DNA from: a virus
Lineage: Duplodnaviria; Caudoviricetes
Length of the DNA stretch: 56,885 nucleotides
Reading direction: 5' to 3' (one strand)
Virus record (IMG/VR): IMGVR_UViG_3300030109_001059
Location: 1 to 56,885 of that record
The position numbers were made by a program, and so were the translations under genes. The notes under the pieces were generated by a model, which had not been told where the DNA came from, ran no database searches, and worked only from the letters and a program-made list of their open reading frames with translations. The first letter of the stretch is position 1; every line of letters starts with the position of its first letter. Of this stretch, positions 1-56,885 are shown piece after piece.

Positions 1-372
1 AACGCTGCTCAGAAATTTATTTTGCAGTACGATCATTTTCGGCGGTGGTCTGCGTTGCGTGGTGTAGAGCTTATACCTCATTACACGCATTCTCGTAATA
101 AAGGTGATCCTAAGTATGGTGTGCAGATGTTGGCTCCGTTGTATCGTTTAGGTCGTATTCGGCTTGCAGGAAAACAAGGGACTAATGCTAGACCTAATTC
201 GTTAAGTTTAGTTAATGAAGTAACAAAATGGAATCCAGAAGGCACAGGGTCTAGAACTGATGACTGTGTAATGGCACAATGGTTTGTAGAACATAATCTG
301 GAGAAACTATACGTACCTGCAATTAAGCCGTTAAAACAATGGCGACCTACGTGGGTAACAGCAGAAAGCTAA
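1..372 (+). CDS. terL: Terminase large subunit, C-terminal nuclease end (5'-truncated; module A)
   Basis: Frame open from base 1; TDDCVMAQWF resembles the RNase H-like DDxxxA motif; directly upstream of the portal. Confidence 0.75.
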   Translation, partial: NAAQKFILQYDHFRRWSALRGVELIPHYTHSRNKGDPKYGVQMLAPLYRLGRIRLAGKQGTNARPNSLSLVNEVTKWNPEGTGSRTDDCVMAQWFVEHNLEKLYVPAIKPLKQWRPTWVTAES

Positions 373-376
373 AAAA

Positions 377-2146
377 TTGAAAACAGCAGAAGAAATTGTA
401 GACCTGTACTACACCCGTTCATCTAATAATGCTGGTGTAAAAGAAAAAATGCGGCATATACGTGACCATTACAATGGCGATGTTATTGTTCCGCTTCCTG
501 AAATAGATACGACAGAATCTTCTGCTGTAGCTAATTTGTTGGCGCAGGGTTTAGATCAAACTGCTATGCGTATAGCGTCAGTTACTCCTGATATTATTTG
601 CCCTCCTGAAGATGAAACATCTAAACAAGCTCAGAAATATTCTGCGATTCGTCGTAAAGCGTTGTTTGGTTGGTGGCAGAACTCAAGAATTGACATGCAA
701 CTGGCTAAAAGAGCACGTCATTTAATTGGGTATTCTAACACTATTGTTCAGATACGTTTTAATCAAGAAAAAGGATGTCCGACGTGGCATGTTCGTGACC
801 CGTTGACAGCGTATCCGTCTAATTTACGTGGCGCTGATAATATGACTCCTTCTGATTGCGTGTTTGGGTATGAACGTTCGTATGGTTGGGTTAGAAAATC
901 TTATCCTGAAGCTGCTTTGCGGTTTGCTGGCGTTTCTAACGCTCCGTTAGATAATGATAAACCGATTGAACTTATTGAGTATGTGGACCATGAAGAGTAT
1001 GTGCTTGTAGCGGTCCGGCATCCAGCTAATAGCGTTGGCATGTATTCACGTAATAATGATACTGGACCTGTTGTTGCTGAGTTAGAACGAACACCTAACC
1101 CTACAGGCGTATGCCCTGTCATTATGGCAGAACGTATTTCTTTAGATCAACCTAACGGCCAGTTTGATGGCATTCTTGGAATGTATCAACAGCAAGCAAA
1201 ACTTATGGCGTTGGAAGTGATAGCTGTCCAGAAAGGTATTTTTCCTGATACGTGGCTTGTTGGCCGTGCTGGTGAACAACCAAATATTGTTAACCCTGCT
1301 AATGGTTTAACTGGAGAAGTTGGTGTTATTCGTGGCGGTGATTTAAGAGATATGCAATTAAATGTAGGGTTTATGACGAACCCTGCGATTGATCGTTTAG
1401 AAAGGGCGCAACGTTTAACTGCTGGTGTCCCTGCCGAATTTGGTGGAGAATCTACTAGCAATATTCGTACTGGTCGTCGTGGCGACGCTGTGCTTTCTGC
1501 GGTTGTTGATTTTGCTGTGCAAGAATCTCAAAAAATACTTGCTCGTTCTTTAGAAGCAGAAAATAAAATAGCTATTGCTATGGCTAAATCGTATGCTGGC
1601 AATAAATCTAAATCGTTTTATGTTTCTATGAATAAAGTGAAAGGCAAAGTAGATTATGTCCCCAACAAACATTTTACAACCGACGACAACGTTGTTTCGT
1701 ACAGTCAAGCTGGCGCTGATATTAACAACCTTGTTATCGCTGGTGGTCAACGTTTGGCTATGGGTACAATGTCGAAAGAATCGTTTATGAAAATAGATCC
1801 TCTTGTTGAGGATGTTGAAGCTGAACTTGATTCTGTTACTGCGGAACAATTAGAAGGAAGTTTGCTTGCTAGTTTGCAGCAACAAGCAGCAGGAGGGGCA
1901 ATACCGCCTTCTGATCTTGCTCGAATTATTGATCTTGTTAAATCAGATAAAGCTGAACTTGCTGAAGCTGTTGAAAAAGTACAGCGTGAAGCGCAAGAAA
2001 GGCAAGCCACAATGGTTTCGCCTACATCCCCTGAAGCACAAGCTGGTATAGCCCAAGCCGGAGCAGGAGCAGAGGCAATGGCTAGTCCACCTCCTCCTGC
2101 TCAAGGTGGGGCTGGCGGTTTGCGTGAGTTGTTAGGAGCGTTGTAA
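377..2146 (+). CDS. Portal (head-to-tail connector) protein, module A
   Basis: 589 aa, follows TerL; HIRDHYNGD N-terminal motif, Q/A/P-rich C-terminal tail typical of podovirus portals. Confidence 0.75.
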   Translation: MKTAEEIVDLYYTRSSNNAGVKEKMRHIRDHYNGDVIVPLPEIDTTESSAVANLLAQGLDQTAMRIASVTPDIICPPEDETSKQAQKYSAIRRKALFGWWQNSRIDMQLAKRARHLIGYSNTIVQIRFNQEKGCPTWHVRDPLTAYPSNLRGADNMTPSDCVFGYERSYGWVRKSYPEAALRFAGVSNAPLDNDKPIELIEYVDHEEYVLVAVRHPANSVGMYSRNNDTGPVVAELERTPNPTGVCPVIMAERISLDQPNGQFDGILGMYQQQAKLMALEVIAVQKGIFPDTWLVGRAGEQPNIVNPANGLTGEVGVIRGGDLRDMQLNVGFMTNPAIDRLERAQRLTAGVPAEFGGESTSNIRTGRRGDAVLSAVVDFAVQESQKILARSLEAENKIAIAMAKSYAGNKSKSFYVSMNKVKGKVDYVPNKHFTTDDNVVSYSQAGADINNLVIAGGQRLAMGTMSKESFMKIDPLVEDVEAELDSVTAEQLEGSLLASLQQQAAGGAIPPSDLARIIDLVKSDKAELAEAVEKVQREAQERQATMVSPTSPEAQAGIAQAGAGAEAMASPPPPAQGGAGGLRELLGAL

Positions 2147-2514
2147 TGCCTAGAAAAGGTAAAGGACAAAAAATACAAACTGTTGCTGACCAACAGTATG
2201 GTAAAGTTAAAGAGCAACGTGAAGCGCAAGCTGTTGTTCCTTTGCCACGGATGGAAGAACCTCCTAGAGTTGCTATGAAAGCTGGTGAAGTTCCTTTTAA
2301 TAGGCCGACAGAACGACGCAATGAATCTGTGTTAACTCCTCAATCGACAAGACCTGCGAGTAGACCAATATCGACAACACGTAAATTTCAAATGTTGACT
2401 TCATTGCCTGTTTTAGAAAAAATGGCTTCTCAACGAGATGCTTCACCAGAGTTGAGGCAAATAGTTCGTGAGATGCGTGTAGCGATTGGACCTATAGAAG
2501 AACTAGGTTCGTAA
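2146..2514 (+). CDS. Hypothetical basic protein
   Basis: 122 aa, TAATG overlap with portal stop. Confidence 0.6.
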   Translation: MPRKGKGQKIQTVADQQYGKVKEQREAQAVVPLPRMEEPPRVAMKAGEVPFNRPTERRNESVLTPQSTRPASRPISTTRKFQMLTSLPVLEKMASQRDASPELRQIVREMRVAIGPIEELGS

Positions 2515-2515
2515 C

Positions 2516-5500
2516 GTGGGCTTGTACGATTATCTTAAAGACAAAGCAGGCGACGCACAAAATCTTGTTGACAAGATTATTCCTGATCCGATACAAGAAG
2601 CAGCAAAAAGTGTTCCTATTTATGGGGAATTGTTTCAACCTCAACGTGCTGTTACTGAAACGCTTAGACCTTTTGTAGCTACTACTAATCTTTTTCGTGG
2701 CGCTGGAGGCACAGTTGTTGTAATAGGTAAAAACCTTTTATTTGATAGTGGAAGACAAATTTTTGGTAATGGCGACAGGGTAGCTCTTTGGGAAGATCCG
2801 TTAGCTGCAATAATTCAATACGGTAGAGAAGACATAGCACGTGATATTTTAGGTTTACCTCTTGACCCTGAAAATGAAGGCATGGGATCTGGCTATGGAT
2901 TGTTTGCCTCTAAAGGTTTAGGTGGCGGTACTTTTGGTTTAGTTCCAGAAGAAATACGTGATGTTACAAGACCTGCTGTTCAAGAAGGCGTAGAAGGTTT
3001 GCATTGGGCTTTTAATAATTTAGTAGATAATCCATTGTCAATGACATTTACGATGATAGCTAGAGTGCAGGACGCAGCAGGAAATAACCCTTTAAATTTG
3101 CTTGATTACAATACGTACAGTGTTTTATTTGACGCTAACGAATGGAAACAAGCATACGATGTTGCATGGGTTCAAGAACGTTCAGCAGGTCAAGCGTTAG
3201 CTACTGGTGTATATGCAATAGATCCATTTGATGAAGAAGCTTATAACGCTATTAAAACAAACGATTTATTTACTGTTATTTCAGGTACAGCAGATTTAAT
3301 TAAAGAATGGAAAGATCCTTTAGGAAGAATTGTTAGAGGAATTAAGCTCATATCACGTGGTGAAACGGCAATAGTTAAGTTAAACGACGCTGGAGATCTT
3401 GTAAGAATATATGATTATGGTGTTCCGTTTATGCCAGTTCGTCAAGCTATGCCTAATAAAATATGGGTTGTTGAAGGAACTGGCAATGTTCGTAAAATTG
3501 TTTACGATAAAGATATAACAACGTCAGCGATTCAAAAACCAGATAGTTTAACGCCTCCTCAAGGGATGGTTTCTAAAGTTAAAGATCGGTTTAATAAGCC
3601 TAATAATTTAACTGAACAAGATTTAGCGTTGCGTAAAACTGTTACAACTGAACAAGCTAAAGGTATGGCTGAAAGCAAATGGTTTAATGACACGTGGAAT
3701 ACGGTTATGGACGCTGTTCCTGATAATAAATTTTCTGCACAGTATAAGTCTAGTAAAATTGTTTCTACTGACGCTGACCAAACATTAATTAATGAACGTG
3801 GTGTTCGTTGGAGACAAGCTGCTGGTAGGAAAAATAATACTAAATTACCTGAGCGTGTGCAGACAGCGTTAGCTACTGCTCCTAGTAAACTTGCTGCTCA
3901 AAGAATTTTGCGTGAGTATTTAGGCGATACAACTGTTAAGGGTGAAATAGCAGAAGTTATTAGGCAAGCTGGCGCTGTTTTAATAGATAGTGATTATGGT
4001 AAGAGAATTAAATTATTAGATGACGTTGATCGTGCTATAACTAGGGCAAGAAAACGTATTGACGGTACTAACGGTAAAATATCTACGTTAAGAAATAGAA
4101 TTGAAAAGTTACAAGAAAAACGTGAATTAATTTCTACAGAAGTTCAGCCTATTGAAATACAACAAGCACGTAGAATTTCTGATTCGTTTGAAGGTGGTAT
4201 TGAATCTGTAGATGATACTCGTCGGCGTATTCTTAAAACTAGGCGTGCTGCTAATACCAGAGAAATAAATGCTCTTAAACAAGAAATAGAAGATTTAAAA
4301 GTTCAACGAGTTAAAGATGAAAATTTTGTTCGGGAAGAATCTGTTAGAAACGATGCGTTAGAAGCGGAATTAAAAATTGAAGGTCAAGTTTTTAATGATG
4401 TTCATTGGGAATACCATTTTGATTTTTATAATCAGATTAAAGTATCGCAACAAAAGAAAGTTACTTTAGATGCTAACGGCGATGTGTCGCTTCCTAAATC
4501 GCAAGTTGATGAATGGGATGATTTAGATAGAATTACTGCTCAAATTGTTGTAGATAAAATTGTTGAAGATGCTTTGTTGGCTGACAATATTGTTAAATCT
4601 GTTGGCAATAGAAAAATTTATCAACCGATTGGTGTAGTTCATAGGAATCATTTAAATAAAGTAAAAGAAACTACTGGCAATAAATTTACGTCTAATCATG
4701 ACACTGTTGTTACTACTTTTGATAAGGCGTATTCAAATCCGTCTGTGTTTTTGCCTTTGGGAATAAAGGCTTTAAAAATATTTACTAGCCGTGTGCCTCA
4801 AGGCTTAATCCATTTTACTGATTTAGGTGGGCAATCTACGATTATGTTTGAGCGTGCTATTGAAGACGCTTCAGAATTTGTTATTGGTGGGAAAAGATTG
4901 CTTTCTGAAAAAGAAGCTGTAGAAATTTTAGGCAAATGGAATGAATATGTTTTTAAAGGTGAAGATTACTCAACGTTTGTTGAATATTACACAGCAACAA
5001 TGAACAAATTGATTTACAGGGCTGAAGGCATGATGCGTAAACAAGATATTAAAGTTTATGACGATACAGGCGCATTAGTTGATATACCTAAAGACTATCT
5101 TGTTAAGCAATTAAATGGCGCTCAAAAAGATTTTCTTAATAGGTTAGATAATAAAGAATTTAAACCTATTGATATGAGTGAAACTAAGTACACTGTTGAT
5201 GAAACTGGGATGCGTGGCAAACGTATATACGATAAAGATGGTCAACTTGTAACAGAACGTAAAGCGTATACTGAGGAGCATACGTATACTAACGTTCCTG
5301 TTAATGAAGGCATACATACGTATACGTATAATTTAAGTTTAGCTCAGTTAGCTGAATGTTCTATTATTCCTAGATTTGATTTGTTGCAACGTGAAATTAA
5401 TAGATCAATGAATAGAACTGATTATTTTGGTAGCGGTAAACGTGGAACGCAAAAAGAAGGAAAGTTAGTAGATCTTAAACGAAGCAAATACGCTAAGGCA

Positions 5501-8500
5501 GTTCCTGTGGCTGCTAAAGGTTTACAGGAAGTTTGGACTGCTGGTAAATTGTTAACGCCTCGTTGGACTGTGCGTGTGTTAACTGATGAAAAGTTGCGTG
5601 CTGCTGCTGTCATGGGAGTACTACCTATGTTAGGTACGCTTAACAAAGGGTTTAATCGTTGGGTTCAAAATATGCAAGCACGTGGTTTGAATTTGACTGA
5701 TGAAGGTTTTTCTGTTGCGTTGCGAAATGAATTAAATAAAGATTTTGCAAAAAGTAAAGACGTGCCAAAAGTTTCTAATGATGCGACGTTAATAGATATA
5801 GTTAAATTTGTTGAAGAACGAGGTTTAAATTTAGAAGCTGTTATGGATAGTGCTTCTGCTCGTTATATAGAAGACGCTTTAAGAGCTAAAGAAGAAGCTA
5901 CTAAAATAAGCCCTTCACGTAGAAAAGGTCTTGGCATAACTGCACGTGCGCTTGTAGGGGGTATGGTTAATCCTTTGCTTGGTGCTGGTTGGGGTTTTAG
6001 ATATTGGAAAAACCGTACTAAGAATTTACAAAAGTATGCTGTTAAAAGTTCAGCAGCGCAATTAGCGAATGCGTTTCAAATTGACGCTGCACGTATAATA
6101 GGAGAAGCAGCAGATGATATAACTGTTATAGAACTTGCTGAACGTTTAAGTTCTAGTGGCGATCAGTTGTTAAAAGATTTAGCGTGGCTTGAAGATGAAT
6201 ATAATTTTGGTTTGTCTTGGGCTGATAAAGATAAGGTTGTTAGTTTATTTGACCAAGCTGATATGTGGTGGGAAAAAGCTGGTTACCCTAGACAAACTAT
6301 TGGTAACGCAACTTTTGGTAATGCGTGGGGTTCTGATTTAAGGTTCCAACGCATGTCTCAAAGGCAGTTATCTAGCGCTAATAGTCTTGACACATCTATG
6401 CGTGGACCTGTTGCTGCTGCTAAACGCCAAATAAATGAAAACATAGGTGAAGGATGGGAAATTGTTGATGTTCTTAAAGAAGGTGTTACTGCTTCTCAGA
6501 TGAGAACAGCGTGGACACGTACTTATATGCAGATGTCACGTACAGGTACTAACGAAATATCATTTTACAACATTATGTATAATGACAGTTTGTCTCACGT
6601 GCAAAAAGTTGAAGCTATCGCTGCTTTAATTGAAAACACGCCTCGTTTGCAACGTAAGTATCAAATAAAAGGTTATGAAGGAAAAGGCGCTGATAGAAAA
6701 ATATTTAAAGAAATAGCTGAAGACGCTATTGATGAAGTTAATGATTTTCTTCCTCCTGAATATTTCCCTGATTTGCGTGCCAAGGTGCGTGCAGGTGAGG
6801 AAATTAGTTGGGATGATGTTAAATCGACATTAACTGATCCAGAGTTTATAGCTAGACATGGATTTGATGGTAGTAAAGCTAACGAAATTATTGCTCAAAT
6901 TCGTATAAAAGATAACTCTTCACGTGGAGGGTTTGGTAAAGCTAGAGATTCTATTAGTCAACCATCAGCAAAACAAGAAGGTTTTATAAAATGGACACGT
7001 GATTTGATTGATAAAACATTTCAAAATCTTGGCACAGGCGCAGCAGATGATATTTCAAGAGGACCATTTTTTGAATCTAGGTATAGGACGCATTTAATAG
7101 ATAGCGCAGCGCCTTACGCTAAAGCTGACGGCACGTATGATTTAACGCCTGCTGATATTATTCGTATGGAAGACGAAGCACGTAAAGCAGCTTTTAAAGA
7201 TACTAGAGAAGTTATGTATGAGCTAGCTGAACACAGCGAATTTGCTGAAATGGTTGGTTTTATGTCGCCGTTCTTTAATGCGTGGCAAGAAGTTATTGGC
7301 AGGTGGGCTGGGCTAGCTATAGAAAACCCTGCGTTTGCTTACAAAGGTGTCCGGTTGTTTACTAAAGATGATGTTGAACTGCCGATCCTAGGGTTGACAC
7401 AAGAAGAAGATCAATACGGAAATTTAAATGTTGTGTTTAGACCTAAAGATAGCGCTCTTGCATCGTTGTTAGTTAATCCTAAATTTACTAATAGTATTAG
7501 TGACGCTGCTAATCAGGTGTTGCCTAGTTCTCCTATTGGTAGTGTCGGTGAGCTTGTTGACGAGGTTGGAATTAAGTTAGATAAAGATGGGTTGTTTACG
7601 ATGTTGACTAAAACAACTCCTAGTGCTGGCCCGTTTATTACGTTGCCTTTACGAACGTTTATGTTTGATTTTAAAAAACCTGAAATAGAAAAAGTTGCTG
7701 GATGGATGTTCCCATTTGGCCACCCAGATGGAAACTTTGTTGAACGTTTTGTTCAAGAATTTACTCCGTCATGGGCCGATCATTTATACTACACAGCGTT
7801 AGATCCAGATAATCCTTTCCGTTTTGGCAATAAACAAAACTACGGATTGACCATGATTGATATGGTGACTTACCTTGACGTTAAAGCTAGAGAAGCAGGA
7901 ACTCCTTACGACTACACTGACCCTGAAGTACAAAGTAGTGTTATAGCTAAAGCTGAAGAAATGACACAAAGTGTCGGGTTTTTAAAGTTTCTTGCAACTA
8001 CTGTAATACCTGTAGCTTCTGCTGAAGGTTCTCCGTATGAACCGTATATTATAAAATTAAATCAATTAGAAGAACATGGTAGAGTCATAGGAAAAGAACC
8101 TGAATGGGCTGTTAACCAATTCCTCAGTATTTACGGTGAAGAGTTTTTCTTTCTAAGCGGTAACGCAACTAGAAACGCTAAAGGTGTTGCTCCGACAATA
8201 GAGTCGTTTAAATTATCTCAAGAACATAAAGATTTTATAGAAAAATATCCTGTAATGACTTCTGTTGTAACTAATTCTTTGCGTGTTAGCGCTATTGAAG
8301 ATGGAGCGTTTTCACCGGCTGTTCAACAAATTTTTATGAATGAAGGATGGCGTGAAATTTATACGCCTGAAGAATTTATTAAACAGACAGAAGTGTCACG
8401 TGGGTATACTGAATTAAACGCTTGGAAAGATAGTCCGATAGATGGTGTAGAAGGAAGCCCGTCTTATAATCAATTGTTGTATGCTAATGATGGGTTAAGT

Positions 8501-8905
8501 AATTCGCCTTCTGCTGCTGTTCATTCTGGTTTGAAGCTATATTATGATCTTAAAAAAGCAGAACTTAGTGAAAAATATCCGTTGTTTGGTGAAGCGATTG
8601 AAGAATTTAGTTCTTCTAATTATATTGCTGAGGTGATGGAAGGCGCTAGGGCTTTGGTTGAAGAACCGTCGTTAGCGTATAAGCCTTGGATTGGTAGCCT
8701 TGTAGAGTATTTAGATATTCGGAACGATTTTGAAAATGATTTGAGAAGGTTGCCTAGTAGTTCTTTGGAAGCTGATAACAATAGGTTATTAATGTATGAG
8801 TGGGATCAAGTTAGATCTGAATTTGCTACTAGGCCAGATTTTGCTTTGTTTTATTCAAGGTTTTTAGAGAATGATCTTATTCCCAAGAACAGTTGGGCAG
8901 ACTAG
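2516..8905 (+). CDS. Very large putative internal virion/DNA-ejection protein (2129 aa)
   Basis: Size, coiled-coil stretch, SPFFNAWQEVIGRW segment resembling those of large ejection proteins; structural operon context. Confidence 0.55.
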   Translation: MGLYDYLKDKAGDAQNLVDKIIPDPIQEAAKSVPIYGELFQPQRAVTETLRPFVATTNLFRGAGGTVVVIGKNLLFDSGRQIFGNGDRVALWEDPLAAIIQYGREDIARDILGLPLDPENEGMGSGYGLFASKGLGGGTFGLVPEEIRDVTRPAVQEGVEGLHWAFNNLVDNPLSMTFTMIARVQDAAGNNPLNLLDYNTYSVLFDANEWKQAYDVAWVQERSAGQALATGVYAIDPFDEEAYNAIKTNDLFTVISGTADLIKEWKDPLGRIVRGIKLISRGETAIVKLNDAGDLVRIYDYGVPFMPVRQAMPNKIWVVEGTGNVRKIVYDKDITTSAIQKPDSLTPPQGMVSKVKDRFNKPNNLTEQDLALRKTVTTEQAKGMAESKWFNDTWNTVMDAVPDNKFSAQYKSSKIVSTDADQTLINERGVRWRQAAGRKNNTKLPERVQTALATAPSKLAAQRILREYLGDTTVKGEIAEVIRQAGAVLIDSDYGKRIKLLDDVDRAITRARKRIDGTNGKISTLRNRIEKLQEKRELISTEVQPIEIQQARRISDSFEGGIESVDDTRRRILKTRRAANTREINALKQEIEDLKVQRVKDENFVREESVRNDALEAELKIEGQVFNDVHWEYHFDFYNQIKVSQQKKVTLDANGDVSLPKSQVDEWDDLDRITAQIVVDKIVEDALLADNIVKSVGNRKIYQPIGVVHRNHLNKVKETTGNKFTSNHDTVVTTFDKAYSNPSVFLPLGIKALKIFTSRVPQGLIHFTDLGGQSTIMFERAIEDASEFVIGGKRLLSEKEAVEILGKWNEYVFKGEDYSTFVEYYTATMNKLIYRAEGMMRKQDIKVYDDTGALVDIPKDYLVKQLNGAQKDFLNRLDNKEFKPIDMSETKYTVDETGMRGKRIYDKDGQLVTERKAYTEEHTYTNVPVNEGIHTYTYNLSLAQLAECSIIPRFDLLQREINRSMNRTDYFGSGKRGTQKEGKLVDLKRSKYAKAVPVAAKGLQEVWTAGKLLTPRWTVRVLTDEKLRAAAVMGVLPMLGTLNKGFNRWVQNMQARGLNLTDEGFSVALRNELNKDFAKSKDVPKVSNDATLIDIVKFVEERGLNLEAVMDSASARYIEDALRAKEEATKISPSRRKGLGITARALVGGMVNPLLGAGWGFRYWKNRTKNLQKYAVKSSAAQLANAFQIDAARIIGEAADDITVIELAERLSSSGDQLLKDLAWLEDEYNFGLSWADKDKVVSLFDQADMWWEKAGYPRQTIGNATFGNAWGSDLRFQRMSQRQLSSANSLDTSMRGPVAAAKRQINENIGEGWEIVDVLKEGVTASQMRTAWTRTYMQMSRTGTNEISFYNIMYNDSLSHVQKVEAIAALIENTPRLQRKYQIKGYEGKGADRKIFKEIAEDAIDEVNDFLPPEYFPDLRAKVRAGEEISWDDVKSTLTDPEFIARHGFDGSKANEIIAQIRIKDNSSRGGFGKARDSISQPSAKQEGFIKWTRDLIDKTFQNLGTGAADDISRGPFFESRYRTHLIDSAAPYAKADGTYDLTPADIIRMEDEARKAAFKDTREVMYELAEHSEFAEMVGFMSPFFNAWQEVIGRWAGLAIENPAFAYKGVRLFTKDDVELPILGLTQEEDQYGNLNVVFRPKDSALASLLVNPKFTNSISDAANQVLPSSPIGSVGELVDEVGIKLDKDGLFTMLTKTTPSAGPFITLPLRTFMFDFKKPEIEKVAGWMFPFGHPDGNFVERFVQEFTPSWADHLYYTALDPDNPFRFGNKQNYGLTMIDMVTYLDVKAREAGTPYDYTDPEVQSSVIAKAEEMTQSVGFLKFLATTVIPVASAEGSPYEPYIIKLNQLEEHGRVIGKEPEWAVNQFLSIYGEEFFFLSGNATRNAKGVAPTIESFKLSQEHKDFIEKYPVMTSVVTNSLRVSAIEDGAFSPAVQQIFMNEGWREIYTPEEFIKQTEVSRGYTELNAWKDSPIDGVEGSPSYNQLLYANDGLSNSPSAAVHSGLKLYYDLKKAELSEKYPLFGEAIEEFSSSNYIAEVMEGARALVEEPSLAYKPWIGSLVEYLDIRNDFENDLRRLPSSSLEADNNRLLMYEWDQVRSEFATRPDFALFYSRFLENDLIPKNSWAD

Positions 8906-8914
8906 GATAGTGTT

Positions 8915-10057
8915 ATGGAGTTAAGCAATAAAGCTAAAGATAATTTAAAGAGAATATTCGGCGACAACATAGCTGAGCAAATTATTGCACAGTATGAATC
9001 TGTTGAAGATTCTATAATTTTTAAACAAATTGAAAAAAGTTGGGAAACTGATTTTGCAAGTATCGAAGAATATGATGCAAACTCGTTGCTTACACAACCG
9101 GAAATACTTGGACTTTTTAATCAAACAATTCTTGAAAATAATAAATTAATAGGACTTAGTTCAGTAAATCCTGAAGGTGTTACTAAAGGTGAATTAGATA
9201 GTTTTCTTATAGAGGTAAGAGACAGCGATGAGTTTAAAAGTGTTTTGTCGTTAACTACTCCTACTTTGGGAACAATTAATCCTGAAATGGTTAGAGAAGG
9301 ATTTATCCCTGAAGGCACAGAAGGGGTAGTAGCACCAGCTACGTCTTTGGGAGTTAGACCTACACCAGAAACTACTTATAGTACTGATGAGGAAGAAGCG
9401 TTAGCTGAGCTTTTTTCTGAAACTGATGAATGGTTTATTAAAGAAAATATAGGTGAAGTACTTAATTATTTGCCAGATGACCAGAAAGCATTAATAGCTA
9501 TTGAATTAGCGTTTGTGAATATTGGCAATATGGGCGATATTTTTAGGTCTGATGGTTCGTTTGACAATACTGCGTTTAATAACCAGATGCTAGAAGCGTA
9601 TAGAATGATGGAAATTGCTAAACCTACGTTGCCTGTTACTGATGTAGGTGGTGTTCCAGTACCTGCCCAGTTTGGTACTGGTGATCCGACAACGTTTAAT
9701 ATTTTAACTGGTCAAAGCGGAAGAACAGTAGAAGAAATACAAGCCTTATTTGAATTAGGTATAACTCAAGAACGAGAAGAAGAAGGTTATAAAGATTACG
9801 ACCCTGTGTATTTAATGGATGCTGTTAATAACAAAGCTGGCCAGATGTTAGGTATTGAATTAACAGAAGCGCAGAAACGAGCGTTTGTTGTTTTTATGAA
9901 AGAAACAGTTGACCATTATTATACTGATAATATGCAAATGCCTATGGTAGATTCTCAAGCTAAAAAGTTTGTGCAAGAAGAGTTCCCTAAATTGTCTCTA
10001 GCTGAAGCTGAGGGTTCGACTATTAGAGCTATTGAAGCTGCTGTTAGGAATATGTAA
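8915..10057 (+). CDS. Acidic hypothetical protein, probable internal virion protein
   Basis: 380 aa in the structural operon. Confidence 0.5.
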   Translation: MELSNKAKDNLKRIFGDNIAEQIIAQYESVEDSIIFKQIEKSWETDFASIEEYDANSLLTQPEILGLFNQTILENNKLIGLSSVNPEGVTKGELDSFLIEVRDSDEFKSVLSLTTPTLGTINPEMVREGFIPEGTEGVVAPATSLGVRPTPETTYSTDEEEALAELFSETDEWFIKENIGEVLNYLPDDQKALIAIELAFVNIGNMGDIFRSDGSFDNTAFNNQMLEAYRMMEIAKPTLPVTDVGGVPVPAQFGTGDPTTFNILTGQSGRTVEEIQALFELGITQEREEEGYKDYDPVYLMDAVNNKAGQMLGIELTEAQKRAFVVFMKETVDHYYTDNMQMPMVDSQAKKFVQEEFPKLSLAEAEGSTIRAIEAAVRNM

Positions 10058-10072
10058 TGATAGATTTGGGTT

Positions 10073-12187
10073 ATGTTTTTGCGTTGGTTGGTAGTGTTGC
10101 TGATGGGAGGCACTATGGCTATTCCTAATATTGATTGGAATAAGTTTGAAAATTTAGCTGAAACTGACGGAGATTATAAGTTTGCGCTTGAGTTGATTAG
10201 GTCGTTTGATGCGGAAAAAGCTACGTTGGATTCTCAAAGAAGAGTTGAAAATGAGTTGCGTGATTCACGTAATCAAAATATAGAGTTAGAACGTGCGGTA
10301 ATTATGGCGCATGAAGGTTTCCGTGAAAATGCTTATTCAGATCCTTTGCGTGGCGATGATGTGCCGACTATAGGGTTTGGGTTTACTGGTGGCGTTCAAC
10401 CTGACGACACTATGGATAAAGAAACAGCTCTTGCTCGTTTAGATCAAGAAATTGAAAAACATAGAGAAATTTTATTTGCTGAACTTGCATTGAATACCGC
10501 TAGTTTGCGTAAAGGTAGTAGCGATCAAGATTATATTAATAGGTTTGGTGATGGTTGGCAGTATGATTTTATTAGTTCGGAGGCTGATGGTGAAGAATAC
10601 GCTCCGTTGCCTTCAGGTGCTACTGAACCGTATGTTGAATTAGATCAATATAGTCATGTAACTATTTACGGGTTTGAGAATAGAGAAGAGTTGTTAGCTG
10701 CTGGGCAAGAAAGGTATCAGTCTTTAGATGCGAATACGCAAGCTGCGGTTATGTCAATTACGTATAATTATGGTTCTGCTGGTGGCCCAGATTTTGTTAA
10801 AGAAATTAATAAAGCTGTAGATACTGGCGATGTTTTAGCGTTAGCTGATTATATTGATAACACAGAATATGGTTTAGCTGCTAATGATGGCGGTGCTTTG
10901 TATGGCAGGCGAAATGATGAAGCTAATCTTATAAGAACTGGAAGAAGTAAAGAGGTTGCTGCACACGCAGCTACTGGCACGTTAAAAGAATTTGGTATGG
11001 GCGATCCGTTCCAAGGTGGTAGCGCTGCTCTTCCTAAAGACACGGGTTATGTTGGAGCTACTAGATCTCGCAATCAAGGTACTGCCCGACAAAACCGCAT
11101 GTCGTCTAGGGCATTTATGGCAGATGGTTCTTTACCTCCTTCTGGGACGCAAGCTCAACCTGCTCAAGAAACAACTTTAAGTAGTAGCGGACCGTTTTTA
11201 GGAGTTCCATCTTTTGCGGATACGTTAGGAGATGCAACTGGTTTAAGTGAACAATACGGTGCGTTTGGTTTCTTTATGTATGACCGTGACATAAGAGGTG
11301 ATTTATATATCGGGCTTGATATTAATGGTAACCCTGTTGCATATAACGATCCTTCAAAATTAATGGAAGTAGACGTTGTTACTTATATAGAATCAACCAA
11401 TATAGACCCGACTACTGAAAACGCTATGCTGTACCAAATTCCGAGTTTGTTGCGTAAAACTGAATGGGGTATGGAAAATAATTCACGTATGCGTGAGTTC
11501 GATGTTGAGTATCAAAAGAAGAGTGAAGCAGATCGTTTAGAATTTTTGCAAGCAACTATAGATCAAGTAAGCGATAGCCTTAGAGGTCTTGGGTATGAGT
11601 TATCTGACCAAGAAGTTTATAATTTAGCTTATCAGTTTCAAAGATTAAATGGCCCTGTTACACAAACAAATACTGATACGTTGTATAAAACTATTTTTGC
11701 TGAAATTGAAAATAAAGAAATGGTTAATGAGTTAAATGAATTTCAAGGAATGGTAGAAAATACTTTAGTAACTGCTGGCGATTATTATTTAAATATGAAT
11801 GAAGAACAAGCTAGAGAATATGCAGAGCAGTTGCTTACTGGTGATTTAACTCAAGAAGAATTTAAACAAATGTTGCAGGATCAGGCGTATATTGCTTATC
11901 CGCATTTAGAAGAGCAAGCTACAAAATTAGGGGTGACTCCTAAGCAGTTACTTTTTAATACTGAAACATCTATTGAGAATTTGTTAGGTAAGAAAGTTGA
12001 TTTGCGTGATAGTAAATGGAATCCGGTTATAAATTATGTTGATAATTCAGGTAGCCCTAGATTGATGACTACTTGGGAAGCAGAAAATTATGTGCGTTCT
12101 ACTGGGGATTATTTAGGTAGTAACAAAGGGCAAGAAAAGATATATAGTCTTGTTGATGCTTTAGCTGATTCGTTTGGAAGGGTTTAG
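10073..12187 (+). CDS. Virion-associated protein with GH24 (phage lysozyme) domain; start may be 10115
   Basis: HEGFRENAYSD...PTIGFGFT, AVMSITYNYG and GRRNDEA match GH24 motifs; GGGAGG RBS precedes the MAIPN start. Confidence 0.7.
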   Translation: MFLRWLVVLLMGGTMAIPNIDWNKFENLAETDGDYKFALELIRSFDAEKATLDSQRRVENELRDSRNQNIELERAVIMAHEGFRENAYSDPLRGDDVPTIGFGFTGGVQPDDTMDKETALARLDQEIEKHREILFAELALNTASLRKGSSDQDYINRFGDGWQYDFISSEADGEEYAPLPSGATEPYVELDQYSHVTIYGFENREELLAAGQERYQSLDANTQAAVMSITYNYGSAGGPDFVKEINKAVDTGDVLALADYIDNTEYGLAANDGGALYGRRNDEANLIRTGRSKEVAAHAATGTLKEFGMGDPFQGGSAALPKDTGYVGATRSRNQGTARQNRMSSRAFMADGSLPPSGTQAQPAQETTLSSSGPFLGVPSFADTLGDATGLSEQYGAFGFFMYDRDIRGDLYIGLDINGNPVAYNDPSKLMEVDVVTYIESTNIDPTTENAMLYQIPSLLRKTEWGMENNSRMREFDVEYQKKSEADRLEFLQATIDQVSDSLRGLGYELSDQEVYNLAYQFQRLNGPVTQTNTDTLYKTIFAEIENKEMVNELNEFQGMVENTLVTAGDYYLNMNEEQAREYAEQLLTGDLTQEEFKQMLQDQAYIAYPHLEEQATKLGVTPKQLLFNTETSIENLLGKKVDLRDSKWNPVINYVDNSGSPRLMTTWEAENYVRSTGDYLGSNKGQEKIYSLVDALADSFGRV

Positions 12188-12189
12188 AT

Positions 12190-13155
12190 ATGGCAAATGG
12201 GCCGTTTTTAGGAGTGCCTTCGGAAGAAGAAATTAATGAGGCAATAGAACAAGAAACACAAGATAATTTGTATGTAGGGCAAAATCCTTTTATAAATCAA
12301 AATATACCAGTACCAGATACACCAGAATATAATGCAGACGAAGCATACGACATACTTGAAGACTTGTTAAATCAATATGATTTACCTTTATCTTTAGTAG
12401 ATACAATTAAAGAATGGGTTTCTTTAAATCTTTCAGTTCAGCAGATGACAATTCGGTTACGAGGAACAGATGAATATAAAGATCGGTTTGCTGGTATGGC
12501 TACTCGTAGAGAAAACGGTTTGAATCAAGTTTCAGAAGCTAGATACCTTGAATTAGAAAGTGGTTACGCTAGTGTTTTAGCTGAATTTGGTTTGCCTAAA
12601 TCTTTTTATGATTCGCCTGAAGATTTTGCGTCTTTTATAGGCAACGATGTTTCGCCTGAAGAATTTGCTACACGTACAGCGTTAGCAGCGCAAGCAGTAT
12701 CAGAAATTGATCCTAATTTAGATGAAGAGTTACGGCGGTTGTATCCAGAAATAGACGACGGAGATTTAATATCGTATTTCTTAGATCCTGATAGGGCCGT
12801 TACTTTAATGGAATTAAAACTGCAAATGACTGCTGCTGGGTTATCTTCTACAGCTAAAAGCACTTTAGGTGAAGGGTTTAGTACTGGTGTGGCTGAACAG
12901 TTAGCTAGGCAACCTGATGTGCAACCAGTTTCAGTGCGTGCTTTAGCATCTAGCGCTGGTTTAACACAGTCTACGTTAAGAAGCGAAGGCGTTTCTGTTG
13001 ATACGTTAGCTTCTTCTGCTTTTGGGTTAGACGCTGATGACGCTACTTTAGTTAGGCGTATACGTGAAAGAAGGCAACAGACGCAACAGTCTGGAGCTGG
13101 TGGTTTGTTGCAACAAACTGGTGCTTCTGGGCTAGGCGCTGCACAAATGGCTTAG
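12190..13155 (+). CDS. Hypothetical virion protein
   Basis: 321 aa, last gene before the scaffold promoter. Confidence 0.5.
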   Translation: MANGPFLGVPSEEEINEAIEQETQDNLYVGQNPFINQNIPVPDTPEYNADEAYDILEDLLNQYDLPLSLVDTIKEWVSLNLSVQQMTIRLRGTDEYKDRFAGMATRRENGLNQVSEARYLELESGYASVLAEFGLPKSFYDSPEDFASFIGNDVSPEEFATRTALAAQAVSEIDPNLDEELRRLYPEIDDGDLISYFLDPDRAVTLMELKLQMTAAGLSSTAKSTLGEGFSTGVAEQLARQPDVQPVSVRALASSAGLTQSTLRSEGVSVDTLASSAFGLDADDATLVRRIRERRQQTQQSGAGGLLQQTGASGLGAAQMA

Positions 13156-13159
13156 GTTG

Positions 13160-13188
13160 TAGACACAAACCTTAATTCTTTATATATT
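13160..13188 (+). promoter_or_regulatory. Sigma-70/SigA-type promoter upstream of the module A scaffold-capsid genes
   Basis: TAGACA-N17-TATATT in an AT-rich intergenic gap. Confidence 0.55.
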
Positions 13189-13283
13189 TATATTTGTGAT
13201 CTGCCCCATTAAGAGGGTGAGCCGTTCACACACAAAAAAAATTAACTCCGCTAACATGCCACCGTTGTTAGCGTGTACCAGAG

Positions 13284-13763
13284 GTGAGTGACATAATGGA
13301 AAATGAGTCTACAGAAACCGAAGAAGTTTCTAGTACTGAATCCAAACCAAATTGGCGTAGAGAACTTGAAGCGAAAGCTGCGAGGGCTACTGAGCTTGAA
13401 GCGCAAGTTGAGCAGATGCAACGTAAAGAAGTGTTCCGTGATGCTGGCTTAGATCCATCTAATAAGATGACTGAGTATTTCATGAAAGGCTACGAAGGCG
13501 AGCTATCTGTTCAAGCGATACAAGCTGAGGCTAACGATGCTGGGTTGTCTGCTATGACGACTACAGCTAGTATCGGCAATTTGGCAGAGCAGCAGGCGCA
13601 AGCAAATCAGTTTGAAACGGAGCGTAGAATCCAACAAGCTGGCGATGATGCTGGTCCTGTGGCAGATGCTAACCTTATTGAGTTAATTAAACAAACTAAA
13701 AACCCTGAAGAATTACGGGCAATTTGGGAATCTAATGGCGGTACTTGGAACGCAATGGTGTAA
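13284..13763 (+). CDS. Capsid scaffolding protein, module A
   Basis: Acidic coiled-coil 159 aa protein immediately before the capsid gene. Confidence 0.65.
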   Translation: MSDIMENESTETEEVSSTESKPNWRRELEAKAARATELEAQVEQMQRKEVFRDAGLDPSNKMTEYFMKGYEGELSVQAIQAEANDAGLSAMTTTASIGNLAEQQAQANQFETERRIQQAGDDAGPVADANLIELIKQTKNPEELRAIWESNGGTWNAMV

Positions 13764-13794
13764 GTAGGCTCCAAACTTAATTGGAGAAACTACA

Positions 13795-14733
13795 ATGGCA
13801 ACTACAGGAACGGGACAAGTAAGTTCCGATACCGCCGCATTTGAACAGTTAGCGTATTTCGCTCTCCGTTCACAACCTATGTTTGAGATGGTATGTGACG
13901 TAAAGTCAACTAACCAGTCTCATGCAGGTGCTAGCGTCCAATTCAACATTTATAGTGACCTTTCTCAAGCTACATCAGCTCTCACTGAAGCCAGTGACGT
14001 AACTGCTGTTGCGCTTGGTGATTCAACGGTTACTGTAACTCTTGCTGAATATGGTAACGCTGTCACCACAACCGCTAAACTCCGTGGAACCAGCTTCTTA
14101 AACGTAGACGCTGACGCTGCGAACATTATCGGTTACAACATGGCCAACAGCCTCGACAATATCGTTCACGGTATTCTTGTCGCTGGAAGCAACGTGCTGT
14201 ACGGTGGCGATGCCACAGCTACAGGAGAACTAGCAGCAGGCGATATTATGACCGCTGCTCTTGTCCGTAAAGCTGTTGCTAATGCCCGTGCTGCATCTGC
14301 ACCTACTTTTGATGGAGGCGTTTACGTTGGATTTATCCACCCTGACGTTTCCTACGATTTACGAAATGCTACTACGGTAACTGACGTAATCGCACACCAA
14401 AACCAGCAAGACGCTGGCGCTATCCGAACAGGTAGCATTGGTGTTTATGGTGGTGTTGACTTCATTGAAACCCCACGTTTGGACATTGGTACAAACGCTG
14501 GTGCTTCTAATGTTGACGAGTATGAAACCATTATCTGTGGTAAGCAAGCTATGGCAAAAGCCGTTAGCCGTGCAGCCGGATTTGGTGAAGACCCCAGTGT
14601 CGTATTTGGTCCTACAACTGATCTCCTCCGACGTTTCAACCACGTTGGCTGGTATCACCTTGTTGGGTACTCACGATTCCGTGAAGCATCCATCAGAAGG
14701 ATTGAATCTTCATCCTCAATAGGCGCTAACTAA
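13795..14733 (+). CDS. Major capsid protein, module A (N4-gp56-like)
   Basis: 312 aa; VTLAEYGNAV, YVGFIHPDVSYDL, GSIGVYGGVDFIET and DLLRRFNHVGWY motifs; GGAG RBS; followed by a terminator. Confidence 0.85.
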   Translation: MATTGTGQVSSDTAAFEQLAYFALRSQPMFEMVCDVKSTNQSHAGASVQFNIYSDLSQATSALTEASDVTAVALGDSTVTVTLAEYGNAVTTTAKLRGTSFLNVDADAANIIGYNMANSLDNIVHGILVAGSNVLYGGDATATGELAAGDIMTAALVRKAVANARAASAPTFDGGVYVGFIHPDVSYDLRNATTVTDVIAHQNQQDAGAIRTGSIGVYGGVDFIETPRLDIGTNAGASNVDEYETIICGKQAMAKAVSRAAGFGEDPSVVFGPTTDLLRRFNHVGWYHLVGYSRFREASIRRIESSSSIGAN

Positions 14734-14752
14734 TAGCTCCTAACGATAGTTT

Positions 14753-14797
14753 GGGAAGGCTAACTTTACTGGGAGGTTGGCCTTCCCTCTATCTTTT
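14753..14797 (+). terminator. Intrinsic terminator after module A capsid gene
   Basis: GGGAAGGCTAACTTT/GAGGTTGGCCTTCCC stem followed by TCTATCTTTT. Confidence 0.6.
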
Positions 14798-14905
14798 AAT
14801 GTGTTAGTATATTATTATTAACGGTTATGGAAGACGAACAAGTAGATGTGGTTATAACTGCTGAGACGATACAAGCCAGTGTTGTAACTGATAAGGAGAA
14901 CGCTG

Positions 14906-15334
14906 ATGGCTAGCGGACTTTATGGGATAACGTTCCTAAACGCTTTAAAAAATACTCTTGCGTTAGATTTAGACAGCGACACTATTAAAATAATGTTAGT
15001 TACGTCGTCGTATACGCCTGATTTTGGAGCGCACGATTTTAAAGCTGATGTAAGTAATGAAGTTTCTGGAACTAATTATACTGCTGGTGGTAATACGTTA
15101 AGTAGTTTGGCTTTGACTCAGACAGGTGGCACTATTAAGTTTGATGCTGCCGATACGTCATGGTCATCTGCGACGATTACAGACGCTAGAGGCGCTGTGA
15201 TTTATGACGATTCTTTAACTGATGATCCGCTTATTGCGTATATTGATTTTGGTGCTAATTTTTCGTCGAGTAATGGCACGTTTACAATTGCGTTTAATGC
15301 TGGTGGTATTTTCACGATTGATTTAACTCCGTAG
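14906..15334 (+). CDS. Small phage structural protein
   Basis: EVSGTNYTAGG, FDAAD, ARGAVIY and LIAYIDFG motifs recur in phage structural regions; AAGGAG RBS. Confidence 0.6.
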   Translation: MASGLYGITFLNALKNTLALDLDSDTIKIMLVTSSYTPDFGAHDFKADVSNEVSGTNYTAGGNTLSSLALTQTGGTIKFDAADTSWSSATITDARGAVIYDDSLTDDPLIAYIDFGANFSSSNGTFTIAFNAGGIFTIDLTP

Positions 15335-15342
15335 GAGGGTGA

Positions 15343-16368
15343 ATGGCTGCAACAAATTATCCAAGTAGTTTAGATAGCACAAGTAATCTTCCGAGTAGTA
15401 TTTCTGAAACTGCTAATCTTAATTCACCTAATCATGCTGATATGCATGAGGTTACGAATACGGCGATTGTTCAAATTGAGGAGAAGGTAGGTACTGGTGA
15501 TACTACTGCTTCTACTGGCGCTGTTCTTATAGGTACTGGTTCTGGGGCTTCTGCTTGGGATACGTCACCTACGTTTCTTGGCGATGTAACTGTTGGCGTT
15601 AATGATACTGGCCATGACGTTAAGTTCTTTGGTGCTTCTGCGGATCATTGGATGCTTTGGGATCAAGCGTATGATGCTTTAGTTCTAACTCAAGATAGCG
15701 GTATATATTTTTATGATAGAGGTGGCGAAAGAATTGTAGCTGCTGGTGATGGGCATTTAACTATGGATGCTGGTACTACGTTGGATTTCACAGCACCAAC
15801 GATTGATTTGAATGCTTCTACAATAGTTACTATAGATGGTGACGTTGACCTTAACGGCGCTTTAGATGTTTCTGGCACTTTAAAAGTTGCTAATGGGTCT
15901 GACAGCGCCCCTTCTTTAACGTTTGCTAGTGACCCTGATCTTGGTTTTTTTCGATCAGCAGCAAACAACATGGGTTTTAAAGCTACGTTACCTACAGTTA
16001 CAAGTTACACAACGTTACGTCGAGGAGAAGACGCTAGTGGCAGGACGTTAGTAATAGGTGCAGATAGTTCGTCAAAACGGTATAAAGAAAATATTGAAAA
16101 CTTTACCAAATCAGATTGGGAAAATGTTTACAATTTACAAGCTGTAAAGTTTAACTGGAAAGAAGAAATAAACGCACAACGTACACGATCATTTGGTTTA
16201 ATAGCAGAAGACGTAGCCGAACAAATCCCAGAACTAGGCGTTTACCGTGTTGTCGATAGTGAAGGCGACACTCCTGTCGTTGACTCAGTAAACTACGAAC
16301 AACTATGCGTGTATTTGCTTGAAGTTGTTAAAGATCTAAATAGCCGTTTAAAAACATTAGAAGGATAA
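15343..16368 (+). CDS. Tail fibre with C-terminal intramolecular chaperone (peptidase S74-like)
   Basis: SSKRYKENI...FGLIAEDV...VNYEQL plus terminal coiled coil. Confidence 0.75.
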   Translation: MAATNYPSSLDSTSNLPSSISETANLNSPNHADMHEVTNTAIVQIEEKVGTGDTTASTGAVLIGTGSGASAWDTSPTFLGDVTVGVNDTGHDVKFFGASADHWMLWDQAYDALVLTQDSGIYFYDRGGERIVAAGDGHLTMDAGTTLDFTAPTIDLNASTIVTIDGDVDLNGALDVSGTLKVANGSDSAPSLTFASDPDLGFFRSAANNMGFKATLPTVTSYTTLRRGEDASGRTLVIGADSSSKRYKENIENFTKSDWENVYNLQAVKFNWKEEINAQRTRSFGLIAEDVAEQIPELGVYRVVDSEGDTPVVDSVNYEQLCVYLLEVVKDLNSRLKTLEG

Positions 16369-16370
16369 TA

Positions 16371-16502
16371 ATGGAACTCAGCCCAGTAGAGATACTTCAA
16401 GAAGTAGAAAGACAATTTCCGCTACAACTACAAATCTGCGTACAAGCAGTACAAATCAGAAAGTTACAAGAGCCACCAGAAAATGATACCGACAACGAAT
16501 AG
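16371..16502 (+). CDS. 43-aa small protein (MELSPVEILQEVERQFPLQLQICVQAVQI...), not in ORF track
   Basis: Fills the gap between fibre and endolysin; homologous to 18520-18687. Confidence 0.6.
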   Translation: MELSPVEILQEVERQFPLQLQICVQAVQIRKLQEPPENDTDNE

Positions 16503-17208
16503 CAGTATAAATACTAAACTTCTACACCCTGAGTTTAAACGCAGGTTAGAAGCGTTTTTTGCAGATGACAGAATTTCTGGCCGTGTCAAGGTAGTATCTG
16601 CTGTACGTACTTACGCACAACAAAAATACTTGTACGACGGATACAAAAGCGGTAGGGCAGGTTTTAACCTAGCAGCTAACCCTGACCGTAAAACAGCGTC
16701 AGGCTTTCAGGGTTCGTATCACATGCAGCAACCAGCGTTTGATAACTGGGGTTATGCCGTTGACTTTAGAATTACTGGGCGTGGTATCAGTACTTCTCAA
16801 GTAAACGCTATAGCTAAATCTTATGGTATGGTTGCATACGTTAGAGGAGAGTGGTGGCATCACCAGCCTTGCAAGGTAGTTAAGGGCAAGATTCAGTGGT
16901 TTGATGCTCCGGCTTTGAAGGGAACGAAAGCTAAGAAGAAAGTTAAGCAAGACCTTAAGGGTATCGGCGCTGCGTTAGCTGAGATAGAAGATTTGATTCG
17001 ACGGCATCCGTTGAAGAAGGGTTCTAAGGGGCAGCCTGTGAAAGTAGTTCAGGGGCTTCTTGGTAATAAGGGGTTTTATCGGTACAAAGTTGATGGGGAT
17101 TTTGGAAGGCTTACGCATAAGGCTGTTGTGGAGTTTCAGAAGCGTCGTCTATTATATGTTGATGGGATTGTTGGTCCTAATACTTGGAAGGCTTTATTGA
17201 GAAAATGA
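16483..17208 (+). CDS. Endolysin: M15 (VanY-like) peptidase plus C-terminal peptidoglycan-binding domain
   Basis: SAVRTYAQQ, GSYH, GYAVD and EWWH zinc-peptidase motifs; VDGDFGRLT...FQ...VDGIVGPNTW PG-binding motif. Confidence 0.8.
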   Translation: MIPTTNSSINTKLLHPEFKRRLEAFFADDRISGRVKVVSAVRTYAQQKYLYDGYKSGRAGFNLAANPDRKTASGFQGSYHMQQPAFDNWGYAVDFRITGRGISTSQVNAIAKSYGMVAYVRGEWWHHQPCKVVKGKIQWFDAPALKGTKAKKKVKQDLKGIGAALAEIEDLIRRHPLKKGSKGQPVKVVQGLLGNKGFYRYKVDGDFGRLTHKAVVEFQKRRLLYVDGIVGPNTWKALLRK

Positions 17209-17450
17209 AAGAATATTTAGATTTACTTGAACGCTGCGGAGCGACTTTCGTACAAGCAGCAGTAGCCACGATCAGTGGTAACTCCTTCCTTGAGATGGGC
17301 GTAAGCAACTGGAAACTTGTTGTAGCTTCTGGGTTTGCTGCCGTGTTATCTGTTCTTAAAGGTTGGGCTGCTACTAAAGTTGGAGATAGTTCGTTCTCGT
17401 TGGTTGGTCGTAAGACTCAATCTGAGGAGATTCTTTACGGAGAAGAATAG
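17205..17450 (+). CDS. Holin (r1t-like), module A
   Basis: LERCGATFVQA, two hydrophobic segments, SVLK; overlaps the endolysin end. Confidence 0.65.
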   Translation: MKEYLDLLERCGATFVQAAVATISGNSFLEMGVSNWKLVVASGFAAVLSVLKGWAATKVGDSSFSLVGRKTQSEEILYGEE

Positions 17451-17459
17451 GGGTGTTGT

Positions 17460-18233
17460 ATGGCTACAAATTTCCCTAGTAGTTTAGATACTTCGACTCA
17501 GCAGCCGACAATTGCTGCGTCGGATGAGATGGATGATTCTGGTAAGGAACATGATGTTGTTCATACAAATCATTCTGGTGCGATTATTGCGTTAGAGACG
17601 AAGTTGGGTACTGGTGATTCTAATGCTGTTGCTGATGCTGTGCTTATGGGTACTGGTTCTGGTACGTCTGCGTGGGATACTTCTCCTACGTTTAAGGGTG
17701 CGTTGACTGTCGGTGTTAATGGTACTGGGCATGATGTAATTTTCTACGGAGCGACAGCCGACACTAGTTACTTTTGGTGGGACGAAAGCGACGACAGAAT
17801 GGTGGTCAGTGGGAAGGTAGAATTTGTTGGCGACGGCGCTTGGAAAACATGGACTCCAACATGGGGCAACGTATCAATCGGAAATGCGACAGTAGTTGCA
17901 CAATACGTTCAGCTCGACGAATGGGTATTCGTAAAAATGAGAGCTGTAGCAGGTAGTGGGACTGGTTATTCGTCAGGGTCTATGTCCGTGTCACTTCCAG
18001 TGGCAGCAGAGGGTAATACTAGCTACCAATGGCTAACCTGTGCGTTAGCTCCAGACGGAGGAACGCTTTATGAAGGGCCAGTTCTGACTTCAGGGTCTTC
18101 AGCGTTTCTTTGCACTGAGGTTGCAAGTAGCACTTACGCTTCTTTGACGAATGCCAACGGTGGTACAAGTGTTCCAGCAGGGTGGAACACAAGCGGAATT
18201 ATTCACATGAACGGATGGTATCGGGCAGCATGA
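17460..18233 (+). CDS. Tail fibre/receptor-binding protein containing the A/B junction
   Basis: N-half paralogous to 15343-16368; middle nearly identical to the end of the 55410 fibre; WKTWTPTW tip motif. Confidence 0.7.
   Translation: MATNFPSSLDTSTQQPTIAASDEMDDSGKEHDVVHTNHSGAIIALETKLGTGDSNAVADAVLMGTGSGTSAWDTSPTFKGALTVGVNGTGHDVIFYGATADTSYFWWDESDDRMVVSGKVEFVGDGAWKTWTPTWGNVSIGNATVVAQYVQLDEWVFVKMRAVAGSGTGYSSGSMSVSLPVAAEGNTSYQWLTCALAPDGGTLYEGPVLTSGSSAFLCTEVASSTYASLTNANGGTSVPAGWNTSGIIHMNGWYRAA
17739..17987 (+). repeat. 249-bp direct repeat, copy 1
   Basis: Matches 56637-56885 except at 17750, 17756, 17813, 17874 and 17879; last 108 bp identical. Confidence 0.95.
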
Positions 18234-18520
18234 TGATCCAAATAGGTTTAGAACCAGCACATGGAGTTTACAATTCTGGGACCGAACAGTGGGAGGATGG
18301 TACTGACGGCCCAATGAGTGACGCTCAATGGGTGGCCATGCTCAGACGAGAAAGAGATCGTCGCCTAGTAACTTCTGACTGGACTCAAACAGCAGACAGC
18401 CCATTGTCTGATTCTAAAAAAGTTGAATGGGCTTCATATAGGACAGCATTGAGAAATTTGCCTGCAACTGCTACCTTGGGAATGGTTGTAGAGTTTCCTG
18501 ACCCACCTGAAGGAGCGTAA
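18230..18520 (+). CDS. Tail fibre assembly chaperone-like protein
   Basis: LRRERDRRLVTSDWTQ...WASYRTALRNLP...FPDPP signature; ATGA overlap with the fibre. Confidence 0.8.
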   Translation: MMIQIGLEPAHGVYNSGTEQWEDGTDGPMSDAQWVAMLRRERDRRLVTSDWTQTADSPLSDSKKVEWASYRTALRNLPATATLGMVVEFPDPPEGA

Positions 18521-18687
18521 TGGAAGAACAATTACCGCAAGAAGCGATACTACAAGAAATACAAGCACGTTACCCACAGGAGTTTCTTATTTCTGTGCAA
18601 GCTGTGCGTATCTCTGCGTTGCTTAACCACATGAAAGAGTGTGAATGTGAGCATTGTAGGGCGCATGCTGGGACATTAGAGGGTTAA
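18520..18687 (+). CDS. 55-aa small protein (MEEQLPQEAILQEIQARYPQEFLISVQAVRI...CECEHC), not in ORF track
   Basis: TAATG coupling and AAGGAG RBS; homologous to 16371-16502. Confidence 0.6.
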   Translation: MEEQLPQEAILQEIQARYPQEFLISVQAVRISALLNHMKECECEHCRAHAGTLEG

Positions 18688-18693
18688 TATAGG
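18669..18693 (+). promoter_or_regulatory. Putative phage late promoter TGGGACA-N12-TATAGG (copy 1)
   Basis: One of five same-spacing copies upstream of + strand late genes. Confidence 0.65.
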
Positions 18694-18701
18694 AGGCTTT
18701 A

Positions 18702-19166
18702 ATGTCGATTACTGGTTATCAGGGGGATAATTACAAGGATTTAGTATCTGGGACTACTGGTGCTGCTGCTAGTTCGATAGCTCCTAATTTATCTACTGCT
18801 ACTGCTAACACGCAGGAAACTCTGGCTTGGAATACTTATCATAGTCAAAGGGCTTTGATGGATTGGGCTAGGCAGCAGGATCGTTCAAAACGCTCGTTTG
18901 ATTTAGGTGTTCGTAGTTTACCTGCTGCGTATAATCGGCGTGGGATGCTTGACAGCGGTCAGTATCAGCGTGGTGGGCAGCGTTTAGCGGATGCTTATGG
19001 CCGAGCTACTGGTGATTTGAGGTCTGATTTAGAGACAGTGTTACAGGGTTTGGGTTTGCAGGATTTAACTGCACAGTATGATTTAGGAGAGTTGCGCCAG
19101 ATGGTGGGTACAGATAGGTTTCAGCAGGTTGTTGCGAATGCTTTGCGTAGTCAGGGGATGGCATAA
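18702..19166 (+). CDS. Putative internal virion protein
   Basis: 154 aa, A/Q/G-rich, RRGMLDSG motif; AGGAGG RBS. Confidence 0.55.
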   Translation: MSITGYQGDNYKDLVSGTTGAAASSIAPNLSTATANTQETLAWNTYHSQRALMDWARQQDRSKRSFDLGVRSLPAAYNRRGMLDSGQYQRGGQRLADAYGRATGDLRSDLETVLQGLGLQDLTAQYDLGELRQMVGTDRFQQVVANALRSQGMA

Positions 19167-20611
19167 TGAGTCACGAATGGTGGCATCACGGCCCTGTAGG
19201 GAAAGTTGTGGATAAAATCAACCCGATGAATTACGACTCTATTTACGATGATTTGGGAGGCTGGATTCAAAGCGGTTGGAATGAGTCTGGCTTAGGTGAT
19301 AGCTCTACTGTTCAAGGAGGCCTGTTTGATGTTATAGGTGGTTTACCTGTGTTGGGTGGAACTACATCTATTAACGATGTAGTTACTGGAATACCTCAGA
19401 TAGCAGGAGATACTATACAAGGCGTAACCAGCGGTGTTATGTGGCCTATGGAGAACATTAAAGAAGGCGTTCAAGAAATGTTTAACCCAAGTGGTCCTAC
19501 TCAAGAGGAATTGATTGCAGGTTACATAGACCAGTACGGGATGCCTGAGTTAGTTGGCGGTGGAATAGGTTCACCGTATGCTAATCTTTCGCAAGCAGGT
19601 CCTGAAAATTATGGTCCTACTCCTCCAAGGGATCAAAACATTAACGACGTATTCGCAGGCGTTGACTATGTTGACCAAGTACTTGGTGAAGCTGGGCCTT
19701 ATGGTGGCGGTGGATCTCCAGCTTATCAAGGGCCAAGCGCATTAGATTACTACACTCAGCTTGCCAATATGCAACGCGAAGAGGCTATAAGAGCAGCTTC
19801 TGCTGGCACAGGCCTTGTAGAAAGCGAGTACGCAAGATTACTTGAAGACTACGACAGGTGGGAAGCCGAAAGAGGAGCTACTACTGAAGCTTCAAATGTG
19901 GCATCTCAAGGAAGACTTGATGAGGCTTTAGAGTTCATGGGTGTATCCCTTGATGAGACATCTTCTGCGTTAGCTGACATTGGGATAGATGCTTTAGAAA
20001 CAGTTCGTGAAGTTGGTGGTGAAGTGGGCGCAGCGTTGTATGGCATATACAACATGGGCGCTGACTTAACTTCTAATTTGGATCGGATAGCTGCTGATAC
20101 GTTGGCACAAATGAGGTCGCAGACCGACAGTGACCTTGCTATGGGCTTATTCCAGATAAGCGAGAATTTACAATCGACACTTTCTATGATCGATGCAAGC
20201 GTTTTGCAGCGTAAAATAAGCGGTGCTGAGGCTGCTGCTGCTGCTGCTGCCGAGCTTCAGCAAGCACAGCAAGATGCTCAGATGCAAATGGATATAGCTA
20301 CAATTATTGCTGCTGGTAGTGCAAATAGGGGAGGTGCTCTTAGTGACCCTTGGGAAGTTTACGCTTTGATGGAAGCTGGTTTGCTTGATGACAGCATGCT
20401 AATGGCCCCTGATGCTCCTGATCCAGTAGAGCAGCCAAACATGTATCAAGGGGTTCCTATGGAATGGCTAGATGACTATTTGGGCTTGTTTGATACTCAG
20501 TATCTGACGCAGGAAGAACTGGATGAGATTGTTTCTGGCATAATAGCGCAACGAGGAGGTGCTGGTTTTGATCCTGCTACTATTGCTGGCCTTCCTCAAT
20601 TTCAGTCATAG
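19166..20611 (+). CDS. Putative internal virion protein
   Basis: 481 aa, acidic, Gly-rich then helical; coupled start. Confidence 0.5.
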   Translation: MSHEWWHHGPVGKVVDKINPMNYDSIYDDLGGWIQSGWNESGLGDSSTVQGGLFDVIGGLPVLGGTTSINDVVTGIPQIAGDTIQGVTSGVMWPMENIKEGVQEMFNPSGPTQEELIAGYIDQYGMPELVGGGIGSPYANLSQAGPENYGPTPPRDQNINDVFAGVDYVDQVLGEAGPYGGGGSPAYQGPSALDYYTQLANMQREEAIRAASAGTGLVESEYARLLEDYDRWEAERGATTEASNVASQGRLDEALEFMGVSLDETSSALADIGIDALETVREVGGEVGAALYGIYNMGADLTSNLDRIAADTLAQMRSQTDSDLAMGLFQISENLQSTLSMIDASVLQRKISGAEAAAAAAAELQQAQQDAQMQMDIATIIAAGSANRGGALSDPWEVYALMEAGLLDDSMLMAPDAPDPVEQPNMYQGVPMEWLDDYLGLFDTQYLTQEELDEIVSGIIAQRGGAGFDPATIAGLPQFQS

Positions 20612-20613
20612 TC

Positions 20614-23600
20614 ATGGCAATAGAGTTTGATTCAGCGGGGCCTTTAACAGAAGAAGTTAAACTTTCTCGTTCTAATATAGCCAAAGCTCTGGGGATACAA
20701 GCTCCGACGACTCCTGCTCCTGCTCCTATTGTCCCCCAACAACCTATAGCACCTCCACAGACTACTGGATTTAGTGTTGCTGGGCCTCTTACCCAGCCTA
20801 AGCCGAAGCAAAGCGGAGGTATTTTTGATGTACCTATTTTGGGTCCTATCATTGGCGTGCTTGACGCTCCGCGTTCTTTTTTGGTTTCTACAGTTAAAGA
20901 AGTAGGAGATATTTTTGCAGATGGGCAAAGCTTTTCTTTAAATGAATGGTGGGATCAAGCTAACCGTCACATGATGGGGGGAGAAGTACTCAGGGATTGG
21001 AATATTGGGCCTGATGGTTTAGAAGGTTTTCTTCTTGGTTTAAGTCTTGATGTTGCTTTAGATCCTTTGACGTATATGGCTGGCCTTGGGTTGGCTGCTA
21101 GGGCTTCTAAAGTTGATGATGTCGCTAAGGCGCTTATCGACGTGGGTCGCACAGCAGAAAAAGCTGGCGATATTCAGAAAGCTGAACGAATGTTCAGAGC
21201 TGAGGAGGCTGTATCCCGTAGTCGCACGATTATGGCTGGCGGAGATGCTTTAAAAGAAATAGGTATTGATACAGGGTTAAGGTTTACTATTCCTGCGACT
21301 GGCCGTTTAGGTCGAGGAATCGTTGAACGCCCTTTGCGTTCTATGGTTCCTCGTCTTGGCGATTGGTTGGATGTTCGCCGTGTTCAACAGTTAGCTCCAA
21401 CTGCTGTTAAGGGTAGGTCTGGTTCTTTAACGTTTGTCGAGAAGGCCATTGACACTACTGATGATGTGGTGCAAGCCCAAATTCTTAAAAGGATGGGAGA
21501 TATACGAAAAGGGGTTCTTGGCGGTGGTGTGAATAGGCAAATAGATGCTGCTGCTCGTGCAGCTATGAACATGCCTGTTGAAGCGTTTAAGATTCCTTTT
21601 TCTACGGGAAGAGTTATGGCTACTATGGCTGGTAGTTTGGGTAAGACTTGGCGTGGTGTGTTGGCGACTAAGTATGGGGCTAGCATAGCTGATGGTCTTT
21701 CTACTTCGGCTCCTATTCGTCGGTCTAGGTCCGCTAAGAATGCTGAAGAGCGTCTTTGGGGCTACTTTGGTCAGGAGGGGGCGCAAGCTTCTGATGTATC
21801 TGCGGGAATCTGGAAAACATATACTTCAAATGAGTTTAACAAGATCGTTAGGAACGCTCATAAAGCTGGTTTAACAGATGAGGACTTTGCTAAAATTATG
21901 GTTGGTGTTGAAGCTCCCCTTAGGTACAGGCTAGCTGCAGCGGGGCAGGAAGGTGTTCTTCCCCCTAGCCAGTTCACTGGGGAGGAAATACTTAACCCTT
22001 ATCTTTTGGAGTTATCTGGTAAATACCATACTGATGCGTGGATAGATACGCATACGGCGCTTGTTAATTTTTGGGAAAACGTTGGAACTAAATGGAATGA
22101 TTCTTTGCCTCTTGCTGGTGTTAAACCGCATTTGTCTATGTTGAGGGAGCAGTTTTATTCTGCTCACTTTATTGATGATGAGGGGTGGCGGGCTTTAAAA
22201 CGATTAGGCCCTGACGATCCGATGCTTCCTGCTGATAAAGCTGGGACTACTGGTTTGCGTGGTTCTGCAACTACTGGAAGAAAGATAGCTGAACCTGAAG
22301 AAATAGTTAGGATGGTTGAGGACAACTGGGGTTCATTTAATATATCTCCAGAGTTTACGCGAATGATTCATCCTCGTAAATTGAACTTAAATAGGAATGT
22401 CGGTAGGGAAGAGTTCTTAGCAAAGCTTAGAATCCATTTAAATACTGTTGGTGAAAGTCTTACTATTAAGTTAATGGATGGCGGAGAAGCTGTTCGCCAT
22501 AATTTAGTTGGGAAAGCACCTATTAAGGACCCAAGGTTAGCTGGGGGGTTAAGCGCTCGCGCTCAGCAGGTTAAACTTGGGGAAGATGCTGGGCTTGAGA
22601 ACTGGATCGATATTTTTTCTAAAGATCCTCAGAAGGTATTTACTCGGTATGTAACCCAGATGGAGTCAACGCTTCGCGCTGACTACATGCTTGATTACTT
22701 TCAGGAGGCAGGCATTGTTGTCAAAGGTTTTGAAGGTCAGCCATTTCTTGGCTCCTATGATAACTTTCAAAAACAAATACTGGCGATGTTTCCTAAAGTA
22801 TACGCCCAGATGTGGGATGGTACTGCTTTAGGTAGAAAGGGTGTAAGTAGGAAGTATCGAGGGACGATGGCCCAGCAGCAAGATCTAGATAGGGTCGCTG
22901 CTGAAATTAACGATTTGGAAGATGCTCTTGCTTGGATGGATAATCCTGTTGGCCCGTATGGGGGCAGCAAAAACGTTTCTGCTGCTTCTGTTGAAAAGAG
23001 CAAAGCGGTAGTTCGAGATCTGGCTCAGGTTGAGGGTTTAATTTCTGATGTTACAAGTGCGGTGTCTGCTTTGTTAAATGGTTCTATGAAGGGTTTAAGT
23101 CAACGTGCCCGTATGCTTTTGCAGGGGGATGAAGTTGTTCTTGATTTAGCTGGGACTGTTTCTAAGAAGCAGTTCAAAGAAGCTCGTAGGGCTGCTGGTC
23201 TTGAAGTTACTAAAGGTCTTCCTAAAACAGCTAGAGTTAAAATTCCTCGCCCTGCAACAAAAGCGCCGTCTACTACGGGTCTTGCTCGTGCTTTTAAGAA
23301 TAAGGAAGTTATAGAGGCGAGTCAGGAGGAAGCTGCTCAGATACTTGCAGAGTTGTACGGGGTGCAGCAGTCTCTTAGGGCCGTGGTGACTGGTATTCAG
23401 AATCAAATTAAGTTAGTTGGTAAGGTCGCTGAAGGCGCTCCTGAATCTATTAGAAACTTGTGGGATTTGGGCGAGGGCCTCCCTGCGTACCGCCCTCGTA
23501 ATTTACGAGATATTAGTCAAGCTGACGATTTGGATACGTTGTTGGGGGCAGCTAAAGAAGCTGATTATGCTAAGGAATCTTTTGGTGTAACCCCTTCTCA

Positions 23601-26139
23601 GTATTTGAGTAGTTATCAGAAGAGAGTTGAACGAGCTGTTGATCGTTTGGGTGGCATGATTGACGGTATGCAATCTGTGTTGGCTAAGAACATTGTTGAT
23701 TCTGACCCGACTACGATTACTGCTAATTTGATTACTGACATTGGGCAGCTTTCTGCAAAGGTGTCTCCTGATTTATCTGCGTTGCGTCAGGTATTAACTA
23801 ACATGGATAGCGGTACGTTGCAGAGCATTCGGAAATCTCTTCAGGATTTCCGTGAGGTTGGACGTACAGCGGTGCAGTCAGCCCGTCGCGGTGTAGCGTC
23901 TTTACCTGATCCTTTAACTGAAGATGTTATTAGAGCTATTGATGCAGCTTTGAAGGGCAAGCGTATCCCTAGTAAGCAAGTTTATGCGAAGAATCTCCCG
24001 TTGGATATTTTAGAGCAGTTGGCTGTGAAGATGGGTCCTAGTGCTGGTGGGCCTTTGCGCCAGTGGGTTGCTTCTGTTAAGCAGTTGGAGCGAGAAATGC
24101 TTGAGTTGGGGCGTGCTTGGGATACTAATTTAACGCCTAGCATTAATGCAGCTAGAAATTACAAAGGCCAGTTGCTTACTGATTTAGCTTCAGCAGAGGA
24201 AGACATTATTGTTGCTTTAGTGAAAGAGTTAGAAGCTCAAGTTGCTAAAGGTACGGCCAGTATTAAGAACAGGGAAGCTGCTGCTAGTTTAGAGGGGTGG
24301 GCTGCGGAGCTTAAAGGCGTAAGAGAATCAGGCAAGACTTACTTGGAAGGGCAACGGGCTACATGGCAAGCCCGTTTAGATGAAGCTGTTCTTAGGCAGG
24401 CAGATCTAGAAGAAATTAGAGATATTCGTCAAGCTTGGCTTATGGATTCGTTTAGGTCTATTAAAGAATTTAGAAGCCAATACAACGAGGTGCTTTCTTC
24501 TCCTGTTCTGAAAGATAGGGTCCTTGCTTCTGAAACTGCTAACGATGCTTTGAAAGCTATGAACGATAACCGTGTAGTTTTGGGTTTTGCTGATGCTTGG
24601 AGTGAGGCAGCGCAAAAGACCGCTCTTCATTTGCATGATTTAAGTGGGACTCAGGGAGCTAATATATCGAACTTTACTAGAAATAAGTTAAGGGGTTATT
24701 CGCTTGCTAGTGATACTCCTTTGACGACGCAACAGCTTGAGAATTTTCAGGCGTTGTTTCAGGCTTCTGCGAAGATGCACCCTGAGAGTTTGAAGCCTTG
24801 GGCTAAGAATTATTTGACGCTTGTGAATTGGTGGAAGGCTATGGCTATTTCTACTACTGGGTTTATTTGGCGTAACACTATGGGTGGTTTCTGGTTGAAT
24901 AACCAGATAGCTGGGGTTCCGCTTTCGACGCATACTCGTGTGTTGGGGATACGCAATCTGGCTTCTAAGGCTGGCGATGGAGATATTTATACTGGTATTA
25001 ATAAGTTAATTGAGCGGGGTTCTACTGTCAGTATGGAGAAAGGCTTTCTGCTTGGTGCTGGTAGTAGCACCAAGGTGACGGTTGATGAGTTGCGTTTGTT
25101 TAAGGAATGGCTTGATACTGGGGTTGCGACAAGCGGTCAGGTTTCTCAAGAGATTGTTTCTACTTTGGATACTATGGGTGCGATGACTCGTAGGGAGAAG
25201 TTGGCTCAGGGTGGCACGATTAAGCCTTGGAAAGCAGAGTTCTATCCTGCTGCTGGTATTCGTATTCTGAACCAAGACGCTGAGTTCATGTTACGCGGGG
25301 CGGTTGCTCATCACACGATGATGACTGGTGGCTCGGTTGATGACGCTTTTAAGCAGGCTGAGAAGTTTCATTTTAATTATTCTGATCTTACTCAGGCCGA
25401 GCGTAACGTTAAGATGGCTGTTCCTTTCTGGACTTGGCAGAAGAACATTGTTCCTGTGTTGTTGGAATCTTTGGGTAAGAACCCTAGGGCTTGGGCTAGG
25501 CTCCAACAAGTCAAGAACAATTTAGAGTTCCAGTCCGATGAGGAGGGTGTTGTTCCTGATTTCTTTGCGGAGAATATGGGGATGCGTACTCCTTGGTCGT
25601 TTGATAGTTCTCGTATTTATGTTTTGCCTGATTTGCCGTTTAGGGATTTGAGTCGTTGGTTGAAGGAGGCTGATAGCCCTCAGGATATGTGGAAGTCTCC
25701 TACTCGTGCGGTTGTTGAATCTGCGTTGCCTTGGTTTAAGTTACCTATTGAGCTTTGGGCTGGGAAGCAGACGTTTGCTGATATTCCTATTACTGGTAGG
25801 TATCAGCAGGCCCCTATGTGGGCGAGGGTTCCTGTGTTCCAGCAGGTGCTTGAGGGTATGGGTATACTTAAAAGAAATAAAAAGGGCCAGTTGAAGATGC
25901 GCGATAACCATATTTATATGTTGGATCAGTTTCATCCGATGTTTGGTCGTGCTCGTAGGTTGTGGCCGAACGAGGAGGGCAAACAGGAGCGGTGGTTTAC
26001 TACTGTTGTTAACACTGCTTTGGGTTTGGGTCTTCGTATGAACACGCCTAGGGCGCAACGTGGTCAACGTATTAAAGATCAAGTTGAAGTGTCGCAGATG
26101 TTCCGTGACATGGTTGATCTAGAAAGAAGAGAAATTTAA
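20614..26139 (+). CDS. Very large internal virion/DNA-ejection protein (1841 aa), module B
   Basis: Size; HFNYSDLTQAERNVKMAVPFWTWQKN segment typical of such proteins; lies before the lysis genes. Confidence 0.6.
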   Translation: MAIEFDSAGPLTEEVKLSRSNIAKALGIQAPTTPAPAPIVPQQPIAPPQTTGFSVAGPLTQPKPKQSGGIFDVPILGPIIGVLDAPRSFLVSTVKEVGDIFADGQSFSLNEWWDQANRHMMGGEVLRDWNIGPDGLEGFLLGLSLDVALDPLTYMAGLGLAARASKVDDVAKALIDVGRTAEKAGDIQKAERMFRAEEAVSRSRTIMAGGDALKEIGIDTGLRFTIPATGRLGRGIVERPLRSMVPRLGDWLDVRRVQQLAPTAVKGRSGSLTFVEKAIDTTDDVVQAQILKRMGDIRKGVLGGGVNRQIDAAARAAMNMPVEAFKIPFSTGRVMATMAGSLGKTWRGVLATKYGASIADGLSTSAPIRRSRSAKNAEERLWGYFGQEGAQASDVSAGIWKTYTSNEFNKIVRNAHKAGLTDEDFAKIMVGVEAPLRYRLAAAGQEGVLPPSQFTGEEILNPYLLELSGKYHTDAWIDTHTALVNFWENVGTKWNDSLPLAGVKPHLSMLREQFYSAHFIDDEGWRALKRLGPDDPMLPADKAGTTGLRGSATTGRKIAEPEEIVRMVEDNWGSFNISPEFTRMIHPRKLNLNRNVGREEFLAKLRIHLNTVGESLTIKLMDGGEAVRHNLVGKAPIKDPRLAGGLSARAQQVKLGEDAGLENWIDIFSKDPQKVFTRYVTQMESTLRADYMLDYFQEAGIVVKGFEGQPFLGSYDNFQKQILAMFPKVYAQMWDGTALGRKGVSRKYRGTMAQQQDLDRVAAEINDLEDALAWMDNPVGPYGGSKNVSAASVEKSKAVVRDLAQVEGLISDVTSAVSALLNGSMKGLSQRARMLLQGDEVVLDLAGTVSKKQFKEARRAAGLEVTKGLPKTARVKIPRPATKAPSTTGLARAFKNKEVIEASQEEAAQILAELYGVQQSLRAVVTGIQNQIKLVGKVAEGAPESIRNLWDLGEGLPAYRPRNLRDISQADDLDTLLGAAKEADYAKESFGVTPSQYLSSYQKRVERAVDRLGGMIDGMQSVLAKNIVDSDPTTITANLITDIGQLSAKVSPDLSALRQVLTNMDSGTLQSIRKSLQDFREVGRTAVQSARRGVASLPDPLTEDVIRAIDAALKGKRIPSKQVYAKNLPLDILEQLAVKMGPSAGGPLRQWVASVKQLEREMLELGRAWDTNLTPSINAARNYKGQLLTDLASAEEDIIVALVKELEAQVAKGTASIKNREAAASLEGWAAELKGVRESGKTYLEGQRATWQARLDEAVLRQADLEEIRDIRQAWLMDSFRSIKEFRSQYNEVLSSPVLKDRVLASETANDALKAMNDNRVVLGFADAWSEAAQKTALHLHDLSGTQGANISNFTRNKLRGYSLASDTPLTTQQLENFQALFQASAKMHPESLKPWAKNYLTLVNWWKAMAISTTGFIWRNTMGGFWLNNQIAGVPLSTHTRVLGIRNLASKAGDGDIYTGINKLIERGSTVSMEKGFLLGAGSSTKVTVDELRLFKEWLDTGVATSGQVSQEIVSTLDTMGAMTRREKLAQGGTIKPWKAEFYPAAGIRILNQDAEFMLRGAVAHHTMMTGGSVDDAFKQAEKFHFNYSDLTQAERNVKMAVPFWTWQKNIVPVLLESLGKNPRAWARLQQVKNNLEFQSDEEGVVPDFFAENMGMRTPWSFDSSRIYVLPDLPFRDLSRWLKEADSPQDMWKSPTRAVVESALPWFKLPIELWAGKQTFADIPITGRYQQAPMWARVPVFQQVLEGMGILKRNKKGQLKMRDNHIYMLDQFHPMFGRARRLWPNEEGKQERWFTTVVNTALGLGLRMNTPRAQRGQRIKDQVEVSQMFRDMVDLERREI

Positions 26140-26912
26140 TGTCATTAACTATTATATCTAGGGATGGTTGGGGCGCTCGGCGACCCAAGAGGCCGTTTAG
26201 TAGGCTGAATAAAAACAGGGTTAAGGGAATTGTGTTACATCATTCTGGTGTGAAGAACGGCCCGAAGGGTGTGTCTGCTGTGCAGGCTTTTGAGCGTCAT
26301 CATATTGACGCTAATGGTTGGAACGGTATTGCGTACAACTGGTTGGTGGATGAGCAGGGGGTTGTCTACGAGGGTAGGGGTGCTGGTGTGATTTCTGCTG
26401 CGAATCGTCCTTGGAATAGCCGTACAGAGGCTATTTGTTATACGGGTTGGGGTGGTGACCCTATTCCTGAGGCTACGAAGCGGTCTATTAAGGCTTTGGT
26501 GGATGATATTCAGAGGCGTTATGACGGCAAGTTGTGGGTTAAGGGCCATAGGGACCTTGCTTCTACGACTTGTCCTGAGCAAATGCTGTATCACTGGATG
26601 CAATCTGGTATGCCGTTGAATGGTCCTGTCATTAAATCTGATAAAGAGGTTGTTCAGGAGAACGTTGAGTTGGCTCGTTTGGGCGGTCAGGTATCTAAGA
26701 AGCCACTATCACGGAGGCGTAGAAGCCGTGGAGAGGCTGTCAGAGCCGTTCAGAGCCGTTTAAATGAGTTGGGGCATGATACAGGACCCGTCGATGGGGT
26801 TTATGGCCCTAAAACGGCTGCTGGTGTCCGTTCGTTCCAACATAAATTTCGTGATTTTTTAACTGTTGATGGGGTAGTTGGTCAGCAGACTTGGAAGATG
26901 TTGTTTAGCTAG
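26139..26912 (+). CDS. Endolysin: N-acetylmuramoyl-L-alanine amidase (PGRP/Amidase_2-like) plus PG-binding domain
   Basis: IISRDGWGAR, VLHHS, GIAYNWLV, YEGRG, GHRD...TTCP; VDGVYGPKT...FQ...VDGVVGQQTW. Confidence 0.85.
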   Translation: MSLTIISRDGWGARRPKRPFSRLNKNRVKGIVLHHSGVKNGPKGVSAVQAFERHHIDANGWNGIAYNWLVDEQGVVYEGRGAGVISAANRPWNSRTEAICYTGWGGDPIPEATKRSIKALVDDIQRRYDGKLWVKGHRDLASTTCPEQMLYHWMQSGMPLNGPVIKSDKEVVQENVELARLGGQVSKKPLSRRRRSRGEAVRAVQSRLNELGHDTGPVDGVYGPKTAAGVRSFQHKFRDFLTVDGVVGQQTWKMLFS

Positions 26913-26932
26913 GTCGCGTGTACGCGACACGG

Positions 26933-26957
26933 TGGGACACTTAGCACTACTTATAGG
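26933..26957 (+). promoter_or_regulatory. Putative late promoter TGGGACA-N12-TATAGG (copy 2)
   Basis: Exact motif and spacing; adjacent to the palindrome at 26913. Confidence 0.65.
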
Positions 26958-26964
26958 AGGTAAC

Positions 26965-27150
26965 ATGCCAAAAGGTGAAGGTTACGGAAATTTTGAAGAT
27001 ACGTTTGGTTCGCAAGACAAGCAACCTTACGATTCTTCTTCGTCTGAGAACATGGCTGACATGGCTGTGAAGGCGAAGAAAGACGCAGCGTATCTACGTT
27101 CAACTAATTTAGGTAACGCTCATTCCAATGGGCGACCATTCGGAAAGTGA
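26965..27150 (+). CDS. Small hypothetical protein (MPKGEGYG...)
   Basis: AGGAGG RBS before the ATG at 26965. Confidence 0.6.
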   Translation: MPKGEGYGNFEDTFGSQDKQPYDSSSSENMADMAVKAKKDAAYLRSTNLGNAHSNGRPFGK

Positions 27151-27156
27151 GGCATT

Positions 27157-27195
27157 ATGCCTAAGAAACGTAAACCCAAAAGGCCTAAGTACTGA
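27157..27195 (+). CDS. 12-aa basic micro-ORF MPKKRKPKRPKY
   Basis: GAGG upstream; TGATG coupling to the next ORF; fills the gap. Confidence 0.4.
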   Translation: MPKKRKPKRPKY

Positions 27196-28370
27196 TGGCT
27201 ACTAGTTTGGCTGCTATTCTTGCAGCAGCAGGTGCAGCAGCAAATACAATAAATGCTCCTTCTTCTACTGGTCGTGGCGGAGGTGCGTATAGTAGTTCAA
27301 CTCCCACACCGCAACCACCTTACAGCAACAACGCTATCCGTAGCGTAGACGCTCGTATCCCTGCGCCTATTCCAAGGGACGCTGGTGTCGGCCAACTAAA
27401 AGTAAGCAGACCTGATGAGGCAAGAAAACAGTATGAGGCAGCAGGAGGAACCGATCAATTAGGAACTCCGCTAGGTACTTATTTACCTAATACAGGTAGT
27501 CGTTCAGACCAAGCAAGAGCTACAGAATTTGGGCTGGATGTCTTGGATGAAAGAAATAGGCAGTTGCAAGTGGGTAGGCAAACAAACCCTGCCCAACGGC
27601 AAGCAGATATGCGACGTTTCCTTGCTATGGAAACTGATTATGACAAGGTTCTAGGTGGTCCTGATCCTTCTAATGAAGCACGACGACCTCAAGAGCAAGC
27701 CCCACGGTACGGTAATCCTTACAATGAGTCTGATAGAGATGCCCCTGATTCGGGGTATCCCTCTGGAGGATTGGATAGAGTAGCCGACACAGGTGATTAT
27801 GAAGGTGGCTTTAGGTTTGGCACTGATCCGCTAGGTAAGCAGTTAGCGCTTCAAGCTGCTGCGCTAGCTAGCAAACCCTATGTTCGAGCTGACGCTTTCA
27901 CCTCTGGAACTGCTGACCCTATGACTAATACTTCAAGGGCGTATTGGGAAGGGATGTTCCCTGACTTTGGAATAGGCGAACCATACGGTTTAGACAGGAG
28001 AGGATCAGCCCTAGGTCCAGACCAAAGATTCCTGCCCAAAGACCACCGTTACACCAACTTTGGTCCCATTTCCAGAGGAGGGCCACCATCGTCGAACGTT
28101 GACGCTTACCCGCAGGTAACAGGTTCTCAATTCGGGCCTTACCAAGCTACAGCGTTTAACCCTGCTTTAAACACTTCGCTTTCTCAAGGCCCTATGTCAG
28201 GACCGCAACACTTGATCCCCATAGGTTACGATTGGTATGAGCAAGACCCACGACAGACCCACCCAACTGGAGGTCAAATAAATCGTGCAAGGGCAGCTAA
28301 CGCTCTACGAGCGCAAGATCATTACAATCGTGCTTGGGCTGCTGGGCCAAGCTACGGTGGAGGCTACTAA
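27195..28370 (+). CDS. Low-complexity G/P/A/Q/R-rich hypothetical protein
   Basis: 391 aa ORF coupled on both sides. Confidence 0.55.
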   Translation: MATSLAAILAAAGAAANTINAPSSTGRGGGAYSSSTPTPQPPYSNNAIRSVDARIPAPIPRDAGVGQLKVSRPDEARKQYEAAGGTDQLGTPLGTYLPNTGSRSDQARATEFGLDVLDERNRQLQVGRQTNPAQRQADMRRFLAMETDYDKVLGGPDPSNEARRPQEQAPRYGNPYNESDRDAPDSGYPSGGLDRVADTGDYEGGFRFGTDPLGKQLALQAAALASKPYVRADAFTSGTADPMTNTSRAYWEGMFPDFGIGEPYGLDRRGSALGPDQRFLPKDHRYTNFGPISRGGPPSSNVDAYPQVTGSQFGPYQATAFNPALNTSLSQGPMSGPQHLIPIGYDWYEQDPRQTHPTGGQINRARAANALRAQDHYNRAWAAGPSYGGGY

Positions 28371-28558
28371 TGACTGAACAAAACAAAGGGTTCAACATAA
28401 CGAATTGGGTTGAACGCACTGTTTGGACGGCAGCACAGTCCTTTCTCGCTATCTTTGTTGTAACTGACCTTTCAACGTTAAAAAGCGCAGCCACCGCTGG
28501 GGTAGCTGCGCTTCTATCGGCAGTAAAGTCTTTAGCTCAGGAGCGTTTGAAAGGTTAA
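28370..28558 (+). CDS. Holin (r1t-like), module B
   Basis: WVERTVWTAAQSFLA...LLSAVKS; GGAGG RBS; TAATG coupling. Confidence 0.65.
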   Translation: MTEQNKGFNITNWVERTVWTAAQSFLAIFVVTDLSTLKSAATAGVAALLSAVKSLAQERLKG

Positions 28559-28561
28559 CCA

Positions 28562-28876
28562 GTGTCGTCTGATGAACAGTTTGAAGATGAATGGGCTGAC
28601 TTCATGGCCATTCAGGGGCTGGACATCGAGGAAGAGATCGATCAGGAGATACAGGCGAACAAGTTTCGTTTAGATATGGACGATGGCACTCACGCCCAGT
28701 GGGATGGGGAGAGCCTTGGTGTTCTTATTGTCTTTGATCGGGGAGAGCCTGAGGAGATATTGAAGTCGTGGGAGGATGCTTCTAGGGGGAATCTTGTGGC
28801 GTTGACTGCTTTGTTTCATTGGTTGGAAAGCTTTTCTTTTTTCTTGATGGATTGCATGCAACAAAAAGATCATTAA
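28562..28876 (+). CDS. Acidic hypothetical protein
   Basis: 104 aa, last + strand gene before the convergence point. Confidence 0.5.
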   Translation: MSSDEQFEDEWADFMAIQGLDIEEEIDQEIQANKFRLDMDDGTHAQWDGESLGVLIVFDRGEPEEILKSWEDASRGNLVALTALFHWLESFSFFLMDCMQQKDH

Positions 28877-28898
28877 CTCGTCGCGTGGACGCGACGGG

Positions 28899-29312
28899 TT
28901 ACAGTCCGAGTTTGTCTCGAACTACCTCGTGTTTAAGTAGTTCGTTACGAATTTTCTTAGCTAGTTCATCTCTTTGTCTAGCGAACGTTGTTTTAGGTAT
29001 GTTTAATGTTCGTGCTACGAACCGCATGGATAGTCCTACTTCTACGAGCATGTGGTATATCCATTGTTCTTCTTCTGTTAGTGTATCGAATGTTGCTTGA
29101 ACGGCAAGAACGAGGTCAGCGTTTAACCGACCTCGTTCTTCTTGAGATAATGCAGGTTCTATATATGGGCCTGCACTTATTAATGCTTCAGCTACGGTAT
29201 CAGGGATACGTTCTGACGCTACTCCAAATGATTTTCGTAAAGGTTGGAGAGAGGGAAAGTTTAGATCTTTTAACCTCTCGAATATGAGTTCCCCCTCTGT
29301 GGGGTCAGTCAC
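28899..29312 (-). CDS. Sigma-70 region 4-like HTH protein
   Basis: LTEEEQWIY...GLSMRFVARTLNIPKTTF...KKIR pattern; no obvious region 2. Confidence 0.65.
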   Translation of the reverse strand: MTDPTEGELIFERLKDLNFPSLQPLRKSFGVASERIPDTVAEALISAGPYIEPALSQEERGRLNADLVLAVQATFDTLTEEEQWIYHMLVEVGLSMRFVARTLNIPKTTFARQRDELAKKIRNELLKHEVVRDKLGL

Positions 29313-39295: not shown

Positions 39296-39461
39296 TGTTA
39301 TTATCCTTTGTTAAGCCGTCGCGTGAACGCGACGGGAACTTACATCAGGTGAGGTAATGTGAAAGCCGAGCCTTGATTGTTTTAAGACATCTCTTTATTC
39401 GGCATTTGTGGTAGTTCGTCACTCTACCCATCAGGGTTTCACACCTCTCCCACCAACACCT

Positions 39462-39490
39462 ATAGTAGCACCGTACAAAGCTTGCGTCAA
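39462..39490 (-). promoter_or_regulatory. SigA-type early promoter
   Basis: Minus strand TTGACG-N17-TACTAT. Confidence 0.7.
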
Positions 39491-39659
39491 GTATCCCTAG
39501 ACTCACAGGACCGCTCGACATACCACTCGCCACGATCACGCACTACCGCCAGAACAGCTCACCATGACGCTGTGACCACGATCAAAACTGCCGTCGCGTG
39601 CTCGCGACGGCCCCGACCAGCCCACAACCAAAACGTCAAGAGCCAACAGGCAACAAGAC

Positions 39660-39692
39660 AAAAAGAAACCCCGTCGCGTGCTCGCGACGGGG
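39660..39692 (-). terminator. Intrinsic terminator built on the palindrome
   Basis: CCCCGTCGCG/CGCGACGGGG stem followed on the minus strand by TTTCTTTTT. Confidence 0.55.
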
Positions 39693-39793
39693 AATCTTAA
39701 CGGGAGGCTACTTGCGGGATCTTCTATATTTAATAGTATCCCAAACAAACCAGCCGATACAGCCGATCAGTGCAAGTTCTACAAGTATGAACA

Positions 39794-40036
39794 TCAGCCC
39801 ACAGCCTTTCCACCCATAATGGATTTATACTGCATATACATGCGTTCACATTGCTCATAGACATGATCCTGTTTAGCAGTAGCCAACCTGTTGAAACCAT
39901 GAATAAACTGAAATGCTTTAACAGGTTCACATTCAAATAGAACATGAAACTTATGGATAGCTATTTGTTCCTCAGGAGATACAATATAAATTCTATCTTC
40001 TGGAACTTCCATTAATTCATTTTTAATTGCACCCAT
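39794..40036 (-). CDS. Hypothetical early protein
   Basis: AAGGAGG RBS. Confidence 0.55.
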   Translation of the reverse strand: MGAIKNELMEVPEDRIYIVSPEEQIAIHKFHVLFECEPVKAFQFIHGFNRLATAKQDHVYEQCERMYMQYKSIMGGKAVG

Positions 40037-40048
40037 TTAGGGCCTCCT

Positions 40049-40576
40049 TTATTTCGCAGGCGTGAACGTGATACAACCGCTCTCGCCAACTTGTTGTTTA
40101 TTACCATCAGCCCACTGTTCATCTATAGCTTGAACAGTAGAACCAACTTCTACTTCGCCATGACATGACTCACACCACGAGTTCTCAAACGCCAACTGCT
40201 CACGCAAAAGAACACGGTAATCATCAGACAACTGCCAGACTTGCTCCAACTTGGACACGCCATTAACTCTCTCACGAAGAAAGAACAACGGCTCAACCGC
40301 CATAAAAGCAGAAACACCATGTAGGTCTATCCACCGATACTTGTTGTAGCCATTATGCACCAGAACCTGACAAGGCTTATCACCCTTAATCAACTCCTGA
40401 ACAGGGAACTGTCGCACGCGCTGATGAACTGCAATCACACTAACATTAAACCGAAGATCAATCACCTTAAACTCTTTGTGACCTTTCACCCATTGGTGAA
40501 CCCTCTGATTTAACAGGAACTCAGCATCATCAATATGCAAACGACAATTACATCTCGCTGCTGTAGTAGCAACCAT
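40049..40576 (-). CDS. Hypothetical early protein (start MVATT at 40576)
   Basis: AAGGAG RBS before the ATG at 40576; CNC and CESC Cys pairs. Confidence 0.55.
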   Translation of the reverse strand: MVATTAARCNCRLHIDDAEFLLNQRVHQWVKGHKEFKVIDLRFNVSVIAVHQRVRQFPVQELIKGDKPCQVLVHNGYNKYRWIDLHGVSAFMAVEPLFFLRERVNGVSKLEQVWQLSDDYRVLLREQLAFENSWCESCHGEVEVGSTVQAIDEQWADGNKQQVGESGCITFTPAK

Positions 40577-40656
40577 ATTATTGTCTCCTTTTCTTGTATC
40601 CCGTCGCGTGAACGCGACCAAGGATAGGGAGAGGTCTATCCCTCTCACCAACACCA

Positions 40657-40685
40657 ATACTACTACCCGCAACAGCTTACGTCAA
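40657..40685 (-). promoter_or_regulatory. SigA-type early promoter
   Basis: Minus strand TTGACG-N17-TAGTAT. Confidence 0.7.
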
Positions 40686-40818
40686 CGACCCAACACGTCA
40701 CAGCACAGCTCTAACCACGATCAAAAATAAGACACACCACAGAACAAACCACCACTCCGCTACAAACCACTATCAATAATGCGTCGCGTACACGCGACCA
40801 CCTAACCTGAGGTAGGAC

Positions 40819-40855
40819 AAAAAAATATCCCCGTCGCGTAAACGCGACGGGGATA
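40819..40855 (-). terminator. Intrinsic terminator built on the palindrome, after the 338-aa gene
   Basis: TATCCCCGTCGCGT-AA-ACGCGACGGGGATA 14-bp perfect stem followed by T7 on the minus strand. Confidence 0.7.
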
Positions 40856-40866
40856 CTTCTTCGGTG

Positions 40867-41883
40867 CTACTGAGTAGCTCTAATGTTCTTATTAAGCTGT
40901 ATGACTTGCGCTAGCTTATCGCTTGCAGTCTCCAAAGCTTTAAAGGTTACATCATCAAGCTGTCTCACATCAGCCTCAAGAGCTATGACCATCGCGTTAA
41001 TGTTCGCGACGATGGGCGCTACCCTGTCAAGGTCATTAGCATGCTTTGCCAGTTCAGCTTCTATAGCTTCTTCAGCCTCCCTAGCTTTATCTTCCCGCTG
41101 CTGCTCTTTCAGCGCTTCTGCCTCTTCCCTTTTCTTCTTCGCATTTGGGTCAGGCTGGCGAGTCACCTTAACTAGGTTATGGTTAACAAGTGCTTGCCTG
41201 AATTTCTTGGCCTTGGCACTCTTATCGCTAGACTTGGGCATTTGCTCACCATTGCCCGTCATGATCGATAACGCTATCCGCTTAGCTTCAGCGTTAGCCT
41301 TGAAGAAAGGCTTAACCGCATTAGGTTGGCCAAGTTTCTTAGCTTCGCCGTGACGCTTGATGAGAGTAGCTTTCATCTTCCTGACCATAGGCCAGTTGAA
41401 AGTATTTCTTTCATCATCACCAACTAGGCGACGGTACTGCGCTAGCGCTTCAAATGGCCTCGAAGACCTCGCGCCAACATTTGCAGCAACAAGACCTATG
41501 GCCTTATTCATAGCGCTAGCCGTGGGCAACTTATCACCTTTCTCATACGCTTTATTCTTGCCCGTAGTATCCGCGCAAGCGATAGCGAAGATCATCTGGC
41601 CCGCGCCTATCCACTTGCTTAGATTCTTACGCTCATTTCTAAAGCGCTGATCAGATGTCTTGATTTCCTTATTAGGTTGACCAAGATCAGCCCTAACCTT
41701 TTCAATTAAGATAAGGGTGATCATTTCAGCTCTTGCAGCTTTCGTATTCCGCTGCGATTGCTCTTGCCCTATGAGATAAACCAACTTCAACCATTCATTA
41801 AGTGATTGGTCTTGGGCTTGCCACAAGCCGACTATCTCTCTTGCTTTCTTAATGGATTTAATGTCTCCCGACTGTTGAGCCAT
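40867..41883 (-). CDS. Basic, Ala/Lys-rich hypothetical protein; outermost early gene
   Basis: 338 aa; AAGGAG RBS; own promoter and terminator. Confidence 0.6.
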   Translation of the reverse strand: MAQQSGDIKSIKKAREIVGLWQAQDQSLNEWLKLVYLIGQEQSQRNTKAARAEMITLILIEKVRADLGQPNKEIKTSDQRFRNERKNLSKWIGAGQMIFAIACADTTGKNKAYEKGDKLPTASAMNKAIGLVAANVGARSSRPFEALAQYRRLVGDDERNTFNWPMVRKMKATLIKRHGEAKKLGQPNAVKPFFKANAEAKRIALSIMTGNGEQMPKSSDKSAKAKKFRQALVNHNLVKVTRQPDPNAKKKREEAEALKEQQREDKAREAEEAIEAELAKHANDLDRVAPIVANINAMVIALEADVRQLDDVTFKALETASDKLAQVIQLNKNIRATQ

Positions 41884-41937
41884 ATTCAGTGACTCTCCTT
41901 TCGTGTATCCCTTGGGCCTATCCCAAGTGATAACCCT

Positions 41938-41966
41938 ATTTTAATCCCGCTCTAGTCTTGTGTCGA
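41938..41966 (-). promoter_or_regulatory. SigA-type early promoter
   Basis: Minus strand TCGACA-N17-TAAAAT. Confidence 0.6.
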
Positions 41967-42466
41967 ATACCCTGACCAGTAATCCACCACAGAGGACGAC
42001 ACAGGCACGACACAGGCCACTAAAACAAAGCGTCGCGTACACGCGACAAGACAGGCCACGCAAGGCCACGCAAGGCAGCCCGTAGGCCACACCTGACAGC
42101 CTAGGGTCTTCACCTGTTACCGCTCTAGTATTCCCGCCCGCCGTGCTGATGCCCGTCGCGTCGACGCGACGAGGGTGCGACCAGACAATGATGTTCTGAT
42201 CGTGGGCATGGGGGGACCCTTGGGGGGGTACTACGGCCTCAACCATTTATGTATAGATATGGATGGACAGTGCGTGAGGTTTTTTTTCTTGGCCGTGGGG
42301 GGTGTGTGGGGGTGTTTTGGTTGTTCTTCGGCCTGTATCCCTTCTTTTTTCTGTTTGAAGGTTGTGATACAGGGATACAAGGAGTAGGGTTGGGGGGGAG
42401 GAGGGCGCTCTGGGGGAGCGCCCTCCTCCCCCCCCTACTTATATCACCTTTGTCCCACAAGCATTG

Positions 42467-42491
42467 TGGGACAAAAGAAGTAAACTGTAGG
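42467..42491 (+). promoter_or_regulatory. Putative late promoter TGGGACA-N12-TGTAGG (copy 3) upstream of terS
   Basis: Motif lies within the inverted repeat TTTGTCCCACAA-GCA-TTGTGGGACAAA. Confidence 0.6.
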
Positions 42492-42501
42492 AGGTTACAA
42501 T

Positions 42502-42945
42502 ATGCCACAAAACGGTGGAGGAAAAGGTTGGAAAACCGACCCCGAAACAGGTCAACAAGTAATGCCAGATAAATGGAAAGCTTACTTAGACTGGCTGTTA
42601 TCGGAGGTTCGTGAGCCTGCTACGTCGAAGGCGTGGGCTGCTGAGAATGGGTTGAATGATCGTACTGTTCGGCGGTGGAAAGCTGACTCTAGGTTTATTC
42701 GTGAATGGGACCGTAGGGCTGCTGAGTTAAATGTCCACCCTGAGAGGACTCAGAGCGTTGTAGATGCGTTACATCGGCGTGCTATTGAGGGGGATGTGAA
42801 GGCTGCTTCGTTGTATTTGCAGTACATTGAGAAGTTCACGCCGAAGCGTCGTTTGGTGGTTGACGATGATCGGGCTGTGTCTGGTTTATCTGATGCTGAG
42901 CTGCATGCTGAGTTGGAGTCTTTGATGGATGGTTTAGATGTCTAG
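42502..42945 (+). CDS. terS: Terminase small subunit (HTH)
   Basis: WAAENGLNDRTVRRWK HTH, GDVKAASLYL, LSDAEL; first gene of the late arm. Confidence 0.7.
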   Translation: MPQNGGGKGWKTDPETGQQVMPDKWKAYLDWLLSEVREPATSKAWAAENGLNDRTVRRWKADSRFIREWDRRAAELNVHPERTQSVVDALHRRAIEGDVKAASLYLQYIEKFTPKRRLVVDDDRAVSGLSDAELHAELESLMDGLDV

Positions 42946-43048
42946 CCCCTTTGAAGATGAAGATTGGTTTCCTTTGAATCCTTTTGAGGATGATGAGTTG
43001 TTGGAATGTGGAATTGAGAATCCTGAAATTTGTGAAAGTTGTGAATAA
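42938..43048 (+). CDS. 36-aa acidic Cys-rich mini-protein ending CGIENPEICESCE
   Basis: Overlaps the terS stop; TAATG coupling to the next gene; not in ORF track. Confidence 0.55.
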   Translation: MSSPFEDEDWFPLNPFEDDELLECGIENPEICESCE

Positions 43049-43338
43049 TGCCTGCTAAAAAAGATCCGAGGTTAACTAGGGCTGGCGTGTCTGGCTATAA
43101 CAAGCCTAAACGTACACCTAACCATAAAACTAAATCTCATGTTGTTGTTGCTAAACAAGGTGACCAAATTAAAACTATTAGGTTTGGTCAGCAGGGTGTT
43201 AAGACTGCTGGTAAACCTAAGAAGGGTGAGTCGGCTAAGCAAACTGCTAGGCGTAAGTCGTTTAAGGCTCGTCATGGTAAGAACATTGCTAAGGGCAAGA
43301 TGTCTGCTGCTTATTGGGCAAATAAAGAGAAGTGGTAG
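43048..43338 (+). CDS. Small basic phage protein
   Basis: IRFGQQG, RRKSFKARH and SAAYWA motifs recall small proteins of aquatic phages. Confidence 0.6.
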   Translation: MPAKKDPRLTRAGVSGYNKPKRTPNHKTKSHVVVAKQGDQIKTIRFGQQGVKTAGKPKKGESAKQTARRKSFKARHGKNIAKGKMSAAYWANKEKW

Positions 43339-43342
43339 AGTA

Positions 43343-43627
43343 ATGGCTTCTCCTAAATCTTCTAATCCTCGCAAGTCGGCTCGGAATTATAGTAAAAACC
43401 CTGCTTCGTATAAGAAGAAGTTGGCGTATGATAAGGCGTATAATGCTCGTCCTGAGAATAAAGCTAAGCGTAGAGAGTTGGGTAATGCTAGGAATAAGGC
43501 TAAACGTTTAGGTGTTGCTTTAACTGGTAAGGATATGTCTCATACAAAAGGTGGAAGGCTTGTTCCTGAGAAATCTTCTACGAACAGAGCTAGAAATGGC
43601 CACGGTAGGAATGGGCGTTTGAAGTAG
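43343..43627 (+). CDS. Basic protein, degenerate HNH-like
   Basis: GKDMSH...SSTNRARN; real start likely MASPK at 43343. Confidence 0.45.
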   Translation: MASPKSSNPRKSARNYSKNPASYKKKLAYDKAYNARPENKAKRRELGNARNKAKRLGVALTGKDMSHTKGGRLVPEKSSTNRARNGHGRNGRLK

Positions 43628-43641
43628 TTCTTAGGGGGGCT

Positions 43642-45186
43642 GTGTCTAGATTTTTTAAGGTCTTTAGTCGGGCTTTGTTGGCTTCTTTGTTGGCTGTAGT
43701 GTGGTTTGCTCCTGCTGCGTCTGCTGAAACGGTGTGTGAGGTTACAGACGACGGCTGGGATTGTAACATTGTTGTTGAAACGTTTAATCAGGGTCCGCAG
43801 TTTACGTTTACTTTGACGGAGGAAACTGAGGTTACTGTTAGAACTTTTACTTCTTTGACCTGCGATGACTGGGAAAGTGGTGAGGGAACAGATTTGTATG
43901 CTGCTGATCCTGTGTTGCATTTGTTTAACGATCAGGGTGCGTTGTTGTTCTCTGACGATGATTCGGCAGAGCATAACAACGATGAAACGTTTTGTTGGGA
44001 TGCGCTTCTGGATGTAACCCTACCTGCTGGTTCCTATGTGTTGCAGGCTGATGCTTACAATGAGGCTACGACGGGGGTGTATTCGTTGGAGATCTTTGGT
44101 GGTGAGTGGACTGTTCCGCAGTCAGTACCAGAAGCTACTCCTACTCCTGAACCAACGCCAACTCCTGTACCTACTTCTGAGCCTGAGCCAACTCCAGAGC
44201 CTACTCCTACGAGTACACCCGAACCTACACCGTCGCCTACACCCGAACCTACACCTGTACCTACTTCTCAACCTGATCCCACTCCTGAAGAGGTTTCTGA
44301 AGCAACCCCAGAAGAACCAGAGCTACCAGAAGTCCCAGAATTACCAGAGGAGCTACCCACACCAGAAGAATTGCCACCAGTAGAGGTATATGAACCCCCA
44401 GTAGAAGAAGAGTGGCAACCACCACCATTGATATTAGAGTTAGAGGAAGAAGAAGAATACCCATATGATGATGGTATCATCTTTGAAGACATAGATTGGG
44501 AAGACTACGATTTTAATGATTTGCCTGAAGTTAATTTGGACACAGAGTTTGAATTTGAGGAAGAACCCTTTGATTTAGAGGAATTTGAGGAGTTTGATGA
44601 GGGACAAGAAGAGCTATTAGTAGAGGAAGAAATTTTTGATTTTGACGAGGAATTGGTGGATGAACCTATATCAGAAGAGGATGAGGCAGAAACGGAAGAA
44701 GAAGTTACTTTTGTTGATGAGGGAGAACAAGAGGAACCTTTCGTACTCGAACCAGATGTGGGATTAGAGGAGCAAGATTTTGAGGAATTGGAGGTAGAGG
44801 ATTTAGATGATGAAACTATTGCTGAGATACTACAAGATGAAGATGCTGCTGAGGAATTTTTTGAAGAAGTCATAGAAGACAATCCTGATTTTTTTGAGGA
44901 AAGTAGCGAAGAGGAATTAGAAGAAGTTTTTGAGGCAGCTCCAGAATTATTTAACGAGATGCCAGATGAGATTAAAGAAGAATTTGAGGAGGAAACTAAT
45001 ATATTTGCTGGGGGATTTGAGGATTATCAAGCGGAAGATAGCACTATTACTGTGCAAGAACGGCGTGTTGTTGTGACTGCGACAACTATTAGTGCTGTGG
45101 CTGCTGCAAGACCAACTGTTCGTGTATCACCATCGCCTTCTGTGGGTGGTCCTTCAGTTTCTCAAGGGGGTAGAAAAAGAAGATGA
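43642..45186 (+). CDS. Secreted protein: signal peptide, PPC-like beta domain, Pro/Thr linker, hyper-acidic stalk
   Basis: Basic-hydrophobic-ASA signal; DPVLHLF...DDD...LPAGSYVL; PTPEPT repeats; E/D-rich region. Confidence 0.65.
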   Translation: MSRFFKVFSRALLASLLAVVWFAPAASAETVCEVTDDGWDCNIVVETFNQGPQFTFTLTEETEVTVRTFTSLTCDDWESGEGTDLYAADPVLHLFNDQGALLFSDDDSAEHNNDETFCWDALLDVTLPAGSYVLQADAYNEATTGVYSLEIFGGEWTVPQSVPEATPTPEPTPTPVPTSEPEPTPEPTPTSTPEPTPSPTPEPTPVPTSQPDPTPEEVSEATPEEPELPEVPELPEELPTPEELPPVEVYEPPVEEEWQPPPLILELEEEEEYPYDDGIIFEDIDWEDYDFNDLPEVNLDTEFEFEEEPFDLEEFEEFDEGQEELLVEEEIFDFDEELVDEPISEEDEAETEEEVTFVDEGEQEEPFVLEPDVGLEEQDFEELEVEDLDDETIAEILQDEDAAEEFFEEVIEDNPDFFEESSEEELEEVFEAAPELFNEMPDEIKEEFEEETNIFAGGFEDYQAEDSTITVQERRVVVTATTISAVAAARPTVRVSPSPSVGGPSVSQGGRKRR

Positions 45187-45359
45187 AGAAATTATTTAAA
45201 AAGATATTTTTTGAAACAAGCGCTTTAAGTTGGACTATTGGAGGTACTGGCTTGGTGCTTATTACTCTTTCGGGTGAAACTCGTGAGATGGGTATTTGGA
45301 TTTCTATTGCTAGTTTTGTGTTTCACATGATTGGCGTTTTATTAGATAAGGAAAATTAA
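45183..45359 (+). CDS. 58-aa two-TM membrane protein, not in ORF track
   Basis: MKKLFKK...WTIGGTGLVLITLSGETREMGIWISIASFVFHMIGVLL; ATGA and TAATG couplings. Confidence 0.6.
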   Translation: MKKLFKKIFFETSALSWTIGGTGLVLITLSGETREMGIWISIASFVFHMIGVLLDKEN

Positions 45360-45619
45360 TGACAGACAATCTACATGTGTTTTTTAATACTTGCTTGCGT
45401 ATCCTCAGTGTGTTTGGCATTCAGTGTATGGCAATTATTGGGGGCAGCTCTATTATTGGTGGCATTGAGGTGCATAAGGCAGCAATTCTTAGCGGTGTTG
45501 CTGCTGTAGCGCAGGTGTTGCAAAAGCTAGCTATAGCTTTTGCAGATGATGGGAAGTTGACGCAAGCTGAGCTTGACGCTGCTTTTCAGAATAGGTCTAT
45601 CGAAGGGGAGGGCCGTTAA
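45359..45619 (+). CDS. Small membrane protein
   Basis: Hydrophobic segments then DDGKLTQAELDAAF. Confidence 0.55.
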   Translation: MTDNLHVFFNTCLRILSVFGIQCMAIIGGSSIIGGIEVHKAAILSGVAAVAQVLQKLAIAFADDGKLTQAELDAAFQNRSIEGEGR

Positions 45620-46211
45620 ACCACATTACGGCTGATTTTCTGTTACCTTTGGTAATAGGAGTTATTCTATGAGATACAAAACTGGGAAAAACTATAGCAG
45701 AGCCATACGGCGGATTTGGGAATTCATGTTTGGCTCCATTGAAAAGAAGTTCTAATGTTCCACCTTCGTAATCTTCGGGGGGACTTAAATTTACGGTTAT
45801 GGATAATTTACGGACTAGCCCTACTAGCAGCGGGTTTGTTGTTTGGTTTAGGGGCATTGGGTCTATGGATTTTTGCACCAAATGTTTTGCAGCGTATCGG
45901 TCTTGGTGGCCGTCGGTATGAAAACCGTACTCGTCATCCTGCTTATAGGTCGTATATTGCACATTCTCTGGACGGGTCAAATCTAACACCCACCCAGCGG
46001 AGACGTTTGCGGAGTAAACAAGTTCCTCCATCATATGCGTCACGGTCACATTATCGAGCCAAGCAATTTGAGAAGAACGCTCAGCGTTATCCCCTTGATG
46101 GGAACCTTCAATAGCATGGACTTTCATTTGTATCTCGCCTTCATTATGAATGAAGTCAGTTTCTTCGGATGTAAGCGCGTCTGGCATGTACCAGTAAAGA
46201 TTTGTAAGCAT
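45597..46211 (-). CDS. 2OG-Fe(II) oxygenase (PKHD/prolyl-hydroxylase-like)
   Basis: HTD, RKLSITVNL, DYEGGTL, FPSFVSHRITP, RKSAVMW. Confidence 0.85.
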   Translation of the reverse strand: MLTNLYWYMPDALTSEETDFIHNEGEIQMKVHAIEGSHQGDNAERSSQIAWLDNVTVTHMMEELVYSANVSAGWVLDLTRPENVQYTTYKQDDEYGFHTDGHQDRYAAKHLVQKSIDPMPLNQTTNPLLVGLVRKLSITVNLSPPEDYEGGTLELLFNGAKHEFPNPPYGSAIVFPSFVSHRITPITKGNRKSAVMWFNGPPLR

Positions 46212-47100
46212 GGTGTATAGCTTATCAGAATTACGGCAAGAAGCTGAGTGGCGTAAATGTGTTAAAGACGAAAAGTATTTTTTGCAAAATTATTGGCATA
46301 TAGCGCATCCTGCTCATGGCCGTATCTTGTTTGATTTGCGTTCAGCGCAATCAACAGCGTTAGAACATTGGGAAGAACATAGATATTCGTTAACGTTAAA
46401 AGCTCGACAAATTGGGTGGTCTACGCTGGTAGCTGCTCACCAATTCTGGTTAGCTTTTTTTCATCCTGACCAGAACATTATTGATCTTTCTAGGACTGAA
46501 CGTGAAGCCGTGTTATTGTTAAGAAAAACTAAATATGGGTTCAAACATTTGCCTGATTGGATGCTTGAACGAGGGCCTGCTTCTTTAGTGGAGCATCAAC
46601 AAAGAATGGGGTTTGACAATGGTTCACTTATTACTTCGATGCCATCGGCTTCTGACCCAGCTCGCGGCGAGTCAGCATCGCTTATTGTCGTGGATGAATG
46701 GGCATTTCTCCCTAATCCTGAAGAGGCTTGGGCCTCTATCGAACCTGTTGCTGATATTGGTGGTCGTATTATTGGTCTTTCCACTGCGAATGGTTCAGGG
46801 AATTTTTATCATCAGTTGTGGGTGGGTGCTACTACTAATGCGAATAAGTTTGCTCCTATGTTTTTCCCTTGGTCGGCGACTGAAGATAGGGGTGAAGCGT
46901 GGTATCAAGAAAAAATAGAGAGCATGTTGCCTTGGCAGCTTGCTCAAGAGTATCCAACTACTCCTGAGGAAGCGTTTGTGAAGTCAGGAAATCCTGTGTT
47001 TGATTTAAGTGTTTTGCAAGAAATGGATCGTAGAACCAAGCATGGGCAGATGGGCTACATGTGGAGAAATAACCGCGAAGTAGAATTTAGGTATCAATGA
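46210..47100 (+). CDS. terL: Terminase large subunit, ATPase part (module B)
   Basis: LKARQIGWS Walker A, RGE, LIVVDE Walker B, STANG coupling motif, QEYP..PEEAF. Confidence 0.85.
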   Translation: MVYSLSELRQEAEWRKCVKDEKYFLQNYWHIAHPAHGRILFDLRSAQSTALEHWEEHRYSLTLKARQIGWSTLVAAHQFWLAFFHPDQNIIDLSRTEREAVLLLRKTKYGFKHLPDWMLERGPASLVEHQQRMGFDNGSLITSMPSASDPARGESASLIVVDEWAFLPNPEEAWASIEPVADIGGRIIGLSTANGSGNFYHQLWVGATTNANKFAPMFFPWSATEDRGEAWYQEKIESMLPWQLAQEYPTTPEEAFVKSGNPVFDLSVLQEMDRRTKHGQMGYMWRNNREVEFRYQ

Positions 47101-47768
47101 GTTTAGAGGTTTGGGCAGAGCCAAAAATACGTTCGGCGTATGTTATGGGCGTTGATACTGCTGAGGGTCTAAAACATGGTGATTATTCGTGTATTCAAGT
47201 GCTTGATATTGGAACTGGCGAACAAGCAGCTATATGGCATGGCCATATAGCGCCTGATCTATTGGCTGAAGATGTTCTAGCGGTAGGGTTATGGTACAAC
47301 GATGCTTTGTGTTGCGTTGAATCTAACAATCATGGTCTTACAACGATAACAGAATTACGTCATCTTGGTTATCCTAATTTATTTAGGCGTAGGCAATTAA
47401 ACAATGTTAACAACAGGATTGGCCAAGAGTACGGTTGGAAAACTACACGAACGTCTAAACCATTAATGATTGACGATTTGAGTTCTGCTTTGCGGAACTG
47501 GGAACTTCAAATTAACGACAAGCATACTGTAGCTGAATTAAGAACTTTTACTAGAAATGAGCGCGGGTCAATGTCTGGTTCTCCTTATGATGACCGTGTT
47601 ATGGCCCTTGCTTTAGCTAACCAAATGAGGAAATACGCTTATGAACCTGAATACGCCCCGCAAGTTGATGACTATTGGACTGTTGATTGGTTTGCTCGTT
47701 TGGGTAATGATGCTCCTGCGGAAAATCCGCATCAAATAGGTGTTCACAATGTTCGTGGGACACTGTAG
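47097..47768 (+). CDS. terL: Terminase large subunit, RNase H-like nuclease part (separate ORF)
   Basis: YVMGVDTAEG..GDYS, VESNNHG, YDDRVMALAL. Confidence 0.85.
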   Translation: MSLEVWAEPKIRSAYVMGVDTAEGLKHGDYSCIQVLDIGTGEQAAIWHGHIAPDLLAEDVLAVGLWYNDALCCVESNNHGLTTITELRHLGYPNLFRRRQLNNVNNRIGQEYGWKTTRTSKPLMIDDLSSALRNWELQINDKHTVAELRTFTRNERGSMSGSPYDDRVMALALANQMRKYAYEPEYAPQVDDYWTVDWFARLGNDAPAENPHQIGVHNVRGTL

Positions 47769-47780
47769 GTTGTTTATAGA
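47756..47780 (+). promoter_or_regulatory. Putative late promoter TGGGACA-N12-TATAGA (copy 4)
   Basis: Exact spacing; separate from the downstream RBS. Confidence 0.65.
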
Positions 47781-47806
47781 GCATATGTATACATGGAAGG
47801 TGCTTA

Positions 47807-48091
47807 ATGGCAAGTAAATTTGTATCTCACACGAGTGCATCACAAACAGTTGACGGGAAATCAGGGAAAAACAACAAAATGGAACGTGGTTCCAGTGTTG
47901 TTGCAAACCCTATTTGGGAACCACATGGTCCTCAAAGCCCTAAACAACGTTTTGATGGCGGAAAAATCAGTAACCAATCGACTGATAAGGGTCACACCTC
48001 AGTTCGTGAAACGCCGAAAAACCAGCATGGTATTTCTGGCAAGGTAGAACCCGCACACAAACAACCACATTACAAAGGACATAACGCTTAA
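47807..48091 (+). CDS. Basic hypothetical protein
   Basis: GGAAGG RBS. Confidence 0.55.
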   Translation: MASKFVSHTSASQTVDGKSGKNNKMERGSSVVANPIWEPHGPQSPKQRFDGGKISNQSTDKGHTSVRETPKNQHGISGKVEPAHKQPHYKGHNA

Positions 48092-48093
48092 AT

Positions 48094-48351
48094 ATGGCGA
48101 TCTTGCCCAGAGGGGCAAGCTACGAAGAATTTGTAGAATACGTTACTAATTTGCGTGGCGAAGTCCCTGAAGAAGAACTGAAGGAACTGTACGAACGCCG
48201 TTTAAAGCTTCATGGTATTACTTTTGATACGAAGCGTGGTTGGAGAGCAGTTGCTCTTGCTCCTGACGAGCAAGACTTAACTAATCGAGAACGTGAACAG
48301 AAGATAGTTTCTGAAGCTAAAGCTCAGGGCAGAAACATAGCAAGGGTTTAA
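48094..48351 (+). CDS. Hypothetical protein
   Basis: 85 aa, immediately before the portal. Confidence 0.55.
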   Translation: MAILPRGASYEEFVEYVTNLRGEVPEEELKELYERRLKLHGITFDTKRGWRAVALAPDEQDLTNREREQKIVSEAKAQGRNIARV

Positions 48352-48352
48352 T

Positions 48353-50254
48353 ATGGCTAAAAAAACTCGCCAAGAACTTCTTGACGATGCTCAAGAAAGA
48401 GTTCGTAAATGTAAACAATGGCGTGAATCAGAAAGCCTTGACCACACTTGGCGTAGACTCAATGACCTGTATCGCGGGAAACATTTCCCTGCTAGTAGTG
48501 TAAATAAACAAGATTTAATCTCTGTAAATTTAGCTTTTTCAACAGTTAACGTAATAGCGCCTTCCGTAGCTGTTAACTACCCTAAGATCGTTGTACAAGC
48601 TAACAAACCAGAAGATAGAGATAGAGCTGTTTTTGTAGAAGCTGTTATTAACCACTTGTGGAAACACCATGATTTCCGAACCCCATTTAGAAGAGCTGTT
48701 AAAGATTTTCTTATCTTTGGTCATGGTTGGGTAAAGGTTGGTTGGAAGTTCGTTGAGCAAGAACAAACAGTTACTGATAATGAAAGAGACGGCATTATCC
48801 AGCAAGCTTTAGATGAAGTGAAAATGTTTGCTCAGGACAACCCTGAAGAAGCACTTCAACTACCTACAGATGCAGAAATTGTCGCTAATGTGCCTGAAAC
48901 TATCATGCGAGTTGTTGAAGATCAGCCTTTCGTTGAACGGGTAAGCCCATTTGATGTATACGTTGACCCTGAAGCTACTTGTTTGGAAGATGCTAAGTGG
49001 ATTGCCCAGCGAGTAATACGTCCTCTTGCTATGGCAAAAGAGGATAAACGCTACAAGCCAGCAGCTCGGAAAAGATTGAATCTTTCTAACGTAGAATCTG
49101 AACTTCGTTATACGGCTGCGGAAGACGATAAGCGCCAATATGTAGATGAACGTGTTGTTATTTGGGAATACTACGATGTTGCAGCTAACACTCTTTCTGT
49201 ATATGCAGAAGATGGGGATGAATTTCTTATAGACCCCATACAAATGCCTTACGCATACGGTCAACCGTTTGTCATGATACGAAATTATGATGTTCCTGAC
49301 CAATTCTACCCAATGGGAGATCTAGAAGCGTTAGAGCCTCTACAGCTAGAACTTGATAAAACTCGTAGCCAACTAATGAACGACAGAAAAAGGTATGCTC
49401 GTAAATACTTATACCACGAAAGATCGTTTGGTCCTGAAGGTCGTGAAGCTCTTGAATCTGAAGATGATGGCCGTTTAGTCCCTGTTGTGGACGAAAATAA
49501 ACCTTTGTCAGAGGTCGTTATGCCTATGCCTCAGGTCCCTGTATCCCCTGAAATATATAATTATTCTCAAATTATTGAAAATGACATTAATACTGTTTCA
49601 GGTATTTCAGAATATGCACGAGGTGCTATGCCTGAAGTGCGCCGTACAGCTACTGAAGCTTCTATTGTTGCTGACGCTCAAAATGCACGCTCAGCAGACA
49701 AATTGGCAATAGTTGAAATTTCTACTTCTTTAGTAGCTAGACGAGTTGTCCAGCTTATGCAGCAATTTATGACTGGTGAGCAGATGGCTCGTGTGGCTAT
49801 GAAAGGTGGCGATTCTGTATTTGTGCCGTACACCCGTGAGGAAATTGTGGGCGAGTACGATTACAGCGTTCAAGCTGGTTCTACACAACCGATGAATGAA
49901 ACTATAAGAAAGCAGCAAGCTATTTCCTTGATGAACGCTGTTGCTCCTTTGGTTGGAACAGTAATAGACCCTGCTGCTTTAGCAATGCACGTTTTGGAGT
50001 TTGGATTTGGGATACAAGATCCTGATAAATTCTTAATGCAACAACCTCCTCCTCAAATGATGGGCGAAGAAGAAGCACCACCCGAAGAGGGTGGTGTTCC
50101 CCCTGAAATGATGGGTTCTGGGCCACCAATTCCTGCTGAGATGATGGGTGGGGTTCCTCCTAGTCCTGAATTATTTGCCCCTACGGGCGGTATTCCTCCT
50201 GAAATACTGGCTCAACTACAAAATCAGATGGGACTACAGCTTCCATCCTTGTAG
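48353..50254 (+). CDS. Portal protein, module B
   Basis: 633 aa; GHGWVKVGW, VERVSPFDVYVDPEA, RRTATEA; M/P/Q-rich tail. Confidence 0.85.
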   Translation: MAKKTRQELLDDAQERVRKCKQWRESESLDHTWRRLNDLYRGKHFPASSVNKQDLISVNLAFSTVNVIAPSVAVNYPKIVVQANKPEDRDRAVFVEAVINHLWKHHDFRTPFRRAVKDFLIFGHGWVKVGWKFVEQEQTVTDNERDGIIQQALDEVKMFAQDNPEEALQLPTDAEIVANVPETIMRVVEDQPFVERVSPFDVYVDPEATCLEDAKWIAQRVIRPLAMAKEDKRYKPAARKRLNLSNVESELRYTAAEDDKRQYVDERVVIWEYYDVAANTLSVYAEDGDEFLIDPIQMPYAYGQPFVMIRNYDVPDQFYPMGDLEALEPLQLELDKTRSQLMNDRKRYARKYLYHERSFGPEGREALESEDDGRLVPVVDENKPLSEVVMPMPQVPVSPEIYNYSQIIENDINTVSGISEYARGAMPEVRRTATEASIVADAQNARSADKLAIVEISTSLVARRVVQLMQQFMTGEQMARVAMKGGDSVFVPYTREEIVGEYDYSVQAGSTQPMNETIRKQQAISLMNAVAPLVGTVIDPAALAMHVLEFGFGIQDPDKFLMQQPPPQMMGEEEAPPEEGGVPPEMMGSGPPIPAEMMGGVPPSPELFAPTGGIPPEILAQLQNQMGLQLPSL

Positions 50255-50258
50255 TTTT

Positions 50259-50283
50259 TGGGACACTGTGATTAACTTATAGG
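50259..50283 (+). promoter_or_regulatory. Putative late promoter TGGGACA-N12-TATAGG (copy 5) before scaffold/capsid
   Basis: Exact spacing; separate from the AGGAGG RBS near 50307. Confidence 0.65.
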
Positions 50284-50319
50284 AACAACTTATTCACTGA
50301 GACTCCTAGGAGGGCAATT

Positions 50320-51072
50320 GTGCCTGAAGAAACAGAAGCCATAGAACCCACTCAAGAAGTGGACAACCTTGAAACTTCAACAGAAGTACCAGAGGAACCT
50401 GCATATACTGTCAAAGTAGATGGTGAGGAAGAGCAGGTCACCCTTGAAGAACTTCAACAAGGTTACCAAAGGCAAGCGGATTATACCCGTAAAACGCAAG
50501 AGGTAGCTGCTGAACGTGAAAGACTGCAACAAGCAGAGCAGATTGTATCGGCTCTGGAAGCAGATCCTGAAGGTACGCTTCAAACTTTGATGCGTTCATT
50601 CAATGTAGATTTAACACCGCCCTCGCGAGAGGAACAGCGTGAATTGGCTGAAGAGTGGGATTCTATGGATGAAACTGAACGTAAAGTGATAATGCTTGAA
50701 CAAAGATTAGCGGACCAAGATCAGAGATTTGCCCAACAGGAACAGGTTCAAAGGGTTCAGCGAATAGAGCGTGAAGTTAATTCTTTACAAGAAAAATACG
50801 GAGAGTTCGACGGAAAAGAACTTGTCAATCATGCCATCAAGCATCGTATCCCTAATTTGGATGCAGCATATGCTCACTGGCGTTTCAACGATGTTAAATC
50901 TGTTGCGGATAAATTAACGCAAGATCAAGAAATAACATCTAAAAAACGAGACGCTTCGGTTGTTACAACTGGTGGTTCAAGTCAAGCAACTGGTGATGTT
51001 GAATCAACTCCTCAAGTTTCAAGTCTTAGAGACGCTTTCGCTTTAGCCAAAAAACAATTAAGCAACAATTAA
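50320..51072 (+). CDS. Capsid scaffolding protein, module B
   Basis: YTVKVDGEEEQVTLEEL..GYQRQADYTRKTQE scaffold motif, coiled coil. Confidence 0.8.
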   Translation: MPEETEAIEPTQEVDNLETSTEVPEEPAYTVKVDGEEEQVTLEELQQGYQRQADYTRKTQEVAAERERLQQAEQIVSALEADPEGTLQTLMRSFNVDLTPPSREEQRELAEEWDSMDETERKVIMLEQRLADQDQRFAQQEQVQRVQRIEREVNSLQEKYGEFDGKELVNHAIKHRIPNLDAAYAHWRFNDVKSVADKLTQDQEITSKKRDASVVTTGGSSQATGDVESTPQVSSLRDAFALAKKQLSNN

Positions 51073-51091
51073 CCTCTAAGGAGATAAGAAT

Positions 51092-52054
51092 ATGGCTGGT
51101 AACAGCAATTTTGATGAGATTCTTACCACCACCTTAAATAACTATGTTCCTAAATTGGTTGACAACATTTTCACAGCTAGGCCTCTGTTCTATGCTTTGA
51201 CAAATGGTCAAACAATTCGGCGCATCAACGGTGGTGCTAAGATAGTTGTTCCTGTAATTTATGGAACGAACTCAACCGCTTCTTCTTACAGTGGGACAGA
51301 TTCAATTTCTACGACTGCTCAGACAGGCATTTCAGCCGCTGAGTACAACTGGAAACAGTATGCTGCCACTGTAACCATCAACGGCTTGGAAGAAGCCAAA
51401 AACAATGGTGAGGCACAAATCATTGACCTTCTCGAAGGCAAGATTTTCCAAACCCAAGAAACAATTATTGAAAACATGAACGCAATGTTCTATGCAGACG
51501 GAAATGGCAACAGCCAAAAAGACTGGATGGGCATTGGCGGTATTGTTGGAACAGGCAACGATGGCGGTGGCGCAGCAGCCATTGGTAACATCGATGCTTC
51601 TGGTTCTAACAACACATGGTGGAGATCATCAGTTACTAACGTAGGTGGTGCTCTAACCGTGGCTGGCATGGCAACCATGTACAACAATGTTTCTGTAGGT
51701 AACGATCAGCCAACGATCATCATTACTGACCAAGACGAATACGAAAAGTATGAGTCTCTTCTCACTGACCAAATTCGGTACACAGATACCGATATGGCCG
51801 ACAGTGGGTTTCAGAACCTTCTATTCAAGGGTGCGCCTGTAACGTTTGATGCTGATTCAAACCTTGACGGCAAAATGTACTTCTTGAACACGAAGTATCT
51901 ACAACTCGTTGCACATAGCGATGTTTGGTTTAAGCCAACACCGTTTGTACGACCAACCAACCAAGACGCTGTGTTCTCACAGATTCTTTGTTACGGTGAG
52001 CTAACCACAAGCAACAGAGCGCGCCAAGGTGTGCTTGTTGGTCTAACCGACTAA
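51092..52054 (+). CDS. Major capsid protein, module B
   Basis: 320 aa after the scaffold; LVDNIF, AEYNWKQY, GFQNLLFKG, MYFLNT, CYGELTTSNRARQG; AAGGAG RBS. Confidence 0.85.
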   Translation: MAGNSNFDEILTTTLNNYVPKLVDNIFTARPLFYALTNGQTIRRINGGAKIVVPVIYGTNSTASSYSGTDSISTTAQTGISAAEYNWKQYAATVTINGLEEAKNNGEAQIIDLLEGKIFQTQETIIENMNAMFYADGNGNSQKDWMGIGGIVGTGNDGGGAAAIGNIDASGSNNTWWRSSVTNVGGALTVAGMATMYNNVSVGNDQPTIIITDQDEYEKYESLLTDQIRYTDTDMADSGFQNLLFKGAPVTFDADSNLDGKMYFLNTKYLQLVAHSDVWFKPTPFVRPTNQDAVFSQILCYGELTTSNRARQGVLVGLTD

Positions 52055-52061
52055 GTTGCTG

Positions 52062-52313
52062 ATGGGTAGAGAATACGCTTACGCATACAAATCAAACGCA
52101 AAACCTTATGGGCAGCCTAAGGATAACTTTCACGAAAGTACTCCTCGGCCTGAAAGCGTAGGTTTGAAAAGAAATGTTCGTCGAGTTATGGACACTAGCG
52201 TAGCCGTTGCATCCCCTGAAGTTAGCAAATGCAGTGCGCTAACCCGAAGTGGGGAACCCTGTAAAGGGCGACCTGCTTCGGGTAGCGATCTGTGTAACTT
52301 CCACAGGAAGTAA
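52062..52313 (+). CDS. Small protein with C-terminal CCCH zinc finger
   Basis: CSALTRSGEPCKG...CNFH. Confidence 0.55.
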   Translation: MGREYAYAYKSNAKPYGQPKDNFHESTPRPESVGLKRNVRRVMDTSVAVASPEVSKCSALTRSGEPCKGRPASGSDLCNFHRK

Positions 52314-52315
52314 CT

Positions 52316-53020
52316 ATGCAAATATCCGAAATGCGAACGTACATTAGAGGAATACTGGATATAGATTCCACGGATATTTCAGACGATATTCTTAATCGTT
52401 TTATAGGTGAAGGCTACGATCAAGTTGTTTATTCTGAGAAACGTTGGCCTTTTTACGAAGTCGAAAAAACTTTCAGCACTGTAGCTGCCACTAAGGACTA
52501 TGACCTTAAAACAGATGGGGCTGTTTTTACTTCAGGTTTGCGTGATGTTGCTGCCTTAAGAACAGATGACCATGTGCTTTCATACATAGGTCGCGACGAT
52601 GGCGACGTGGTGTATCCCCTAGATAGTAATTCAACTGGGGATGTATGGTATTTCTCATACTGGGCTGAAAAAGTGCGTTTATACCCAACGCCGTCTTCTG
52701 TTCAAACCATTTATGTTAGGGGATACGGTAAGCCAAGTGCTTTTGGCGCTGGGAGTGTTGATACTGCGACCCCTTCAGATTTTGATGAACCTTTTCATAT
52801 CCTATTCGCTACTTACGCAATAGCTCGTGCTTATGAACAGCAAGAAGACCCTGAAATGGCCCAACAGTACTATACAATCTTTGCTAGAGAGCTAGATAAT
52901 CTTAGAGCTAGATTTTTAGATGTTCCCGCGCCTCAACCGCTTGTCTTAAATTCTAGAAGCGCTTCTCGTTGGCGTTCACAAAGTATTTTACCTGACAGAC
53001 TACGTTATAGCTGGGAGTAG
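52316..53020 (+). CDS. Head-tail adaptor / tail tubular protein A-like
   Basis: Position after the capsid; WPF, RLYPTP and FHILF motifs. Confidence 0.65.
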   Translation: MQISEMRTYIRGILDIDSTDISDDILNRFIGEGYDQVVYSEKRWPFYEVEKTFSTVAATKDYDLKTDGAVFTSGLRDVAALRTDDHVLSYIGRDDGDVVYPLDSNSTGDVWYFSYWAEKVRLYPTPSSVQTIYVRGYGKPSAFGAGSVDTATPSDFDEPFHILFATYAIARAYEQQEDPEMAQQYYTIFARELDNLRARFLDVPAPQPLVLNSRSASRWRSQSILPDRLRYSWE

Positions 53021-53023
53021 CCG

Positions 53024-54616
53024 ATGGCTAAAGAAGGCTATAAAACGCAAGTCTTAGAAAGTTTCTCAGGTGGGTTGAATTACAGAACCGATCAATTCAA
53101 TCTTGCCCCTAACGAATCACCTGATATGTTAAACGTTGACATTGACCCTCGTGGAGGTGTCAAGTTACGCAAAGGGGTTGCAGCAGTAAATTCAACGCAG
53201 GTTAGTTCTTCTAAGGAAATTATTGGGTTGGGTTCTTTTTTTACTGATTCTGGGACTTCTCATATTGTTGGCAATTACGGTACTGCGGTTGCGTACAGTA
53301 CAGGTGGAAATTTTACAACAATTTCTAGTGGGATTACGGCAAGGACTGATGGTTCTCGCATGTATGGCATGACGATGAACAACGTGTTTTATGGCGTGTC
53401 TGGAGATGTTGTTTCTTTTAAATGGGATGGTTCTAGCGGGGCTGATCTTGGAGTTAATTTAAATGGTTCTGCTGGGAATTATCCTATCGCCCAGTACACG
53501 GCGTTCTGGAATAACTTTGCATGGGCTGCTAAAACTCGTGAAGATGGAACTTACGAAAATTCTAGGGTTCGTTGGTCTAACGCTAACTTCCCTGAAAAAT
53601 GGACAGCAAATGACTATGTAGACATAGACGTTGGAGAACGTGGTGACTATATCACTGGGCTTCTTCCGCTTTCTGATCGTTTACTTGTTTTTAAGAACAA
53701 CAGTATTCATGCTATTTATGGTTTTGATTCTGATACTTTTCAAGTAGTTGCTTTGTCTCGTGACGTTGGTTCTGTTGCGTTGTCTTCTCCTGTATCCACA
53801 CCGTATGGGGTGTTTTTCTGGTATGGGCGTGAAGGAATAATGTTGTATGACGGTCAGCAATTTACTAATGTGTTTGAAAAACTGAAGCCTGCTATAGACA
53901 ATGGAAGAATTAGTTTTACGACAGCTCCTCAGTTGGCTTGGTTTGAAAATCGTTTATATGTTTCTGTAGACATGCTGAAATACTATGAAACAGGTACGAC
54001 TCGTTCGCGTCATGTGTTTGTATATGATCCTTCGATACGTTCGTGGGCAGCAACAGATATTAACGCTGCGACGTTACATGTTCATAGCGCTCCTACTGCG
54101 CTTCCTTTGCTTTTAGGAGCTTCCCAATTCTCTGGTTCTGGAGATAAGGGTCGTGTCGTTAAGTTGGAACAATCTAGAACTACGGACAGTTACAACGGTA
54201 GCGCTTCTACACGCATTAACTCATTTTTTACTACTCCTTGGATTTCTGGGAAAAATCCTGTTGTGAAAAAACGGTGGGGTAAACCTCAGGTAGTTATGGA
54301 TGCTGCTGCTACCCAAACTATGGAAATTGATGTGTATTCTGATTTTGATAAAGCTTCTACTAGCAAAACTGTGTATTTAAATGTTTCTGGTAGGGATTCT
54401 ACTTACACTTGGGAAACTGATGATACTGGCACAGGTAGTCTTTGGGGAACAGCTACTTGGTCTTCTGAAGCTGCTTCTAGCATTACTGATGTTGTTCGTT
54501 TACAAAGCTTAGGTTTATCTAAATCTGTAGCTTTAAAAATTAAGGGTCCTTCTCAATCTGTTGATTGGGAAATTAATGGAATTATGTTTACTTACAAACC
54601 AAGGAGATTACGCTAA
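53024..54616 (+). CDS. Tail nozzle / tubular protein B-like (beta-propeller)
   Basis: FSGGLN...ESPDMLNVD, RVRWS...PEKW, LLVFK; 530 aa. Confidence 0.7.
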   Translation: MAKEGYKTQVLESFSGGLNYRTDQFNLAPNESPDMLNVDIDPRGGVKLRKGVAAVNSTQVSSSKEIIGLGSFFTDSGTSHIVGNYGTAVAYSTGGNFTTISSGITARTDGSRMYGMTMNNVFYGVSGDVVSFKWDGSSGADLGVNLNGSAGNYPIAQYTAFWNNFAWAAKTREDGTYENSRVRWSNANFPEKWTANDYVDIDVGERGDYITGLLPLSDRLLVFKNNSIHAIYGFDSDTFQVVALSRDVGSVALSSPVSTPYGVFFWYGREGIMLYDGQQFTNVFEKLKPAIDNGRISFTTAPQLAWFENRLYVSVDMLKYYETGTTRSRHVFVYDPSIRSWAATDINAATLHVHSAPTALPLLLGASQFSGSGDKGRVVKLEQSRTTDSYNGSASTRINSFFTTPWISGKNPVVKKRWGKPQVVMDAAATQTMEIDVYSDFDKASTSKTVYLNVSGRDSTYTWETDDTGTGSLWGTATWSSEAASSITDVVRLQSLGLSKSVALKIKGPSQSVDWEINGIMFTYKPRRLR

Positions 54617-55410
54617 TGGCTGGAACATTATCTATTACAAATGACAATTTTCAGGCTGGCACTGCAATAGTTGCTTCTGAAATGAATACTAACTTTACTG
54701 AGGTTGAGAACTATATCAATAATAGTATGCCTTCTTTGGGGACAGCATCTGTGTTTACTGCTGCTGTTACTTGCAATGCTGGTTTTACTTCTACAACGGT
54801 AACAACTTCAGGCGAGTTAAAAGTACAAGACCAAGCATGCATAAGAGACGACGCAACCCCTGCAACGATAACTGATAGGTTACTTACGCTTCGGACACAA
54901 ACTTCAGGTATGGTTCCGTTGTTAGCGTTGGCAGAAACTGCTGTTTCTGGCACTACGCCAGTAGCTGGAATCTTTATGATAGGCACTGACGGTGATGGCA
55001 CTAATCCTGATACTAACGATTATTGGCTTTTGTTTCGGAAGGGAAATGGCGACACTATTGGTTCTGTCCGAGGGACTGGATCTAACACTGTTAATTTTGA
55101 AACATCTTCAGATCAAACGTTAAAAAATGATCTTGGGGTTGTTACCGAAGCTTCTTCTGTCATTGATGCTTTACAAGTTCATAAATTTACTTGGAAAGAC
55201 GCTGACAGCAAAGTTGGTGAACACATAGGTTTATTCGCTCAAGAAGCTATTGAAGTTCTACCTTATGGAATAGTTTCTCCAGCAAGCACACGAACAGAAG
55301 ATGGCAAAGAAATGTATATTCCTGCTGGTATTGACTATTCCAAGATCGTTCCTTTTTTAATTGCTGAGATTCAAAGCTTGCGGGCTAGGGTCGCTGCTGT
55401 GGAGGGCTAG
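54616..55410 (+). CDS. Tail fibre with S74-like intramolecular chaperone
   Basis: ASEMNTNF N-terminus; SDQTLKND...GLFAQE...[17 protein letters not shown]. Confidence 0.75.
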
Positions 55411-56885
55411 TGCCTAGAGATATACAATACACCAAGCTATTAGATCCTATTGTTCAGATAGCTATAGCTGACGGCCTTGATTACGAGGGGACGTATTCAG
55501 CGTCTACAACGTATGCTGCTGGCGATGTTGTAACACATCCTGCGGGTTCAGGCGCTTCGTCCTATGTTGCTAGGCAAGCTACTACTGGCAATGCTCCAAG
55601 TGATTCTGCGTATTGGCAGACGTTAGCTTCTTCTGTTACTGGCCCAACTGGTTCAACTGGTCCAACGGGGCCAACAGGTCCCGCTGGACCCACAGGCCCA
55701 AATGGTCCTACAGGGCCAAATGGCCCCACAGGACCTACAGGCCCAACAGGAGGAACAGGACCTACTGGACCTACAGGCCCTACAGGGCCAAGTGGTGCTG
55801 ATGGTAACACCATATTAAATGGTAGCGGAGATCCTAGTGGACCTACTGGTTCTAATGGCGATTTCTATATTGATACAAACGACAATGAAATTTTTGGACC
55901 TAAAAGTGGAAGTGGTTGGGGTTCAGCCACGTCACTTGTAGGCCCAACTGGTCCAACTGGACCTACAGGTCCAACTGGGGGAACTGGCCCTACAGGTCCA
56001 ACTGGTCCCGCTGGCCCTACAGGTCCTGCGGGACCCACAGGTCCTGACGGTCCTAACGGACCTACTGGCCCGACTGGACCCGCTGGCCCCACTGGGCCTG
56101 CTGGTCCGACTGGTTCTACTGGCCCGACTGGGCCTACAGGCGCACAAATTCTTAATGGCAGTGGTGACCCTTCTGGCCCCACAGGTTCTAACGGTGACTT
56201 TTATATAGATACTGGGGATAACGAAATCTTTGGCCCTAAGTCAGGTTCTGGCTGGGGTTCTGGTACTTCGTTGGTGGGACCTACTGGGCCTAGTGGCCCT
56301 ACTGGTCCCGCTGGGCCGACTGGACCTGCGGGTGGGACTGGTCCTACTGGGCCGACAGGCCCAACTGGACCTGCTGGACCTGATGGTCCTGATGGCCCTA
56401 CAGGTCCTAGTGGTGGTACTGGTCCTACAGGCCCGACTGGTCCTGCTGGTCCTGCTGGACCAACTGGACCTACAGGACCTACTGGTCCTTCTGGTACTCC
56501 TGCTGGTTCAGATCATCAAGTTCAATGGAACGACGGTGGTAGCTTTGGGGCTGACGCTAATCTTACTTATGATGGTTCAACGTTAACTGCTAAGGCAGCG
56601 TTAACTGTCGGCGTTAACGACTCAGGCCATGACGTTATTTTCTACGGGGCGACTGCCGACACTAGTTACTTTTGGTGGGACGAAAGCGACGACAGAATGG
56701 TGGTCAGTGGAAAGGTAGAATTTGTTGGCGACGGCGCTTGGAAAACATGGACTCCAACATGGGGCAACGTAACAATTGGAAATGCGACAGTAGTTGCACA
56801 ATACGTTCAGCTCGACGAATGGGTATTCGTAAAAATGAGAGCTGTAGCAGGTAGTGGGACTGGTTATTCGTCAGGGTCTATGTCC
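55410..56885 (+). CDS. Collagen-like tail fibre (3'-truncated), missing from ORF track
   Basis: GTG at 55410, frame open to the window end; CBM5/12-like [13 protein letters not shown]...YW, three Gly-Pro-Thr collagen blocks, two ILNGSGDP...GPK..GWG domains, then the tip shared with 17460-18233. Confidence 0.85.
56637..56885 (+). repeat. 249-bp direct repeat, copy 2 (window end)
   Basis: Matches 17739-17987 with 5 mismatches; offset 38,898 bp. Confidence 0.95.

Follow-up and report, generated by a model that had tools for sequence, protein, structure and literature searches.

The window analysed here is the whole IMG/VR entry IMGVR_UViG_3300030109_001059, a record of 56,885 bp that is labelled 'linear' and carries a CheckV completeness of 100. 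It is made up of two sets of virion genes that meet in a tail-fibre gene. The first set, termed phage A, occupies roughly the first 17.7 kb, and the features annotated in it and at its end are as follows.

1-17710, plus strand: phage A fragment, virion and lysis genes only, opening within the large terminase gene
1-372, plus strand: C-terminus of the phage A large terminase (TerL), 123 aa, 5'-open; 100% identity to the relatives' ORF
377-2146, plus strand: phage A portal (phrog_104, 6.8e-07); 100% identity in the A-type genome G001, 88% in G002
2516-8905, plus strand: phage A giant protein of 2129 aa, probably of virion/ejection type (phrog_10618, 1.3e-19, function unknown)
10073-12187: phage A lysozyme-domain protein (PHROGs/Pfam)
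13284-13763: phage A putative scaffold, by position only (phrog_7813, unknown function)
13795-14733, plus strand: phage A major capsid protein (phrog_1357, major head protein, 2.8e-66)
15343-16368, plus strand: phage A fibre 1, with its own tip and an intramolecular chaperone domain (tail fibre PHROGs; Peptidase_S74, 7.7e-11)
16483-17208, plus strand: phage A endolysin (phrog_2649, 9.9e-25; PG_binding_1)
17184-17450, plus strand: phage A r1t-holin-like ORF (Phage_r1t_holin, 30.2 bits against a cut-off of 26.9)
17460-18233, plus strand: phage A fibre 2, with an A-type N-terminus, a conserved linker and the shared tip (from comparison with the A-type locus L087)
17711-17756, plus strand: probable recombination joint in the conserved linker (LTVGVNxxGHDVxFYGA), which is followed by different tips
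17757-17987, plus strand: shared tip, copy 1 (A allele), 3 mismatches in 231 against copy 2
18182-18520, plus strand: tail-fibre assembly chaperone, following the tip in B (Phage_tail_APC, PF16778, 6.9e-18; phrog_4912, 1.4e-15)

The remainder, from about 18 to 56.9 kb, belongs to phage B.

17988-56885, both strands: phage B genome, complete and circularly closed, 38,898 bp, colinear with B-type relatives
20614-26139, plus strand: phage B giant protein of 1841 aa (38% to its homologue in the B-type genome G006)
26139-26912, plus strand: phage B endolysin, Amidase_2 and PG_binding_1 (phrog_1493, 1.7e-51; G006 homologue 66%)
28334-28558: phage B holin-like ORF (23.9 bits, under the cut-off)
28899-42246, minus strand: phage B early/replication arm with a sigma-like protein, RusA, primase, DnaB-like helicase and exonuclease, colinear with G006
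42502-42945, plus strand: phage B small terminase (PHROGs/Pfam)
45597-46211, minus strand: 2OG-Fe(II) oxygenase in phage B (Pfam)
46210-47100 and 47097-47768, plus strand: phage B large terminase in two ORFs (PHROGs/Pfam)
48353-50254, plus strand: phage B portal (phrog_1216, 3.5e-23)
50320-51072, plus strand: phage B scaffold (phrog_3927, 1.7e-14)
51092-52054, plus strand: phage B major capsid protein (phrog_9953, 1.5e-68)
54616-55410, plus strand: phage B Peptidase_S74 fibre (PHROGs/Pfam)
55410-56885, plus strand: phage B collagen-like fibre, shaft to the linker (56654) and then tip copy 2
56655-56885, plus strand: shared tip, copy 2 (B allele); 108 exact bases close the record

An earlier note on this DNA had counted in the window two large terminases, portals, scaffolds, major capsids, giant ejection-type proteins and endolysin/holin pairs, but a single replication arm. 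The two portals, the two dissimilar major capsid proteins (phrog_1357 in A, phrog_9953 in B), the giant proteins of 2129 and 1841 aa and the lone replication arm (B minus strand, 28.9-42.2 kb) are all present as described. Of the two large terminases, that of B lies in two ORFs, a two-frame layout retained by all 33 of the relatives compared; that of A is a fragment, because positions 1-372 hold just the last 123 of 622 aa, the full-length ORF in the A-type sequences G001 and L171 matching phrog_38, terminase large subunit (2e-44). Likewise, the B scaffold is assigned by its phrog_3927 match whereas its A counterpart is placed by position, and the two endolysins do differ and the A holin scores above its cut-off, but the B holin-like ORF falls below. 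The virion/ejection-type role of the 2516-8905 product is suggested by its size and position. Both capsid proteins have many relatives in IMG/VR, 162 for A on contigs of up to 40,660 bp and 529 for B on contigs of up to 40,929 bp.

The two parts also differ in composition. GC content ranges from 0.39 to 0.405 across A and from 0.44 to 0.47 across B, and tetranucleotide profiles correlate at 0.93 within A, at 0.50-0.80 between A and B and at 0.68-0.80 within B, a modest contrast. All eight copies of TGGGACA do fall in B, as had been reported, although this total is not above chance (mean of 5.36 in shuffled sequence, with 14 of 100 shuffles reaching 8); eight of nine short hairpins also lie within B.

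The two parts are joined through a direct repeat, 17693-17987 and 56591-56885, with a spacing of 38,898 and 94% identity. Fourteen of its 17 differing positions lie within 17693-17756, and in the tip itself the copies 17757-17987 and 56655-56885 differ only at 17813, 17874 and 17879 (3 mismatches in 231 nt). The final 108 nt of the record are an exact copy of the repeat, and the record stops inside it. The earlier observation that the window ends within a repeat of 17739-17987 is thus borne out: over these 249 nt the copies disagree at 5 positions, and they form the most conserved part of a repeat that reaches back to 17693. The spacing fits the proposed closure of 17988-56885 into a circle of 38,898 bp, and the synteny of the relatives closes the same circle. 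A join in a near-identical repeat and a contig end on re-entry into that repeat are the marks of a lasso contig. Outside the tip, where they are 99% identical, A and B have no DNA in common.

Among related genomes, both types were found as separate entities. A-type records with direct terminal repeats measure 38,429 and 36,604 bp and others rated 100% complete measure 40,660 and 38,045 bp; B-type records with terminal repeats measure 38,001 and 40,413 bp. Not one of 80 A-type loci holds at least 500 nt of B-unique sequence, nor does any of 80 B-type loci hold as much A-unique sequence. All 12 ORFs of A in 1-17208 match the near-identical A-type genome G001 and 11 of 12 match the 38,429-bp G002, whereas two of the 12 match the B-type G006, weakly and at domain level. 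Of the 37 B ORFs, conversely, 27 have counterparts in the 38,001-bp G006 with order kept, wrapping from the fibre to 18702, whereas only three match G001 and four match G002, all as local domain matches. In nucleotide comparisons (blastn) the A-type loci L087, L088 and L084 follow the window at 95-99% identity until 17627-17755, and A-type relatives at ~80% identity leave it at 17694; in other B-type loci the collagen fibre runs on to window positions 18376-18750. After the fibre cluster the A-type sequences L087, L167 and G002 continue with genes of 269, 131, 309 and 641 aa followed by a 252-aa DNA-polymerase exonuclease subunit, and none of these five conserved genes has a match anywhere in the window. 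Beyond the cassette, the true continuation of A is probably this conserved gene series, lying on another contig. Downstream of the tip that continuation was not recovered: a 36-nt word taken letter for letter from the A allele had no match in IMG/VR, and the metagenome scan returned three distant relatives only.

These genomes bear directly on the suggestion that the window is a helper-satellite-like composite, in which one element is not autonomous and both capsid sets serve one biological system. The presence of two virion gene sets with one replication arm is what such a system could look like in the window. However, a terminase, a portal, a capsid and a DNA-polymerase exonuclease subunit (phrog_403, 1e-86) are all encoded by A-type genomes themselves, and the replication genes missing from A are accounted for by its truncation. 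Of the four metagenome runs described below, two show a greater depth for B than for A, and in another A-type contigs run into a different tip. Complete A-type genomes contradict an element that lacks its own capsid and packaging or replication autonomy, and we consider a composite of this kind exceedingly improbable.

We then compared contig depths in four marine or seawater metagenome runs, using Logan contigs, for which depth is one word-depth figure per contig. In run X1 an 11,089-nt A contig (0 differences from the record) has a depth of 18 and a 24,766-nt B contig (3 differences) a depth of 74.9, and in run X2 the A pieces lie at 4.35-4.9 and a 21,254-nt B contig at 28.9, with the reservation that both runs may stem from the sample behind the record, or from one close by, and then would not be independent of the record, though the assembler differs. 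A 604-nt tip piece in X2 (17757-18360, 3 differences) reaches 35.5, deeper than B alone. The comparison that the earlier note had called for therefore returned, as per-contig word depths, unequal values on the two sides (18 against 74.9, ~4.5 against 28.9) with extra depth over the tip. No contig bridging A-unique to B-unique sequence was present among the 32 of 516 pieces listed. Contigs pass from the tip into different DNA on both sides: the fibre sequence of B enters the tip at 17730 (X1 and X2), a fibre of the L170 type enters it at 17704 (X1), one contig exits the cassette at 18501 into an A-type endolysin in an exact match to L167, and an A-type contig of X3 departs at 17743 into an L087-type tip. 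Unequal depth, extra depth over the tip and exits of this kind are the results by which, according to the earlier note, a real composite would be refuted.

Taken together, these data indicate that the record is very probably a chimeric 'lasso' contig of two unrelated marine podovirus-like phages and not one molecule. The artefactual fusion of a piece of A to B would be explained by the nearly identical tail-fibre tip in both phages. In such a scheme the sample would have held both phages, each a stand-alone genome of ~36-41 kb, with fibre 2 of A and the collagen-like fibre of B both ending in almost identical, presumably receptor-binding tips. The assembler would have come into the tip from A, where the two copies were indistinguishable, taken the exit along B, made one lap of its circular graph and halted on re-entering the tip. 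That the assembly crossed over from A to B had been the favoured reading of the earlier note, and it gains support from the separate genomes, the absence of mixing in 160 loci, the synteny, the depths and the exits from the tip.

The entry into the tip from A is a separate matter, and the A-to-tip junction is real and lies outside the artefact. An X2 contig (record 20, 17363-17753) spans the switch from A to the tip with 0 differences at a depth of 4.91. We weighed this against a three-way artefact, in which this tip would not belong to A and the assembly would have jumped through linker words into that of B or of another A-type strain. X1 does contain a further A-type strain bearing this tip (depth 56.7; loose ends at 17704, 17450 and 18501), and the nearest A-type relatives, L087 and the X3 contig, have a different tip from ~17711-17743 on. 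Yet the depth of the spanning contig is that of A and not the 28.9 of B; the window reads GGT at 17721-17723, unlike L087, L170, L164 and the B copy; the segment 17711-17756 has no exact run of 30 bases or more in common with any of these four; and the tip copies of A and B themselves differ at 17813, 17874 and 17879. Near the junction, L087 and the tip alleles have no common exact run beyond about a dozen bases. We regard a three-way jump as very improbable.

The same junction could be cited for a real recombinant or cointegrate, in which part of A was fused to the whole of B by homologous recombination at the tip. The two phages co-occur and probably have a common host, and the depths would be compatible with a hybrid at the depth of A beside free B. 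A opens mid-gene at base 1, however, and any real cointegrate must therefore be longer than the record, ~77 kb once the missing ~20 kb of A is added; since all complete relatives of both types measure 36-41 kb, such a molecule would be expected to fit neither capsid. Among 160 related loci not one mixes the backbones, the end of the record falls exactly within the repeat, and depth differs 4-6 fold. Rather than a two-capsid genome of uniform depth and packageable size, we find a record 1.4-1.6 times as long as every complete relative with A still truncated, and a fused genome has in our judgement only a very slight chance of being correct. A related proposal, that the A-to-B join exists in a minority of real molecules as hybrid concatemers formed in one cell by homologous recombination at the tip-chaperone cassette, is also unlikely, at the level of a slim outside chance. 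If it were true, the record would have caught inter-lineage recombination in progress, and the linker would be a portable splice site moving receptor-binding tips among at least three marine fibre backbones.

Whatever the origin of the join, the shared tip is real biology, and module exchange is an already known kind of event. Fibre 1 and fibre 2 of A have their N-terminal part and linker in common, and the linker LTVGVNxxGHDVxFYGA recurs in four fibres (fibre 1, fibre 2, the collagen-like fibre of B and the L087 fibre) with differing tips. Its strict form is confined to 13 of 80 A-type and five of 80 B-type loci; 24 motif-bearing fibres resolve into 14 tip classes, and one further class is common to A-type and B-type loci. 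Fibre 2 is identical to that of L087 until ~17710 and thereafter tracks the tip family, the switch at ~17711-17756 coinciding with the joint of shaft and tip, where the breakpoint of an exchanged module should lie. In the B fibre the linker ends a collagen-like shaft with 9-nt periodic repeats (55620-56431).

The shared unit probably extends over the downstream chaperone, to ~18501. The cassette of tip and chaperone is 88.6% identical in the B-type loci L164, L165 and L168, against 65-73% in their flanks, and is found at 96% in the A-type L167 and L169, where the L167 flanks are at 90%; the module is thus far more similar than what surrounds it. The tip is carried on at least three fibre backbones across the two lineages. 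The earlier claim of a tip recently exchanged between two phages therefore stands as regards the near-identical tip, and is widened to a unit that probably takes in the chaperone and to at least these three backbones. The 96-99% identity of tip and chaperone behind a conserved linker in unrelated lineages argues for a shared host and recent swapping, and the exchange may have occurred by recombination in the linker during co-infection of that host. Neither Pfam, PDB sequences nor 50,697 cultured-phage records gave a match to the tip, and only the C-terminal domain of the chaperone matches known families, mostly of marine phages, at 32-69% over parts. From its position and the adjacent PF16778 chaperone, the tip is predicted to bind the host receptor and to need that chaperone.

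For databases, the consequence is that a record rated 100% complete consists of 17.7 kb of one phage and the whole genome of another. The composite of two gene sets is not a real feature; left unsplit, it would inflate estimates of genome size, confound taxonomy and networks of gene sharing, and introduce a spurious 'two-capsid' phage. The record should be split at the tip, and 17988-56885 can be retained as a complete circular genome of 38.9 kb. For biology, what remains is the same tip and chaperone, at 96-99%, in two unrelated uncultured marine lineages, one of which has them in two arrangements.

The nearest cultured phages by capsid are Streptomyces podophages such as Kumquat and FlowerPower for A (38-40%) and Myxococcus (Mx8, Mx9), Bradyrhizobium, Ruegeria and Brucella phages for B (23-37%). 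As all cultured capsid matches fall below 41% identity, A and B represent uncultured marine lineages, and the 'actinobacterial' label of the earlier note is not supported, the capsid matches appearing to point to different host groups for the two phages. Repeat-induced chimeric contigs are a common artefact of short-read metagenome assembly, and CheckV flags contigs much longer than expected. The record shares with known lasso contigs a near-identical stretch in two genomes that exceeds the assembly word in length, entry from one genome and exit into the other, a single lap of the circle ending on re-entry into the repeat and unequal depths on the two sides, and we see no essential difference from them. 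Mosaic tail fibres with downstream Tfa-like assembly chaperones are well known from fibres of the P2, Mu, lambda and T4 types, and here too a C-terminal tip and a chaperone of the Phage_tail_APC type appear to move together while the N-terminus stays lineage-specific. The distantly related Alteromonas phages A5 and V22 are reported to have a common host-recognition module of tail fibre and cognate chaperone, shared via horizontal transfer and recombination (PMC10579305). As in that system, a fibre part and its chaperone are common to distant marine lineages, here at 96-99% identity of tip and chaperone; unlike in A5 and V22 as presented there, the swap is confined to the C-terminal tip that follows a linker, and the partners are uncultured podovirus-like phages known from their sequences (PMC10579305).

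PHROGs and Pfam scans bear out the claim of an earlier note that the window holds two virion gene sets. The sets do not overlap; one is in the phage A part (1 to ~17.7 kb) and one in the phage B part (~18-56.9 kb). The features assigned to each part are as follows.

A, start of the part: large terminase, last 123 residues, assigned from relatives
A: portal
A: 2129-aa protein
A: lysozyme-domain protein
A: 'scaffold', assigned from position alone
A: capsid, phrog_1357
A, 15343-16368 and 17460-18233: two fibres (fibre 1 and fibre 2)
A: endolysin, PG_binding_1
A: r1t-type holin-like ORF
B: fibre-assembly chaperone
B: 1841-aa protein
B: endolysin, Amidase_2
B: holin-like ORF, score under the Pfam cut-off
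B, minus strand: arm with sigma-like protein, RusA, primase, helicase and exonuclease
B, 28899-29312: the sigma-like protein
B: small terminase
B, 45597-46211, minus strand: 2OG-Fe(II) oxygenase, phrog_61, 9.2e-30
B, 46210-47100 and 47097-47768: large terminase in two ORFs, in different frames with an ATGA overlap
B: portal, scaffold and a capsid unlike that of A, phrog_9953
B: tail proteins
B: fibre with S74 chaperone domain
B, 55410-56885: collagen-like fibre, continuing into the terminal repeat

In relatives, a 622-aa ORF that matches phrog_38 (2e-44) has at its end a stretch with 100% identity to the terminase fragment of A. In B, the ATPase part of the large terminase (Terminase_6N) lies in one ORF and the C-terminal part in the other. 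Because all 33 B-type loci holding both halves keep this two-frame layout, it is, judged from these loci, a trait of the lineage rather than a sequencing error, due either to a split gene or to programmed frameshifting. The oxygenase sits between the small and large terminase genes on the opposite strand and has a 56% match in G006, a B-type genome of 38,001 bp. The long fibre of B contains ~40 overlapping copies of a 9-nt period (55620-56431), encoding a collagen-like Gly-X-Y shaft.

The IMG/VR record is classed as 'linear' with a completeness rating of 100%. It contains a direct repeat whose copies, 17693-17987 and 56591-56885, are spaced 38,898 apart. They differ at 17 positions, 14 within 17693-17756 and three (17813, 17874 and 17879) within the final 231 bases; the last 108 bases are identical, and the record stops there. 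This spacing and the record end agree with the circle of 38,898 bp (17988-56885) proposed in the earlier note, and closure is backed independently of the window by three B-type loci with the same tip (L164, L165 and L168), which are colinear with three window stretches in turn, 47-54.7 kb, 17693-18701 and 25-28 kb.

Genomes of the two types occur separately. Capsid relatives in IMG/VR number 529 for the B type and 162 for the A type, and the longest contigs with either capsid are 35-41 kb. Two records of the A type (38,429 and 36,604 bp) and two of the B type (38,001 and 40,413 bp) have direct terminal repeats, the repeats measured being 123 nt and 99 nt. We compared 51 window ORFs by tblastn with three whole records, the A-type G001 and G002 and the B-type G006. 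All 12 A ORFs of 1-17208 match G001, which is near-identical, and 11 match G002, whereas only two match G006, through short domains. From 18702 on, 27 of the 37 B ORFs match G006 with order kept (fibre, homologue of 18702-19166, giant protein, endolysin, replication arm, terminase), as against local matches for three in G001 and four in G002. With blastn matches of at least 500 nt, B-unique DNA was found in none of 80 A-type loci and A-unique DNA in none of 80 B-type loci. Small cross-matches between A and B (window positions 44346-45071, 26182-26447 and 15614-15814) all fall in host-interaction modules.

The point at which homology switches is consistent among relatives. Matching ends at 17627-17755 in the A-type loci L087, L088 and L084 (95-99% identical to the window) and at 17694 in A-type relatives of ~80% identity, and B-type loci pass from the collagen-like fibre to 18376-18750. 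Past the fibre cluster, the A-type L087, L167 and G002 share a series of genes of 269, 131, 309, 641 and then 252 aa. The last encodes a DNA-polymerase exonuclease subunit (phrog_403, 1e-86), and the window has no match to any of the five. The lone replication arm remarked on in the earlier note is thus accounted for by A being truncated here. A search for A's own continuation past the tip, using a 36-nt exact word from the A allele, gave no IMG/VR match (the window's record possibly being excluded), and a tip scan of metagenome contigs gave only three relatives (29-35% identity).

Part of 12740-22739 is held by 20 public runs, and most of it by only two (word shares 0.90 and 0.86); shares of 0.21-0.38 in 16 further runs were not counted as evidence. 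We compared depths on Logan contigs of four runs (X1, X2, X3 and X13) over 7740-27739, using one word-depth figure per contig, not reads; X1 and X2 are possibly the source sample. In X1, an A contig of 11,089 nt (7740-13224, no differences) had a depth of 18 and a B contig of 24,766 nt (18421-27739, three differences) a depth of 74.9. In X2, A pieces had depths of 4.35-4.9, the 21,254-nt B contig 28.9, and a 604-nt tip piece (17757-18360, three differences) 35.5, above B alone. Summed over the tip bin, depth is 137.1 for X1 and 39.7 for X2, and the B:A ratio differs by run (~4.2 and ~6, respectively). The depth comparison proposed in the earlier note, made here with per-contig word depths in X1 and X2, thus gives unequal A and B with the tip in excess. 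No piece bridging A-unique to B-unique sequence was seen among the 32 of 516 contig pieces listed. Loose contig ends trace several paths into and out of the tip: entry at 17730 from B's fibre sequence (X1 and X2), entry at 17704 from another fibre that matches locus L170 (X1), and exit at 18501 into an A-type endolysin, letter-identical to the arrangement in L167. In X3, a separate study, an A-type contig departs at 17743 and runs 255 letters into an L087-type tip; low cover beyond 17745 (nearly none in X3, little in X13) was not counted as evidence.

Taken together, the gene partition, the separate genomes and the contig depths support the reading preferred in the earlier note, of two phages with a shared tip through which the assembler passed from A to B. 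We hold it very probable that the record is an assembly chimera of two co-occurring phages joined at this fibre tip. As a genome with two capsids the composite is not real, and we recommend splitting the record at the tip and taking 17988-56885 as a complete 38.9-kb genome.

At the A-to-tip junction, the window follows L087 to ~17710 and the tip family (L170, L164) from ~17726, with letters of its own between; in this stretch L087-like sequence and the tip alleles have no exact run of at least 30 bases to link them. A contig of X2 (record 20) covers 17363-17753 with no differences at a depth of 4.91, which is A's depth. The A and B tip copies differ at three sites, at two of which the A copy has the same letter as a B-type relative found elsewhere. 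On these grounds the junction is not an artefact: phage A has a tip copy of its own, with the misjoin downstream of it.

The tip follows a linker, LTVGVNxxGHDVxFYGA, that is common at the protein level to fibre 1, fibre 2, the B collagen-like fibre (directly downstream of its shaft) and the L087 fibre; the four diverge into different tips directly behind it. Downstream, the chaperone (Phage_tail_APC, PF16778, 6.9e-18) travels with the tip. Tip and chaperone of B-type loci are 88.6% identical to the window against 65-73% for the flanks, and the A-type L167 and L169 match the window at 96% as far as 18501. In a strict scan for the linker motif, 24 fibres fell into 14 tip classes. Only 13 of 80 A-type loci and five of 80 B-type ones had the strict motif, but many of these loci perhaps fall short of the fibre genes. 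The tip has no Pfam family, no PDB sequence match (E up to 1) and no cultured-phage match; it gave one weak match to a PHROG of unknown function and, in the protein atlas, only unnamed viral clusters (0.89-0.90), a lead at best. Most likely, co-infection of a shared host would have allowed homologous recombination at the conserved linker, which would swap the putative receptor-binding tip and its chaperone together. A second tip class behind the motif is common to loci of the A type (L143, L145) and of the B type (L037), which suggests that tips have been shared across the lineages more than once.

Two A-type layouts were observed (L167 1-1600 and L170 9574-10077 against window 15343-18520). 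The order is fibre 1, endolysin, fibre 2 and chaperone in the window, L087 and G002; L170 and L167 have one fibre (a fibre-1-like start with the shared tip), chaperone and endolysin; both appear side by side in X1. Another module shared by A and B is a 514-aa B protein (43642-45186, especially 44346-45071, with a Pro/Thr-rich repeat at 44127-44288), which shares 42% identity over 180 aa with an A-type gene (L087 19994-20935; G002 37263-37763); several A-type loci match at 67-79% on the nucleotide level. The complete A-type G002 encodes at 30404-31186 an amidase endolysin that has 53% identity with that of B (26139-26912) over 265 aa and is unlike the window's A endolysin; because of this B-like enzyme, lysis genes too would seem to swap between the lineages.

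Composition, also raised in the earlier note, separates A and B but only modestly, and GC overlaps between types (0.417 in G001 and 0.430 in G002 versus 0.437 in G006). The TGGGACA motif, described there as confined to the circle, does have all eight sites in B, but its total count is not above chance. Sites include 18669, 26933, 42451 (minus strand), 42467, 47756 and 50259; several are intergenic, and 42451/42467 form a divergent pair. Five hairpins lie in the B minus-strand arm or its divergent junction, three (37187-37244, 39663-39698 and 40820-40861) with the common stem ACGCGACGGG and two (33580-33623 and 42392-42434) G-rich and near-perfect; they may be terminators or regulatory sites.

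Runs holding window sequence are marine or seawater metagenomes. Capsid matches gave no close cultured relatives of either backbone: the A capsid is 38-40% identical to those of Streptomyces podophages and the B capsid 23-37% to those of phages of Myxococcus, Bradyrhizobium, Ruegeria and Brucella. Judged from these capsid matches, the 'actinobacterial' label of the earlier note finds no support. Repeat-induced chimeras are a familiar outcome of short-read assembly, and the composite record is of the same kind. The tip and its chaperone, by contrast, are real biology, a cassette apparently shared in recent time and present on at least three fibre backbones. PMC10579305 describes, for Alteromonas phages A5 and V22, a fibre-plus-chaperone module exchanged between distant marine phage families. 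The resemblance of the present cassette to that module is one of process, and the cassette is a new example of this known process.

Follow-up and report, generated by a model that had tools for sequence, protein, structure and literature searches.

The window analysed here is the whole of IMG/VR record IMGVR_UViG_3300030109_001059, 56,885 nucleotides of viral DNA, in which three fibre genes of different make-up carry the same 16-residue peptide, TVGVNxxGHDVxFxGA. A preliminary description made from the sequence had proposed this peptide as a hinge at which receptor-binding tips are exchanged, which raises the question of whether the fibres are indeed joined there and, if so, what the peptide contributes to the exchange. 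The features referred to below are collected in Table 1.

Composition of the record

In a six-frame scan of the window, the peptide occurred three times only, at 15589-15636 (TVGVNDTGHDVKFFGA), 17706-17753 and 56604-56651, in agreement with the positions near 15590, 17705 and 56605 that had been given for it. The composition proposed for the three genes, an anchor or shaft followed by a tip, was borne out by Pfam and alignments. Fibre 1 of phage A (341 aa) contains Peptidase_S74 (PF13884) at residues 243-299 with 42.6 bits (cut-off 22), and its repeat unit at 15586-15699, which includes the first of these motif copies, is matched by the unit HMM at residues 82-119. Fibre 2 of phage A (17460-18233, 257 aa) matched no Pfam family, and none of 50,697 deposited phage genomes was matched by protein P0002. 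The N1' anchor of fibre 2 has 72-99% nucleotide identity to 33 other loci and is found attached to many different tips; it is alignable with the N1 anchor of fibre 1 over approximately 120 residues, the DNA being 74% identical over 182 nt. In the third gene, which belongs to phage B, PF01391 Collagen was matched with 78.5 bits in 5 stretches, accompanied by 9-nt periodic repeats in the DNA, and the shaft is followed by a repeat unit at 56601-56717 (unit HMM match at residues 398-436) and the first 56 residues of tip X. A full collagen fibre of this kind would have a length of about 573 aa; no proteins of more than 450 aa with tip X were found, which is weak evidence. The S74 domain of the neighbouring gene 54616 lies at the C-terminus (38.9 bits, cut-off 22), and the gene has no repeat unit, as judged by the lack of a motif match.

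Table 1. Features of the window, with their positions and the evidence for each.
Feature	Position	Strand	Evidence or remarks
Phage A backbone fragment	1..17459	+	PHROG and Pfam matches; phage A part of the record extends to ~17.9 kb
Phage A genes (1): terminase C-end, portal, 2129-aa protein, lysozyme-bearing 704-aa protein, capsid		+	Portal 377-2146; capsid 13795-14733
Phage A genes (2): 142-aa protein, fibre 1, endolysin, holin		+	Endolysin 16483-17208; holin 17184-17450
Fibre 1, phage A: N1 anchor, one repeat unit, tip with S74 intramolecular chaperone	15343..16368	+	Translation, Pfam, unit HMM
N1' anchor of fibre 2, residues 1-81	17460..17702	+	Nucleotide identity to other loci
Fibre 2 repeat unit ("hinge")	17703..17819	+	16-residue core 17706-17753; unit HMM at residues 82-120
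Tip X, beta-sandwich head	17820..18233	+	AlphaFold2 model, VIA, nucleotide identity
Interval of assembly passage from phage A to phage B	17880..18501	.	Near-identical or identical sequence in both
Phage B, one circular permutation, 38,898 bp	17988..56885	+	Repeat spacing, PHROG and Pfam
Tail-fibre assembly chaperone travelling with tip X	18182..18520	+	PF16778, phrog_4912
Phage B genes (1): chaperone, 1841-aa protein, endolysin, minus-strand replication genes, terminase			
Phage B genes (2): SU10-type portal and adaptor, capsid, nozzle, two fibres			
Phage B fibre, S74 chaperone tip, 264 aa	54616..55410	+	PF13884, residues 165-216
Phage B collagen-shaft fibre, cut by record end	55410..56885	+	PF01391, unit HMM

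The record is an assembly chimera of two unrelated, uncultured marine phages, and the join between A and B was placed inside tip X, the fibre tip common to both. The gene order of phage A is repeated in loci L010, L012, L013 and L041, the first of which is 98% identical to the window over 14900-17755 (blastn). Phage B, 38.9 kb in length, is an SU10-like podovirus that is present in circularly permuted form and closes on itself with a repeat spacing of 38898; L004 and L005 have the gene order of the window across this junction, and the SU10-like assignment is based on the portal (PF23899, 91.7 bits) and the adaptor (PF24175, 74 bits). The phage B capsid is at most 37% identical to that of any deposited phage, and since no capsid or portal protein of either phage is more than 43% identical to that of any deposited phage, neither was placed in a genus. 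Allele 17879 is the last one that tells the two copies of the tip apart, and the genes downstream are of phage-B type; the exact switch point within 17880-18501 is not placeable because the sequence is identical or nearly so in both phages. Contig breaks and a loose end were found at 18331-18501 in the run contigs, and the depth of run X1 was about 5-18 in the phage A part, as against 29-45 from 17742 onward. The two phages, for which a common host had been conjectured, are found together in the same runs.

A CheckV completeness of 100% and a database entry as one linear contig would fit a single genuine genome of at least 57 kb that has two fibres with the same tip. We regard this as hardly credible, in view of two portals, two endolysins, two terminases and two capsid proteins of different families, of relatives of each half that form separate 33-41-kb contigs and keep their own gene order, of a several-fold difference in depth between the halves, and of a record end whose overlap with an internal site has the spacing characteristic of phage B relatives. 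The claim that the exchange would hold even in a chimeric contig has proved correct, as both fibre junctions, N1' to tip X and collagen to tip X, are present in other assemblies and are real despite the chimeric record. As a practical warning, the common cassette led the assembler to fuse two phages into a "100% complete" record, and the same location breaks many other contigs. Genome bins gave 7 matches, in MAGs labelled Isosphaeraceae, Actinomycetota, Dehalococcoidia (3), Ilumatobacteraceae and Acidobacteriota; these are scattered and probably mis-binned viral contigs, so that no host call was made.

The repeat unit behind the hinge motif

A profile of the hinge matched 3062 protein clusters at E<=0.001, so the motif is not a product of chance, and an HMM of the 38-residue unit found up to 16 copies per protein. 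The "hinge" is therefore no dedicated hinge but a single copy of a tandem fibre repeat that is widely distributed. Among the relatives of the N1' anchor, 65 of 120 are without the unit and have their tips joined directly at its 5' edge; as about half of them do without it, tips can be exchanged in its absence. When the three hinge cores were compared, codon positions 1 and 2 matched in 29-30 of 32 cases and third positions in 7-8 of 16 codons, with exact runs of at most 13 bases in the window. The hinge is therefore conserved as a protein with diverged synonymous sites, and a homology-driven crossover is not established; exact runs and third positions of this kind would offer little homology for classical homologous recombination. 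The core of phage B has a 13-base exact run in common with that of fibre 1, a sign that units may have undergone patchy conversion.

No Pfam family was matched by the repeat unit in P0001-P0003, and repeat-rich proteins gave only partial or summed Pfam matches, such as PAS_PdeA (positions 1-42 of 106) and PRD1_P5_spike_N (26-30 bits, with no single stretch above the cut-off). Neither P0126 nor the hinge profile gave a meaningful match when PDB sequences were searched, P0126 had one weak match among deposited phage genomes, outside the repeat, in Pelagibacter phage HTVC106P, and the ESM Atlas contained unnamed clusters only (<0.9). In a comparison with trimeric beta-helical stalk folds, the best VIA matches of a four-unit model (monomer, pLDDT 65.7) were the stalks of the phi92 endosialidase (Z 3.0) and of K1F (Z 2.7), with nothing exceeding Z 3.0. 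A literature search by words, not by sequence, gave no account of this repeat, although one may still have been published. The unit is a very common yet unannotated fibre repeat, useful as a marker for annotating receptor-binding proteins of marine phages, and could serve fibre engineering as a splice point provided by nature.

Exchange of tip X and its chaperone

The AlphaFold2 model of tip X reached a pLDDT of 76-91 over residues 120-180. Residues 119-257 resemble viral receptor-binding heads in fold, the best VIA matches being the C-terminal domain of the Dettilon tailspike (Z 7.6) and avian reovirus sigmaC (Z 6.5), all with Z <8; a Foldseek search of the PDB with the P0002 model found no match at E<=0.001, the best probability being 0.82 for Listeria phage PSA gp15. 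Based on the model, tip X is presumed to be a receptor-binding domain and predicted to bind the host receptor. The ORF directly downstream of the fibre matches Phage_tail_APC with 64.7 bits (cut-off 26.6). Tip X is 96% identical in nucleotide sequence in L007 and L030 and 88.6% in L004, L005 and L018. In L007 and L030 the chaperone follows with 94-95% aa identity and the endolysin comes next; as in the loose end of run X2, this endolysin is of phage-A type, and homology to the window stops at 18501, a 3' junction at which no homology is visible. These three cases support the claim that the chaperone moves with the tip.

In 119 proteins, N1' anchors are combined with tips of 31 clusters, among them S74, C1q and Collar domains, and 18 of the 31 clusters are found behind a unit, as counted by strict clustering (single linkage had merged 90 proteins via shared S74 domains). 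Tip X itself stands behind the N1' anchor in the window and in run X4, a different study, where one 749-nt contig (17170-17918) comprises the holin, N1', the unit and tip X. It stands behind the collagen shaft in phage B, in P0007 and in L004, L005, L006 and L018, the latter four with the chaperone. In P0006, which is 100% identical to the fibre-1 gene of the A-type locus L042, an N1-like anchor and a 110-residue extension are followed by the unit and tip X, at 98% identity to the window. Tip X and its chaperone thus occur in three gene contexts and on two backbones, and as the sets of portal, capsid and endolysin differ, the carriers are unrelated phages.

Within the window, the two copies of the tip form a direct repeat (17693-17987 and 56591-56885) with 17 differences. 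Fourteen of these lie in 17693-17756, where identity is 78%, and the other 3 fall within 17757-17987. Counted from 17739, only 5 differences remain in 249 nt (98.0%), and the final 108 nt are identical; four are synonymous (17750, 17756, 17813, 17879) and that at 17874 exchanges S for T. The numbers reported earlier for the jump in identity at the hinge therefore all hold. At 17813, 17874 and 17879, runs X1-X3 have A/A/T, run X4 has G/T/T and L005 a third combination; since these downstream sites segregate as alleles in independent data, the differences are not read errors, a possibility that had been named as refuting the proposal.

A further concern is that gene 17460 could be an assembly artefact, a jump at the hinge from a phage A fibre that has a different tip into the phage B tip, so that no exchange between A and B took place. 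The record does have one demonstrable wrong join in the same region, eight contigs (L006, L007, L024, L030, L041, L042, L044 and L045) start or stop inside these genes, and downstream of the hinge the Logan contigs of X1-X3 show phage B alleles alone at the three sites, so that for tip X the copy of phage A is known from the window and X4 only. Runs X1 and X2 are possibly the source sample and not independent, and Logan contigs are short-word assemblies in which mis-joins may occur. However, the three sites in 17757-17879 that differ from the phage B copy point to a distinct molecule, the X4 contig spans the junction with the window alleles at 17813 and 17874, the exact run at the junction of L010 with L005 and L042 is at most 16 bases (alignment A3) and thus below usual assembly word sizes, and tip X is independently present in the A-type fibre-1 slot. 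We therefore consider an artefact improbable.

In all 31 related loci, similarity to the window stops within 104 bases (17692-17795). DNA change-points fall at 17692-17694 in 15 loci, at 17737-17760 in 12 and at 17785-17795 in 4, which places 15 of 31 at the 5' edge of the unit and 16 inside it; the loci include near-duplicates and related lineages, and the number of independent events is below 31. Among N-anchored BLASTP alignments, 35 of 118 end at residues 77-91 and 48 of 118 at residues 110-127. In alignment A3, L010 is near-identical to the window up to approximately 17710 and shows many differences from the start of the unit on, and L005 and L042 turn near-identical from there. The proposed recombination point stands in so far as all change-points cluster there; it does not stand as a dedicated hinge, and 15 of the loci join their tips without the unit.

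Starting from the near-identical cassette, the module combinations, the breakpoint positions and the chimeric record, we consider it likely that the two podophages have fibres of three parts and that a cassette of about 0.8 kb moved recently, with its 5' junction at the edges of the repeat unit. The first part would be the N-terminal virion attachment, either an N1-type anchor of 80 residues or a shaft of collagen; the second, optional part would be a single 38-residue copy of the beta-strand repeat; and the third would be the C-terminal tip, with an S74 chaperone in the same chain or a chaperone encoded by a gene of its own. The cassette of unit, tip X and chaperone would have recombined among slot 2 and slot 1 of A-type phages and the collagen fibre of B-type phages. 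If the unit forms a trimer segment that is complete in itself and compatible with whatever adjoins it, recombinants joined at it would stay functional. Crossovers may have been aided by exact matches of 7-16 bases enforced by the conserved peptide, or they may have been illegitimate and retained through selection.

The exchanges could also be real with no role of the hinge in the crossover, in that recombination is illegitimate and only products joined at domain boundaries fold. We give this an appreciable, though lesser, chance: it agrees with the conservation of the cores at the protein level only, with the 3' junction that lacks homology, and with the change-points at the anchor end where the unit is absent. 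On the other hand, the 48 bases that are most conserved are bracketed exactly by the two junction classes, one at the 5' edge and the other where the 16-residue core ends on its 3' side. In phage B, moreover, the core forms a patch unlike L005 with otherwise similar sequence on both sides, its 13-base run being found in the core of another fibre. This patch looks like conversion between units; selection could account for both observations as well. Beyond the transfer of the cassette with its junction at the unit, it is conceivable, if rather speculative, that the unit is a universal connector of marine phage fibres, a self-folding trimer segment without a description in Pfam or the PDB, stacked or single, that accepts any neighbour. 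It is equally speculative that short exact DNA matches kept in genes with no other relation would channel cassettes of tip and chaperone between unrelated lineages of the ocean virome.

Comparison with other fibre systems

The exchange of tips described here is a familiar modular mechanism and a well-documented new example of it. In T7-type gp17 and P22-type tailspikes, the N-terminal 80-150 residues or so form a conserved anchor to the virion, and the C-terminal tips that follow are unrelated. The search of deposited phage genomes with P0002 gave no sequence relation to the fibres described here, in which an optional repeat unit stands between anchor and tip. In T-even phages, the His-box motifs (GxHxH) of the distal fibre proteins gp37/gp38 reportedly serve as crossover sites that swap adhesin specificity, as Tetart et al. 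are said to have described in 1998. Repeated conserved motifs within fibre genes are common to both systems, but the consensus differs and the carriers here are podophages; a test of the unit for His boxes found a single His/Tyr position, no HxH and no GxHxH box.

In coliphage tailspikes, conserved DNA motifs flank the receptor-binding domain and have been proposed as recombination hotspots (PMC10408124). As in those phages, short conserved stretches at the border of anchor and tip coincide with tip exchange across genera. In the coliphage motifs it is the DNA that is conserved (63-81% identity, 20-95 nt), and a non-coding terminator is among them (PMC10408124), whereas the repeat described here is a structural peptide with largely diverged synonymous sites.

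In the Alteromonas phages A5, V22 and P24, a fibre tip and its downstream chaperone are common to unrelated families, which is ascribed to horizontal transfer (PMC10579305). Here, too, a tip with its chaperone gene is common to unrelated marine phages. However, the proteins of the Alteromonas phages are 35-60% similar with a DUF4376 chaperone (PMC10579305), whereas the cassette analysed here has a PF16778 chaperone and is 96-99% identical in DNA, which indicates a recent event. In contrast to the Alteromonas module, the cassette has a 5' junction that is traceable to a defined repeat unit. The case provides a base-level map of a recent transfer of tip plus chaperone between two unrelated, uncultured and co-occurring marine phages.

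Hinge copies and the repeat unit

The hinge peptide TVGVNxxGHDVxFxGA, the 16-residue core of a 38-residue fibre repeat referred to here as the unit, occurs three times in the window, in fibres 1 and 2 of phage A (the 5' part of the record) and in the collagen fibre of phage B (the remainder), and a six-frame motif scan found no fourth copy anywhere in the window. The two copies of the direct repeat differ at 17 sites, of which 14 fall in 17693-17756 and the other three in 17757-17987. The 249 bases from 17739 onward contain five of these differences, four being synonymous, and the final 108 bases are identical. Every number in the preliminary description of the hinge sites, the gene make-up and the identity jump was accurate according to the motif scan and the repeat comparison.

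Features of the record and their positions
Feature	Position	Description
Set A	1-17.45 kb	Terminase end, portal, 2129-aa protein, lysozyme-bearing protein, capsid (phrog_1357), fibre 1, endolysin, holin, fibre 2
Fibre 1	15343-16368	C-terminal Peptidase_S74 chaperone domain (Pfam)
Hinge, fibre 1	15589-15636	
Endolysin, phage A	16483-17208	No amidase match
Fibre 2	17460-18233	No Pfam family (Pfam search)
Hinge, fibre 2	17706-17753	
Direct repeat	17693-17987, 56591-56885	Spacing 38,898 bases
Set B, first part		Chaperone, 1841-aa protein, endolysin, minus-strand replication genes, terminase (PHROG/Pfam)
Endolysin, phage B	26139-26912	Amidase PHROGs
514-aa protein	43642-45186	No family; Pro/Thr-rich tandem stretch at 44127-44288
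Large terminase, phage B	46210-47768, 45597-46211 (minus strand)	Two ORFs in different frames, 4-base overlap: 296 aa with Terminase_6N, 223 aa with C-terminal terminase PHROG matches
Set B, rest		SU10-type portal and adaptor, scaffold, capsid (phrog_9953), nozzle, S74 fibre, collagen fibre (PHROG/Pfam)
Collagen fibre	from 55410	Collagen repeats (Pfam), three G-x-y blocks in 55620-56500; truncated by record end
Hinge, collagen fibre	56604-56651	

A profile built from the three copies plus flanking sequence was compared with 1.84 billion representative proteins; 3062 clusters matched at E<=0.001, of which 96 reached E<=1e-30. The best matches comprise 3-20 separate stretches per protein, and their sequences contain head-to-tail copies of TVGV(D/N)DTG(H/Y)DV.FFGA...LWDESAD.L. 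With a unit HMM, 1-16 units per protein, mostly 3-4, with a period of 37-96 residues were counted in the 145 best representatives, and exactly one in each of the three fibre genes of the window. Of 95 repeat-rich representatives scanned among the 145, the C-terminus is S74 in 16 and C1q in one; these are fibre proteins. The unit has no Pfam family, with just partial or summed sub-threshold matches to PAS_PdeA and PRD1_P5_spike_N; a PDB sequence search gave no match, and its PHROG coverage is limited to a 38-residue orphan PHROG. Among 50,697 deposited phage genomes, the fibre 2 protein (P0002) had no match and the protein P0126 a single weak one, outside the repeat. In AlphaFold2 monomer models, the unit of P0002 forms three short strands (residues 93-96, 104-108 and 113-117; pLDDT 81-87), as does each of the four units of P0152.

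Tip exchange and the mobile cassette

A search with P0002, composed of an N1' anchor, the unit and tip X, gave 447 relatives at E<=0.001. In the 120 listed, N1' anchors precede S74, C1q, Collar and many tips that lack annotation, and the unit HMM found one unit in 55 and none in 65. Stricter clustering of the C-terminal parts yielded 31 tip clusters in 119 proteins, 18 of which occur behind a unit and seven both with and without one. N-anchored BLASTP alignments ended at residues 77-91, the anchor end, in 35 of 118 cases and at 110-127, the unit end, in 48. At the DNA level, a two-rate change-point fit was applied to 31 loci (two more broke off too soon for scoring), in which the change could be placed anywhere in ~17610-17970. 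It fell at 17692-17694 in 15 loci, at 17737-17760 in 12 and at 17785-17795 in four, and nowhere else in that range. All 31 change-points lie within 17692-17795, so the proposed clustering of breakpoints at the hinge is clearly upheld, with fewer than 31 independent events because some loci are near-duplicates or belong to related lineages.

In alignment A3, the closest phage A relative, L010, is near-identical to the window until ~17710 and shows many differences from the unit start on (98% identity over 14900-17755 by blastn; fitted break at 17743). From the unit start, the phage A copy of the window is nearly identical to L005, a locus with phage B gene order (B-type), and to L042; the unit and tip X therefore move together. 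The protein P0006, which equals the fibre-1 gene product of L042, a locus with phage A gene order (A-type), over all 239 available residues, is 98% identical to tip X and has an N1-like anchor and an extension of 110 residues ahead of the unit and tip X. L007 and L030 begin within tip X, at 96% DNA identity, and run on through the chaperone to an A-type endolysin and holin, their homology to the window stopping at 18501, 19 bases short of the chaperone stop codon. The same junction to A-type genes is present in a loose end of sequencing run X2. Thus, from the arrangements in the window, L042, L007 and L030, tip X and its chaperone are found in three settings, across two unrelated backbones. 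The suggestion that the chaperone moves with the tip is borne out by L007, L030 and the X2 loose end, and distant tip X relatives (~50% identity), e.g., L012 and L029, keep a downstream chaperone homologue.

Tip X (residues 119-257) models as a beta-sandwich. In VIA, it best resembles the C-terminal domain of the Dettilon tailspike (Z 7.6, rmsd 3.4 over 120 residues), followed by avian reovirus sigmaC (Z 6.5) and the receptor-binding heads of lactococcal phages (Z 4.4-5.1). As all matches are below Z 8, the model suggests a receptor-binding head, short of proof.

Fibre-tip exchange at conserved borders is well established, and the His boxes of T-even phages are one case. Published work describes a common fibre and chaperone module in unrelated Alteromonas phages (PMC10579305), conserved motifs flanking coliphage tailspike binding domains as proposed recombination hotspots (PMC10408124), and, in passages without fibre content, module transfer across families in pelagiphages (PMC9599517). 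New here are the particular junction, a very common, unannotated repeat, a transfer that is recent and resolved to single bases, and the uncultured lineages that take part in it.

Two phages in one record

The window, which is an entire IMG/VR record, contains two complete, different virion gene sets, which are separate genome types among related IMG/VR contigs. The A-type order is capsid, 142-aa protein, fibre 1, endolysin, holin, fibre 2 (L010, L012, L013, L041 and others), and the B-type order is nozzle, fibre, collagen fibre with tip X, chaperone, 55-aa protein, then 1841-aa protein and endolysin (L004, L005, L006, L018). Joining the window end to 17988 gives exactly the B-type order. The repeat spacing agrees with the 33-41-kb size of the relatives, and depth in run X1 is ~5-18 over 16000-17741 as opposed to 29-45 from 17742 on. 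Given the two gene sets, the separate genome types, the repeat spacing and the depth step, the record combines a fragment of phage A with a single circular permutation of phage B. The assembly switched from one to the other within shared sequence, between 17880 and about 18500, and the chimeric join masks the 3' end of phage A's own cassette. The fused record is rated 100% complete, and eight related contigs (L006, L007, L024, L030, L041, L042, L044, L045) start or stop inside cassette genes; this shared stretch of 0.8 kb thus interrupts virome assemblies as well as joining them wrongly.

The junction of collagen and tip X recurs in four other assemblies and the protein fragment P0007. That the N1' and tip X junction of fibre 2 is itself an assembly artefact is very improbable. 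Contigs of runs X1-X3 carry only phage B alleles downstream of the hinge, and X1 and X2 may be the source sample; however, phage A is the rarer phage in these runs, and contigs drop rare variants. Three sites separate 17757-17879 from the phage B copy, and in run X4, from a different study, one 749-base contig over 17170-17918 bridges holin, N1' anchor, unit and tip X with 24 differences and the window alleles at 17813 and 17874. Moreover, the longest exact run at the junction between L010 and the tip X carriers L005 and L042 is <=16 bases (alignment A3), too short for ordinary assembly word sizes, which backs a real junction. After the holin (17450), contigs in X1 and X2 continue differently, and one X2 contig diverges after the 55-aa ORF (18695); further arrangements of the locus therefore coexist in these samples.

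Mechanism, hosts and other shared genes

Among the three hinge cores, 29-30 of the 32 first and second codon positions agree, compared with 7-8 of the 16 third positions, and in-register exact runs reach 7-13 bases. This codon-position pattern indicates that constraint acts on the peptide and not on the DNA, and that the cores are old. Directly beyond the core, identity between the copies of phages A and B is 97-98%. The phage B core is a local patch unlike L005, with both flanks similar; a run of 13 bases in it recurs in the core of fibre 1, suggestive of conversion between units. No homology was found at the 3' junction of the cassette. We conclude that the surviving recombinants are those joined at unit edges. 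Phage B encodes a PD-(D/E)XK exonuclease, but a recombinase was not identified.

N1'-type anchors are also present on short MAG-binned contigs (L046-L052) assigned to Dehalococcoidia (three), Actinomycetota (two), Isosphaeraceae and Acidobacteriota (one each). These matches are scattered across phyla, and the contigs are probably viral ones swept into bins.

The gene of the 514-aa protein is the second one common to both otherwise unrelated backbones, with homologues (38-63% aa identity) 5-7 kb downstream of fibre 2 in A-type L007, L009, L010, L012, L014, L029 and L034. The two endolysins have different catalytic parts and a common C-terminal segment (~38% aa identity). A 2OG-Fe(II) oxygenase gene on the opposite strand adjoins the 296-aa terminase ORF. 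In the collagen fibre, blocks 2 and 3 each follow a conserved insert of ~40 non-collagen residues ([21 protein letters not shown]...), producing a ~330-base internal repeat.

Follow-up and report, generated by a model that had tools for sequence, protein, structure and literature searches.

Lineage-specific intergenic palindromes in the early arm of an uncultured marine phage: a possible operator network of hairpin-forming sites

Palindromes of the early arm and their surroundings

The window, meaning the whole stretch of 56,885 nucleotides that was analysed, is a record of a Caudoviricetes phage (IMG/VR record IMGVR_UViG_3300030109_001059). The phage is an uncultured marine actinophage with a GC content of 46%. 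Between the end of the endolysin gene and a divergent control region lie an exonuclease gene, whiB, the gene for a 138-aa helix-turn-helix (HTH) protein and that for a 338-aa first early protein. An exact motif scan located 13 sites of the form GTCGCG-TNNW-CGCGAC (GTCGCGTNNWCGCGAC; 23 strand matches) in the window, whereas 100 dinucleotide-preserving shuffles gave no match (Table 1). The inner arms GTCGCG and CGCGAC carry no substitution in any of the 13 copies, ten sites are perfect palindromes, and nine kinds of plus-strand centre occur (GT, GG, TT, GC three times, TC, GA twice, AC twice, AA and CG). All 13 copies lie within 26.9-42.2 kb, eight of them in 39.3-42.2 kb, and the same scan found none in 1-26.9 kb or 42.2-56.9 kb. 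The original prediction had described these copies, arms, centres, cluster and outer absences in the same terms. However, absence from what it called module A carries little weight, since positions 1 to about 15.3 kb, which have no counterpart in complete relatives, probably represent foreign sequence fused to this record. With two mismatches allowed, one extra site appeared within whiB (0.26 expected), which may be a degenerate copy or a chance match.

As predicted, all 13 copies are non-coding when only the credible genes of our own gene model are counted; five are overlapped solely by ORFs judged dubious, and 40603 by a TTG-extended start. Their contexts comprise canonical terminators, positions 0-3 nt past stops, positions 14-43 nt ahead of starts (where four copies end), and bare sites beside promoter-like boxes. 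The placements foreseen beside ribosome-binding sites (33499, 39318, 40603), in terminator stems (39673, 40833) and at a convergence point (28880) all agree with the measured distances and stems. By a U-tract test, terminator shape is clear in two of the 13, namely 39673 and 40833, the latter 18 nt past the stop of the 338-aa gene; weaker T-rich tails follow 39593 and 42032, and none follows the other nine. No helical phasing was seen in the distances between neighbouring copies (39-123 bp), a point against the operator reading preferred below. Additionally, one cassette layout recurs in paralogous form at 40880-40560 and 39720-39300: a terminator-shaped palindrome and another one, a pair of TGATMGTGG boxes, a promoter-like site and a palindrome-ended leader.

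Table 1. Palindromes, promoter-like sites, candidate reader genes and dubious ORFs of the early arm (positions in the window)
Feature	Position	Strand	Context
Palindrome	26913..26928	+	0 nt past endolysin stop (26912); 36 nt ahead of ATG 26965; no outer stem
Palindrome at convergence point	28880..28895		3 nt past stops of both 28562-28876 (+) and 28899-29312 (-)
Palindrome, exonuclease leader	33499..33514	-	Ends 14 nt ahead of ATG 33484
Near-match ATCGCGTACTCGCGAC	33775..33790		Inside whiB
Palindrome	35394..35409	-	2 nt past stop of 35412-35663; sense-strand loop AGCA
Palindrome	37204..37227 (core 37208-37223)	-	4-bp outer stem; 27 nt past stop; 43 nt ahead of TTG 37164
Palindrome	39318..39333	-	Ends 22 nt ahead of ATG 39295; closes leader from promoter-like P3
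Palindrome, second of tandem pair	39590..39611 (core 39593-39608)	-	T-rich tail, then TGATCGTGG boxes and P3
Palindrome, canonical intrinsic-terminator shape	39669..39692 (core 39673-39688)	-	10-bp stem, then TTTCTTTTT
Palindrome	40603..40618	-	In leader from promoter-like P2; ends 26 nt ahead of ATG 40576
Palindrome, second of tandem pair	40783..40798	-	No outer stem; upstream of TGATAGTGG and TGATCGTGG boxes and P2
Palindrome, canonical terminator shape	40827..40854 (core 40833-40848)	-	12-bp stem, then T7 run
Bare palindrome, divergent control region	42032..42047		66 nt upstream of P1 -35; among short direct repeats
Palindrome, divergent control region	42155..42170		Centre CG
Promoter-like P1, TCGACA-17-TAAAAT	41938..41966	-	Ahead of 338-aa first early gene; consensus match only
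Promoter-like P2, TTGACG-17-TAGTAT	40657..40685	-	Paralogous to P3
Promoter-like P3, TTGACG-17-TACTAT, TG just before	39462..39490	-	
138-aa protein, C-terminal HTH of sigma-region-4 type	33898..34314	-	Weak candidate reader
338-aa basic first early protein, pI 9.8	40867..41883	-	Alternative candidate reader; no family assignment
Dubious ORF	33481-33669		Overlaps palindrome 33499
Dubious ORF	39536-39748		Overlaps palindromes 39593 and 39673
TTG-extended start of ORF	40049-40672		Overlaps palindrome 40603
Dubious ORF	41941-42246		Overlaps palindromes 42032 and 42155

Folding and sequence constraint on the copies

About half of the window copies carry an outer stem beyond the core that is variable in sequence but complementary; at flank positions 1-4, 29 of 52 pairs are Watson-Crick against an expected fraction of 0.25. 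In a set of 42 non-redundant hairpins drawn from the window and its relatives, each of the five outer pairs adjoining the core forms in 52-76% of sequences and occurs as 4-5 pair types; the covariation score is 0.404 vs. 0.186 in shuffles (0 of 500 reached 0.404), and sliding the partners gave no more than 0.21. The core at 37208 with 12 nt on each side has a predicted folding energy of -29 kcal/mol. Within each genome, the inner arms are constant, the loops are free and the outer stems change with compensation, and among natural variants of the 33499 copy the centre alone changes (33506-7, TT to CC). Therefore, the sites fold as single-stranded hairpins, and the inner arm is under sequence-specific constraint.

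The original prediction had argued that conserved arms around a free centre fit a dimeric protein site better than a plain RNA hairpin. A sequence-specific constraint on the arms is supported by invariant arms next to covarying outer stems, by the joint switching of copies described below, by the anatomy of the phiC31 repeats and by some type-tracking variation in the HTH protein; the preference over RNA is not supported, given the outer-stem covariation, the two canonical terminators and a strand bias in wobble pairs. Among internal G.U pairs there is a 14:3 bias toward the sense strand (43 sites; binomial p = 0.013, with the count inflated by orthologous sites). At 28880, five of the six outer-stem positions are Watson-Crick and one is A.C on the minus strand but G.U on the plus strand, and one of the four outer positions at 35394 is G.U on the sense strand. 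Along with this bias, the last loop base of the sense strand, which is A in all 22 copies of the window (13/13) and relative L283 (9/9), including all six asymmetric loops, and one copy in relative L128 whose pairing is kept only as G.U, are some pointers to the RNA level that speak against the reading preferred below.

These observations could instead reflect an RNA-level regulon, in which a lineage-specific RNA-binding or RNA-cleaving protein would read the hairpins and the DNA palindrome would be a mere template; with a logic like that of coat-protein/operator or Cas6/repeat pairs, such a reader would govern how early cistrons are terminated, processed, stabilised or translated. The copies ahead of starts are in keeping with this, as is the exonuclease leader, where an anti-SD-like CCTCTCC and the GGAGAGG ribosome-binding site flank the 33499 copy and are able to pair around the hairpin. 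We nevertheless consider it rather unlikely. Transcription need not reach copies that lie upstream of promoter-like boxes or in the divergent control region, and such operator-like copies are without outer stems, namely 42032, 40783 and, in the control region of L283, the three identical copies at 4390, 4457 and 4526, the last of which abuts a TATAAT box. The T..A adjoining the two-nucleotide centre is retained in 10 of the 13 copies although it has no way to pair in a hairpin, and palindromes of distant kin have centres of only 0-2 nt. On the RNA side, a domain search gave no RNA-binding domain, and all Rfam families stayed below the gathering score.

Palindrome types among relatives

Comparison with its relatives newly shows the window motif to be a single allele within a palindrome system shared across the clade. 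In like gaps, several of them demonstrably orthologous, relatives have uniform palindromes of their own, of the types GGCGCGC-N3-GCGCGCC, ATCGCGC-ANT-GCGCGAT, ATCGCG-N4-CGCGAT and CACGCA-N4-TGCGTG, and more distant kin have few-copy CACGTG-type sites 2-12 nt upstream of ribosome-binding sites. Each genome holds a single type: all 13 copies in the window, 11 in L145 (plus one in L120, on the same contig), seven in L128, five each in L129, L130 and L132, six in L131, four in L144 and nine in L283 (11 with a looser core). Five types occur across these genomes, and many of the gaps that hold them are orthologous, their flanks being conserved. Between L144 and L145, replication proteins are 94-99% identical, but the palindrome type differs at all four shared gaps, with whole hairpins replaced, outer stems included. 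By this comparison, the type is switched fast and in all copies in concert, and a different palindrome at the same gaps in close relatives suggests a sequence-specific reader, much as in phiC31. The refuting case named in the original prediction, that relatives conserve base pairing alone, holds between lineages, where position and pairing are kept and sequence is not, but fails within a lineage, where sequence is strictly kept.

The same comparisons bear on the idea that no specific reader exists, the hairpins being plain terminators or punctuation made uniform by modular spread and recombination, like T4-type PeSLs, and serving mainly as crossover points for gene shuffling. Pointing that way are the paralogous cassettes, cassette indels in natural variants (37246/7 and 34255-34532), the gain and loss of copies between relatives, and the wholesale replacement of hairpins, with sharp identity boundaries at two of the three shared L144/L145 palindromes assessable on both sides. 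This explanation is nonetheless improbable, since selection on pairing alone leaves drift-free inner arms next to drifting outer stems, and differing loops among identical-armed copies, unexplained; no genome mixes types despite mosaic flanks, and further L144/L145 mosaic boundaries lie away from palindromes. The check proposed earlier, whether breakpoints in relatives fall on the motif, came out positive for some mosaic and indel borders and negative for others. The proposal of cassette-boundary recombination sites is weakly favoured by the two boundaries, but no tyrosine or serine recombinase or integrase was found in PF00589 and PF00239 searches.

Very improbable, in our estimate, is a host-directed or selfish origin, in which the element, either a palindrome of the REP sort or an imitation of a repeat from the host (e.g., an RNA decoy shaped like a CRISPR-repeat hairpin), would follow the host strain in sequence rather than a phage protein. 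Solitary-repeat RNA anti-CRISPRs have been described (excerpts of PMC10651486), and the same 20-mer forms the hairpin of a CRISPR-like array in L182 and L230, although that array shares only the stem and not the whole repeat. An identical core with a free centre also forms a 77-copy family past stop codons in one Nocardioides genome (G004), but the genus is one of soil, the printed loci of that genome look far more GC-rich than the phage, and Y1/RAYT transposases were found neither there nor in the window. A genome scan, of the kind that the original prediction had proposed for hosts, gave at most four copies on one strand among 401 sampled Acidimicrobiia genomes, and the phage copies sit at orthologous, functionally patterned positions.

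Candidate readers and comparison with known systems

The explanation preferred here, tentatively and at somewhat less than even confidence, is a CIR-like operator network under a candidate phage regulator, with the sites also serving, as RNA, for terminator and punctuation hairpins. The 13 palindromes would be this phage's version of a clade-wide, lineage-specific intergenic family, and would form a two-function element like the 'conserved inverted repeats' (CIRs) of phiC31, with three layers per copy: an invariant inner arm pair, a short free loop and, in about half, an outer stem. We infer that a protein reads the core and that DNA rather than RNA is its target; at the DNA level the core would be the site of a phage-encoded, sequence-specific, probably dimeric regulator that, at bare promoter-adjacent and intergenic copies, would act as operator or roadblock over the early arm. 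Transcribed copies would fold as hairpins, terminating transcripts at the two canonical terminators, each then followed by a second copy, capping cistron ends just past stops and sitting just 5' of ribosome-binding sites.

The HTH protein, a reader suggested by the original prediction, is a weak candidate. Some of its variation tracks palindrome type, as its first HTH helix is TALANDIG in the window, VKLAGKFG in L145 and L128, and VELGRRFG in L144, but its recognition helix (KQRISEL in all four CGCG-type phages examined) is identical across three types. This helix is RQRAHDM in L127, L126, L150 and L134 (CACGTG-type palindromes in the first two, none in L134 and none seen in L150) and RQRIHML in L153 and L154, a correlation with palindrome class that is not independent evidence because the groups are clades. 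A fold search returned weak sigma-region-4/HTH rows (best E 0.39), and the TGATMGTGG boxes, which are distinct from the palindromes, might just as well be the target of a sigma-4-like protein. The 338-aa early protein may be the reader instead; an unrelated 339-aa protein occupies its position in L283. The earlier statement that no integrase or classical repressor is evident stands, as no Pfam or PHROG repressor was found among the phage proteins, tblastn with the phiC31 repressor gave nothing below E = 2, and a six-frame PF25746 search matched none of five records. Loading sites of the parS kind, also suggested, are unsupported, with ParB (PF02195) not found in a six-frame search of the window.

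Among known systems, the mycobacteriophage stoperators once proposed as the analogy are a poorer match than phiC31. According to excerpts of PMC6550527, Cluster A stoperators are 20-30 sites in short intergenic gaps that block elongation, and from one related phage to another their motif changes in step with the repressor, all of which resembles the window family in placement and variability. However, they are asymmetric and oriented with transcription (same excerpts) and bound by a monomeric repressor (excerpts of PMC9283540), whereas the window sites are palindromic hairpins, mostly perfect, with no immunity repressor found, and membership was rejected on asymmetry. T4-type PeSLs, early promoter and stem-loop cassettes (excerpts of PMC4122927), likewise combine terminator and promoter in modules that recur between small, variable early genes and at which indels and replacements end. 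As tested here, the two paralogous cassettes and some mosaic or indel borders fit, other borders do not, and the conserved unit is a 16-bp palindrome, often alone without a promoter, and all copies change together. Bacterial REPs are likewise multi-copy, genome-specific extragenic palindromes placed past genes, the identical Nocardioides core family included, but the present copies number 13 in a phage genome and are also start-associated; REP/RAYT membership was ruled against by PF01797, which matched control genomes and neither the window nor G004.

Another comparison is with the repeats of Cluster O mycobacteriophages (17 bp; TGTTCGGNNNCCGAACA) and Microbacterium Cluster EG phages (18 bp). 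According to excerpts of PMC4351075 and PMC7302621, these actinophage genomes have 8 to more than 30 copies, whose 7-8-bp inverted repeat is invariant around a free centre of 2-3 nt; most sit in short gaps between genes of the non-structural arm, in many cases directly ahead of a start, and recombination between copies is mentioned, with function given as not known. On that description, the window palindromes agree in arms, centre, gaps and genome arm but differ in that one sequence is kept cluster-wide there vs. five types among close kin here. Outer stems and terminators are also prominent in the window phage, whereas the 25 Corndog (Cluster O) copies examined carry an asymmetric ccccac flank, and their outer stems are not complementary (35 of 100 flank pairs vs. 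0.27 expected).

The CIRs of the Streptomyces phage phiC31, which we take to be a repressor-bound operator network, differ in having a continuous 14-bp palindrome in place of a core with a 4-nt free loop. The window copies are concentrated in the early arm, their core switches between very close relatives, and the phage lacks a homologue of the PF25746 repressor family as well as an integrase; in repeat anatomy, copies in terminator stems included, it matches a phiC31-type network. A scan of phiC31 gave 15 copies of ccTACTCACGTGAGTAgg (vs. 13 in the window), 14 of them intergenic, and as in the window the arms are invariant, the copies lie a few nucleotides past stops or ahead of ribosome-binding sites with CC/GG flanks, and the outer stems are variable yet complementary (44 of 60 flank pairs). 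The likeness extends to layout, since a phiC31 terminator copy with a T-run is followed 39 nt on by a second copy, as in 40833/40783 and 39673/39593.

Palindrome copies and their contexts

The 13-copy palindrome is a real feature of the window, which is the entire virus record of 56,885 bases. In a pattern scan, GTCGCGTNNWCGCGAC occurred at 13 sites versus 0 in 100 dinucleotide-preserving shuffles, and the original prediction was accurate in copy number, range, cluster and variable centres: all copies fall within 26913-42170, eight of the 13 in 39.3-42.2 kb, with nine kinds of centre among them. Allowing up to two mismatches added a single site, at 33775 within the whiB gene. Genes point rightward as far as 28876, leftward between 42246 and 28899, and rightward once more beyond about 42250; the leftward arm encodes a sigma-like protein, RusA, a primase, a DnaB-like helicase, an exonuclease, WhiB, a GP88-family protein and a DUF932 protein, together with many small proteins without a family. 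Because WhiB is encoded, what is known of the WhiB family points to an actinobacterial host. Additionally, the early arm holds two small sigma-region-4-like proteins and a WhiB-like protein (28899-29312, 33654-33920, 33898-34314), which together suggest that the host RNA polymerase is taken over via sigma region 4.

At the start of the record, positions 1-15300 carry genes g1-g10 at a GC content of 0.35-0.41, including a second major capsid protein (13795-14733), a portal-like protein and a 2129-aa protein. This segment has no counterpart in the two relatives with complete genomes of 38-40 kb (G405 and G406). Both do match window 15.3-56.9 kb, a part that includes the other capsid gene (96-98%). 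Probably two sequences have been joined into a chimeric record, or a foreign insert lies beside tail-fibre-like genes.

Read on the leftward (sense) strand, two stretches of about 300 bp (40833/40783/40603 and 39673/39593/39318) are paralogous cassettes; the first-named copy in each has a classic terminator shape, and downstream of each second copy (40783, 39593) lie two TGATMGTGG boxes, a sigma-70-like promoter match and a leader with a third palindrome at its end. Since the promoter scan overall gave no enrichment over shuffles (16 found versus 19.4 expected), the promoter-like sites P1-P3 are consensus matches only, their credibility being raised only by position and by the paralogy of P2 and P3. 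The TGATMGTGG box, found eight times in the window versus 0.5 expected, may be a second regulatory motif; it is also kept in L120, a contig of a relative.

Palindromes and associated features of the window, with contexts read on the leftward (sense) strand
Feature	Position	Sequence or shape	Context
Palindrome	26913		directly after endolysin stop
Palindrome	28880		3 nt after stops of both convergent genes
Palindrome	33499		ends 14 nt before exonuclease start
Palindrome	35394		starts 2 nt past a stop
Palindrome	37208		27 nt past a stop, 43 nt ahead of a start
Palindrome	39318		third copy, leader end, 22 nt before start codon
Palindrome	39593		second copy, 80 bp downstream of 39673
Palindrome	39673	10-bp stem, then T-run	terminator shape, sense leftward
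Palindrome	40603		third copy, leader end, 26 nt before start codon
Palindrome	40783		second copy, 50 bp downstream of 40833
Palindrome	40833	12-bp stem, then T-run	terminator shape, sense leftward
Palindromes	42032, 42155		divergent control region, upstream of P1
P2		TTGACG-17-TAGTAT	sigma-70-like consensus match
P3		TTGACG-17-TACTAT	sigma-70-like consensus match
TGATMGTGG boxes	39530, 39576, 40715, 40767 (- strand)		two upstream of each of P2 and P3
TGATMGTGG box	42197 (+ strand)		divergent region

The exonuclease leader (33484-33560, with orthologues in L120, L127, L126, L134 and L153) carries in every relative a CTCTCCCT element whose sequence is complementary to the leader's RBS, either adjoining the family palindrome or inside the loop of a 14-bp hairpin; this element may control translation. 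At 33579-33624 (-) and 42392-42435 (+) lie two similarly designed hairpins, each a perfect 20-bp pairing of a G-run with a C-run, with folding energies in their surroundings of -49 kcal/mol over 76 nt (z = -7.4) and -60 kcal/mol over 86 nt (z = -6.1). The former is kept clade-wide upstream of the exonuclease gene, with compensating changes. Short tandem repeats flank palindrome 42032 (41985-42017, 11 bp x 3.1; 42053-42076, 10 bp x 2.4); they look like iterons and are a possible sign of an origin or of an array of operators. Across the window, CCGG (8 versus 131 expected), CGCG (60 versus 131) and ACGCGT (2 versus 10) are scarce, with 26 of the 60 CGCG sites inside palindromes, in what looks like restriction-site avoidance overridden by the palindromes.

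Sequence and folding constraints on the hairpins

Covariation was assessed in a core-anchored alignment of 42 non-redundant hairpins, a set that includes orthologues, so that its counts are not independent events. The four CGCG pairs were invariant, the two pairs outside them varied between lineages only, and the next five pairs outward were paired in 52-76% of the hairpins, each showing 4-5 pair types. Covariation scored 0.404 versus 0.186 for shuffled alignments (0 of 500 reached 0.404) and at most 0.21 with slid partners. Watson-Crick pairing at flank pairs 1-4 was likewise seen in the window (29/52), in the relative contig L145 (26/44) and in L283 (20/36), where 0.25 is expected. Internal G.U pairs favoured the sense strand by 14 to 3 (p = 0.013; 43 non-redundant sites, some of them orthologues). 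The last loop base on the sense strand is A in 13/13 window and 9/9 L283 copies, and all six asymmetric loops keep it. Loops differ between orthologous copies in close relatives, and in natural variants of the window phage the 33499 copy is altered solely at its two central bases.

On these observations, single-stranded folding of the palindrome sites follows, RNA being the simplest case; in addition, each lineage keeps the inner arm to a single sequence, for which pairing alone is an insufficient cause. The two layers within one hairpin, a sequence-read core and a structure-read outer stem, can be separated, and so clean a separation is new. A phage regulator that reads the palindromes as RNA seems rather unlikely. 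Palindromes that have no reader, where pairing would also have to account for the single inner-arm sequence, are quite improbable; if this were the case, the clade would represent a clean example of concerted terminator evolution.

Palindrome types among relatives and candidate readers

Protein-guided searches yielded fragments and two complete genomes from one marine phage clade, and the window's motif was in none of them. The close relatives have palindromes of their own: GGCGCGC-N3-GCGCGCC (12 copies in L120/L145, which are one contig; 7 in L128; 5 each in L129 and L130; 6 in L131), ATCGCGC-ANT-GCGCGAT (5 in L132), ATCGCG-N4-CGCGAT (4 in L144) and CACGCA-N4-TGCGTG (9 in L283, or 11 with a looser core). 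Many of these copies occupy orthologous gaps with recognisably conserved flanks, such as those preceding the exonuclease RBS, following the 83-aa gene and preceding the 152-aa gene, and the pair of terminator and second copy was found again. Copies have also been gained or lost, L145 having copies on both sides of the GP88 gene and ahead of the DUF932 gene that the window lacks. In L283, a divergent control region (4390-4550) holds three identical copies spaced 67 and 69 bp, the last ending 3 nt ahead of a TATAAT box.

More distant kin (about 65% GP88 identity), including G405 and G406, had no multi-copy GC-rich palindrome; they carry 2-5 copies of ATGTCAYGTGACAT, GGTTCCACGTGGAACC, TCACATGTGA or TGACCACTTGAGTGGTCA, mostly 2-12 nt upstream of an RBS. 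Therefore, the positional logic is clade-wide and the sequence lineage-specific. A relative of 88% identity (L133, 1764 bases) is without a palindrome and contains little besides the gene itself. Megablast of window 26-44 kb against the phage collection gave no match. A scan of viral contigs for the 16-mer found at least 114 stretches; among the matches listed (80 rows), 77 contigs were single-copy, one had two distant copies, one had two adjacent copies, and none was a relative.

Contigs L144 and L145 encode proteins 94-99% identical over the DUF932, exonuclease and replication genes, with DNA 96-100% identical in stretches, and the palindrome type differs at all four shared gaps, as does the outer stem at two. 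This orthologous switching between near-identical genomes is new; no genome examined mixed palindrome types. Breakpoints in relatives coincide with palindromes in some cases: the flanks are mosaic, and two of three assessable gaps lie exactly on sharp identity changes (the fourth is at the end of L144, where the left flank is absent), whereas other identity boundaries are located away from palindromes. Contigs of the same phage from other marine metagenomes show cassette replacements or insertions at 34255-34532 (276 nt to 220), 37246/37247 (180 nt inserted) and 39351-39443 (91 nt to 15).

A confident helical model (pLDDT 79) of the 138-aa protein at 33898-34314 gave no Foldseek match at E <= 0.001; the protein's C-terminal HTH matched sigma region 4 and other HTH proteins weakly. 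The recognition helix tracks palindrome class, being KQRISEL in 4/4 CGCG-type phages examined, RQRAHDM in L127, L126, L150 and L134, and RQRIHML in L153/L154; L127 and L126 have CACGTG-type palindromes, L134 has none, and none was seen for L150 in the palindrome scan of relatives. The first HTH helix differs among the three CGCG types with known sequence and is identical in two same-type phages. As a candidate reader this HTH is suggestive only, because the groups are clades, the recognition helix is constant between types and the TGATMGTGG boxes could equally be the target of a sigma-4-like protein. An acidic 83-aa protein (35412-35663) has three alleles tracking palindrome type; it was rejected as a nucleic-acid reader given its pI of 4.6 and Cys/His residues that are not kept in distant kin. 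The DUF932 protein was rejected as specificity determinant, being 96% identical in L144 and L145 despite their different types. For the basic 338-aa first early protein, no relatives were found in viral contigs, no Pfam or PHROG family was assigned (weak atlas leads only), and the 339-aa protein occupying this position in L283 showed no similarity to it.

Overall, a phage regulator that reads the palindromes as DNA is favoured tentatively, at somewhat less than even probability. The uncultured marine clade is a natural experiment, in which near-identical genomes have different palindromes at the same gaps. Given additional complete genomes, co-variation alone could reveal a reader; if there is one, each of the five or more types is a candidate for an orthogonal regulator/site pair. 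A more specific proposal, that the palindromes are lineage-specific address tags whose folded RNA (or RNA and DNA) is read by a fast-evolving phage protein timing termination and translation of the early regulon, is unlikely. If true, the clade would naturally comprise five or more hairpin/reader pairs, all orthogonal to one another, and repeats in Cluster O and Cluster EG actinophages that have long lacked an explanation could be accounted for by the same logic.

Comparison with known systems

The idea of a host REP element was set aside, with matches in 68 of 401 sampled Acidimicrobiia genomes and at most four on one strand; a host-directed or selfish element is very improbable. In Nocardioides rubriscoriae (G004; L162 and other loci), the GTCGCGT-NN-ACGCGAC core occurs 77 times with a free centre and longer stems, mostly just past stop codons and frequently as tandem copies spaced by 42 bp; neither this genome nor the window yielded a RAYT transposase. 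In a Proteobacteria MAG (L182, L230), the same 20-mer forms the hairpin of a CRISPR-like array with a period of about 73 bp. The window also encodes no ParB and no tyrosine or serine recombinase. Rfam returned nothing over the gathering score, with sub-threshold miRNA-like rows only, on two long hairpins. Pfam assigned no family to the 2129-aa and 1841-aa proteins or to the four other proteins of the structural region in the same scan; since these show no sign of a virion RNA polymerase, an N4-type hairpin-promoter reading is without support.

Several groups of actinophages have been noted to carry intergenic palindromes in many copies, for which, outside phiC31, a reader is not known to have been identified. 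Two published actinophage genomes, Corndog and phiC31, were scanned. Corndog (Cluster O) has 25 copies of a 17-bp repeat in 40-69.8 kb, with an asymmetric flank and outer stems that are not complementary (35/100 flank pairs). The authors who described this repeat assigned it no function, and considered it as a site for a dimeric protein (PMC4351075). The phiC31 genome has 15 copies of ccTACTCACGTGAGTAgg, 14 of them intergenic, with outer stems that are variable yet complementary (44/60 flank pairs), and one copy is a T-run terminator followed by a second copy 39 nt later. These are presumably the conserved inverted repeats (CIRs) bound by the phiC31 repressor, of which no homologue was found in the window. 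The phiC31 and window palindromes share the same anatomy. A CIR-like palindrome network specific to the lineage, with copies that also serve as RNA hairpins, is the best description of the element.
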